Part shown: positions 1 to 64,000 of the stretch, one piece after another
Layout of the letters: the number at the start of each line of letters is the position of its first letter
Position numbering within the stretch: the first letter of the stretch is position 1
From: Octopus sinensis
Taxonomy: Eukaryota
Reading direction: 5' to 3'
DNA: 64,000 nt
Assembly: GCF_006345805.1 (NCBI RefSeq)
Contig: NC_043014.1
Coordinates: forward strand, 8,680,001 to 8,744,000
Position numbers and translations under genes: made by a program
Notes under the pieces: generated by a model
The model's database searches: none
What the model was told of the DNA's origin: nothing
Seen by the model: only the letters and a program-made list of their open reading frames with translations

Positions 1-341
1 CACATGGTTCCGGGTTCAGTCCCACTGTATGGCATCTTGGGCAAGTGTCTTCTGCTATAGCCTCGGGCCGACCAATGCCTTGTGAGTGGATTTGGTAGAC
101 GGAAACTGAAAGAAGCCTGTCGTATATATGTATTTGTGTGTCTGTGTTTGTCTCCCTAGCATTGCTTGACAACTGATGCTGGTGTGTTCACGTCCCCGTC
201 ACTTAGCGGTTCGGCAAAAGAGACCGATAGAATAAGTACTGGGCTCACAAAGAATAAGTCCTGGGGTCGATTTGCTCGACTAAAGGCGGTGCTCCAGCAT
301 GGCCGCAGTCAAATGACTGAAACAAGTAAAAGAGAGTGAAG
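1..341 (+). mobile_element. tRNA-derived SINE family A (5' end outside window)
   Basis: Near-identical to full copies at 6246, 7932 and 10295, with tail GGCGGTGCTCCAGCATGGCCGCAGTCAAATGACTGAAACAAGTAAAAGAG. Confidence 0.8.
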
Positions 342-619
342 AGTAAGTCGTCATCGTTTAACGTCTGCTTTCCATGCTAGCATGGGTTGGACGATTTTGA
401 CTGAGCGCTGGCGAACCAGATGGCTGCACCAGGCTTCAATCTTGATCTGGCAGAGTTTCTACAGCTGGATGCCCTTCCTACTGCAAATTCACAGAAAAGG
501 AGAAATAATTTCAAGAATAAAAGACATTCCATTATGGACAGACTGGTTGACTCTAGAGTGCCTGGGACATCTTTATAGGCTTCTATAGGCTTTATCACAC
601 ACACATGTATGTAATAGTA

Positions 620-1350
620 TCATCATCATCATCATCGTTTAGCGTCCGCTTTCCATGCTAGCATGGGTTGGACGGTTCTACTGGGGTCTGTGAAGCCAGA
701 AGGCTTCATCAGGCCCAGTCAAATCTGGCAGTGTTTCTACGGCTGCATGCCCTTCCTAACGCCAACCACTCCGTGAGTGTAGTGGGTGCTTTTTACGTGC
801 CACCCGCACTGGTGCCAGACAGAGCTGGCAAACGGCCATGAACGGATGGTGATCATCATCATCATCATCATCATCATCATCGCTTAATGTATGCTTTCCA
901 TGCTAGCATGGGTTGGACGATTTGACTGAGGACTGGCGAACCAGATGGCTGCAACATGCTCTAATCTTGATCTGGCAGAGTATCTACAGCTGGATGCCCT
1001 TCCTTATGCCAACTACTCCTAGAGTATAGTGGGTGCTTTTACGTGCCACTGGCACGAGGGCCAGTCAAGCGGTACGGCCACACCCAAATGGTGTTTTTTT
1101 ACGTGTCACCTACACACCAGCACAAGTGCCAGTAAGGCGATGTGGTAATGATCATTCTCGAATGGTGCATTTTATGTGCCACCAGCATGGACGCCATTTA
1201 GCCACTCTGACAACAATCATGCTCAGATGGTGCTTTTAGTGCTCCACTAACATGGATGCCAGTCATCAAATTTGATTTCAATTTCACTTGCCCTAACAGG
1301 TCTTCACAAGCAGTGTCCAATGAAGGAAAGGTACGCATAAGTGGGCTGGT
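620..1350 (-). mobile_element. (GAT)n-tailed repeat family D (SINE-like), clustered copies
   Basis: Shared core GTGGTTGGCGTTAGGAAGGGCATCCAGCTGTAGAAAC, GGTGGCACGTAAAAAGCACC subrepeats and (GAT)n tail. Also at about 24510, 25180, 30740, 31860 and 32895. Confidence 0.7.
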
Positions 1351-2632
1351 TACATATATATATATGTGTGTGTGTATATATGTGTATGTGTATGTTTGTG
1401 TATCTGTGTTTGTCCCTCCACCATCGCTTGACAACTGATGCAGGTGTGTTTACGTCCCTGTAACATAGCAGTTCAACAAAAGAGACCGATAGAATAAGTA
1501 CTAGGCTTACAAAGAATGAGTTCTGGGGTTACTTTGTTCGACTAAAGATGGTGCTCCTGCATGGCCACAGTCAAATAACTGAAACAACATACAAATAATA
1601 AGAGCAGAAATTTATGTTGTTAATTAATACTATTAATTAATATCAATTTCAACTGGTGGTCAGCATACTTAAAACACCCGAGGACCGTGAATTTTATTTA
1701 TTTAAACCTAAACAATATAAGAAAGCCCTGTATAGATCCCATTGGATGCTAAAAATAGGCGTCAAACCATCTTACCACTAAATCTGTGTTCTCAACTTAG
1801 CCACAAGCTAAACCCGTGATTCCCATCTCGGGACATGATATGTTGGTGAGACATGCGTAGGGTTACACAATGTTTACAAAGCCAATAAAGGAAAGGGGGC
1901 GATTCGAACGAGTTATTAAAAAAAAAATTCTTTATATTTCCCCTCTGTCAAATTTATCAAATTTTTGACACTTTAGCGACATCATTTCTTGATATTTCGT
2001 TCACACGTTATTCATAAGATCTGATGTCGCTAATGAGGGAATAAGATTATTTCGTGCTTGTATGTAGAACTGAAAATGAAACATATCGACGATTTGCTCA
2101 GAAACACCCGAGAGTGGGGAACAATTCTCAAAAATAGCCCCCAATTGTTTCCCCCCAAAATTCCTATGTCCTCGAAATCTACATAGTCCCAGGTATTTGT
2201 AGAGAGTTTCATAAAAAAAAATATCCATTTTTCTTGAAAGTTGAGACGAATTGAAATTGACTCAAGTGAAATTTCTGAAATTCCCCACCATATTTTGTAT
2301 ATTCGGAATCTACATGATATAACACGTATTCGTTGACAATTTCATTAAAAATAGCCCTTTTTTCTGAAAGTTATGGTCATCCAAAGTCGAGTGTAGTTTA
2401 TGCCGATTCAAAAATACTGTAGTGCAAGTAAAGAAAGTTTCTTCAGTATTCAGAGGAATATTTAAAATTTGGATTTATAGTTGCTATCGACGATAAACCG
2501 TCACCAAGTTATGGGCGAAAAACTCGGATCTTGTGAATTTTCCGAAGTCCTCTCTCCACCCCTCGGAAAAGATTTCCCCACGCATTTCTTTATAATCGTA
2601 ATCTATGCCGGTTGAAAGGTATTTATATGAAA

Positions 2633-3123
2633 CTAGCAGTATCGCCCGACGTTGCTCGGGTTTGTAAGGGAAATAACTATATAAGCATCTTTAGAGAGTT
2701 ACTTCCCTTATAGATGCCAATTCTGGCTTTCTTAGCCATTTCTGTTTTGGTGTCTTCAAGCCATGAAGTCGTTCTAAAAGAACGCTGGTCTCCTTGACGA
2801 CGTTGATTTCCTTACACTCCCTTCCCCACAACTTCACGAAGGAGGGGAGAAGCAAACAGGTGCAGCTGTGACCATGGACGCCAACTCCGCCGCCATCGAC
2901 ACACGAAAAATTATGCATTAAAATGGAATGAAAAATGATGTTAAATTATTTTTTAAATCGTAGACTCATCGTAGACGCGCGCTAATAGCCAGACGGGCTC
3001 GATATGAATCACGACTATAAGATACCCGGTTTTGGTTAAACTGCACCGCAAAATGTGGGAGGAGTTAGGAATCTAAATCGTAGGAGACAGACACTCACAC
3101 AACTACAGTTTTATATATATAGA
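2633..3123 (-). mobile_element. Non-autonomous Helitron
   Basis: Minus strand starts A|TCTATATATATAAAA and ends with the CCCGAGCAACGTCGGG hairpin followed by CTAG|T. Homologous to 34315-34696. Confidence 0.82.
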
Positions 3124-3128
3124 TATCT

Positions 3129-3494
3129 CTTTTACTCTATTACTTGATTCAGTCATTTGACTGCGGCCATGCTGGAGCACCGCCTTTAGTCGAGCAAATC
3201 GACCCCAGGACTTATTCTTTGTAAACCCAGTACTTATTCTATCGGTCTGTTTTGCCGAACCGCTATGTGACGGGGACGTAAACACACCAGCATCGGTTGT
3301 CAAGCAATGCTAGAGGGACAAACACATATATACGACAGGCTTCTTTCAGTTTCCGTTTACCAAATCCACTCACAAGGCTTTGGTCGGCCCGTGGCTATAG
3401 CAGAAGACACTTGCCCAAATGCCACGCAGTGGGACTGAACCTGGAACCATGTGGTTGGTAAGCAAGCTACTTACCACACAACCACTCCTGCGCC
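3129..3494 (-). mobile_element. tRNA-derived SINE family A
   Basis: Reverse-complement copy of family A. Confidence 0.8.
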
Positions 3495-4326
3495 TATATA
3501 TATATCGATTGGGCATATCGAGCGCCAACTTGTTCTACCTCAGCCCAGTTTTACTATCAGTGTTCCAGGCAATCATTTCTCCTCACCCGCCAACAAAAAC
3601 ATCTTATCTAAATATTCTAAGACATTATTAAATCATGATTCAATGCATTTTAACTGCTATTTCTAGCGTTCAGGGTTTCTTCACTGATGGGTGCAAGGGG
3701 AACAACTCCAATTAGTTCATCTGATTCACGCATACAACTTTTACTAAACCGTTTACAGCCGCGAGCATTCACAAAAGTTGTTGAGAGAATTACTCTTTTA
3801 CTCGTTTTTCAGTCATTTGACTGTGGCCATGCTGGAGCACCACCTTTTGTCGAGCAAACTGACCCCAGGACTTATTCTTTGTAAGCCTAGTATTTATTCT
3901 ATCGGTCGCTTTTTGCCGAACCGCTAAGTTACGGGGACGGAAACACACCAGCATCGGTTGTCAAGCGTTGTTGGGGCGACAAACATATACACACACATAC
4001 ATATATACGACGGGCTTCTTTCAGTTTCCGTCTACCAGATCCTCTCACAAGGCTTTGGTCGGCCCGAGGCTATAGTAGAAGACACTTGCCCAAGATACCA
4101 AAAAAAAAAAATACAATAACGGACAAACTTGATTTAATTTTATCAAACTTGTTCGTTCCCTTTCTATGAAATAAAATTCATGTTAAAACCATGGCGAGGA
4201 AGGAAGAACCATATGGCTGCAAGCTTTATTTCGTCAGGAGGCGATGCGAAGGCATTTTTCGGTGCCTCTGGGTAAGGCAGCTTGCTAATCGGTTTCAGAA
4301 TCGATGGTTCAGGGATCTCCTCCACC

Positions 4327-4685
4327 GGTTTAAGTCAATTATATCGACCTCAGTGCGTAACTGGTACTTAATTTATCGATCCCGAAAGGCAAAGTCGACC
4401 TCGGCAGAATTTGAACTCAGAACGTAAAGACAGACAAAATACCTATATCTTTACTACCCACAAGGGGCTAAACACAGAGGGGACAAACAAGGACAGACAA
4501 ACGGATTAAGTCAATTATATCGACCCCAGTGCGTAACTGGTACTTAATTTATCGACCCCGAAAGGATGAAAGGCAAAGTCGACCTCGGCGTAATTTGAAC
4601 TCAGAACGTAGCGGCAGACGAAATACCTATTTCTTTACTACCCACAAGGGGCTAAACACAGAGGGGACAAACAAGGACAGATAAA
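4327..4685 (-). mobile_element. SINE family C, tandem internal units
   Basis: Repeated ~184-bp unit containing GCCTTTCATCCTTTCGGGGTCGATAAATTAAGTACC (Deu/Nin-domain-like) on the minus strand. Confidence 0.7.
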
Positions 4686-5509
4686 CGTGGGATCTCCTCC
4701 ACCGCAATGCACAGAAAGAAGACATTTTAAGATTTGTTCTATTTTACTCGTCTTTGTCAGCTATGTGGACTGGAGCAACGTGAAATAAAGTGTCTTGCTC
4801 AAGGACACAACGCGTCGCTGGGAATTGAACTCAAGACCTTGCGACCGTGAGCTGAATACCTCTAACCACCAAGCCACGCGCCTTCACGCACACACAGACA
4901 CGTCTTATTTTTTTATTGCCCACACGGGGCTAAACATAGAGGGGACAAACAAGGACAGACTACATCGACCCCAGTGTGCAACTGGTACTTAATTTATCGA
5001 CCCCGAAAATATGAAAGGCAAAGTCGACCTCGGCGGAATTTGAACTCAGAACGTAATGGCAGACGAAATACCTATTTCTTTACTACCCACATGAAATTGA
5101 TAAAACTGCATTATTTATGGGATGACCCAATATATGCATAAAAAAACATACAAATTTGCACGTATACAGATAGGTACATAGATAGATAGATGGATGGGTG
5201 GATGGTTGGATAGATAGATAGATATACAGATAGGTGGATGGTTGGATAGATAGATAGATAGATGGATGGATGGTTAGATAGATGGATGGTTGGATACATA
5301 GACAGATATGTATAGGGATCTGGGATATGTAACACACTGCCTAAATACCAGTCTTGAGAAATTAGGCTTCTCAAATCCAGAAAGGAGAAAACTGATTCGA
5401 AGACTATAGAACCAAGCCATCACTGGAACTGTAAAACTCTGTAAAACTTTCCAGAAGTTTATCATTTAAATATATATGAGCATGTCTGGACATGTAAGTA
5501 TATGCATGA

Positions 5510-5955
5510 GAAGACATACATAGAAGAAAACAAATTTGCACACATGCATACATACACACACACATATATACATACACACACACACATACATACAGACACA
5601 TACATACATACACACACACACATACATACAGACACATACATACATACACACACACACATACATACATTCATACATACATACATACATGCATATATACATA
5701 CGGACGTACATACATTCATACATACATACATACATACACACATACATGCATACATACATACATACATACATACACACATACATACATGCATACATACATA
5801 CATACATACAGACATACATTCATACACACACATACATACAGACACATACATACATACACACACATTCATACATACATGCATACATACATACACACACATA
5901 CATACATACATACATACACACATACATACACACACACACACATACATACATACAA
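5510..5955. repeat. (TACA/CA)n microsatellite
   Basis: Seen directly in the sequence. Confidence 0.9.
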
Positions 5956-6245
5956 AATACCCTGTTGATGATGTAGAAATTCCAATGAAAGAGCCTTGGA
6001 TCTAGGGTAGAAACCGTCTCTTTCTCTATTGGCAAGAAATCTTGAAAAACAAAAACTGAATAACACACATATACACGCGCGCGCATGTGTGTGTGTGAAA
6101 TTCTTTTACAGCTGAGATTTGCCATGCAAGTTATGAAGCAGGGAAATTATGTTATTGTTCTCCATAGAAACAGTTTACATTAAATCCGTTATATTTTCGG
6201 TCATTTATTCAAATAATTACAGCAAAATATACCAAATATACCATA

Positions 6246-6632
6246 GGCGCAGGAGTGGCTGTGTGGTAAGTAGCTTGCTAACCAACCACATGGTTGCGGG
6301 TTCAGTCCCACTGCGTGGCACATTGGGCAAGTGTCTTCCACTATAGCCTCGGGCCGACTAAAGCCTTGTGAGTGGATTTGGTAGACGGAAACTGAAAGAA
6401 GTCCGTCGTATATATGTATATATGCGTGTGTGTGTGTTTGTCCCCCTAGCATTGCTTGACAATCGATGCTGGTGTGTTTGTGTCCCCGTTACTTAGCGGT
6501 TCGGCAAAAGAGACCGATAGAATAAGCACTGGGCTTACAAAAGATTAAGTCCCGGGGTCGAGTTGCTCGATTAAAGGCGGTGCTCCAGCATGGCCGCAGT
6601 CATATCACTGAAACAAGTAAAAGAGAGAGAGT
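6246..6632 (+). mobile_element. tRNA-derived SINE family A, full length
   Basis: A-box-like TGGCTGTGTGG, B-box-like GGTTCAGTCCC, internal (TA)/(TG) tract and LINE-like tail. More than 12 copies in the window. Confidence 0.85.
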
Positions 6633-7104
6633 AAACACCAAAAAGAAAGCAAACACACACACACACACAGAGAATAAATAAACACACGACCTGGTCTTAG
6701 TGGTGGTGGTCGTGGGAGGCTTTAACCGAGTCACCCATCCACAATTTGCTAACGTTTGGACGAAATCCCGTTGGATCGATTGCTTCCAACGTTACTACAT
6801 CAGAGAATGACCCACAAATGTGGTCAAAGGTCACAGCAGTCCCACAATTCCTGGAATTCTTCCCCCACTGATTTCCTTGCCCCCATACTTATACCATCTC
6901 CCTTTTTTTTCCTACTCCTTTCTTATCAAAAATGTAGAAAACAAATAAAGTGGGGGGGGGGAATGAACTAGAAAAGGGTTATATTATAAACACCAATTCT
7001 CTTAAGGTACCACATGAAAAAACATCCTCTCCCCACCATGACCCCCTCTTCAAATACTGCATCTGTTGTTTTGCTGATGTTTCAAATAATTGCTATTCAT
7101 TTGA

Positions 7105-7626
7105 ACACACACACATGTATAAACACACACGTATACACTCACACGTACACACATACATATACACATATACGTAAACACACATGTATACACACACACACAC
7201 ACAGACACACATACACACACAAGTTTGTGTGCATATGCGTGCAAGTGTATGTGTGTGGGGTTGTGTATGTGTACATACATATATACACCTATATATATAT
7301 ATGTATATATATATATATACACATATATATATATATATATATATATAACATATATATATATATATACATATATATATACATATATATATATATACATATA
7401 TATATATGCATATATATATATACATATATATATATTATATAATATATATATACATATATATATATACATATATATATATAATATATATATATACATATAT
7501 ATATATTACATATATATATATATATATATAATATATATATACATATAATATATATATACATACATACAATTACATACATACATACACACACACACACCTA
7601 TATATATATATATATATTATATATAT

Positions 7627-7657
<31 letters not shown>
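7105..7657. repeat. (CA)n/(TA)n microsatellite
   Basis: Seen directly in the sequence. Confidence 0.9.
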
Positions 7658-7931
7658 GTGTATAGCAGTAATAGTTTTTCTTTCAAACACGGTATAATAG
7701 AAGCAAGAGTTTTAATTTTTTAAGCGGACGTTTCTTAGTCACCCAGCCTATAATCCCATAATGTGTTTATGCGTGCCTGCGTACGTGTGTATGCGTATTT
7801 CCGTGTATGTATGTATATATATATACGACGTATGTATGTGCTTAAAAAATTCTTTGGATGCCTACATTTCCATCAACGGAGAGAATATAATTTTATTTGC
7901 AAAAAAATAAAAATATGTATATATGTATATA

Positions 7932-8345
7932 GGCGCAGGAGTGGCTGTATGGTAAGTAGCTTGCTAACCAACCACATGGTTCCAGGTTCAGTCCCACTGC
8001 GTGGCATCTTGGGCAAGTGTCTTCTGCTATAGCCCCGGGCCGACCAATGCCTTGTGAGTGGATTTGGTAGACGGAAACTGAAAGAAGCCTGTCGTATATA
8101 TGTATATATATGTATGTATGTGTGTGTGTTTGTGTGTCTGTGTCTGTCCCCCTAGCATTGCTTGACAACCGATGCTGGTGTGTTTGCGTCCCCGTCACTT
8201 AGCTATTCGGCAAAAGAGACCGATAGAATAAGTACTGGGCTTACAAAGAATAAGTCCCGGGGTGGAGTTGCTCGACTAAAAGGCGGTGCTCCAGCATGGC
8301 CGCAGTCAAATGACTGAAACAAGTAAAAGAGTAAAAGAGTAAAGA

Positions 8346-8347
<2 letters not shown>
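7932..8347 (+). mobile_element. tRNA-derived SINE family A, full length
   Basis: Same as 6246-6632. Confidence 0.85.
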
Positions 8348-8381
<34 letters not shown>

Positions 8382-8821
8382 CCCCGTCCCCCATTTCATT
8401 TTTATTTTCTTCACTTTTTCTTCAGAATTACCATCTTCTTCTTTGAATCACACGTTTTGGAGTATAGAGATGGCAGAAATAAATTGGAAGCCTTTAAAAT
8501 TACCCGCCTATCCTCCTAGTTTACCGAATACTCGCACTCGCCCATTCCCAACCTTCCGGAAGTTTTTTTATTCTTCCGGTTCGTTAGTTTGGCAGCATCG
8601 TTAGCACATCGGGACCAAATGTTGGACAGCATTTTCTCACGTTTTCCATTTTACACTCAAATGCTGGCTCGATGAAATAAGCACGTGTTGAAACCCTTAA
8701 TTTGAGAGTATCTCAACGAATTTGCTTATTTATATGATCCGGTAGTCTTCCAGATATATTAGAATCGATTTTGTTAGGAGCGAATTTTTATTTTTAGGTT
8801 CGAATGAGTGCAGCGCATGAT

Positions 8822-9191
8822 GGAAGCACTCCGTCGGTTACGACGACGAGGGTTCCGGTTGATCCGAATCAACGGAACAGCCTGCTCGTGAAATTAACCT
8901 GTAAGTGGCTGAGCACTCCACAGACACGTGTACCCTTAACGTAGTTCTCGGGGATATTCAGCGTGACACAGAGAGTGACAAGGCCGGCCCCTTGAAATAC
9001 AGGTACAACAGAAACAGGAAGTAAGAGTGAGAGAAAGTTGTGGTGAAAGAGTACAGCAGGGATCACCGCCATCCCCTGCCGGAGCCTCGTGGAACTTTAG
9101 GTGTTTTCGCTCAATAAACACTCTGGGAATCGAAACTGCGATCCTATGACCGCGAGTCTGCTACCCTAACTACTGTGCCATTGCGCCTCCA
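8822..9191 (-). mobile_element. tRNA-derived SINE family B
   Basis: Reverse complement of the 40129-40488 family (head GGAGGCGCAATGGCCCAGTGGTTAGGGCAGCGGACTCGCGG). Confidence 0.78.
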
Positions 9192-9859
9192 GTGCAGCGC
9201 ATACAGAAGCCTTTTCTATATATTTTTTTTATTTATGCGCCCTTTTCAAACCTAGCCGGGCTCATGGGCCCGGTTTCCCGGTTTCTGTGGTGTATATGTT
9301 CCTGCCAGCCGGACGGAACACCAGTCCATCGCAGCTTTACTCAAGAAACAGGAAAAGAGAGCGAGAGAAAGTTGGGGCGAAAGAGTACAACAGGGGTCGC
9401 TACCACCCGCTGCCGGAGCATCGTGGAGCTTTTAGGTGTTTTCGCTCATAAAACACTCACAACGCCCGGTCTGAGAATCGAAACCGCGATCCTCCGACCG
9501 CGAGTCCGCTGCCCTAACAACTGGGCCATTTCGCCTCTAGCTTTTCTATGTTAATAAACGGGAAATTCTGTCTGTCCGGGACCCTTGTATCTCAGTCTTA
9601 TTTTCTCTGTGTGTGTGTGTGTGTTTCTGTGTTTGTCCCCATCATCATCGTTTGACAACCAATGTTGGTGTGGTTACGTCCCCGTAACCTAGCGATTCGG
9701 CAAAAGAGCCTAATAGAATAAATACTAGGCTTACAAAGAATAAGTTTTGATGTCGATTTGTTCGACTAAAGACGGTGTTCCAGCATGGCCGCAGTCAAAT
9801 GACTGAAACAAATAAAAGAATATATATATATACATGCATACATATATATACATGCAAAC

Positions 9860-9924
<65 letters not shown>

Positions 9925-9978
9925 ATATATATATATATATTATATATATATATATATACTATATATATATATATATAT

Positions 9979-10075
<97 letters not shown>

Positions 10076-10294
10076 CATACATACATACACACACATATAT
10101 ATGTATATGTTTTTGTGTCTGTTTTCTCCACCATCGCTTGACAACCGTTGTTGGTATGATTACGTCCCCGTCACTTAGCGGTTCGACAAGAGAGACCGAT
10201 AGAATAAGTACTAGGCTTACAAAGAATAAGTCCTGAAGTTGATTTCTTCGACTAAAAACCCTTAAAGAATAAAAGAAAAATAAAAGAATATATA

Positions 10295-10700
10295 GGCGCA
10301 GGAGTGGCTGTGTGGTAAGTAGCTTGTCTGTCAACCACATGGTTCCGGGTTCAGTCCCACTGCGCAGCGGCACCTTGGGCAAGTGTCTTCTACTATAGCC
10401 TCGGGCCGACCAAAGCCTTGTGAGTAAATTTGGTAGACGGAAACTGAAAGAAGCCCGTCGTATATATGTATATATATATATGTAAGCGTGTGTGTGTTTG
10501 TGTGTCTGTGTTTGTCCCCTAGCATTGCTTGACAACCGATGCTGGTGTGTTTATGTCCCCGTTACTTAACGGTTCGGCAAAAGAGACCGATAGAATAAAG
10601 TACTGGGCTTACAAAAGAATAAGTCCCAGGGTCGAGTTGCTCGACTAAAAGCGGTGCTCCAGCATGGCCGCAGTCAAATGACTGAAACAAGTAAAAGAGT
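10295..10700 (+). mobile_element. tRNA-derived SINE family A, full length
   Basis: Same as 6246-6632. Confidence 0.85.
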
Positions 10701-10971
10701 AATATATATACTGTTGTGTCTGGGGAGAGTCATTTTCTTTTTGTGCCTTAAACACGAAGACTGCTGTAGGAACAACAAGCAGGTGTATTAGTTTGACACT
10801 CGCGAAAAATGGAAAAGTTTTTTACGTTTCAAACCTACGCTCTTCGACAGAAAGGGATAAGAGGAAATAAACAGAGAGAGAGAGAATGAAAAGGAAAACG
10901 TCATAAACAAGAACGCGAGGACGTGGTACATGTGAAGTATTAGCCGACGCTCAGGGAAGGAAAGAAAGGTG

Positions 10972-11006
10972 GTTTAACGTTTCGAGCAAAGCTCTTCTTC
11001 AGAAAC
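10972..11006 (-). ncRNA. Minimal type I hammerhead ribozyme motif (family 1, canonical core)
   Basis: guuu CUGAAGA a gagc-uuu-gcuc GAAA cg UU aaac. Stem I guuu/aaac, stem II gagc/gcuc, palindromic ACGU in place of stem III. Confidence 0.75.
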
Positions 11007-11165
11007 AGAGGAAAGTCCAATAAAAAACGTAGACGGGGAAAAATCGCCAACGATTCAGAAATGGTTACATTTCGAATTTCCGTTCTTTCAACATATGACC
11101 TCGTGAGCACCGCCAGCAATTTTTTTTCCTCTGTCTTCCCTTCTCGGGATCTTTCCTTCTCCTTT

Positions 11166-11200
11166 GTTTCCGACGAAGAGCTCCGCTCGAAACGTTAAAC
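11166..11200 (+). ncRNA. Minimal hammerhead motif (family 1, U4C core variant)
   Basis: guuu CCGACGA a gagc-ucc-gcuc GAAA cg UU aaac, inside a ~210-bp dispersed element. Confidence 0.65.
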
Positions 11201-11317
11201 CCTCCTTCTTCCCGTCTTTCCTGAGCGTCCAATAATACTCTATTTGTTCCACGTCCCCGCGTTGCTGTGTTTTTTTTTTGTGTTTTCTTGTTTGGATTAA
11301 CATATATATGTATATAT

Positions 11318-11378
<61 letters not shown>

Positions 11379-11607
11379 ATAAGATCGTTAATTCAAAAAT
11401 AAAATAACGATTTTATCAAGTGGTCAGCATGTAAAAAATACCTTCAAAGGTAATAATTATTGAAATTATAAATGAGGGTATCTACGAGATACCACCATGC
11501 TGAAAATAGCAGCCATGATCTGACTCCCAAAACCACCTAAATTGTCCATATATTAACACGGAGAGAAAACAAAGAAACAAGATGAAACTAGTAAAAAATT
11601 ACTGGAT

Positions 11608-11633
<26 letters not shown>

Positions 11634-11640
<7 letters not shown>

Positions 11641-12262
11641 GTATAAAAGCCATCTCAATATGGCTAACCACAAAGGGGGGTGTTACTGTAGCTTTTAGCC
11701 CCAGGAGATCATTGTCTCCAGCTGGTTTTAGACACACTTTCTGTGCCCTTATGGTATTTGCAAAGGGAGGCCATCTCTTTCTCGTAAGCCTGAGTGATAC
11801 GCACCGGACCGCGGTTTCGAGATTATTGTCTCTTATCAGATGGCTTTTATACTTTACATTGTCGAGCGATTACTGTTTACATCTCGTTCTGAGATTTAAT
11901 AATGCTTGCAGTCAGTTTTTCGAAATCAGTGGCAGAAGTCACTAGGAAAACTCTTATATATTTGCAAACAGGCCTTGTCTTTCATCGTGATCTAGTGATT
12001 ACCGCCCGTTGATAAGAGACATTAATCTCGAAACCACGGTCCGGTGCGTATCACTCAGGCTTACGAGAAAGAGATGGCCTCCCTTTGCAAATACCTTAAG
12101 GGCACAGAAAGTGTGTCTAAAGCCAGCTGGAGACGATGATCTCCTGGGGCTAAAAAGCTACAGTAACACCTCCCTTTGTGGTTAGCCATATTGAGATGGC
12201 TTTTATACTTTACATTGTCGAGCGATAACTGTTTACATCTCGTTCTGAGATTTAATAATGCT
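11634..12262 (+). mobile_element. Penelope-like non-autonomous element: inverted partial copy, 356-bp monomer, partial direct repeat
   Basis: 11634-11838 is the reverse complement of 12010-12215. 11839-11907 repeats directly at 12195-12262. Flanked by (TA)n. Confidence 0.75.
12003..12048 (+). ncRNA. Type I hammerhead motif with U3-A8 compensatory core (family 3)
   Basis: cgcccg UUGAUAA gaga-cauuaa-ucuc GAAA ccacgg UC cggugcg. The inverted partial copy at 11800-11838 has the perfect palindrome ACCGCGGU. Confidence 0.72.
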
Positions 12263-12650
12263 ATATATATATACACAAAACTGCACACACACACACGCAC
12301 ATACATTATAGATTTTTATATTAATGTTACAATTGATGTGTAGATGAGGGTGTGTGCTATTTAGCAGATGAAATGTGTCACAAACATATTTTAACTAACC
12401 TAAACCTTGTTTATGCCTCAGTGGTGGCATGAATCGTAATAGGTCATTGCACCAGCGAACTTTATATCATAAATCTGTTCCTTTAAACACAGTTTATTCA
12501 GCCAATGAAAATCTTCGAATTTCTTTGTTCGCTTTTTACTTTTTTCTTTTTTATTTTGTAATCTTTCCTTTGCTTTATGGTTTCTTAAAACAACAATGAA
12601 AGATTTCATTAGAAAATAGTCTGTGTTCGCCTGTCTATAGTGAATGTGTG

Positions 12651-12687
<37 letters not shown>

Positions 12688-13014
12688 GTGGTTAGGGCAG
12701 CGGACTCGCGGTCGCAGGATCGCGGTTTCGGTTCTCAGACCGGGCGTTGTGTGTGTTTATTGAGCGAAAACACCTAAAAGCTCTACGAGGCTCCGGCAGG
12801 GGGTGGTGATCCCTGCTGTACCCTTTCACCACAATGGCGGTGCCCCAGCATGGCCACAGCTCAAGAGCTGAAACTGGAAAAACAAACAAAACAAAAAATA
12901 TATATATATATCTTTTATCTTTTTCTTTTGTCAGTCATTAGACTGCGTCTAGAATAATAGAATGAAAGAATATTATATATATCTTTTTTATTAAATTCTT
13001 CTCGTAATAGAATT

Positions 13015-24908: not shown

Positions 24909-26085
24909 AATGATGATGATGATACCATTACATTTTAATGTGTAATTTTCTATACTTTCATGGGAAAAATGAAAGTATGTTAGGACAGTATTTTTTTCTG
25001 GCCAGATGTTTTTTGTGAAGGGAACACCTGCCTGTTTCCACATTAGGTAAAAAATCTCTTGGTCTATCAAACGGTCTGGGCACACTTCCAGGGAGATGCA
25101 AATGATTTCATATGAACGAGCCTTTTGTTGACAAACATTGTGCGTTATATGCAGACCTGTTAAAAAATTTGGACATTGGCACCTGTGTTAGCGGGGTGAA
25201 AAGAGCACCATAGGAGTGTGGTCATTGACAGAGCGGCTAACCGGCTTCTGTGCCAGTGGCACATAAAAGGCACCATTCGAGCGTGATCGTTACCAGCATC
25301 ACCTTACTGGCACTTGTGCCCCGTGCTAGTAGGGTGCTAAGAGCACCATCCGAGCGTGATTGTTGCCAGATCGGCTAACTGGCTTCTGTGCCAGTGGAAC
25401 ATAAAAGGCACCATTCAAGCGTGATCGTTACCAGTGTCGCCTTACTGGCTCCTGTGCCGGTGGCATGTGTAAAAAGATTCGAGCGAGGTTATTGCCAGTA
25501 CCACCTGACTGGCCCATGTGCCGGTGGCACATAAAAAGCACCCACTACACTCTTGAAGTGGTTGGCGTTAGGAAGGGCATCCAGCTGTAGAAACTCTGCC
25601 AAATCAAGATTGGAGCCTGGTGCAGCCATCTAGTTCGCCAGCCCTCAGTCAAAATCGTCCAATTCATGCCAGCATGGAAAGCGAACATTAAATGATGATG
25701 ATGATTATGATTATAATGTATTATTTACATTAGACAGATATGTGTCCTCATCTTTGTTGTTACCCCATTTCCATGCTTGAGAGGACCTGTCAAGTGAAGT
25801 GAGGTCATAGTCATGGCTGATGCCAGGGACACATAATTAGCACCCATGCCAATGGCATATAAAAAGCACCCACTACATTCTAGGAGTAAATGGCATTAGG
25901 AAGGGCATCCAGATGTAGAAACCATGGTAAAACAGATTGAAACCTGGTGCAGCTCCCTGGCTTACCAGCTCTGGTCAAACCATCCAACCCATGCCAGCAC
26001 GGACAATAGACATTAAATGATGAGGATGATGACGATGATGATGACGATGACACACAAACATATATATGTACATATATACATATAC

Positions 26086-26380
26086 GTGGAGGCGCAATGG
26101 CCCAGTGGTTAGGGCAGCGAACTCACGGTCGTCGAATTGCGGTTTCGATTCCCAGACCGGGTGTTGTGAGTGTTTATTGAGCGAAAACACCTAAAGCTCC
26201 ACGAGCCTCCGGCAGGGGGTGGTGGCGATTCCTGCTGTACTCTTTCCCTACAACTTTCACTCTTTCTTCTGTTAGCCTGCGGGGTGGTGTCATTTGAAGG
26301 CTAAAACAATGCGAAGTGCATTGTGACCAGCGATGTGTAGCAAGATCTGATAGCCTGGTCGGTCATGTTGATCACAGTGA
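26086..26380 (+). mobile_element. tRNA-derived SINE family B (alternative tail)
   Basis: tRNA-like head with GGTTTCGATTCCC B box. Tail shared with 60259-60553. Confidence 0.75.
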
Positions 26381-26456
26381 TATACATATATACACACACA
26401 TATATACATATATATATATACTATATATATATACATATATATATTACATATATATT

Positions 26457-26492
<36 letters not shown>

Positions 26493-27196
26493 ATATAAGA
26501 AGGCCACTTGGTGTGGAATAAATATACTATAAATTAGTATCTAATTCTAATTCTCTCACCCTTATTAATTAATTATATATAATATATATATATATATATA
26601 TACAAACACACACACATATAACAAGCCAGTTATACATATTTATATTTTCAATCACAAGACTTTAGTTACCCTGGGCCAATAGTAGAAGACACTTGCCCAA
26701 GGTTCCACTCAGTGGGACCAAATCAAAACATCCTCACTAACTGTGAAGCAAACTTCTTCAACTACACAACCATGCATTGGCCCTTTATCATTTGAACCGG
26801 TCACATCTGGTCCAAATATTCCATTTATTTTATATTGTAAGTGACCAGATCCAGCCTCTCACACCTACCATACAATGCCATTCTAAAAATAAACAGTCAT
26901 ATCTTCAGAATCTTGAAGCTACAAGATACTACATGATCGATTTTAAAACATATGGATAAATAAGCAAATATATTTGATAAATTAATCAGAATACTAAAGG
27001 GTTAAAAAGGCATTTTGAAACTGTTTCGTTTTGTATGTCAGAAACACCCAAATGTTGAATATATGCTCTTGTAGCCGGGGGGGGGGGGAGAGGACAAAAG
27101 TTTCAAAAATATCAAGTTTCAAGTTAAAATAAATACCACAGTTAAGGAGACAGAGATAGGAAGGGGTGCTGTCCATTGCGGTAGATGTCAGAGATA

Positions 27197-27461
27197 GTAT
27201 ATATATATATGTATATATATTTATATATATATACACATATATATACATACATATACAGACACACACATATATATATATATATACATATATATATACATAT
27301 ATATACATATATAATACATATATATACCTATTATATATATACATATATATACATATATATATATATATACATATATATATACATATATATACATATATAA
27401 TATATATATACATATATATACAAATATACATATACACATATACATACATATACACATACAC

Positions 27462-27492
<31 letters not shown>

Positions 27493-27829
27493 TTATTATA
27501 TATATATATACATATACACATACACATATACATATATATATACATATATATACACATATATATGTACATATATATATATACATATATATATATACTATAT
27601 ACATATATATACATATATACATGCATATATATTATATATATATATATATATACATATATATATACAATATATATATACATACATATATATACACATAGAT
27701 ATACATATATATACATATATATATACACATATATATATATATACATATATATTATGTATACATATATATATACACATATATATATACATACACACATATA
27801 TATATACATACATATATATATATATACAT

Positions 27830-27863
<34 letters not shown>

Positions 27864-27873
27864 GTGTGTGTGT
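27197..27873. repeat. (TA)n/(TACA)n microsatellite
   Basis: Seen directly in the sequence. Confidence 0.9.
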
Positions 27874-29041
27874 GACATTATACCCTTGTTACTGGTGTGC
27901 TCCATATCAGATTTGTAATGAAAGCCATTCTAAACATCCTATTTTTCTCTCTCAGACAGTGTGTCTAGAATGACATTATGCAATGCTCCTGCTTTTGTTT
28001 TCATATGGGCTAATTTGGCTGCTATTTCTAGTGGCGTGTGGCTTATTGGTTAATGTATTCAGTTAATGATCGTAAGGTCGTCCTGGTGACGCATTGTGTC
28101 CTTGAACAAGGGACACTTTATTTCACATTTGCCCCAATCCCCTCAGCTGGCAAATATAAGTAGTACCTGTATTTCAAAGGGCCAGCCTTGTCACACCCCT
28201 CAGAACTACGTTAAGGGTATGTGTGTCTGTAGACACACATACCCTTATGTGTGTCCACATTATGGCGGCGAGCTGGCTGAAACGTTAGCACGCCGGGCGA
28301 AATGCTTAGCGGTATTTCGTCAGCCTTAACGTTCTGAGTTCAAATTCTGCCAAGGTCGACTTTGCCTTTTATCCTTTTGGAGTCGATTAAATAAGTACCT
28401 GTTACGCACTGGGGTCGATATAATCAACTTAATTCATTTGTCTGTCCTTGTTCGTCCCGTCTGTGTTTAGCCCCTTGTGTGTAGTAAAGAAATAGGTATG
28501 TGTGTCTTTGGAGTACTCAGCCACTTGCACCCTAACTTCATGAGCAAGCTGTTCCATTGACTGGAACATGATCGTAACCCTAAGTGTGCCAGTTCTAGGG
28601 GGACAAGCAAACCCAGAATTTTCTCAATGGCTTGAGCCAAAAGGACTTGCTGTAGACTGCACATACAAAGGTTCAGTACAGTCATTTCCAGGACCTTCTT
28701 AAGGCCCTGGCATACGGGGCAGTTGCCCAGGAGCCCTATGGATTGTGGAGATGAGGAGGGGGGGTGCAATCATTAAATAATGAATGCTGTGGTGGAGTAT
28801 AAAGGGGCCACAGTGCATTGCTTTTCCTGTAATGCTGGCCCTTATCATATCTGGGGCCATAGATTTAGGTTACCTTACTCTGTCAATGAACCAGTAAAAA
28901 CAACAACTTAATAATAACAATGATAATAATAATAATAATAATAACAACGTTGACCTTTCTGTATTTAAGAGATGAGGAATTATGTACATTATTTACATTA
29001 TTTACATTTGATGGATATTTGTCCTCGTCTTGTTTGTTGTT

Positions 29042-29087
29042 AACACAACGTTTCAGCTGATATACCCTCCAGCATTCATCAGGTGTC
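29042..29087 (-). ncRNA. Minimal type I hammerhead motif
   Basis: gacac CUGAUGA au gcugg-aggguaua-ucagc u GAAA cg UU guguu. Confidence 0.68.
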
Positions 29088-32000
29088 TTGGGGAAATTTC
29101 GAACCTAGTTTTAGATGTAGGACCCTTAAGCCAATTTACATTTGTATCCTGCTGTGACCCTTATGTTGTATCATAGCAATTTGTAGAGATACCCGTAGTT
29201 TTATACATGCCCATCATCTTCATAATAATTATCCTCCTTCCCATCATCACCACCACCACCACCACCACCACCATCACCATCATCATCATCATCATCATCA
29301 TCATGGTGGTGGTGGTGGTGATGGTGGTGTTATGGTGTACACAGTGAGTTTAAAGGGAGGTAGGTTTAAAAATTTGTCATGTAATTTTTCACTGGATCGG
29401 CTTCCATCCATTTGCAGTCTTTGGGAATCTTGTGGAGAAAGGAATGAGCATCATACAGTATCAGGCCAGGCCATTCAGTTTCTTCTCTCTAGCATTTACC
29501 AGTAAGAAATCCTCATCATCCTGATCACTATTATTGCTATTATAGATTATTATTGTTGAGTGAGAGAGCAGTTCATGCCATCAAAGTGACACTGGGGTAA
29601 AATATACGAAGCCCAATATACCCATCATGACTACCTGTCAGATAATGGTACACCAGGCACATGCATCACAACCATGTGTGCGACATGGTGATCTCATGTC
29701 AAGATAAACAGCACATGACCTTGCGGGTGGGGCCCAGTTAGAATTTTCTTCTGGTCAAGTAGACCATCCCGCTCAAAAGGTCCCTGAATAAGGATTAAGG
29801 ATGTTAACGAAACACCCATGTCTCCAGAGGTGAATTATTCAAACCCCAAAGAATCCCTCTCAACACATGGCTATGATGCTCCCCCACTTGATTTGCTTGA
29901 ACAAAACAGACCCAGGGTTGAACAACAATAGCTTATGTGTTTACAGTGACAAGGTTGCAAAGTCATAAACCAAACCTGCCTTGCAGCAAGGGAATGAAAT
30001 CAGCCTGGACACCTCTTCTATGGCAGGGCCACAAATTTAGTACAGCACTGACCCCCAACACATAACTGGTTTTATTTATAATTTTTGGTGACATGATTGA
30101 AGGCAGTGGGCTGGCAGAGTTGTTAGCATGCTGGGCAAAATACTCAGCAGTATTTCATCTGCCTCTACGTTCTGAGTTCAAATTTCGCCGAGGTCGACTT
30201 TGCCTTTCATCCTTTCGGGGTCGATTAAATAAGTATCAGTTACACACTGGGGTCGATGTAATCGACTTAATCCGTTTGTCTGTCCTTGTTTGTCCTCTCT
30301 GTGTTTAGCCCCTTGTGGGTAATAAAGAAATAGATATTTTTCCTGTCACTACGTTCTTAGTTCAAATGTCGCCGAGGTCAGCTTTGCCTTTCATCCTTTC
30401 AGTGTTGATAAATTAAGTACCAGTTGAGTACTAAGGTTGATGTGATCGACTCTACCTCTCTCACAAATTCTAGGTCTTGTGCCTATTGTAGAAAAGATTT
30501 TTGGTGAGATGATGCATCAATTCTTTTACTGGAAGGAATTAGATGTTGTGACGTATATTCCATTTCCTGGGTCAAAATAGTACAAATGGCACAAAAATGA
30601 AGTAATTCTAACTGAGAGGGGAAAATTAGGACATGGCCCTTTGTCTGTCCAATCATGCAGGTTTTCAGACTATTACTGAGCATCTGTTACCTATGTTCTG
30701 AGTAACATAAAGCTTTTCCGTCACAAGTTCCAAATTGATATCATCATCATCATCATCATCGTTTAATGTCCACTTTCCATGCTAGCATGGGTTGGATGGT
30801 TTGACTGAGGGCTGGCAACCAGATGGCTGCATCAGGCTCCAGTCTTGATCTGGCAGAGTTTCTACAACTGGATGCCCTTCCTAACACTAACCACTCCGAG
30901 AGTGTAGTGGATGCTTTTATGTGCCACCAGCACGGGGGCCAGTCAGGCGGTACTGGCAACGACCTCACTCGAATCTTTTCACACATGCCAATGGCACAGG
31001 TGCCAGTAAGGTGATGCTGGTAACGATCCCGCTCAAATGATGCTTCTTACATGCCACCGACATGGAAGCCAGTTAGCCGTTCTGGCAATGATCATGCTCG
31101 GATGGTGCTCTTAGCATCCTGAAAAAATTTTTTAAAATTGGGAATGAGTATCACATATGTACACCAGGAAAATATGTCCAGTTTGGCATAGGTGACCTAA
31201 GGACAGGCAAAGAATTAAGTCTGTATCATAATGGTCCATCACAACAAAGAATTACAACGGCAAGAATGCAACAATGATTCACTCAAGAGATTCTTCGGGT
31301 TTTTGAATGTTGCAAGTAACAAAAGAAATAAACAAAATTGAAAAATGCCAAAACAAGAAAAAAAAAAGAATAGAAAGAAATAAAATAAATAAATAATTGA
31401 TCCCAAATTAGGTTTGTTCCCCCATCTTCTTTTATTTAATTAATGATTTGGTGTAATTAATTGTTATTGTTAACGTTCACCAAATTCTTGAGATAACACT
31501 GTTGTTTGTTTGTTTGATTCAAATTGTTGATTAAGACTTAAATCAGTTCAGATCAAGTTGACTTATGCAGAGCAGATGTCACCCTCATTGGGTGTTTAAG
31601 AGCAGGTCACTGATTAATTGACTGACTGACTAATTGACTAAGCATCCTGAACACAGAGAAAAGGCAAGGAAATGTTGGGGGTGGGGGTTTAGTTTGGTCT
31701 GAACTTGATGACATTCAATCACTATTTCTTGTAGTAGCAAACACTGCACAATAAAAACATATGATCCCATTGAAGAATAAGTTACAGCTAAGGGGATTTT
31801 TAAAGGGAATTCTTACATTACATACAAACACACACTTATATATATATACATACATGCGTACCGGTGGCACGTAAAAAGCACCATCCGATTGTGACCCTTT
31901 GCCAGCCTCGTCTGGCACCTGTGCTGGTGGCACGTAAAAAGCACCCACTACACTCACGGAGTGGTTGGCGTTAGGAAGGGCATCCAGCTGTAGAAACACT

Positions 32001-32260
32001 GCCAGATCAGACTGGACCTGGCGCAGCCTTCTGGCTTCCCAGACCCCAGTTGAACTGTCCAACCCATGCTAGCATGGAAAGCGGACGTTAAACGATGATG
32101 ATATATATATATTGTTGTATTTCGGAATGGTCATTTTGCCAGGTTAGCCAATAAATATATAAACGTATATATATATATATATATACACACACATACATGC
32201 ATACATATATACATACATACATGCATACATACACACATGCATACATACACACATACTTTC

Positions 32261-32297
<37 letters not shown>

Positions 32298-32894
32298 CAT
32301 ACATACATACTTACATATATACATACATACATACTTACATATATACATACATACTTACATATATATATACATACATATATACACATACATACATATATCC
32401 ATATATACACATACATACATACACATACACACACACACACATATATATACACATAGTGGTAGATCTACAGTATTGGAGCCCTGAAGCTTAAAATGTCATA
32501 GGGGCCCCCTAAACAACCAGCAACAGTAGAATAACATCCAACAAGGGTCAAAGAATTTTCTTGCGCTTGCAAGGAACTCCAACCTTGGTGAAGTAGTAAT
32601 GTGGAGTCCGTAAAGATGAGTCTTAGAGTGAGCCCTCTTTCCACCAGAAACAAGGTGTGGGTAATCACCGATATCTTTGTAAATGTGGTTGTTCCATGGC
32701 AGATCACCACAATTTTATTTACAAATTTCAGATTGTGATTCTCAAAGTTACAGGTGTGAACAAATATTTTCCGCACTATGCCATATACTTTTAGAGTTAT
32801 GGGAGTTGAAAATAAGGGAACCATATATAAATGCATGACACATCATAGAATAAAGACTTTAAAACATAACAAATACCACAGTCAATATAATCTA

Positions 32895-33645
32895 ATATTA
32901 ATTTCATATTGAAGATACGTTTGAACGTTGGGCCTCACAGAGGCAATGACGAAAGACTGAGATCTCTGGAGATATGCTGTGACTCCAAAGACCCGACAAA
33001 TAACGTGAGTTCATGGCTGTTTCCTGCGCCAGTTTCACATAGCAGCCCCAGCCCATCCAAAGTACTTTGGATCACAGAACGGCCTGCTGAGCTTACCTTG
33101 GATCGTAGGGTGACCTGCTGTGCTTGAAGAGACTTATTGAGTCAAGTACATCAACATCAAAATAAAAAATCAAATGAAAATTGTAGTTGTGATACCTGTG
33201 CCGGTGGCACGTAAGAAGCACCATCCAAACATGGCCGATGCCAGCCCCACCTTCACTGGCTTCCGTACTGGTGGCACATAAAAAGCACCATCCAAACATG
33301 GCCGATGCCAGCGCCAACTTGACTGGCTTCCATGCTGGTGGCACATAAAAAGCACCATCCAAACATGGCCGATGCTAGCGCCACCTTGACTGGCTTCCAT
33401 GCTGGTGGCACATAGAAAGCACCAACTGATTGTGGCTGCTGCCAGCATCCCCTGGCACCTGTGCCAGTGGCGTGTAAAAAGCACCCACTACACTCACAGA
33501 GTGGTTGGCGTTAGGAAGGGCATCCAGCTGTAGAAACACTGCCAGATCAGACTGGAGCCTGGTGCAGCCTCCTGGCTTCCCAGACCCCAGTTGAACCGTC
33601 CAACCCATTCTAGCATGGAAAACGGATGTTAAGCGATGATGATGA
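32895..33645 (+). mobile_element. Repeat family D, long copy with internal ~65-bp tandem subrepeats
   Basis: Repeated GGTGGCACATAAAAAGCACCATCCAAACATGGCCGATGC units, then core and (GAT)n tail. Confidence 0.7.
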
Positions 33646-33689
33646 TACATATGAAAATTACAAAATACTCTTTTTTCCTGATTTTTTTT

Positions 33690-33920
33690 TTATAGCAATG
33701 TATTCCCTTACAGTTTTGTCATATGAGATCTTTCTTGCAATGTCATTTCTAGAGACAATATGCACAAGGAATTTAAGCACTCTTCATCGGGCATGGTAGA
33801 CCGTAAATTTATTCTTTATAAAGGAAAGCTTTGAGAAATTCTTTTCTGCTCCACAGCTCGTGAAAGGCACTGTCAAGTACACCTTAAGTGCAGGGGTAAT
33901 ATTAGGGGACACTTCAATTA
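33690..33920 (-). pseudogene. hAT transposase remnant (C-terminal dimerisation domain, ZMYM1-like)
   Basis: Manual translation across frameshifts gives VSPNITPALKVYLTVPFTSCGAEKNFSKLSFIKNK/LRSTMPDEECLNSLCILSLE/NDIARKISYD, matching the hAT dimerisation consensus. The element probably extends further on both sides. Confidence 0.78.
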
Positions 33921-34314
33921 ATTGTTGCTCATAAGCTGAAGATCATTGCATTTTTGTTGTTGTGTTTTCTTCTGTGATCAGCAATTTCCTAAGCTGTAGA
34001 TACTCTTTGAACTGATAACACTCATTTATTAATTTGTGGTCAATACCATCCTTGTAATCCGATATAAGTTTGATACTGTTCTAATCAAATTCTTAATTGT
34101 TCATCAGTTCTGACAGAAACTTGAACCCTTTTGCAATCTGCTCGTATGGCTCCATCCTCATGCTTAACTGAATTATCAAGCACTTATAGACTTGATTTAG
34201 AACTTCTATCCTCTATATTTTTGAACCCCTTTCAAAGAAGCCCTATCACTTGTTCCATCTGCAAATTTCTTTGTAACAATGCATTTGGAAACATCAGAAT
34301 AATTTGAGATGATA

Positions 34315-34696
34315 TCTTTATATATAAAAGTGAGGTTGTGTGCTGTCTGTCTCCTACGATTTACATTCCTAACTACTCCCACATTTTGCAGTGCAGTTTA
34401 ACCAAAACCGGGTATCTTATAGTCGTGATCCATATCCAGCCCTTCTACGATGAGTCTACGATTTTAAAAAATAATTTACCATCATTTTTCCCCATTTTTA
34501 ATGCATTTTTTTGCTATTATATAAGGGAAGTAACTCTCTAAAAATTTATTATTAAATCTCAGAACGTAAAAAGCTACAGTAACTCCCCCCCCTTGTGGTT
34601 AGCCATATTGAGATGGCTATTATACTTTACATCTCTAAAAATGCTTATATAGTTATTTCCCTTACAAACCCGAGCAACGCCGGGCGATACTGCTAG
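34315..34696 (+). mobile_element. Non-autonomous Helitron carrying an 86-bp secondary insertion
   Basis: A|TCTTTATATATAAAA start, CCCGAGCAACGCCGGG hairpin and CTAG|T end. Same family as 2633-3123. Confidence 0.82.
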
Positions 34697-35280
34697 TATT
34701 CGCATAAACCTTTTGCTACTGATTCAGAGTGTGCAATCCTGTTGGCTGAATTTTCTCAGTTTTTTAACAAATATAAGTAAAGATGCTAACAGAAGGTAAC
34801 CGTCAAATACATCAAAACCATGGGTCTGGAGTTTCTTACTTGTTTAGTTAAAACGCTCCATAACTTCTTTGCAAACAACAGTCTTTGGGAAGAAGTTATG
34901 GAGTTGAATTTGACATTAGCATCTTATAAAGCTAGATTTATAAATCCTAAAATTGCAGAACAATTCGTCACTGGGTAGTTTAGCTTAAAGGTAAAGTACT
35001 TGGCGCGTAATCACAGGATGTGAGTTCAAGTCCAATGGCTGGCTGGCTGGTAACAATTTTTTCTGCAACATATGGATAGTTTATCCTGTTCACACTATTG
35101 TATTACCATTATCATGCGTTTGAGAATAAATTATTTCCGTATCTTTATATATATATAAAAATTGAAACATTTAAATAATGAGGGAGATAAATTGAATATT
35201 AATTTAATTGATAACAATTTAAAACCAGTAGCCTAGCATACAAAAATTTGAAAAATCAGAGAAAATTCTTATACATGTGT

Positions 35281-35448
35281 ATATTTAAAGGGCTAAAAAC
35301 CACTAAGTGGTCAGCCGTATGCTAGAAGTAGATCACTTATGATCAAACTACAAAAGAAAAGAACATTCTTTTCTGTGTAGTTTGATCGTAGGTGATCTAC
35401 TTCTAGCATATGGCTGACCACTTAGTGGTTTTTTAGCCCTTTAAATAT
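35281..35448. repeat. Near-perfect ~168-bp hairpin
   Basis: ATATTTAAAGGGCTAAAAACCACTAAGTGGTCAGCC... mirrored around AGAAAAGAA-CA-TTCTTTTCT. Confidence 0.9.
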
Positions 35449-35456
35449 ATATATAT

Positions 35457-35509
<53 letters not shown>

Positions 35510-35534
35510 ATAAATATATGTGTGTGTATGTATG

Positions 35535-35578
<44 letters not shown>

Positions 35579-35983
35579 ATCATCACTTGGCAACTGGTGC
35601 TGGTGTGTTTACGTCCTTGAAACTCCGCGGTTCAGCAAAAGAAAAAAAAACAAAGAGTGCTGGGGGTCGATTTGTTCAACTAAAACCCTTCGAGGTGGTG
35701 CTCCAGCATGGCCACTGTCATATGACTGAAGCAAACCAATTAAAACAATGTGAATAAATAAGCATTACACTTGTCCGAAAAATCAGAATCGCTGAAGGGT
35801 CAAACACATATTGAAGCATCCCTGTAGTCTGTTCATTTAATTCCAGCCGTCCCATTCTCTCCTTTGATATCAGCTGAGAGACACATCATCATCATCATCA
35901 CAATTGACAAAATAAGATGGGAAAATAAAACACAGAGTGAATGAGTATTTCCATATAATCACTCTACTTGCTCCAAAAATCTA

Positions 35984-36585
35984 GGCGCAGGAGTGGCTGT
36001 GTGGTAAGTAGCTTTTTTACCAACCACAGGTGGCACGTAAAAAGCACCTACTACACTCACGGAGTGGTTGGCGTTAGGAAGGGCATCCAGCTGTAGAAAC
36101 ATTGCCAGATAAGACTGGAGCCTGGTGCAGCCTTCTGGCTTCCCAGATCCCCGGTCGAACCGTCCAACCCATGCTAGCATGGAGAGCGGACATTAAACGA
36201 TGATGATGATGATGATGATGATGGTTCCGGGTTCAGTCCCACTGCATGGCACCTTGGGAAAGTGTCTTCTACTATAGCCTCGGGCCAACCAAAGCCTTGT
36301 GAGTGGATTTGGTAGACGGAAACTGAAAGAAGCCCGTCATATATATGTATATATATATGTATATGTGTGTGTGTTTGCGTGTCTGTGTTTGTCCCCCTAG
36401 CATCGCTTGACAACTGATGCTGGTGTGTTTATGTCCCCGTCACTTAGCGGTTCGGCAAAAGAGACCGATAGAATAAGTACTGGGCTTACAAAGAATAAGT
36501 CCCGGGGTCGAGTTGCTCGATTAAAAAAAGGTGGTGCTCCAGCATGGCCGCAGTCAAATGACTGAAACAACTAAAAGAGAGTAAG
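35984..36585 (+). mobile_element. SINE family A interrupted by a (GAT)n-tailed family D element (about 36029-36220)
   Basis: The family A head breaks at CAACCAC and resumes at ATGGTTCCGGG after the inserted element. Confidence 0.78.
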
Positions 36586-36862
36586 AGCATGTCTCTCTCT
36601 CTCTCTCTCTATTTGGTCTTGTGGCATGGAGCAAATTCAACTTGCAATGAAAGTAAGGAGATGTGAGTTCGATCCTCATAGCTGGCCTGTAACGACTTTT
36701 TCTGCAATATATGGACAATTTATCCTGTTCATGTTATTGTATTAGCATTACCATGCATTTGAGAATAAATTATTTCTGTATCTTTCAATACATCTCAACA
36801 CTTCTAAAGCAAACTTAGCTTACTTTCATCATAAGTTGAATATATATATATATATATATATA

Positions 36863-37343
36863 TACGTGAATTATGGAATGGGGTAGGTAAGTTCTGGGTT
36901 ACGTATGTCTCATAGCAGGTGGAACCTCAGAAGTGGTAAATATCCAAGTGAGGTGTATAACGCAGGCTACTTTTCAGCGCAAGGATATTTTGATTAAATT
37001 AAATATATGTAAAGTATACTAGCCATCTCAACATGGCTAAGCATTAAGGGTGGGTGTTACTGTAGCTTTTAGCCCCAGGAGATCATCGTCTCTAGCTGGC
37101 TTTAGGCACACTTTCTGTGCCCTTATGGTATTTGTAAAGGGACGTCATCCCTCTCTCGTAAACCTAAGTGATACGCACGGACTGCAGTTTCTAGGTATTT
37201 GCCTGTCTTCGGCGTACGGCAGTCACCGGTTTACGATGAAAGGGAGACCTGTTTGCAAATACTTACAGGTTTTTCTAGTAACTTCTGTCACTGATTTCAA
37301 AAAACTGTCTGCAAGCAATAATAAATCTCTGAACGAGATGTAA

Positions 37344-37376
<33 letters not shown>

Positions 37377-37860
37377 CGTGAATTATGGAATGGGGTAGGT
37401 AAGTTCTGGGTTACGTATGTCTCATAGCAGGTGGAACCTCAGAAGTGGTAAATATCCAAGTGAGGTGTATAACGCAGGCTACTTTTCAGCGCAAGGATAT
37501 TTTGATTAAATTAAATATATGTAAAGTATACTAGCCATCTCAACATGGCTAAGCATTAAGGGTGGGTGTTACTGTAGCTTTTAGCCCCAGGAGATCATCG
37601 TCTCTAGCTGGCTTTAGGCACACTTTCTGTGCCCTTATGGTATTTGTAAAGGGACGTCATCCCTCTCTCGTAAACCTAAGTGATACGCACGGACTGCAGT
37701 TCTAGGTATTTGCCTGTCTTCGGCGTACGGCAGTCACCGGTTTACGATGAAAGGGAGACCTGTTTGCAAATACTTACAGGTTTTTCTAGTAACTTCTGTC
37801 ACTGATTTCAAAAAACTGTCTGCAAGCAATAATAAATCTCTGAACGAGATGTAAATATAT
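36863..37860. repeat. Near-identical tandem duplication, 512-bp period, bounded by (TA)n
   Basis: Units start TACGTGAATTATGG at 36863 and 37375. Confidence 0.92.
37174..37218 (-). ncRNA. Type I hammerhead motif (family 3, U4C variant)
   Basis: cguacg CCGAAGA c agg-caaaua-ccu a GAAA cugcag UC cgugcg. Second copy at 37686-37729 lacks one core A. Confidence 0.65.
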
Positions 37861-39152
37861 ATATATATACATATATATATATTTATGTATATACCAAATC
37901 CGCTCACAAGGCTTTGGTCAGCTGAGGCTATAGTAGAAGACATTTGCCCAAGCTGCCATGCAGTGGAACTGAACCTGGAACCATGTAGTTGGGAGGCAAG
38001 CTTCTTACCACACAGCCACACCAGTAACTTAATCTTGTGTCATCTCATAGCTTCAAAATTTTGATGATATGATTGCATATTTTTTAGAATGACACTGTAG
38101 GGTCGACGTTAGAGGCTAGAACTGGCTGTTTTGAGCAGAAAATAGTGAGAATATTTGGGTCAGCTATGGCTGGTTCGAATGCTGAAGGGTTATGCCAGCA
38201 GAGAAAGGGGTGTGAATAGTAGAATATCAGAACTAGTTATTTCATGCAACAAATTTTGGAGTCTCGTACATGTAAATTCACAACCATTATGAAATCAAGT
38301 GCACTGTTAATATTCCCTGGGTCCATGAAATAAATAATAGTACAGTTATGCAGGATGGGGCTGGCCAGATTGGAGCAATCTTGAGTATAACCAGCCGAAA
38401 TTGCAAAGATAATCTGGAACTCAACTGAGGAAACAAAACTTCGAATGACCCGCCATGTTTTTTCTTGTCTCTTTTTTGTATACCTTTATATATATATAAT
38501 GTGTGTGTCTATATATATGTCTATATATGTATATATATATATAGGTGTGTGTGTCACCTTCGAAACATGCTGGAGTTGAACTAGAGACAGCTGATGAAGG
38601 GGAATTTTCCTTGTGTAGTTTGTCTTGTACTCTGTTTTTTCGTTGTTAAAAAAGGTCCGTTTCCATGTTTGTTTTTACGTTTTCGTTTCTCATTGAGTTC
38701 TACGTCTATTTGTGGTGTCCTGTACTCACGTATATATATATTTATATATGCATGTATATATACATGTAGATGTAGGTACGTACATATATGTATGCATATC
38801 ATCATCATTTAGCGTCCGTTCTCCATGCTAGCATGGGTTGGACGGTTCAACTGGGGTCTGTGAAGCTGGAAGGCTTCATCAGGCCCAGTCAGATCTGGCT
38901 GGATGCCCTTCCTAATGCATATATTTTATTTATTACACTATATATATATATATAGTAAGAGGAGGGGTATAATATTCAGGCAGATACTGAATTTCTCTAT
39001 GTAAAATGCCAAGGCTGGTTCCTTCATATGGTATAATGATGGTTTTGATAGTTATAATTAATGCGATTGAAATACGTGTTGGACAATTATTATGAATAAA
39101 CAAACTGTAAATAGACAAAGTTTGTTCAAATTCTTCATTCTCCTTATTATCA

Positions 39153-39187
<35 letters not shown>

Positions 39188-39272
39188 TATATATGGATAT
39201 ATATTTGAAAAATTATAATATATAATGATTATATGTTATTCTGTCTTTAAATTATATGTTAGTGTTTTGGCG

Positions 39273-39329
39273 TAGCCACTGATGAAAACTTTGCCTAGCT
39301 AATTAGAGTTTGAAACCTAGGTATTGCTG
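39273..39329 (+). ncRNA. Type I hammerhead motif
   Basis: uagcca CUGAUGA aaacu...aguuu GAAA ccuagg UA uugcug, with palindrome ACCUAGGU. Confidence 0.72.
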
Positions 39330-39995
39330 TAAAAAACAAGGTAAAACTTTTTATTCTTCATTCCCTTCGAAATTGCTCTTAAATGTGGTTTTGGACATTT
39401 TCACTGCTCCTTCTAGCGTGTAAGACTGCCTGTTAAGGGTCGCTTCCTTTGTGTTTAAATGTACACTAATTTTTATATATATATATATGGTATCACATAA
39501 AAAGCACCCAAACCACTCTGAGGTGGTTGGTATCAGGAAAGGCATCCAGCTGTGAAAAGAACCATGCCAAAACAGTGAAGCATCTTGCAGTTCTCAAGCT
39601 TATCAGCTCCTGTAAAACTATCCAATCCAGGCCAGCGTGGAAGACAGATGTTAAATGATGGTGATGATGAGGATGATGATAAGATAGAGAGATATTCGTC
39701 CAAAGTAGTGGACTGGTTGTATAAAAGGAGCGTTGCATGGGATGTCTTGCAGCTGTAGGTTCCAGATCTTTGCACCGTGATAGAAACCCCCGTCGTATTA
39801 CTGATACCAAAGCTGTACTGCACAGACTTTTACCTTGGACATCGTTGGTTGTGTGGATTGAGGAATCTTGTGTGCATGAAGAACTGCAAGTCAACAACAA
39901 CAACAACAACAACAAAAAGCACCACACACACTAACCCAGAGTCATGTGTTAGAGATGAACTTTCCAAGTAAAGAAACTCACCATAAGCCAGGGGC

Positions 39996-40634
39996 CAGTG
40001 GCAGACTGGGTCTAAAAATATTGGTTGCCAGGAGACTAAGGGGCCCCACCTGCAACTACAATGCTATCATTTAATCTTTTCTTTTTTATTCAAAGTATTC
40101 TTTTCAAGTGTCTACAAATACAGCCAGAGTGGAGGCGCAATGGCTAGGGCAGCGGACTCGCGGTTTCGATTCCCAGACCGGGCGTTGTGAGTGTTTATTG
40201 AGCGAAAACACCTAAAGCTCCACGAGGCTCCGGCAGGGGATGGTGGTGATCCCTACTGTACTCTTTCACTACAACTTTCTCTCACTCTTACTTCCTGTTT
40301 CTGTTGTACCTGTATTTCAAAGGGCCGGCCTTGTCACTCTGTGTCACGTTGAATATCCCTGAGAGCTACGTTAAGGGTACACGTGTCTGTGGAGTGCTCA
40401 GCCACTTACACGTTAATTTCACGAGCAGGCTGTTCCGTTGATCGAATCAACCGGAACCCTTGCCGTCGTAACCGACGGAGTGCTTCCATCCATCCAAACA
40501 CAGCCAGGCTGAAATAATTAATGCATTCTTCCAGAAGTGAATAAAAAGTTCTCTAACTTGAGGGAGGAAGGCCCCTTAGACACTAACACGGGCTTCCATA
40601 TATGGATTCTGGCAACCCGGCCAGTCCGCCACTG
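39996..40634. mobile_element. hAT-like MITE with nested SINE
   Basis: Terminal inverted repeats CAGTGGCAGACTGG / CCAGTCCGCCACTG and subterminal GGCCCC motifs. A SINE is inserted at 40129-40488. Confidence 0.55.
40129..40488 (+). mobile_element. tRNA-derived SINE family B with target-site duplication
   Basis: Flanked by AAATACAGCCAG / AAACACAGCCAG. Confidence 0.8.
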
Positions 40635-42768
40635 GCCATGACCAAACAGGAGTATGGACACAAATAAATACACACAAATAAATCAACAAAATTCAGTACA
40701 CTACAAGTATAAGTTTTTAAACAAAAATATTTATATTTAAATAAAAGTCAAACTGCCAGAGAGTTTGTTTAAATAAAATAGTCATTATTACTATATTGGT
40801 AGTTATAAAGTTGATATAATGACAACAACAACAAGAATGAGAACCTGATCAAACAAATATTTAAGTGTTCACTCGTTTACATTTTAACTTTAAATATCAT
40901 TGTGACCAAAGTTTGTTTTAAAGTCTGTCTGAGATTTATCAAATAAATACCAGTAATACACTGGAGTTTTGATTTAGTCCACTGCTCTCCGTCCCTTAAG
41001 GATTCTTACTCTTGTTCCAATGTAAATCTCAACCATTACTTTCATGAAAGGTAAGAAAGATTTTTGGCGCCAGTTGTCTTTGCACCAAACTGATAGTTTC
41101 TTCATCTGTATCTTACCTCAAAATTGAACTCTCACAAGGAAGGTTGGGAGCAGGGTGGGGGGCTACTTGTTCTTCGTTACTCTAAAATAAATACCAGTAA
41201 TATCCTAGTTTGGTTTATAATTAATTTTACACACTCACCTTACAAAATATTAATTATCATTGTGATCAGATCTGATGAGAAATATCTGTTCCCCCTGTTA
41301 CCACTCGCAGGACCTTTAAAATTAATATCAGTTATATACTGAGGTGAAATCACTGATGTATAAACTTTCACTACAAACTGGTCAGTATGAGGGTCAACAT
41401 AATCTACACATCATCCCACCCCTTCCAACACTAAACATTCTGGCCTCGTCTTATGCTTTTGGCAGACTCTTTAGAACATTGAACAAAATAACCTATGTAC
41501 ATATTTTGGCTCTTTATAAACTTTTGAGTTTGTATTCTGTCAAGGACAATTCCGCCTTCATTCCTTTAGAGGTTTCATAAAATAAAGAACGAGCCAAGTA
41601 CTTGTAAAAATATAATCAATCAATCAATCCTCTCTCCAACAAACTGCTAGCTTGCCTTGTGCCTTAACAAAAAACTAACATCAGGCAGTGAAGGTGTAGA
41701 ACAGCAGAGAGTTGAAAAGAATGACAATTTCCAAGTGTTAGTTGTGCTTCTCTGGCAAACGACTTCGCCTGACACGGTGTGTTAAAACTGTAGCAATTAC
41801 ATGATGGAAGAATTATTGTAGCCATTTAAAAACACTTAAAAATGATAAATTTACTTTCTATTTCTATCTTGAGGGGTCAAAATTTATTTTTGTCACATAA
41901 CTGCAACATGGTTGCTATGACACCCAAAGAAATAAAAGTGAATTTAACAGATTTCCTGTTTTATTTTTTTTTAAAGATGGCTAAAATATCTCTTTCATGA
42001 TGCAATATTTAATTCTGTGCAAATCCTGCGAAGGATATATTCGCTTTTCATCCCTCCACGATCATTAAAGCACATACCAGTTATATATTGGTATTAATTT
42101 AACAACACACCTTTCCAAAAATGTATGTTTTTTTTTTTTTCAATTAATGTTAAAAATGCTTCTTCTCATTATTATTATTATTATTTTTATGGAAGGCAGC
42201 AAGCTATCATAGCCATCACGGTGCCAGACAAAATGCTTACAGACATTTCTTGTTCGAATGCCGTCAGAGTCAACTTTGCCTTTCATCCTTTCGGGGGCCA
42301 ATAGAATAAGTACCAGTTGAACACTGGGGTCGATATAACCGACTTATCCCTGTCCCAGAATTGCTAGCCTAGTGCCAAAATTTGAAACCATTGTTAATTA
42401 CTATTATTATTTCAACAGGCTAATTGCAAGCCAATTATTTATGCTGAACAAGTCATAAAAGAACAATTAACAAACTCCTCAGATTTTCTTCCTTCTTATA
42501 TAATTCCAAGAACCTTCCTCAGAATCTGAGCCGTTTCTAACAGTGCCATCTACCAAAGAAATTCTTTACATATTGCAATTCCTTACTTCACATCCCATGT
42601 TTTTATTTTAGTGGTGACTGTCCCTCAAGGCACCCATAACTGTTATTTTAATTCTTCTTATTATTGTTATTATTGACAAAGTAGCAGTCGGGTACTGGGA
42701 GTCAATGGTATAAACTAAGCCCCTCCCTCAAAACCGTTGGCTTTGTGTCTTTATTATTATTATTTTTA

Positions 42769-42799
<31 letters not shown>

Positions 42800-43056
42800 T
42801 ATGTGACTTAGAGTGAAGAATAAATACAGTAATCTCTACATATAGCCATGGGAAGCTTGGGTTTCACATAGAGATAATCCAAAGTCTTGTTTGTATGATC
42901 CATGAAAAGCAGTTAAAAAGTCAAAGGAGAATCAGTCTTCCTGTTTTTCCCCAATTCCTCCGCAGTAGAATTCCAGCATTTGATGCACAATCGCATGAGC
43001 ATCGACGAAGGAACATGACAGTTGATGAGAAGAAATAACATTTGGTGAAAATCATG

Positions 43057-45627
43057 TCAAAGAAACGAGGCTTGACCAATTATATTCTTCAGTTCATTGG
43101 CAACTCTAAATACCTCTTTGACTCGATTGACCATGTCCTGCACTGCCGGCACAGATGGATAATATATTGCAGCTGTTTTAGTAGCTGCGACTGTTGATTT
43201 GAGATTGTTGCACAGTAGCGTTGTGCAGTGCATGATGCGATTGCGGAAGTCGGTGTCCATTAAATTCCGATGAAGCGTGTCGCCGATGTACACCATTTTC
43301 GTGGCGGACAACACAACAAATTTGCTGTTGGAAATAAACACTTTTGGAGTTTGGATGCTGTCGATGCAGTTGTAGAAAGCCTCGATGGAGTTGTTGAGTA
43401 ACGTATAGTGCGTGTTCATCTGTTCCGAGTAATAAAGCAAAACTTGCCGGTCGTTGGGGGCCAAGCGCTTCATATAGAAATTGTTCTCGGATACAAGACC
43501 CCCATTTACGTTTGAGTTGTAACCTGAGACATCAGTGTTGCTTGGGGTATTCACTGGTGTCTTTAGCTCCTGGTCAAAATCTATTTCAAGGGACTTCGAT
43601 AACGATACATAATCAAGTCCTCGGCTGATGTCCTGAACCTCTTTTGAATACTCTGTTGAATTAGCCAATGTCAACGATGAATCAACATCTGATCGGTTGT
43701 TGATCTCTTTGGTCCCCGTGGAAAGATTTAAGAGGCTATTTGACCCTAATTGCATAGAGTTGATGGCTGCTTCTAATGAGGATACAGGGTCGTTAAGCTT
43801 ATTTGGTTCAGATTTTTCATTGCCCTTTTGAGATTGTTTTGAAGGGACATCTGTTGAAGGGGTCACTACTTTATCAGGGCTTGGGTCCCGTGTTTCCAGT
43901 TGAACATAATCATATTCCAGAAAGTCTAAGGAGTCTGGGTCCTCCTTCTTGGAGACGTTTATTATCACAGGTGACCTTTTTGAAGGTATCGTATCTGGCT
44001 TGGTCAGCAACGTCAGCTGGGAAGGAGTAGGAGGGAGTGGCCGGTTGACTGGGGGTGGAGGAGGGAGAGGGCGGTTCTGAACACTGCCGCTACTGTGACG
44101 GCGACCATGGATACTCCTTGAGAATGCCTCCATGCTTCCAATACTACCTGACTTGGTCGGCACTGGTACTACTATACTATCAGTTTTGTTGAAATCCGTT
44201 TGAGATCCAGAAATGTCAGAATTCTTGAAGAGAAGCACAGAGTTTCCCTGAATAAACGAGGCAAGGTTGCGGACGTCAATCGTAAGCGTTTTGGAAAGGT
44301 TGGCGATCTTTCCTAAATCGTCGTCCTTAGCACCGTTGCTGCTCACCAGCAGATTTATCTGCCACTGGATTGCAGAAAGATTCCTGATGCTAAGCAAAAT
44401 CTGTTGTAAGGCCTGCTGAAGAGGCGTCAGCAACTTGTACAGTTTATTCACAAGTTTACGGTCACATTTGCTGACAGAATTTGCTAGAGTACCCTCAGCA
44501 AATTCTACAAAGTCAGCCAAAGACATCTGCATGTTATCGGCAGCTGCTCTAATGTCATGGAGATTTGGTTCCAAATTATTTCTCTGGCGCCAAGAACTAC
44601 TGATAAAGGGCGACATTTTGTTGATGGCTCTCAGGACATCTTGCTGTCTCTTGACCAGCAGATCCATAGCCACATCTTGTGCGAGTGGAAGTTCATTGTA
44701 AATGGGGATGTCGGAGCCCCGTGACCCCGTGCTACAGGAAGAGAGTCGGCCGGCATCTTGACCATCTGAAGAATCGGATTTGGCAGAAATCAAAGAGTCA
44801 CGAGTCACTTGTGGAGGAATATCATAAACAGAAGATGCAGCTGTAATTATTGGCTTGTTATGAGGTGACGCAGCATTTGTCTTTTTACCAACAGGTGGTG
44901 TTGCAGTTGTCGCACCTGGAATTTTCTTTGGCTCATTGTTTGAACCTGCATTTTTAGGTGTGTCATAGAGTTCTCCAAGATCCTGTTCAAATGCGAGGGA
45001 TGGCATATCAAAGTTGTTGGACGGTGGTTCAACAGGGGGCAGATCGTAATCTTCAAATGCTGACTTGGGGACATCATAGTCATCCATGATTGCTGAATTG
45101 GAAGGTGATGGCGATGTCTTTGTATGCGAGGGTGGAGTATCATACAAGTCTAGAACTGAGTCAAACTGTTGCTTTAAGTTATGAGGAAGATGGTCAGGTG
45201 GAACGTCGTAAACAGCAGAAGCGTCCAGACTGGACCGAGCAGAATCGCAGAGGCTGGATGTGTTTGATGATCGTGGAAGACTCTGGTTAGATGCACTGCT
45301 GGATAAAGTCATAGTGGACTCGGTTGATTTGAAAGATGCCATGCTTGATCGGTTAGATGGCGGCACATCATAGGTGTCACAGTCGTTTGAAAGGAAACTT
45401 TTAAAAGAACTGTCTGCCGGTAGAGACGTTGAAGGATAATTGCAGATAGACTGATCTGGTGACTGGTCGAACCTTCTCTCTTTTGGAGTGTCATAGTTGG
45501 CTTGCAGATCAGAGTTGGAATCTGATTTGCCAATCGACTGTGGTGGAGGTACATCATAATCTTCCGGAGTGTGCCGAGCAGGTGGGTGGTCATATGTTGG
45601 GCCTCCAGGGTCAGCTTGTTGACCAAC
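43057..45627 (-). CDS. BCAR1: Cas-family adaptor (BCAR1/p130Cas-like), terminal coding exon: YDxP substrate domain, serine-rich helical bundle, Src-binding region, C-terminal FAT-like domain
   Basis: 856-codon open frame after a TTTTCCAG|GTT acceptor. Ten YDxP motifs, two RPLPP motifs, EYDYVQL (human YDYVHL) and C-terminal KFVVLSATKMVYIGDTL typical of Cas proteins. TGA stop at 43057-43059. Phase is compatible with direct splicing to the SH3 exon. Confidence 0.93.
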   Translation of the reverse strand, partial: VGQQADPGGPTYDHPPARHTPEDYDVPPPQSIGKSDSNSDLQANYDTPKERRFDQSPDQSICNYPSTSLPADSSFKSFLSNDCDTYDVPPSNRSSMASFKSTESTMTLSSSASNQSLPRSSNTSSLCDSARSSLDASAVYDVPPDHLPHNLKQQFDSVLDLYDTPPSHTKTSPSPSNSAIMDDYDVPKSAFEDYDLPPVEPPSNNFDMPSLAFEQDLGELYDTPKNAGSNNEPKKIPGATTATPPVGKKTNAASPHNKPIITAASSVYDIPPQVTRDSLISAKSDSSDGQDAGRLSSCSTGSRGSDIPIYNELPLAQDVAMDLLVKRQQDVLRAINKMSPFISSSWRQRNNLEPNLHDIRAAADNMQMSLADFVEFAEGTLANSVSKCDRKLVNKLYKLLTPLQQALQQILLSIRNLSAIQWQINLLVSSNGAKDDDLGKIANLSKTLTIDVRNLASFIQGNSVLLFKNSDISGSQTDFNKTDSIVVPVPTKSGSIGSMEAFSRSIHGRRHSSGSVQNRPLPPPPPVNRPLPPTPSQLTLLTKPDTIPSKRSPVIINVSKKEDPDSLDFLEYDYVQLETRDPSPDKVVTPSTDVPSKQSQKGNEKSEPNKLNDPVSSLEAAINSMQLGSNSLLNLSTGTKEINNRSDVDSSLTLANSTEYSKEVQDISRGLDYVSLSKSLEIDFDQELKTPVNTPSNTDVSGYNSNVNGGLVSENNFYMKRLAPNDRQVLLYYSEQMNTHYTLLNNSIEAFYNCIDSIQTPKVFISNSKFVVLSATKMVYIGDTLHRNLMDTDFRNRIMHCTTLLCNNLKSTVAATKTAAIYYPSVPAVQDMVNRVKEVFRVANELKNIIGQASFL

Positions 45628-46524
45628 CTGGAAAATAAAAAAAAAATAAAAAGAATTATTAAATTTTTCTGAATGGTTATAAAATAACAAGCAATAAAAT
45701 AATTTTAAAATCTGTTTTAAAGTTTGGAAACTGTACTGAGGGCCTTAAAGGGGAAAAACTCCCTTTAGTCATGAATGAACATGGGATTGCGCCTAGAAAG
45801 TTACCCTTTGAGGCATAAGTAGGGGCAAGGTTGTTTATGGAAGACAGCAAACGCCTGCCCATGCATACCAGCCCCTCCTCTCCACACCACTGATGTTATC
45901 CAAGGGAAAAGCAAAGGCTGGTACAGCTTGGCACCAGTGATGTTGCAACTCATTTCTACAGATGAGCAAACTGGAGCAACATGAAATAAAGTGTCTTGCT
46001 CAAGAACACAACACAGCCCAGCCTTGGAATCAAACTCACTATCTATTGATTGTGAGCCCAATGATCTAACCATGGAGCCATATGCCTGGGCCTTAATTAC
46101 ATGTCAACTGTGTGTGTGTGTGTGTCTGTGTGTAAATACAAAATGGGACAACAACACATCCAGATAGGCAATACAATGAAAACAAGGATGGGTCATTTGG
46201 AGTTTTCTTTCCTCAGTCAAGTACCACATTATCTTCGCAATTTCAGGTGATTATACTTGAGATTGCTCTAATCTGGCTAGCCCCAAAGAAAAACTAAGCT
46301 AAGAGCATTAGATTCCTTGGGAGAAAGCAGCGAATGTATACGAAAACAAGGACGGAAAAAGGGACGATGTTACACAAATACAATAAAAACAATAACAGGA
46401 CATATATATATATATATACATTTATATATATATAGGAGAGTTTACGAAAAAAACAAAAGACGAAGACAGGTGGTGTACAAAACAAACAGATGTATTAGTA
46501 TAACGCTCAGGAATAGAAAAAAGT

Positions 46525-46560
46525 CTTTTACGTTTCGAGCCTACGCTCTTCTACAGAAAG
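46525..46560 (-). ncRNA. Hammerhead-like motif (family 2, CUGUAGA core)
   Basis: cuuu CUGUAGA a gagc-guag-gcuc GAAA cg UA aaag. Related copies at 10819-10854, 23185-23220 and 55784-55819. Confidence 0.55.
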
Positions 46561-47329
46561 GGACACAGAAAAAATAAGGAGAGAAAAAAAATGTGTGTAG
46601 TGGCTAATGATCTATCATGGCAACTGACTTGGACAAGACCAGAGACCTTGAAAACTGTAGTTAATCTTTTTTTAATATCTAACAATGCCAAGCAAAGATA
46701 GGACATCTTTAGCACCCAACAAATCCACCTCTACTGAGATGATGTAAGAGACAACTCACCAGCCTATGGAGAAAAAGAGGGCTTTAGAAAGGGCAATAGG
46801 AAATGAGAGGGAGAGAGAGAGGGGCGGTAAGATAACAAGCCATAGATAGGCAAGCACACATACACACACACAGCAACTTGATGAATAAGAAGTAAAACAG
46901 TGGTAGGACTAATGAGACCAAGCACAGTAGAATGACTTAACACCATCATCGCTGAAGCAGAAGACAAAAAGGAAGTGGAAAAAATAGGAAAAGAGGATCA
47001 AATTCCCCAAAGCTTACTCATGACGGTGGGGGGCAGGGTGGTGGTGGAAACAAACCAGCACAGAAATATAATAATAATAATAATGGTGTCAAATTTTGCC
47101 ACAGGGGCAGCTATTTTGGGAGAAAGGGATGTGTCAATTACATTTACCCCAGTACGCAACTGGTACTTAATTTATCGACTCCGAAAGGATGAAAGGCAAA
47201 GTCGACCTTGGCAGAATTTGAACTCGGAATGTAGTGCCAGATGAAATACTACTAAGCATTTCACCCAGCGTGCTAATGATTCTGCCAGCACACCGCCTTA
47301 ATAATAATAATGTTAATAATAATGGTGTT

Positions 47330-47910
47330 AAATTTTGCCACAAGGGCAGCTATTTTGGGGGAAGGGGATATGTCGATTGCACTGACCCCTGTGTTCAACT
47401 GGTACTTAATTCATTGGCCCCCGAAAGGATGAAAGACAAAGTCGACCTCGGCAGAATTTGAACTCAGAACGTAGTGGCAGAAGAAATACTTATTTTTTTA
47501 CTACCCACAAGGGGCTAAACACAGAGGGGACAAACAAGGACAGGCAAATGGATTAAGTCTATTACATCGATCCAAGTGCGTAACTGGTACTTAATTTATT
47601 GGCCCCCGAAAGGATGAAAGGTAAAGTCGACCTCGGCAGAATTTGAACTCAGAACGTAGCGGCAGAAGAAATACTTATTTTTTTACTACCCACAAGGGGC
47701 TAAACACAGAGGGGACAAACAAGGACAGGCAAATGGATTAAGTCTATTACATCGATCCAAGTGCGTAACTGGTACTTAATTTATTGACCCCCCGAAAGGA
47801 TGAAAGGTAAAGTCGACCTCGGCAGAATTTGAACTCAGAATGTAGCGGCAGACGAAATACGGCTACGCATTTCGCCCGGCGTGCTAACGCTTCTGCCAGC
47901 TCGCCGCCTT
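47330..47910 (-). mobile_element. SINE family C, head plus tandem internal units
   Basis: Head GGCGGCGAGCTGGCAGAA near 47908, followed by repeated core-tail units. Confidence 0.75.
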
Positions 47911-48233
47911 GATAATAATAATAATAATATTTTTATCTGTCACAAAAGGATAGATGAGGGGATAGACATTACAAGGACAAATTACAAAAAAGGTAGTGGT
48001 GTCAGAGGGGGTTATACAGAAACAAATATGAGAAAATGGCCATGAAAACTAGTGTAAAATAATAATAATGATAATAATAATGATAATCTAAACGAAGGGA
48101 AGTGTATCCCGCAGAAAAGGGGGAAGTAAATGTCAGTGAAGCAAATTATATAAGAAGGATATCAGTTAGTGTCCCCTTCTCCCAAGGGGCAGCATTCAAG
48201 GAAAGGAACAGGAATGAGGGAGTAGTGCTTAGT

Positions 48234-49020
48234 CACATGTGCACTCACACGCATGTATATGTATGTATACACACATGCATGTATATGTATACACACACGC
48301 ATACATGTTTGTATACATATATATATACCCATTCACATATACATTTATATATATGTGCATACATACATATGTATTTACACACATAAGTATATGCATATAC
48401 ACATGTATACACACAAAAACACATATGTATGTTTACACTCACAAACACATACAAATGGCAGTGCCCCAGCATGGCCACAGCTCATGAGCTGCAACTAGAT
48501 GAAAATGATATATACATACATACACATATATATATACACATACATACACACACACACACACACATACACACATATATATACACATATACATACACACACA
48601 TATATATACACATATACACATATATATACACATACATACACACATATATACACATACATACACACATATATATACACATACATACACATATATAAATACA
48701 CATGCATACAAATATATACATACATACACATATATATACACATACATACACATAAATACACATGCATACACATATATTACACATACATACACATAAATAC
48801 ACATGCATACACATATATATACATACATACACATATATATATATATATATACACACACATATATATATATACACACACATATATATACACATATATATAT
48901 ACACTTACACACATATATATACACATACATACACATATATATACACACACACACATATATATACACACACACACATATATATATACATAGATACATACAT
49001 ACACACACACACACACATAC
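48234..49020. repeat. (TA/CA)n microsatellite
   Basis: Seen directly in the sequence. Confidence 0.9.
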
Positions 49021-49743
49021 AATACTATACAGATACCATCGAAATGGTATATATTTCAGCCAAATTCTTTAACTGTATTTCTTTAATGTACCTTCGAGGA
49101 TATGAAATTTGGAACCCTTTCTGATTTCCCACGGGATGTTTTAGCTCCCCAAGAGGAAGGGTAAACTGTTGAGGCTAAGTCATTAGGATAAGGGGACAAC
49201 CAGTTAAAGAGGCAGCAGATCCAAATATAGGAAAGAGTAAAAACACAGATTCTTATCCAGCCATCTGCATTATGTTAACTCTCACTGACTGAGTCTATGT
49301 AACTATAAATAGGTACCATAAGGAGGTTTAGAGACCACTATTGAGTACTGTCCCAAAGAGACTTTTGGGGAAAGTCTTGAAAAATCTTTGGAGAAATTTT
49401 GGAAATTTTCTGAAAAACTTTCTGGAATTTTAAACAAAGATTTCCAAGGGTTTCCTCATGGTTCGGGCAATCTATTATAATCTCATCCATTCACACTGCC
49501 TCAGCGGTTCATCATTTTCCCATTTTTCATCTTTAGCTTTCCGTTTCTCAATTGCTAATTGCTAATTTCTCAATTGTCACTTTCTCCTACTGATTCATTT
49601 CATTCCTCCTGTCATGTCCACAAGTGCCCTAACTCATACATATACTAACTTCCCTTAATTTTTCTAAGCTTAGTGTCCCCTGTTTCTTTCAGACACCACA
49701 TCCTACTCTTCCCGTTCACCTTCCTGGCCTTTTCTATTAACAG

Positions 49744-50553
49744 CTATTTCTTTACTACCCACAAGGGGCTAAACACAGAGGGGACAAACAAGGACAGACA
49801 AACGGATTAAGTCGATTATATCGACCCCAGTGTGTAACTGGTACTTATTTAATTGACACCAGTGCATAACTGGTACTTATTTATCGACCCTGAAAGGCAA
49901 AGTCGACCTCGGCGGATTTTGAACTCAGAACGTAGTGCCAGGAGAAATACCTATTTCTTTACTACCCACAAGGGGCTAAACACAGAGGGTACAAACAAGG
50001 ACAGACAAACGGGTTAAGTCGATTACATCGACCCCAGTGCGTAACTGGTACTTAATTTATCGACCCTGAAAGGATGAAAGCCAAAGTCGACCTCGGCGGA
50101 TTTTGAACTCAGAACGTAACAGCAGACGAAATACCTATTTCTTTACTACCCACAAGGGGCTAAACACAAAGGGGACAAATAAGGACAAGCAAATGGATTA
50201 AGTCGATTATATCGACCCCAGTGCGTAACTGGTACTTATTCAATCGACCCTGAAAGGATGAAAGGCTAAGTCGACTTTGGCTGAATTTGAACTCAGAACG
50301 TAACGGCAGACGAAATACCTATTTCTTTACTACCCATAAGGGGCTAAACACAGAGGGGACAAACAAGAACAGATAAAGGGATTAAGTCGATTATATCGAC
50401 CCCAGTGCCTAACTGGTACTTATTTAATCGACCCCCAAAAGGATGAAAGGCAAAGTCGATCTTGGCAGAATTTGAACTCAGAATGTAGCGGCAGACGAAA
50501 TACCACTAAGTACGTCGTCCGGCGTGCTAACGATTCTGCCAGCTTGCCGCCTT
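49744..50553 (-). mobile_element. SINE family C, one head plus four tandem core-tail units
   Basis: CTATTTCTTTACTACCC recurs at about 49744, 49951, 50135 and 50319. Single head at about 50550. Confidence 0.8.
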
Positions 50554-51897
50554 ATATTAACAGCGTTACCGTGCTGTCTCTCTGTACTAGTCTAAGTGTA
50601 ATAGTTCTGAAAGGAGTCTTCTAAGACCATACATAAGAAAGGAATGAAATTAATAGAGGGGGCACTATATCCCATGCCAGGTGTAGTAGAAGATATCAAG
50701 GCCAATTATAATGATTTTGTGGAATTTCTCAAGGGCAAGGAACTGGTATGTAACATAAAGAAAGTCTCCAGAAAACTTGGTTGTGTGGTCGGAAGCTGTA
50801 CTGGGATTTTTTTTAGGGAGGTATTCTTTTGTTCTTTCATTCTTTCACTTGTTTCAGTCATTTGCCCGTGGCCATGCTGGAGCACCATCTTGAAGGATTT
50901 TGGTTGTGGTCTCTTTTGCCAAAGTGCTAAGTTACAGGGATGTAAACATACCAACATAGGTTGTCAAGTGGTGATTGGGGTGTGGACAAACACACTACAC
51001 ACATATTTATACATGATGGGCTTGTTTCAGTTTCTGTCTACTAAATCCACTCAGAAGACTTTGGTTGGCCCAAGACTATAGTAGAAGACACTACCCAAGG
51101 TGCCATGCAGTGGGACTGAACCTGGAACCATGTGGTTGGGATGATAGTGAAAGTTGACAAATGAAATGATTGGCTGATGGCTATTTCTTATCATGTTCAA
51201 AAAAGAAAGAAAGGGAAAAAGAGAGAGAGAGTGAAAGAGGGAGACAGACAGAGATAGTGAGTGAGAGAGGGACAGAGAGAGAGAAGACAGACAGACAAAA
51301 ACACACAGAGAGATCAATAAACTAGCTAGAAATAGGGACCATCTTTTAAACAGGAGTGGGGAGCAGATTTGGATTGGTGGGGAGAGGGGGAGGGAGAAGA
51401 GAGGGAGGGAAGAAGGGATCAGCTGTGTAAGATATTGTCATTGGATTTAAGAGTAGTGTTGAGAGAGAGAGAGAGAGAGAGAGAGTAAGGTCATTAGAGG
51501 ATGAAAGGGAGAGAGAGAGTGAGTGGGAGAAAGAAAGGAGGAGAGAGAGAGAGAAAAGAAGAAAGAAGAAAAAGACAGTAAGAGAGGGGACAGAAAAGAC
51601 AGAAAGGTGGGGGAGAAGGAAAGACAGGGAGACAGGAATTCAGATCCCAAAAAGGTTCGGTCAGTCTTTATCAGTTGCTCTGTGATTAAGAAAGTCGATT
51701 TTTAATCCACAAGGTCTCAGGTTCAGTTTCACTGAATGGTACTTCGTCCTTTAGCCTAAGTAGGATGAACTGGCTGCTGTTTCTAGCCAGTCAAATGACC
51801 ATGTAGAGACTCCTTCAGTAACTGTTGTCAGTGCAGTTGTGACTGTCAATGTATTATTATTATTATTATTAATAAAAGAATTAATTATTATTATTAT

Positions 51898-51973
51898 GTA
51901 CTAGTTGTAGTTGTAGTAGTTGTGGTGATCATAAGGGTAGTGGTGGTGGTAGTGGCGGTAATAGTGTTGGTTA

Positions 51974-52007
<34 letters not shown>

Positions 52008-53070
52008 GGAAGTGGTGGTGGTGGTAGTATTAGTAGTGGTGGTGGTAGTAATAGTGTTGGTTATAGTAGTAGTAGTGGTGGTGGTGGTAGTAGTAGTGGA
52101 AGTGGTGGTGGTGGTGGTAGTAGTAGTGGAGGTGGTAGTAATAGTGTTGGTTATAGTAGTAGTAGTGGTGGTAGTAGTGGAAGTGGTGGTAGTAGTAGTA
52201 GTGGAGGTGGTAGTAATAGTGTTGGTTATAGTAGTAGTAGTGGTGGTGGTAGTAGTGGAAGTGGTGGTGGTGGTAGTAGTAGTAGTGGAGGTGGTAGTAA
52301 TAGTGTTGGTTATAGTAGTAGTAGTGGTGGTGGTAGTAGTGGAAGTGGTGGTAGTAGTAGTAGTGGAAGTGGTGGTAGTAATAGTGGTGGTTATAGTAGT
52401 AGTAGTGGTGGTGGTAGTAGTGGAAGTGGTGGTGGTAGTAGTGGAAGTGATGGTGGTGGTAGTAGTAGTGGTGGGGGTTGTAGTGGTGGTGGTAGTGGCG
52501 GTAATAGTGGTGGTTATAGTAGTAGTAGTGGTGGTGGTAGTAGTGGAAGTGGTGGTGGTAGTAATAGTGGTGGTTATAGTAGTAGTAGTGGTGGTGGTAG
52601 TAGTGGAAGTGGTGGTGGTAGTAGTGGAAGTGATGGTGGTGGTAGTAGTAGTGGTGGGGGTTGTAGTGGTGGTGGTAGTGGCGGTAATAGTGGTGGTGGT
52701 AGTAGTAGTAGTGGTGGTGGTAGTAATAGTGTTGGTTATAGTAGTAGTAGTGGTGGTAGTAGTAGTGGAAGTGGTGGTGGTGGTAGTAGTAGTAGTGGTG
52801 GTAGTAATAGTGTTGGTTATAGTAGTAGTAGTGGTGGTGGTGGTAGTAGTAGTGGAAGTGGTGGTGGTGGTAGTAGTAGTAGTGGAAGTGGTGGTAGTAA
52901 TAGTGGTGGTTATAGTAGTAGTAGTGGTGGTGGTGGTAGTAGTGGAAGTGGTGGTGGTAGTAGTGGAAGTGATGGTGGTGGTAGTAGTAGTGGTGGTAGT
53001 AGTAATAGTGGTGGTTATAGTAGTAGTGGTTGTAGTGGTGGTGGATATAGTAGTAGTAGTGGTAGTAGTA
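51898..53070. repeat. Compound (GTA/GTG)n trinucleotide repeat with higher-order units
   Basis: Recurrent GTAATAGTGTTGGTTATAGTAGTAGTAGTGG and GTGGAAGTGG punctuation. Confidence 0.9.
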
Positions 53071-54375
53071 GCCTTGTTCTGTCCATCCCTTTCACACTTA
53101 TCTCTCAAACCAAGCATAGGATAGAGGGGGCAGCAGGGAGGAGGGGAGGACAGAGATGAGACAGACGGGGGGGGGTAGTAGGGGGTGAGGATGGAGGATG
53201 AGGAAGCTGACAAAGGAAGCTGTGTGTTGGTGGGTGGGGGGGGGCAGGGAAGGAGAGTAAAGTAGGTGGGTAGATTGTGGGGTGGCTGACTGCATATAGG
53301 AAGTGGCAGTGTGTGGCGGTGAGGGGGGAACAAACGGCACCCCTTCCTCATATCCCCCACCCAGCAGCCCTTGAAAACAGAGGGGAGAGGTTGGAGATAG
53401 TGACAAACAGTGGGGGTCACACACACATAGGGACAAGGGGGTAAGAGTGGGAGTGGTGGTGCTTTGTCAACCAAGGGGCAGAAAATAGCTTGTCTGTGAA
53501 GTGATATGGGGTGGGGGGAAGGATTTCACACTTCTGTAGGAGTGATAAGGGGGTGCGGTCACAGAAACTGAGGCGGTGGTGTTGGTGGGTGGTAGCATTG
53601 GTGCTGAGGGTGATGGTATTGGTGGTTGTGATGGTGATGGTGATGGTGGTGTTGGTAGTTGTGGTGGTGTTAGTGATGGTGGTGTTGGTGGTTGTGGTGG
53701 TGGTGTTGGTAGTGTTGGTGGTGACTGTGGTGATGGTGTTGAAGCTGATGGTGATGGTGCTAGCGGTGGTGTTGATGGCAGTAGTAGGGGTGATAGTGTT
53801 GGTATTGGTGGTAGTAAGAGCAGTGGTGGTGGTGCAATAATATTTGCAGTTCCACCCCCTTGCATTACTAAAACAACAACTGGAAAACAACCCCAGCCTT
53901 CTTATCTCTTCTACTTCCTCTACCCATCATGCAATGCTGCTCAGTCTTGCATGACAACAAGGAGTTAGAACTGTGTCAAAAATAAACCTAAATCTGTCCC
54001 AGACAGTAATTCTCACTCATGGCTCAGTGGTTAGAGCGTTGGGCTTACAATTATGATGGTGAGTTTAATTCCCAGACTGGGCTATGTGAGGGGGTGTCAC
54101 ACACAGGGGCAAGGGGATAAGACACTTTATTTTAGGTTACTCCACTTCACTCAGCTGTAGGAATGAGTCGCGATGTCACTGGTGCCAGGCTGTATCGGGG
54201 GGGGGCCCTTTCCCTTGGATAACATTGGTGGCATGGAGAGGGAAAACTGATATGCATGGCTGACTGCTGGTCTTCCATGAACAACCTTGCTCAGAATGTG
54301 CCTTGGGAGGCAGGGAACTTTCTATGTGCAATCCCATGCTCATTCATAACCGAAGGGGGGTCTTTACCTTTTACC

Positions 54376-54429
<54 letters not shown>

Positions 54430-54435
<6 letters not shown>

Positions 54436-54623
54436 TTCTAGTTTCAGCACAGAGCTGCGACCATGCTGATGCACCGCCGTTTTGTGCCACACTGTTATTG
54501 CGACAAACCTCATCTAATATGTGGCACTTGGTGAAGAATGGAGTTTGATACAGCTACTCTCATTTGCACCTCTTGCCGTGAGGTAGGTTCATCTGGGACT
54601 CTTGACAGGAAGATGTCCAGCTT
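54430..54623 (-). mobile_element. 5'-truncated LINE 3' end (ORF2 C-terminus, 3' tail, poly-A)
   Basis: Translates KLDIFLSRVPDEPTSRQEVQMRVAVSNSILHQVPHIR*, resembling the C-terminal LDxFLxxVPDEP...SNS motif of CR1-group-like LINE ORF2. Followed by GGCGGTGCATCAGCATGGTCGCAGC...GCTGAAACTAG(A)n. Confidence 0.7.
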
Positions 54624-55330
54624 TAATTATATATATATATATTAAATATTATATATATATGTATATATATATATACACTTTCCTATTTTTTTTACTACCC
54701 ACAAGGGGCTAAACACAGAGAGGACAAACAAACGGATTAAGTCGATTATATCGACCCCAGTGCGTAACTGGTACTATTTAATCGACCCCTGAAAGGATGA
54801 AAGGTGAAGTCGACCTCGGCGGAATTTGAACTCAGAACGTAACGGCTGACGAAATACGGCTACGCATTTCACCCGGCGTGCTAACGTTTGTGCCAGCTTG
54901 CCGCCTGTATACATACACTTTCCATCAACCAAATCCACCCATAAGGGTTTGGTCGGCCTAAGACTATATTAACAGACCCCTGCTCAAGGTGCTATATAAT
55001 GGGACAGAACCCAGAACCATGTGGTTGAGAAGCAAACATCTTACCACTGAGCCATACCTGCGCTACATGCATACATACGCACACACACACACACACACAC
55101 ATGTACATTCAAGGACATTTATGTGAACACATTCACCAAATATGTGGCAACACACATATATTTACAAACATATGATGCATTACAAGTGTCATTTAATTTC
55201 TCATGTGTCGGCTTTAGAAGGAAGTTGTATCTGATTGCTCCCAGACTCCCACTCTCTCATAAGTAACAGCTCTTCCTTGTTATTTTAGTGATCAATATGT
55301 GTATACAGAAGCTGAAAGAAGCCAATCATC

Positions 55331-55712
55331 TGTGTGGTAAGTAGCTTGTTTACCAACCACATGGTTCCGGGTTCAGTCCCACTGCGTGGCACCTTGGGCA
55401 AGTGTCTTCTACTATAACCTTGGGCTGACCAAAGCATTGTGAGTGGATTTGGTAGACGGAAACTGAAAGAAGCCTGTCGTATATATGTATATATATGTTT
55501 GTGTGTCTGTGTTTGTCCCCCTAGTATTGCTTGACAACCGATGCTGGTGTGTTTATGTCCCCGTTACTTAGCGGTTCGGCAAAAGAGACCGATAGAATAA
55601 GTACTGTTCTTACAAAAGAATAAGTTCCGGGGTCGAGTTGCTCGATTAAAGGTGGTGCTCCAGCATGGCCACAGTCAAATGACTGAAACAAGTAAAAGAG
55701 AGAGTAAAAGAG
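55331..55712 (+). mobile_element. tRNA-derived SINE family A
   Basis: Same as 6246-6632, slightly 5'-clipped. Confidence 0.8.
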
Positions 55713-56774
55713 TATATGAGTCACCATGATAGATCGTTAGCCACTTCACACATTTTTTTTCTCTCCTTGTTTTTTCTGTGTCCCTTTCTGTAGAAGAGCG
55801 TAGGCTCAAAACGTAAAGGATTTTTTCTATTCCTGAGCATTATACTAATACATCTGTTTGTTTTGTACACCACCTGTCTTTGTACTTTGTTTTTTTTTTC
55901 GAAAACTCTCCCTATATATATACATATATGGCGGTGCCCCAGCATGGCCACAGCTCATGAGCTGAAACTAGAATCAATCAATCAATCAATCATACATATA
56001 TATATATACATATATTGGTATGGGTGTGACTCTGTAGTAAGGGGCTTGCTTCCTAACCACATGGCACCTTGGTCAAGTGTCTTCTGCTATTGCCACAGGC
56101 TGACCAAAGTCTTGTGAGTGGATTGGGTAGAAAGGAAACTGAAAGAAGCCTGTCATATACATATATATATGTATCTGTATATGTGTGTCCTTGTGTCTGT
56201 ATTTGTCCCCTACATCACTGCTTGATAACCAGTGTTGGTGTGTTTCCGTCTCTGTAACTTAGAGGTTTGGTTAAAGACACTGATAGAATAACTTCTAGTC
56301 TTACAAAGAATAAGTCCTGAGATCGATTAGTTTGAGTAAAACCTATTTCTTTACTACCCACAAGGGGCTAAACATAGAGGGGAAAAACAAGGACAGATAA
56401 AGGTATTAAGTCGATTACATCGACCCCAGTGTGTAACTGGTACTTAATTTATCGACCCCAAAAGGATGAAAGGCAGAGTCGACCTCGGCGGAATTTGAAC
56501 TCAGAAAGTAGCGCCAGACGAAATACTGCTAAGCATTTCGCCCGGCGTGCTAACGTTTCTGCCAACTCGACGCCATGTGGTTGGGAAGCAAGCCCCCTTA
56601 CCACAGAGTCACACCCGTGCCAATATATATATATATATATATATATCATACATACATACAACACTACATACATATATATATAAAGTTAATCCAAACATGA
56701 AAGCACAAAAAAACACAAAACAACACGAGGACGTGGAACAAATAGTATTATTGGACGCTCAGGAAAGAAGGAGG

Positions 56775-56809
56775 GTTTAACGTTTCGAGCGGAGCTCTTC
56801 GTCGGAAAC
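56775..56809 (-). ncRNA. Minimal hammerhead motif (family 1, U4C variant), intronic and sense to the Cas gene
   Basis: Same motif as 11166-11200, in element 56683-56880. Confidence 0.62.
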
Positions 56810-57923
56810 ATGGGAGAAGGAAAGATCCAGAGAAGGGAAGACGGAGGAAAAAATCGCCAACGGTACACACGAGGTCACATTTTGATATGTATTTTCTTTG
56901 ACTGAAACATTTTACGGCAGTGCTCCAGCATGACCCCAGTCAAATGACTGAAACAAGTACAAAGACAAAAGAATAAGATTTCATACGACATAGATGAATC
57001 ATTTGATTGTATAATTAAGGGTAGATCCAACTACCCCCAACCAAAAGACAGATTTCATATGACCCTGATGAACCATCAGCCGATAGAATTAAGGGCTGGT
57101 CCAACCACCCCCAACCAAACACATTTCATTGATTGCAAATGCGTGGAAGACCAGTCAAATGGTCGGAGGGGTAAGGAGACTAGGGCTCTGTGTGGGTGCT
57201 GACTTGATCAGCAGAAAAGCCCTGGGACAGGGGACGTAGAATTATCAATCATTTGTAGCTCACTACTCTGTTACATCGAAAGGGACCCCCATAAAAGGAC
57301 ACAATATAAGAACATACATGAATAAGGGGTCTTCTTTTTTTTTATTTTTACACATCACTTCTTTACCTCTCCCTCCCCCTCATTTATTGTTTGAAGCTAA
57401 TCTAGGTGGTGGTAGTGGTTATTGCTGTGGTGGTGGTAGTGGTTCTGGTGATGGTGAGTGTGGCAGGGGTAGTGTTGGTGATAGTTGTCATGAAGGTGGT
57501 GGCAATGCTGAAGGAGGCGGTGATTGTAGTGATGGTGGTGAGGTTGTGGTGGTGGTGGTGGTGGTGATGATGGCCCTTTCATTTTTGCGGTTGGTTATTG
57601 CTAAAAATAGCATCCTTAATTTTTTTTCCCCTTCTGGTGGGGTTAGTAGGTCAACAGTGGTGGGGGTGTGGGGGGGCGGAGGGAATATGACTGATGTGTC
57701 TCATGGCAGTTGTCCCCTGTCGGTTATATCAGTCTGTCTGGGATTTCCCAGGGTTTTGCAAGAACAGGGGACTAAAAATAAAATGTTCACTAGACCCCAA
57801 TTAATTGATATATTAACACACTGTCTTTGTGTTTATGAGAGAGAGAGAGGGGGAGAAAGAAGGATGGAGAGGAGAGAGAGAAAGAGTGAGTGTGTATGTG
57901 AGGGGGAGGAGAGAGTGAGAGTT

Positions 57924-57957
<34 letters not shown>

Positions 57958-58030
57958 TGTGTGAGGGAGAGTGTATGAGTGTGGAAAGAGAGTGATGTGT
58001 GAATGGGGGGAGAGAGTGCATTTGTGCAAT

Positions 58031-58585
58031 ACCTATTTTTTTATTGCCCACAAGGGGCTAAACACAGAAGGGACAAAACAAGTCCAGACAAACGGATTAA
58101 ATCGATTACATCGACTCCAGTGCGTAACCGGTACTTAATTTATCGACCCCGAAACGATGAAAGGCAAAGTCGACCTCGGCGGAATTTGAACTCAGAACTT
58201 AACGGCAGACGAAATACCTATTTCTTTACTACCCACAGAGTAGTAAAGAGAGGACAAACAAGGACAGACACACGGATAAAGTTGATTATATCGACCCCAG
58301 TGCATAACTGGTACTTATTCAATCGACCCCGAAAGGATGAAAGGCAAAGTCGACCTCGGCGGATTTTGAACTCAGAACATAGTGCCAGGCAAAATACCTA
58401 TTTCTTTACTACCCACAAGGGGCTAAATATAGAATGGACAAACAGATTAAATCGATTACATCGACTCCAGTGCGTCACTGGTACTTAATTTATCGACCCC
58501 CGAAAGGATGAAAGGTAAAGTCGACCTTGGCGGAATTTGAACTCAGAACGTAGCAGCGTCCAGCGTGCTAACGATTCTGCCAGAT
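58031..58585 (-). mobile_element. SINE family C, three tandem units
   Basis: Same unit as 49744-50553. Confidence 0.72.
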
Positions 58586-58960
58586 CGTGCAATGCCTCCG
58601 CCTTTGCTAGGGCACAGGTAAAGCAGACAATTTAATCAAAGACGTTCCAGCCATGACCATCTTACCTATTTTTCAGATAATGTAAATGGGACTACATACG
58701 GTCATTTTTCATAGCATTTTTTCCGATGGCTGGATAACTGAAAAGATGGTGGCATGGATTTCCACCTCGGCATCCGAAACTTGGAGTTTTATCAAGACTA
58801 CCGAATAATTGTCACATATTATATTTACAGATAAATTCCTCTATTTACATAATATCAAGGTCTCTTTCTTTCTTTCGTTATCTTACCGTTTTTAGCAATA
58901 TATATTATATATATATATAATATTATATATATATATATATATATACATACATACATACAT

Positions 58961-59352
58961 ACTCTTTTACTTGTTTCAGTCATTTGACTGCGGCCATGCT
59001 GGAGCATCGCCTTTAATCGAGCAACTCGACCCCGGGACTTATTCTTTTGTAAGCCCAGTACTTATTCTATCGGTCTCTTTTGCCGAACCGCTAAGTAACG
59101 GGGACATAAACACACCAGCATTGGTTGTCAAGCAATGCTAGGGGAACAAACACAGACACGCATATATATATTATATATATATACATATATACAACGGGTT
59201 TCTTTCAGTTTCTGTCAACCGAATCCACTCAAGGTTTTGGTCGGCCTGAGGCTATAGTAGAAGACACTGGCCCTAGGTGCCATGCAGTGGGACTGAACCC
59301 GGAACCATGTTGTTGGTAAACAAGCTACTTACCACACAGCCACTCCTGCGCC
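58961..59352 (-). mobile_element. tRNA-derived SINE family A, full length
   Basis: Reverse-complement copy of family A. Confidence 0.85.
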
Positions 59353-59852
59353 TATATATATATATATATATATATACATACATACATACATACACACACA
59401 CTCACATACTGGATGTGAGGGTACAAAAACACCTTGAGCATATCCGATGCACCCCTATATCAGTAGCACCTGTTTCAGAAAAAGGGAGTATTAGGGACAA
59501 AATTAGCTCAAGGAAGGCCCAACATTCCATATAGGACCCAGACTGATTTTTTGAGGCACTATTCTAACAAAAAAGAAGAAAAAAAAAAGAGTTCTCCTTA
59601 TATGCTATTAAGTACAGTGTATATATACATACATATATATGTGCGTGAGAGAGTGTATATGAATAATACACATGTGTATGAGAAGGAATGGCTTTGATAT
59701 GTATATAAATAGAAAAGAGAGGAAAACACTCTTAAAGCTGAAATTTCAGCGTGTCTTTTAAGTGCATAGATGCACATATATAAATGTGTGCGTATATATC
59801 TGTATGAGTGTGTGTGTGGATGTCTTTGTTAGTATTAATCACATCTACATAC

Positions 59853-60143
59853 CTTATTTGGTGTCACATCCCAGCTCCGTCGATGCCAGTTACTAGCGAG
59901 CGAAGAATTCATGTCAAAGCTGCTGGAATCCTTATTTGGCGTGGAGGCGAGGTTGGACATGCCAGTAAGAATTTTAAGGCGGTTTCCTGGGGCAATACCA
60001 GTCTTTCCTCGGAATGTGCACCGCCACCATCCCAGCATGCCATCCGTGTCTTGTTCAAGAACTGCGAGGACATCTCCACGCCGAAATGCAAGTTCGTTAG
60101 CGGACTCTGCTAGATTGTCATATATGGCTTTGGCAAGGGTAGT
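59853..60143 (-). CDS. BCAR1: Cas-family adaptor (BCAR1/p130Cas-like), SH3-domain coding exon (97 codons, phase 0-0)
   Basis: Translation TTLAKAIYDNLAESANELAFRRGDVLAVLEQDTDGMLGWWRCTFRGKTGIAPGNRLKIL closely resembles the p130Cas SH3 domain. Polypyrimidine tract plus TTTTGCAG acceptor just before 60143. AAG|GTATGT donor after 59853. Confidence 0.93.
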
Positions 60144-60258
60144 CTGCAAAAGAAAAAGAAGAAAGAAAAATTACATTATATATATAGATAGGTGTGTGTG
60201 TGTTCATGTGTGGATGTGTGTGTGTGTATTTATATACATATATATATATATATATATA

Positions 60259-60551
60259 TCACCGTCACTGTCACCGACCAGGCTATCAGATGTTGCTACA
60301 CATCGCTGGTCACAATGTGCTTCGCATTGTTTTAGCCTTCAAATGATGCCACCCCGCTGGCTAAGCGAGCAGGCCAACAGAAGAAAGAGTTAGAGAAAGT
60401 TGTGGCGAAGGAGTACAGCAGGGATCGCCACCACCCGATGCCAGAGCCTCATGGAGCTTTTAGGTGTTTTCACTCAATAAACACTCACAACGCCCGGTCT
60501 GGGAATCGAAACCGCGAGTCCGCTGCACTAACCACTGGGCCATTGCACCTC

Positions 60552-60553
<2 letters not shown>
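60259..60553 (-). mobile_element. tRNA-derived SINE family B
   Basis: Reverse-complement copy of the 26086-26380 type. Confidence 0.75.
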
Positions 60554-60595
<42 letters not shown>

Positions 60596-60794
60596 CACAT
60601 ACAATATATATATATATACATATACACACACATACAAATATCAGCAAAATTTAGAGAGAGTAAATTTACAATACTATCATGTTCTTAAGAACGAAATCAA
60701 CCTCACTGTCTGTATATCTACCCTCTTTATAATGTTGGCAAATGAAATAGAGATAAGAATGTGCATTGTCCGTTTGATTGGAAAATTTCGATAA

Positions 60795-60880
60795 GTGGCT
60801 GAAGATTGCTCAACATTTTAAAACTGATGTAATACTTACAGTGTTTAATAAAATGAAGTAGCATGAAACAACTGTACCAC
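60795..60880 (+). ncRNA. Type I hammerhead motif with extended stem II (family 5, diverged)
   Basis: gugg CUGAAGA uugcu...agcau GAAA caacug UA ccac. Stems covary relative to 18516-18601. Confidence 0.7.
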
Positions 60881-61144
60881 GCTACTTTGGATATACTTGT
60901 TGCTTATTTTGATTATATATATATATCATAATAATAATAATAACATGAGGGAATATTATTCCAAACTTACAGGGAAAAATTCAATTTAGAAATACTAAAT
61001 CAAATTTCACAAAAATATAATATTATATATACAAAGAGCAATAAAGATTCAAGTTAATTTAAATGAATTTACTTGAATATGGTACCTAACTTAGATGCAC
61101 CAAAAAAAACTATACTGATTTAACAATACAGTAATGTGGGTGAT

Positions 61145-63506
61145 TATAAGAGAAAGAAGCAACAAGAATGGATAGGTTTTTAGTACGATCGTTTCATACA
61201 AGGACAGGTTTTTATTAAAAGGTTCAAAGATTACAGCATATAAACGAGTCCCGTACTCATCAGCTAAAATACATGTGAGTTCTCTAGACATCCTAGTGTT
61301 TGAGGCTATACTCATGAAGTAATGTAGATAATAAGTAACATAAACAGATTTCTAAAGTTCATAAAGTTCATTAAAGATGATGTACAGTCTTATCACAGAA
61401 TTTTAAAAAAGTTTTGATAGCATCACAGATTTCCATAGATATGATGGGGATTATATACTCACAGAAGACAAATTTATCCATTGTTAATTACAACGAGGTG
61501 GGTCTCATTCCTGCTTATTAGCATTACAGAGAGGGTGAATTAATCCTTTGTATGATGCACAAATTCCAATGGTGTAGATGTAATTTCCAGAGAAATGGAG
61601 ATGAATTTCATATTCACAGGCGATAAATTTTTCAATGGTTGAACACAATGAGGTAGGTATCAATCCTTGTTAATGATTAGGTATTTGCCACATTAATCAC
61701 ATTACTGCTATTCACAAGAGGCTGTAGCTATTTAACTCTTAAAGGCTGAAGGGCTTTCTAGAGCGGCCAAGAATAGAGAAGGGAATGGAAGAAAGAGAGA
61801 AAATATGGAGGAGGGAGCAAAAAGGGGGGGGAAGGGGACTAAAAGAGAAGAGAAAAGGAAACAAGAATAAGAAGAAGAAAAGAAAAAAGAGAAAAGAGAA
61901 AGAAATAGGGAGAGAAGGGAAAAAAAGAAAAAGAAAAAAGAGGGTTCTAGTTATACAGAAGAGTTAGTAGACTGCAAGTTGGTTTTAATCAACAGGCATC
62001 TAGGAACTAGAGGAGAATATTATTCTTTGACCAGTAAACCGTTAATTTTGGCTGTTGTGAATCAGCTATGATTTTAAAGAGAATCTAAAGAGATAACACT
62101 CAGGGGTTAGTGGGTCAGATGCTAAAATCACACCAGAAAATACATTAGGAAAACTAAGTATAATCTTATCAAAAGTCATTAAAATTTACTTATTTAATTT
62201 ATTCATTTTATTGTCTTAGGAGTTGTCGTTATTATTCATACATTGACTGACTACAGGTCAAATCTTATATAAATATGATTATCTTCATTATGATAGACAA
62301 TCCCCTAACACCTTGTAAATTGATCTTATAAGATTTGACCTGTAGTCAGTCAATGTATGAATAATAACGACAACTCCTTAAGACAATAAAATGAATAAAT
62401 TAAATAAGTAATTTTTAATGACTTTTTGATAAGATTATACTTAGATTTTCCTAATGTTCTTTCTGGTGTTTTAGCATCTGACCCCTTAACCCCTGACTGT
62501 GTTATCTCTTTAGATTCTCTTTAAACTCATAGCGATTTCAACAGCAATAAATAACGGTTTACTGGTCAAAGAATAATATTCTCCTCTAGTTCCTAGATGC
62601 CTGTTGATTAAAACCAGACTTGCAGTCTACTAACTCTTCTGTAGAACTAGAACCTCTTTTTTTTCTTTGTCTTTTTTTTTTTCCCTTCTCTCCCTATTTC
62701 TTTTTCTCTTTCTCTTTTTTCTTTTTTCTTTTTCTTCTTCTTATTCTCTGTTTCCTTTCTCTTCTCTTTTAGTCCCCCCTTCCCCCCCCCCTTTTTGCTC
62801 CCTCCTCCATTATTTTCTCTCTCTTTTCTTCTATTCCCTCTCTATTCTTGGCCGCTCTAGAAAGCCCTTCAGCCTTTAAGAGTTAAATAGCTACAGCCTC
62901 TTGTGAATAGCAGTAATGTGATTAATGTGGCAAATACCTAATCATATAACAAGGATTGATACTACCTCATTGTGTTCAACCATTGAAAAATTTATCGCCT
63001 GTGAATATGAAATTCATCTCCATTTCTCTGGAAATTTACATCTACACCATTGGGAATTTGTGCATCTATACAAAGGATTAATTCACCCTCTCTGTAATCT
63101 AATAAGCAGGAAATGAGACCCACCTCGTTGTAATTAACAATGGATAATTTGTCTTCTGTGAGTATATAATCCCTCATCATATCTATGGAATGCATATGGA
63201 TTAGGTCACCTTCTCTGTGATGCTATCAAAACTTTTTTAAAATTCTGTGATAGACTGTACATCATCTTTAATGAACTTTAATGAACTTTAGAAATCTGTT
63301 TATGTTACTTATTTATCTACATTACTTCATGAGTATAGCCTCACCTAGGATGTCAATAGGAAACTAGAGCACTCACTGTATTTTAGCTGATGAGTACGGG
63401 ACTCGTTATATGCTGTAATCTTTGCAACTTTTAATAAAAAACCTGTCCTGTATTAAACGATCGTACTAAAAACCTATCCATTCTTGTTGCTTCTTTCTCG
63501 CTTATA
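61145..63506. repeat. ~2.36-kb inverted repeat (arms 61145-62269 and 62327-63506, 57-bp spacer)
   Basis: Arms are reverse complements throughout, for example GGTCAAATCTTATA / TATAAGATTTGACC at the centre, with scattered indels. Confidence 0.92.
61178..61269 (-). ncRNA. Type I hammerhead motif with extended stem II at the outer end of the 2.4-kb palindrome
   Basis: uuuuag CUGAUGA guac...guau GAAA cgaucg UA cuaaaa. The mirror copy at 63381-63471 (+) reads UAAA instead of GAAA. Confidence 0.78.
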
Positions 63507-63690
63507 TATATATAATATATATTAATATATATATATATATATATTATGAATTAGAAAAAAAACACCTTTTAGCAAATCAATAATGAAAAATAAATTATAC
63601 CATCTAGAAAATTACATATAATAGAAACATTAAATATAGAATAAAACAACGATGACTAAGTAATATGCAAAATAATAAATAAAACGTATA

Positions 63691-63752
63691 TATTTGGCGT
63701 GGAGGTGAGATTGGACACGCCAGTAAGAATTTTAAGGCAGATTCCTGGGGCA
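63691..63752 (-). pseudogene. 62-bp duplicated fragment of the Cas SH3 exon
   Basis: Matches 59933-59994 at 57/62 nt (APGICLKILTGVSNLTSTPN vs APGNRLKILTGMSNLASTPN). Flanked by TA repeats, with no obvious splice sites. Confidence 0.85.
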
Positions 63753-64000
63753 TATATATATATACACACACATACATATATACATACTGGTATACACAAA
63801 TACATATAATTATATACATATAGGCATACATATATATACACATATATACACTATACACACACACACACACATACATATATATAGAGAGTGAGAGCTACAT
63901 AAAACCATGAATTTATAGAATTGTATAGAAACAGTATATATATATGTATATATGTGTAAATGCAGGAGTGGCAGTGTGGTGAGAAACATACTTCCCAACC

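Follow-up and report, generated by a model that had tools for sequence, protein, structure and literature searches.

The window analysed here, a 64,000-nucleotide stretch of the Octopus sinensis genome (contig NC_043014.1, positions 8,680,001 to 8,744,000, forward strand), had been described in a first-pass annotation as holding about 40 minimal hammerhead ribozyme motifs. We find a hammerhead-like layout at all 24 single sites named there and in one array, which holds 17 of the 41 motif sites; about 20 insertion events lie behind the motifs of the window. The features, by family (A to G), are as follows.

10750..11075, minus strand: A2 copy (motif 10976-11002, perfect core), then A3 copy (motif 10823-10850, A6U core)
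11080..11302, plus strand: short A1 3' end, motif 11170-11196 (U4C core, ACGU), ending in (TA)n
11634..12263, plus strand: B1 insertion between TA runs, with inverted piece, partial tandem, full unit and tail
13930..14132, plus strand: A1 copy, motif 14004-14030 (U4C)
14979..15446, plus strand: about 1.5 copies of the 305-nt non-coding unit E, two perfect-core motifs (15031-15065, 15336-15370)
16390..16600, minus strand: truncated B3 copy with a perfect core but a C.A mismatch at 10.1-11.1 (motif 16503-16547)
16610..16960, minus strand: degenerate motif near 16756, family unassigned, one relative in locus L183
17004..18339, minus strand: single A1 element in which an internal 73-bp segment has been amplified to about 17 copies
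18420..18730, plus strand: C1 3' end, motif 18520-18597, perfect core
23088..23285, minus strand: A3 copy, A6U core, broken palindrome
24178..24500, both strands: D copies inverted head-to-head, with perfect motifs at 24232-24307 (minus) and 24364-24436 (plus)
28962..29111, minus strand: truncated F copy, U.U at 10.1-11.1
36840..37886, minus strand: two B2 units in a 512-bp tandem duplication (99.4% identity, flank included)
39215..39475, plus strand: G copy, older family, non-coding unit of about 444 nt, stem I mismatch in this copy
46420..46625, minus strand: A3 copy, motif 46529-46556 (A6U)
55724..55922, plus strand: A3 copy, G12 altered
56686..56877, minus strand: A1 copy, motif 56779-56805 (U4C)
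60694..60917, plus strand: degenerate C1-like copy
61015..63506, both strands: C2 head-to-head inverted insertion, two 1.2-1.3-kb 3' UTR pieces of a Hydra-type Penelope-like element

The descriptor used for the census runs through 5' stem I, CUGANGA (or its U3-A8 variant), stem II, GAAA, a palindrome, UH and stem I'. With Watson-Crick palindromes it matched the window 23 times against 0.23 (maximum 2) in 100 local dinucleotide shuffles, with G-U allowed 25 times against 0.43 (maximum 2) in 30 shuffles, so that motif density lies far above the shuffled control, and with one palindrome mismatch tolerated 26 times, 13 of them in the array. The type I topology with CUGANGA (or U3-A8), GAAA and UH is present, with at most one core change, at 25 of the 41 sites, the remaining sites, which fail the descriptor, being decayed copies; only seven (10976, 15031, 15336, 18520, 24232, 24364 and 61184) combine a perfect core with all stems. 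Elsewhere an inversion junction cuts the core (11800), the cleavage-site base is G (16756), the palindrome is lost (23185 and 60795), G12 is altered (55784 and 63381), GAAA is one A short (37686) or a mismatch adjoins the core (16503, 29042, 37174 and 39273). That 34 of the 41 copies depart from the perfect core or stems, and that Rfam misses the motifs (no hammerhead family among the 150 of 225 window matches listed, nor at gathering score in eight family loci), might speak for chance matches in repetitive, AT-rich DNA. However, we give this reading practically no credence, as it is refuted by the shuffles, by exact family patterns occurring 28,355 (family A) and 1,977 times in the genome against 0 for reversed controls, and by compensatory changes in the helices. 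In family B, covariation was present in a set of 11 hand-picked related sequences with the structure named by the analyst: both partners are altered in 7 of 15 pairs, C3-G8/U3-A8 and two palindrome pairs among them, and the score of 0.458 compares with 0.225 after shuffling and no more than 0.176 after sliding.

Stem III is, as had been noted, a self-complementary word that varies by family: besides ACGU we read ACCGCGGU, ACUGCAGU, ACUCGAGU, ACGAUCGU, ACAUAUGU, AAUCGAUU and ACCUAGGU. An unpaired base between A9 and 10.1 occurs in A and F and is absent from B, C, D, E and G. Outside the array the window contains 12 descriptor matches in 64 kb, compared with 6 in 200 kb sampled at 20 places spread over 18 other contigs and 2 in 160 kb of its flanks; it is a hot spot, several-fold richer than the other DNA sampled. 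The motifs are real, but with a single local array contributing 17 of them and the window being so rich, the figure of about 40 overstates the signal. The placement of the motifs mostly in (TA)n tracts proved largely right, since a run of at least four TA lies within 200 nt downstream of 17 of 25 cleavage sites (27% of random positions) and, judged by eye, a TA run abuts the element 3' end in 14 of 24.

We are confident that the motifs belong, as minimal type I hammerheads, to the 3' terminal repeats of Penelope-like elements (PLEs), mostly 5'-truncated ends of coding families, with a minority of short non-coding head-to-tail units that are likely copied in trans. The proposal that hammerheads of this PLE kind, in several families, are abundant in the genome is thus supported. 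Families A, C2, D and F account for 30 of the 41 sites, and their longer copies elsewhere run upstream into GIY-YIG coding sequence; reverse transcriptase (RT) is also present in longer copies of A and C2, and the D and F ends are contiguous with endonuclease frames. Accordingly, RT plus GIY-YIG partners sharing the termini were found for A3, C2 and one A1 locus, and an endonuclease for D and F. The genome contains 5,029 GIY-YIG candidates, and its intact young PLEs likewise end in the motif, about 65 nt and (TA)n. The first-pass description of the elements as non-coding retroelements therefore stands for B, E and G (8 sites) but not for A, C2, D and F, whose sites are ends of coding PLEs.

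In A3, two loci (L272 and L273) share a stretch of 1,869 nt, aligned at 95.8%, that extends from endonuclease frame to motif, Pfam recognises RVT_1 (E 6.7e-08) and, below the curated cut-off, GIY-YIG (E 4.4e-04), and the endonuclease frame lies upstream in 4 of 20 position-picked copies; the 3' end is fixed and 5' truncation varies. A CX2-5CxxC linker precedes GIY-YIG in the translations of L271, L272 and L279, and the family A partners thus appear to be of the Neptune clade type, an assignment made by motif alone rather than from a tree. L279 is the only locus that links A1 to an RT-endonuclease frame, with about 2.4 kb of CA-rich DNA in between, and no coding partner was found for A2, whose copy at 10750..11075 stands head-to-head with the A1 end at 11080..11302. 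In C2, the RT and endonuclease pieces of locus L157 lie between two motifs spaced 4,573 nt apart, the 3' end of this locus matches window 61015-63506 at 94%, translations of L156 and L157 contain RWK, a CxCX5C linker, CxxC and CxH motifs, and the C2 target is (TA)n; Pfam recognised neither the C2 endonuclease nor the RT piece. The C2 3' end is fixed with variable 5' truncation, and in the window the minus piece (61015-62269) holds a perfect motif (61184-61263) and the plus piece (62272-63506) has G12 altered. The coding frame is in pieces in the copies read, and neither the size nor the single ORF usual for Hydra is seen; because Hydra length is given as a tendency (generally <3 kb, in the part of PMC8557442 available to us) and C2, with 4.57 kb between motifs, exceeds it, we file C2 as Hydra-type only. 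The C1 end at 18420..18730 resembles the C2 element end at about 71%; neither for C1 nor for the 16756 motif did a coding partner turn up. For D, a Hydra-type endonuclease lies about 300 nt upstream at two independent places among 20 loci, and the pair at 24178..24500 is, to judge from sequence, the 3' end of a Hydra-type PLE.

Published PLE biochemistry suggests how such ends could arise. The endonuclease would nick AT-rich or (TA)n DNA, and reverse transcription would begin 40-110 nt or more past the hammerhead, at either of two fixed sites; nicking and priming at fixed sites would explain the fixed 3' ends, the optional tail, the variable 5' truncation and head-to-head inversions, as in the inverted pairs at 11634-12263, 24178-24500 and 61015-63506. 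The palindromic stem III would permit cleavage mainly as a dimer, and solo copies would therefore be silent; insertion of copies is probably independent of cleavage.

Our findings agree in most respects with the available text of Cervera and De la Pena 2014 (PMC4209133), which places minimal hammerheads in the pseudo-LTRs of metazoan PLEs: type I layout, short helix I, U-rich 5' flank, palindromic stem III, G10.1-C11.1, the U3-A8 variant, the extra base after A9 (here in A and F), copies in their thousands, for the most part solo and attributed to truncated PLEs, and inverted pairs 100-700 bp apart are common to both. Unlike those hammerheads, B, C, D, E and G do not have the extra base, and one family here reaches 28,355 exact matches, whereas 4,000-9,000 were called remarkable there. 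The portion of Craig et al. 2021 (PMC8557442) on Neptune and Hydra PLEs describes the same C-terminal GIY-YIG, (TA)n targets, inverted truncated partner, partial tandems and tail, as well as the CX2-5CxxC linker of our A3 and A1 partners and the RWK, CxCX5C, CxxC and CxH motifs of the C2 partner. The 2.7-kb CA-rich 3' region of the A1 partner differs from the Neptune and Hydra PLEs as presented in that portion, the clades here being named by motif alone.

Families B, E and G comprise 8 of the 41 sites and consist of self-contained head-to-tail units of 356, 305 and about 444 nt, which leave no room for coding and each hold a single type I hammerhead. They resemble the animal non-LTR retrozymes described, in the sections available, by Cervera and de la Pena 2020 (PMC7229834) and in bioRxiv 10.64898/2026.07.22.740005; in the latter, as far as its available text goes, Li, Clavereau and Pollet 2026 argue that such units derive from PLE pseudo-LTRs. 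The B1 insertion comprises an inverted truncated copy (11634-11838, minus strand) with the motif cut at the core, a full 356-nt non-coding unit with its motif at 12009-12041 (U3-A8 core) and a 47-nt tail. By hand count, the 25 B1 loci (two overlapping) show an inverted partner in 16, a partial tandem of at least 25 nt in 12 and a tail in 11; target duplications of 12-14 bp occur at L117, L292 and L299, and L121 extends over two motif positions. Hence B directly displays the PLE tail, inversion and target duplication, unlike the retrozymes of those sections. Copies of B, E and G also differ in mostly comprising 1-1.7 units, whereas non-LTR retrozymes, in the same sections, form long arrays. No PLE frame in line with the units was found in 25, 25, 15 and 20 loci of B, E and G, and no partner enzyme was identified for any of the three; an opposite-strand PLE-frame match neighbours one B2 and one G unit. 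We regard B, E and G as retrozyme-like non-coding units, likely copied in trans by PLE enzymes.

That every family is instead a non-coding retrozyme spreading via self-cleaved circular RNA seems to us very unlikely. The head-to-tail units of B, E and G would fit it, as would a second partial unit in at least 32 of 39 other best E loci (hand count, with a query that favoured such loci). The E pair at 14979..15446 contains two complete consecutive motifs, as published retrozymes do, and is the best candidate for a cis double hammerhead, with a predicted double-hammerhead fold only 3.3 kcal/mol above the minimum; moreover, a 423-nt contig (run X5, RNA status guessed) bridges position 12170 back to 11862 of a B-type unit. 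However, the families with 30 of the 41 sites reach coding sequence in longer copies, and for A3, C2, D and F, whose ends run into coding frames, the retrozyme reading is rejected. Besides, no array of two full B units occurs in the 25 B1 loci, and the core of the main B2 subfamily is damaged (U4C, 10.1-11.1 pair lost), as in the copies at 36840..37886 (U4C, C.A at 10.1-11.1).

The array at 17004..18339 holds 16.9 copies of 73 bp, with U4C and G10.1-U11.1 in its units, and most likely grew by local DNA-level duplication within one A1 copy. An origin as a retrozyme multimer, by rolling-circle copying of a self-cleaved 73-nt circle, would agree with about 17 head-to-tail units, 13 of which pass the descriptor, and with the tandem criterion in the available text of bioRxiv 10.64898/2026.07.22.740005; we consider it improbable, as the junction 30-mer occurs 9 times in the genome, every time inside this array, the array sits inside one A1 element and its unit is bounded by two 18-nt pyrimidine tracts that agree in 17 of 18 positions, its units carry the U4C core and folding as a double hammerhead comes out 25 kcal/mol over the minimum (ViennaRNA, which is blind to core contacts).

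Within the PLE-end explanation, a subsidiary question is whether the short A1 copies represent a daughter element in its own right, non-autonomous and about 210 nt long, or mere truncations of a long master; the two seem evenly balanced to us. In all 22 scored best matches (of 29 fetched; 95-97% identical) the 5' ends cluster 72-88 nt before the core and none reaches more than 120 nt upstream, compared with 5 of 24 position-picked A1/A2-region copies; this sharp pile-up suggests that a short daughter may exist, and L028 has a 3' piece positioned before the unit start. Conversely, the pile-up falls at an ACATGTG word, whose pairing with the (TA)n target could create a truncation hot spot, and long A1 copies exist (L278, L279, L280, L281 and L282).

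Several big families have spread with cores predicted to cut poorly. U4C occurs in A1 and again in B2, A6U in A3, and one or the other is found in 80 of the first 100 exact motif copies of family A; such fixed changes in large subfamilies are absent from the available descriptions in PMC4209133. Tentatively, we speculate that A1 (U4C), A3 (A6U) and B2 (U4C with loss of 10.1-11.1) spread to thousands after the core was crippled, with helices and palindrome kept, the fold being retained for a non-cleaving role (RNA dimerisation, RT recognition) or for slow, protein-assisted cleavage. If this is true, natural pairs of intact and crippled subfamilies make the function of PLE hammerheads directly testable. 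The need for hammerhead cleavage in PLE transposition is stated to be unclear in the part of PMC8557442 available, and cleavage is dispensable in vitro (PMC11167929); that requirement could be tested directly on natural high-copy subfamilies that have or lack U4C or A6U. The element kinds themselves are already known, PLE-end hammerheads and retrozyme-like units both being in print; we found no description of such repeats for the Octopus sinensis genome. The known picture is thus extended to a new genome, in which tens of thousands of short repeats can be annotated as Penelope-type ends or non-autonomous relatives missed by Rfam, but the family-wide core changes are the more useful point.

Family F may have taken a further step. 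A GIY-YIG-like frame (Atlas score 0.95) is reached by 1 of 30 position-picked copies; the F endonuclease piece was not recognised by Pfam. Ahead of the hammerhead, longer copies carry a tRNA-like A/B-box promoter module: in 16 of 30 copies, words resembling an A box and a B box were read by eye against the consensus, at a spacing of about 45 nt. ARAGORN called no tRNA in 11 loci, and Rfam called none either. Many copies start at this tRNA-like head, and L317, L330, L333 and L337 continue upstream into the coding end. Possibly a PLE 3' UTR has given rise, in F, to a SINE that bears a hammerhead and is driven by Pol III. The hammerhead-bearing SINE-like repeats of Schistosoma, as given in the available part of PMC6765202, likewise have a tRNA-like module upstream of the hammerhead; unlike theirs, the F module sits in a PLE 3' UTR, where it directly follows the endonuclease stop, and 15 of 30 F copies are inserted as inverted pairs, whereas the Schistosoma repeats form tandem SINE arrays.

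Hammerhead motifs are a real feature of the window: hammerhead-like layouts were present at every site listed in the first-pass annotation, and a descriptor combining stem I, core, stem II, GAAA, palindrome, UH and the returning strand of stem I matched 23 times, against 0.23 in 100 local dinucleotide shuffles. The shuffled control proposed in that annotation, run here on the window, places motif density far above shuffles when G-U is permitted in the palindrome (25 matches against 0.43; 30 shuffles), and a perfect core was matched seven times against none (30 shuffles). The estimate of about 40 motifs stands as a count of layouts, of which there are 41, but not as a count of independent events, which come to about 20 insertions; 17 of the 41 sites belong to one 73-bp array (17004-18339, minus strand, inside an A1 element), and several of the rest form inverted or tandem pairs. 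The array junction is unique to this locus (9 of 9 genomic matches lie here), the likeliest route of the array's growth being unequal exchange between a pair of tracts that agree at 17 of 18 nt. The 24 single sites lie on both strands (13 minus, 11 plus). Rfam made no hammerhead call on the window, among the matches listed, or on eight family loci. A 100-base N gap occupies 14360-14459.

The reported (TA)n association was borne out, (TA)4 or longer lying at most 200 nt downstream of 17 of 25 cleavage sites, compared with 27% of random positions. Moreover, the window is a hot spot, with 12 descriptor matches in 64 kb when the array is excluded, compared with 2 in 160 kb of its flanks and 6 in a 200-kb sample (20 places on 18 other contigs); the exact family-A pattern was seen five times outside the array, where the genome count leads one to expect 0.67. 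The claim of genome-wide abundance was confirmed by 28,355 exact matches to family A and 1,977 to family F in the 2.72-Gb genome, the reversed controls giving 0. First-look searches for A1, B1, C2, D, G, F, E and B2 yielded 1,071-2,994 candidates per family, counts that are lower bounds and in which families may overlap.

The interpretation of the motifs as non-coding retroelements holds for families B, E and G (8 of the 41 sites) but is not supported for the set as a whole, since 30 sites belong to families that end coding elements (A, C2, D and F); C1 (2 sites, resembling the end of C2 at about 71%) and the motif at 16756 are assigned to neither group. Reverse transcriptase (RT) and GIY-YIG partners sharing the termini were found for A3 and C2. 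An endonuclease frame lies upstream on the same strand in 4 of 20 position-picked A3 copies, and the alignment of two A3 loci, L272 and L273, runs from that frame through the motif at 95.8%; L272 matches Pfam RVT_1 (E 6.7e-08) and, weakly, GIY-YIG (E 4.4e-04), with a CX4CxxC linker. For A1, a related RT and endonuclease region was seen 2.7 kb upstream in one locus only (L279), across CA-rich DNA, and A2 was placed in family A by sequence alone. In L279, a degenerate (CA)/(TACA) repeat of about 2.4 kb (3543-6260) extends from the endonuclease stop to the A1 motif, and its motif-proximal 1.2 kb is common to a second locus, L278. Microsatellite-like DNA may be part of the A1 element and spread with it. 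In C2, shared sequence reaches almost to the locus edge in 6 of 25 loci, and at one of its loci (L157) two motifs 4,573 nt apart flank pieces of RT and of an endonuclease that bear Hydra-type motifs; the endonuclease piece scores 0.95 to GIY-YIG clusters in Atlas, and Pfam recognized neither piece. Window positions 61015-63506 are one inverted insertion of the C2 3' UTR. Of 20 D loci examined, two independent places have a Hydra-type endonuclease situated about 300 nt upstream of D. Position-picked F copies carry a tRNA-like A/B-box module upstream in 16 of 30 cases and an inverted partner in 15 of 30, and one F locus (L337) continues into a GIY-YIG-like frame that contains one stop; Pfam did not recognize this endonuclease piece, and ARAGORN and Rfam gave no tRNA call for the F head.

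Best-hit samples had presented both F and A1 as discrete non-coding elements, a view that position-picked copies overturned or qualified. The A1 5' ends pile up sharply, at 72-88 nt in 22 of 22 scored best hits, so a short, free daughter element is about as likely an account of the short A1 copies as a truncation hot spot; among position-picked copies of the A1/A2 region, 5 of 24 exceed 120 nt. No partners came from the first 30 loci with GIY-YIG or from 15 more extended stretches of Penelope-like elements (PLEs): matches to the window families proved to be separate neighbouring insertions there, and the PLEs end in other motifs than those families. Two loci, L085 (674-4374) and L083 (2745-5818), hold young, intact Neptune-like PLEs with copies 98-99% identical. 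Upstream in these PLEs an additional open frame, of 479 codons in L085, overlaps the RT frame and has no convincing Pfam match.

The B1 unit is 356 nt long, and its copies have two alternative end points separated by 47 nt, of which the outer repeats the unit start, like a PLE tail. Hand counts over 25 B1 loci (two overlapping) gave an inverted partner in 16, a partial tandem of at least 25 nt in 12 and a tail in 11; target duplications of 12-14 bp surround three B1 insertions (L117, L292 and L299), and the insertion behaviour of B2 is like that of B1. The E unit (305 nt) usually occurs as about 1.5 copies with two motifs, and the G unit measures about 444 nt. No PLE frame in line with the units was present at the B, E and G loci examined. 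At 36840-37886, a 512-bp tandem duplication of 99.4% identity takes in about 150 bp of flank past a B2 element and could be an artefact of assembly or haplotypes. Four sequencing runs were compared with the B1 unit as contigs only, a form of data in which ends and cleavage are invisible; in one run (X5), a 423-nt contig of depth 1,350 leads from position 12170 of a B-type unit back to 11862, a length consistent with a circle, or else a perfect tandem, of about 390 nt, its status as RNA being a guess.

PMC11167929 describes a PLE protein that nicks AT-rich DNA and begins reverse transcription at two internal sites, giving rise to the tail; the hammerhead of that PLE shows protein-dependent cleavage only, and cleavage mutants still insert in vitro. 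The window copies would have been dead on arrival, made by target-primed reverse transcription, and a PLE enzyme would be borrowed by families B, E and G. PMC4209133 describes single minimal motifs as uncleaved and dimers as weakly cleaved. In modelled folds, the leading candidate for cis cleavage is the E pair, whose double fold lies 3.3 kcal/mol above the minimum, and the 73-bp array is a poor one (25 kcal/mol).

Covariation, which had been named as a check, was seen in family B, where 11 related, hand-picked motifs (10 distinct) pair in 88.7% of cells and score 0.458, compared with 0.225 in shuffles and at most 0.176 with slid partners; both-sided changes occur in 7 of 15 pairs, including C3-G8/U3-A8 and two palindrome pairs. 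Because related sequences can beat covariation controls, we regard a core kept with different paired stems across unrelated families as stronger evidence. Stem I of A1 and A3 differs by one compensatory pair. Among the first 100 family-A matches along the contig labelled C1 (hand count), 52 carry A6U, 28 U4C, 19 the canonical core and 1 another variant, and all four bases occur at position 7 of the A6U group. Most of the 25 best B2 loci have a C.A mismatch at 10.1-11.1, usually together with U4C; the U3-A8 core is still intact in L307 and L310. According to PMC3088659, U4C lowers activity considerably in vitro and still supports viroid infectivity, and changes of A6 leave low activity; U4C and A6U cores are therefore predicted to be slow rather than dead. 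That high-copy lineages keep the hammerhead fold despite crippled catalysis is a tentative and rather doubtful proposition. Six further minimal-hammerhead families, all from loci outside the window, have these palindromes:

Palindromes of additional families
L087: ACAAUUGU
L091: ACAUGU
L075: ACGUACGU
L199: ACUGCAGU
L043: ACUGGU
L281: ACGCGU

The literature already describes minimal hammerheads at the ends of PLEs and their occurrence as solo copies in massive numbers, as well as retrozymes derived from PLEs and the targeting of (TA)n by Neptune and Hydra PLEs. An octopus repeat annotation reports recently active Penelope-like families, with no mention of ribozymes in its main text (PMC13282606), and 235 Rfam hammerheads were counted in giant squid (PMC6962438). 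Searches of the literature on hammerheads, Penelope and cephalopods found no account of fixed core variants, of which Lunse, Weinberg and Breaker (RNA Biol 14:1499) may have U4C/A6U; those on tRNA-derived SINEs with hammerheads and Penelope found none of a tRNA-like module in a PLE end, and those on octopus PLE hammerheads no description, the supplements of PMC4209133, PMC8557442, PMC13282606 and a bioRxiv preprint being places that could list families.

A host gene with an open frame of 895 codons (43057-45744, minus strand; Pfam CAS_C and Serine_rich, p130Cas/BCAR1-like) is also present in the window, and some of the hammerhead motifs may lie inside its introns. A 1.16-kb GTA/GTG trinucleotide-type array spans 51907-53071. 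A 180-185-bp repeat, which we take to resemble a Deu/Nin-domain tRNA SINE, forms short tandem arrays of 2-3 units:

Arrays of the 180-185-bp repeat
4326-4687, B-box-like word on the minus strand
47397-47860, B-box-like word on the minus strand
49891-50504, B-box-like word on the minus strand
58028-58549, B-box-like word on the minus strand

What the first reader, a model, noticed from the sequence alone, without database searches (positions are those of the whole stretch)
11634..12262. Fold-back plus tandem element whose hammerhead has a compensatory U3-A8 core
Seen: an inverted partial copy, a 356-bp monomer and a 68-bp direct terminal repeat, set in (TA)n. The ribozyme core is UUGAUAA instead of CUGAUGA. 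Established: C3-G8 is a Watson-Crick tertiary pair in hammerheads and U3-A8 is a functional compensatory replacement. Partial-tandem plus inverted ends are a hallmark of Penelope-like insertions. Inference: the double change argues for selection on catalysis in the source element.
Basis: partly seen in the sequence, partly recalled or inferred. Interest (0 to 1): 0.78.

Follow-up and report, generated by a model that had tools for sequence, protein, structure and literature searches.

The report
Octopus retrozyme with known U3-A8 hammerhead
This is one decayed copy of a common, protein-free octopus repeat that carries a self-cutting-RNA motif with an already described core variant and was likely pasted in by a Penelope retrotransposon enzyme, so it is an ordinary member of a known kind.

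Summary
In detail: a 205-nt inverted arm, a 356-nt monomer plus a 69-nt direct repeat, (TA)n on both sides, and a type I hammerhead motif with core UUGAUAA (12009-12015). The window is from an Octopus species. U3-A8 is not a decay product of this copy. In contigs from four public runs, this copy's private changes are listed at 77-100% while positions 3 and 8 are not among the 40 listed rows (35 hidden). Helix II shows two compensatory pairs, and older relatives in the window keep C3-G8. It is not new: natural U3-A8 cores are published, including about 1,300 in Schistosoma Penelope ribozymes, and the inverted-plus-partial-tandem-plus-tail layout is the textbook Penelope footprint. Best reading: a non-autonomous, Penelope-mobilised non-LTR retrozyme. 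This locus is probably inert: it has one complete ribozyme, a broken helix III palindrome and a fold-back predicted to mask it. This scan has already noted four U3-A8 retrozymes in other genomes and at least eight hammerhead retrozyme loci in this genome.

The parts
11610..11635 (.). (TA)n target tract, left flank; it hides any target-site duplication
11634..11838 (-). Inverted, 5'-truncated arm (= monomer 12010-12215). It carries the ribozyme from U4 onward with A8 and the intact helix III palindrome ACCGCGGT; its 3' end is at family end-site A
11838..11839 (.). Head-to-head junction of the two arms, 1-nt overlap
11838..11906 (+). First copy of the 69-nt direct repeat (pseudo-LTR-like partial tandem)
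11907..12262 (+). One full 356-nt monomer, 43% GC, no long ORF, predicted strongly self-paired as a circle
   Evidence: circular MFE -110.4, shuffle mean -82.8, z -4.9, 0 of 100 shuffles as low; six-frame translation
11995..12054 (+). Type I hammerhead motif: helix I 11995-12008/12042-12054, helix II 12016-12029, short helix III 12033-12040, predicted cut after C17 (12041)
12009..12015 (+). Core UUGAUAA, with U3 at 12009 and A8 at 12014
12184..12201 (+). Small hairpin just upstream of end-site A; the forward arm's 5' truncation falls at the equivalent place (speculative RT stall or binding site)
12216..12262 (+). 47-nt 'tail' between end-site A (12215) and end-site B (12259-12262)
12262..12273 (.). 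(TA)n target tract, right flank

Best explanation
The locus is a single insertion of a 356-nt, non-coding, hammerhead-bearing repeat (a non-LTR retrozyme) whose subfamily carries U3-A8, and it was likely copied into a (TA)n tract by a borrowed Penelope reverse transcriptase/endonuclease. Shown: the two arms point outward from a central junction; they end at two sites 47 nt apart that other family copies also use; both arms run across the predicted cut site; the forward arm is 1.19 monomers long. Inferred: tandem source copies are transcribed, cut by dimeric hammerheads (palindromic helix III) and ligated into circles. The Penelope protein would nick both strands of the AT-rich target and prime one cDNA at each site on an uncut multimer or a circle, and the two 5'-truncated cDNAs would be joined head to head. 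U3-A8 likely arose once in a source lineage and was kept because it preserves the 3-8 core pair. This copy is likely inert.
For: Anatomy. Shared ends: the inverted arm, c37a/b (one duplicated copy) and c34 all stop at the 12215 position, and c34's inverted arm stops at the 12259 position. The family sequence closes on itself (12260-12262 joined to 11907-11913) in 4 of 4 runs. U3-A8 as subfamily letters: private changes 12022 (100%), 11994 (95-100%) and 12036 (77-99%) are listed in 4 of 4 runs, while 12009 and 12014 are not among the 40 rows shown. Contigs spanning the core at depth 1075, 1018, 172 and 157 have only 1-2 other letters, which 12022 and 12036 account for. Compensatory A-U to G-C pairs 12017/12028 and 12019/12026 have equal or near-equal depths in 4 of 4 runs. 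Three in-window subfamily copies give 4 pairs changed on both sides, including 3-8 (small n). Helix III is a perfect palindrome in the inverted arm and in c37a, and self-complementary through G-U in c16. Literature: PMC8557442, PMC11167929 (two RT start sites give the tail; both strands of AT-rich DNA are cut), PMC7229834, bioRxiv 10.64898/2026.07.22.740005.
Against: No genome was available, so no autonomous partner or multi-unit array of this family was seen. In one search, 35 variant rows were hidden. One search listed no differences outside 12017-12028 (it missed the known 11998 and 12036), so it is blind at positions 3 and 8. The bound on C3/G8 is therefore only 'minority, probably under about 10-15%', and laying at 80% likeness favours copies like the query. 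The runs hold at most 0.36 of the locus words and may be from other species than the window's. Most loose ends at 12215 share one flank (the c34 type), so they are not independent insertions. In Anolis Poseidon, ribozyme-dead RNA still inserts in vitro (PMC11167929), so cleavage may not be what selection acts on. The hammerhead fold (-10.8) is not the monomer's predicted minimum (-17.3).
Confidence: 0.8

Rival explanations
1. The locus is just two 5'-truncated pseudo-LTR ends of an autonomous Penelope element (solo pLTR remnant); no independent small or circular RNA exists.
For: Most Penelope hammerheads occur as single motifs from truncated copies, also on opposite strands 100-700 bp apart (PMC4209133). 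Depth is far higher over 12100-12215 than over the ribozyme, as expected from 5' truncation.
Against: The sequence closes on itself at 356 nt, here and in 4 of 4 runs, with no ORF in six frames. The ribozyme has canonical-size helices rather than the minimal pLTR type. The circular fold is strong (z -4.9).
Confidence: 0.12
2. U3-A8 is a neutral or crippling founder accident: the subfamily spread as a passenger of the Penelope protein whether or not the ribozyme cuts.
For: Hammerhead mutants do not impair insertion by Anolis Poseidon in vitro (PMC11167929). Only 1 of 9 Xenopus retrozyme dimers cleaved (bioRxiv). One founder can fix two changes.
Against: Two further compensatory pairs arose in helix II within the U3-A8 subfamily, the helix III palindrome is kept, and the two changed bases are exactly the known tertiary pair (PMC3088659).
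Confidence: 0.15
3. The fold-back arose after insertion, by local DNA repair or template switching in the (TA)n tract, not during retrotransposition.
For: (TA)n tracts are unstable, and a 512-bp local duplication of a relative exists at 36840-37886.
Against: The inverted arm ends precisely at the family end-site A used by c37 and c34, and c34 has the mirror arrangement inside a 10-bp target duplication.
Confidence: 0.05

Closest known systems
Metazoan non-LTR retrozymes (Cervera and de la Pena 2020, PMC7229834, parts 2-3 of 6 read; Li, Clavereau and Pollet 2026, bioRxiv 10.64898/2026.07.22.740005, parts 1 and 3 of 5 read), especially the 350-390 bp Mytilus family
   Same: Non-coding monomer of 150-450 bp, GC under 50%, type I hammerhead with short palindromic helix III, head-to-tail continuity, predicted self-paired circle, proposed Penelope dependence
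   Different: U3-A8 core; only 1.19 units here, plus an inverted arm; circular RNA not shown; octopus is not treated in the parts I read
Penelope-like element insertions (Craig et al. 2021, PMC8557442, passages; Frangieh et al. 2024, PMC11167929, parts 1-2 of 4)
   Same: Partial tandem, inverted 5'-truncated copy at the 5' end, optional tail from two RT start sites, AT-rich or (TA)n target, hammerhead upstream of the 3' ends
   Different: No RT/GIY-YIG ORF; the tail offset is 47 nt rather than 30-40
U3-A8 hammerheads (Schistosoma Cercyon Penelope ribozymes, PMC4209133, parts 1-2 of 4; natural covariants, PMC3088659, passages)
   Same: The same covariation of the 3-8 core pair, in a Penelope-associated type I ribozyme
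   Different: The Schistosoma motifs are minimal hammerheads in pLTRs; this one has a 4-bp helix II, a 6-nt loop 2 and a 2-bp helix III, in an octopus retrozyme-type monomer

Membership tests
Type I hammerhead ribozyme | Core NUGANNA / GAAA / UH with a Watson-Crick 3-8 pair | tested here: met
   UUGAUAA, GAAA, GUC; U3-A8
Type I hammerhead ribozyme | Helices I-III with covariation | tested here: met
   only 3 in-window sequences
Type I hammerhead ribozyme | Palindromic helix III for dimer cleavage (metazoan type) | tested here: met
   Met by the family letter G12036 and the inverted arm; broken in the forward copy (self-duplex -3.9 against -14.1 kcal/mol)
Type I hammerhead ribozyme | Self-cleavage | not testable with these tools
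   needs an assay
Non-LTR retrozyme | Non-coding 150-450 bp monomer, GC under 50% | tested here: met
   356 nt, 43% GC, no long ORF
Non-LTR retrozyme | Head-to-tail tandem organisation | tested here: inconclusive
   1.19 units here; the sequence closes on itself in 4 of 4 runs; no multi-unit array seen, no genome held
Non-LTR retrozyme | Two consecutive complete ribozymes (Li et al. criterion for an active copy) | tested here: not met
   One complete hammerhead at this locus. This concerns the activity of the copy, not family membership.
Non-LTR retrozyme | Highly self-paired monomer circle | tested here: met
   predicted only: z -4.9, 0 of 100 shuffles
Non-LTR retrozyme | Expressed as circular RNA | not testable with these tools
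   only contigs were available; 9 contigs laid in one run guessed to be RNA
Penelope-like element (autonomous) | RT plus GIY-YIG ORF | tested here: not met
   six-frame translation; no such ORF recognised by eye among the 125 window ORFs of 90 aa or more (no profile scan run)
Penelope-like element (insertion footprint) | Partial tandem plus inverted 5'-truncated copy | tested here: met
Penelope-like element (insertion footprint) | 30-40 bp tail at one end (two RT start sites) | tested here: inconclusive
   two recurring ends 44-47 nt apart, from 3 independent in-window insertions
Penelope-like element (insertion footprint) | Homology to the pLTR of an autonomous partner | not testable with these tools
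   no genome; two metagenome pattern scans gave 0 matches

The most novel reading that the evidence does not exclude
This octopus family is a natural epistasis experiment on the hammerhead core. The subfamily with the weaker U3-A8 pair has the canonical G10.1-C11.1 pair and a reshaped helix I, while the two C3-G8 relatives have a C-A mismatch at 10.1-11.1, so a weakness at one site is paid for at the other. In addition, both arms cross the cut site, which may be the footprint of a Penelope enzyme copying one religated RNA circle from both target ends.
Probability: 0.2. Interest if true: 0.5.

Novelty: new member of a known kind. Interest (0 to 1): 0.25.

Why it matters
It matters modestly. It adds an octopus family to the animal retrozymes and one more case where their insertion scars match Penelope chemistry. 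It also shows U3-A8 as a subfamily-level character beside C3-G8 sister subfamilies, which makes a convenient natural panel for testing whether ribozyme catalysis is what selection preserves in these elements. Neither the core variant nor the architecture would surprise a specialist.

Tried and rejected
Whole-genome analysis: no genome is held. Rfam: no match at gathering score; the E-value search gave mostly (TA)n miRNA noise. Two pattern scans of metagenome contigs found 0 matches. No RNA holder is on record among the 24 runs listed, which is no evidence on expression. The second read-laying was meant to read positions 3 and 8 directly, but it listed differences only in 12017-12028, so it did not tighten the bound. 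The apparent C3-A8 core in the inverted arm was rejected as a junction artefact. My first constrained fold was invalid (2-nt loop) and was redone; helix III coordinates for c37a and c16 were off by one and corrected. No tRNA gene was found in the window (bacterial settings), so there is no sign of a tRNA-SINE head. The sigma-70 promoter hits are irrelevant for a eukaryote. The original 3-8 exchange paper (PMC1986816) is not held, so no rate for U3-A8 is cited. A sequence look-up in earlier findings gave nothing. Summed contig depth was not used as a copy number.

Full report
Context. A long exon at 43057-45744 (-) encodes a BCAR1/p130Cas protein that is 95% identical to Octopus bimaculoides and 80% to Argonauta, so the window is from an Octopus species. 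The window is rich in repeats. No genome is held.

Observation. All parts are present. The inverted arm 11634-11838 equals 12010-12215 with 7 differences in 206 columns. The forward arm 11838-12262 is a 356-nt monomer plus a 69-nt direct repeat with 1 mismatch. (TA)n lies on both sides. A type I hammerhead motif spans 11995-12054: core UUGAUAA, a 4-bp helix II, GAAA, a 2-bp helix III with a tetraloop, and the cut predicted after 12041. The descriptor occurs in 1 of 20,000 shuffles of the monomer. Rfam does not call it at its thresholds. The inverted arm begins at U4, so it confirms A8 in the template but not U3.

Is U3-A8 a property of the source lineage? Older relatives in the window keep C3-G8: c16 (about 16325-16555, 73% identity) has CUGAUGA, and c37a/b (37007-37344 and its local duplicate, 83%) have CCGAAGA. 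For close relatives I laid contigs of four public runs on the monomer (3537, 2332, 3397 and 1139 contigs; organism labels A, B, A, C). Letters private to this copy appear as near-complete differences in 4 of 4 runs (12022: 100%; 11994: 95-100%; 12036: 77-99%). Positions 12009 and 12014 are absent from the 40 rows shown, which include rows at 11-16%; 35 rows are hidden. A second, narrower call (runs X2, X3, X8, X14; 47, 67, 34 and 9 contigs) listed differences only in 12017-12028 and missed known ones outside, so it is blind at the core. Its contig table, however, has pieces across the core at depth 1075, 1018, 172 and 157 with only 1-2 other letters, which 12022 and 12036 account for. By subtraction they carry U3 and A8 together. 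The same call shows two compensatory A-U to G-C swaps in helix II: 12017/12028 (depths 274/274, 227/227, 6733/6192, 6752/5168) and 12019/12026 (1816/1816, 260/260, 32/32, 1622/2862). Across the three in-window subfamily copies, 4 of 17 pairs change on both sides, the 3-8 pair among them (few sequences, and the structure was derived from one of them). U3-A8 is thus the majority state of a subfamily whose ribozyme fold kept evolving under constraint. Caveats: the laying favours query-like copies; the runs hold at most 0.36 of the locus words and may be from related species; fold constraint is not a measurement of catalysis.

How it was inserted. In ribozyme sense both outer ends are 3' ends. The inverted arm ends at 12215, as do c37a/b and the forward arm of c34; the forward arm ends at 12262, and the inverted arm of c34 at 12259. 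c34 is an 87-bp mirror-image insertion within a 10-bp target duplication. Depth falls 1.5- to 11-fold after 12218 in 4 of 4 runs, although most loose ends at 12215 share the c34 flank and count as one event. This matches the published Penelope footprint of partial tandem, inverted 5'-truncated copy and optional tail (PMC8557442, passages). It also matches the biochemistry of Anolis Poseidon, which cuts both strands of AT-rich DNA and starts reverse transcription at two adjacent internal sites (PMC11167929, parts 1-2 of 4). Both arms cross the predicted cut site and one exceeds a monomer, so the template was an uncut multimer or a religated circle (inference; these data cannot tell which). The monomer has no long ORF, is 43% GC and folds strongly as a circle (z -4.9, 0 of 100 shuffles), and its sequence closes on itself in 4 of 4 runs. 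These are the features of animal non-LTR retrozymes, such as the 350-390 bp Mytilus family (PMC7229834, parts 2-3 of 6), which are proposed to be non-autonomous Penelope derivatives (bioRxiv 10.64898/2026.07.22.740005, parts 1 and 3 of 5).

This copy. It has one complete ribozyme. Its private A12036 breaks the helix III palindrome needed for dimers (self-duplex -3.9 against -14.1 kcal/mol). A transcript through both arms is predicted to form a roughly 205-bp duplex that buries the ribozyme from U4 onward. It is likely inert.

Novelty. Natural U3-A8 covariation is described in PMC3088659 (passages), which cites in vitro activity from a paper that is not held. PMC4209133 reports about 1,300 U3-A8 motifs in Schistosoma Penelope ribozymes (parts 1-2 of 4). 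I found no paper on octopus retrozymes: 'octopus' plus 'hammerhead ribozyme' gave 5 papers, 4 listed, none on this by title or abstract start, and the 2026 O. vulgaris repeat annotation has 0 occurrences of 'ribozyme' or 'retrozyme' in its main text (PMC13282606, passages). Supplements were not read. Earlier notes of this scan list four U3-A8 retrozymes in other genomes and eight hammerhead retrozyme loci in this genome among 35 matching notes; these are unchecked leads, and my reading was written before I saw them. Verdict: real, correctly interpreted, a new member of a known kind; interest 0.25.

Noticed in passing
window 17092-18324: Minisatellite of 16.9 x 73 bp (95% matches). Units contain a minimal Penelope-type hammerhead on the minus strand with a U4C core (CCGACGA...GAAACGUU); 11 scored in my scan. 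It looks like a pLTR fragment amplified into a ribozyme array.
   Followed up: partly
window 10888-11287: A second fold-back element 350 bp upstream, of another family, with minimal hammerheads in both arms (CUGAAGA on -, CCGACGA on +). Relatives lie at 13927-14132, 56686-56883 and in the 17-18 kb array.
   Followed up: partly
window 14979-15446: Partial tandem of a third, 305-bp family with two canonical CUGAUGA type I hammerheads (15031, 15336), ending in (TA)n. Its loop 2 (CAAUAA) equals the loop 2 of the focal family.
   Followed up: partly
window 34546-34632: 87-bp two-armed mini-insertion of the focal family with a 10-bp target duplication. The same flanks recur as loose ends in 4 of 4 runs, so it was probably amplified inside another repeat.
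   Followed up: partly
window 36840-37886: Near-identical (99.4%) 512-bp local duplication that includes a family copy and its flank, bounded by (TA)n; either a recent duplication or an assembly artefact.
   Followed up: no
window 16497-16555 (-) and 37168-37226 (-): Both C3-G8 relatives have a C-A mismatch at the normally conserved 10.1-11.1 pair, whereas the U3-A8 subfamily has G-C.
   Followed up: partly
window 43057-45744 (-) and 59835-60170 (-): Exons of a BCAR1/p130Cas gene: the large C-terminal exon was confirmed; the SH3-like exon was recognised by eye only.
   Followed up: partly
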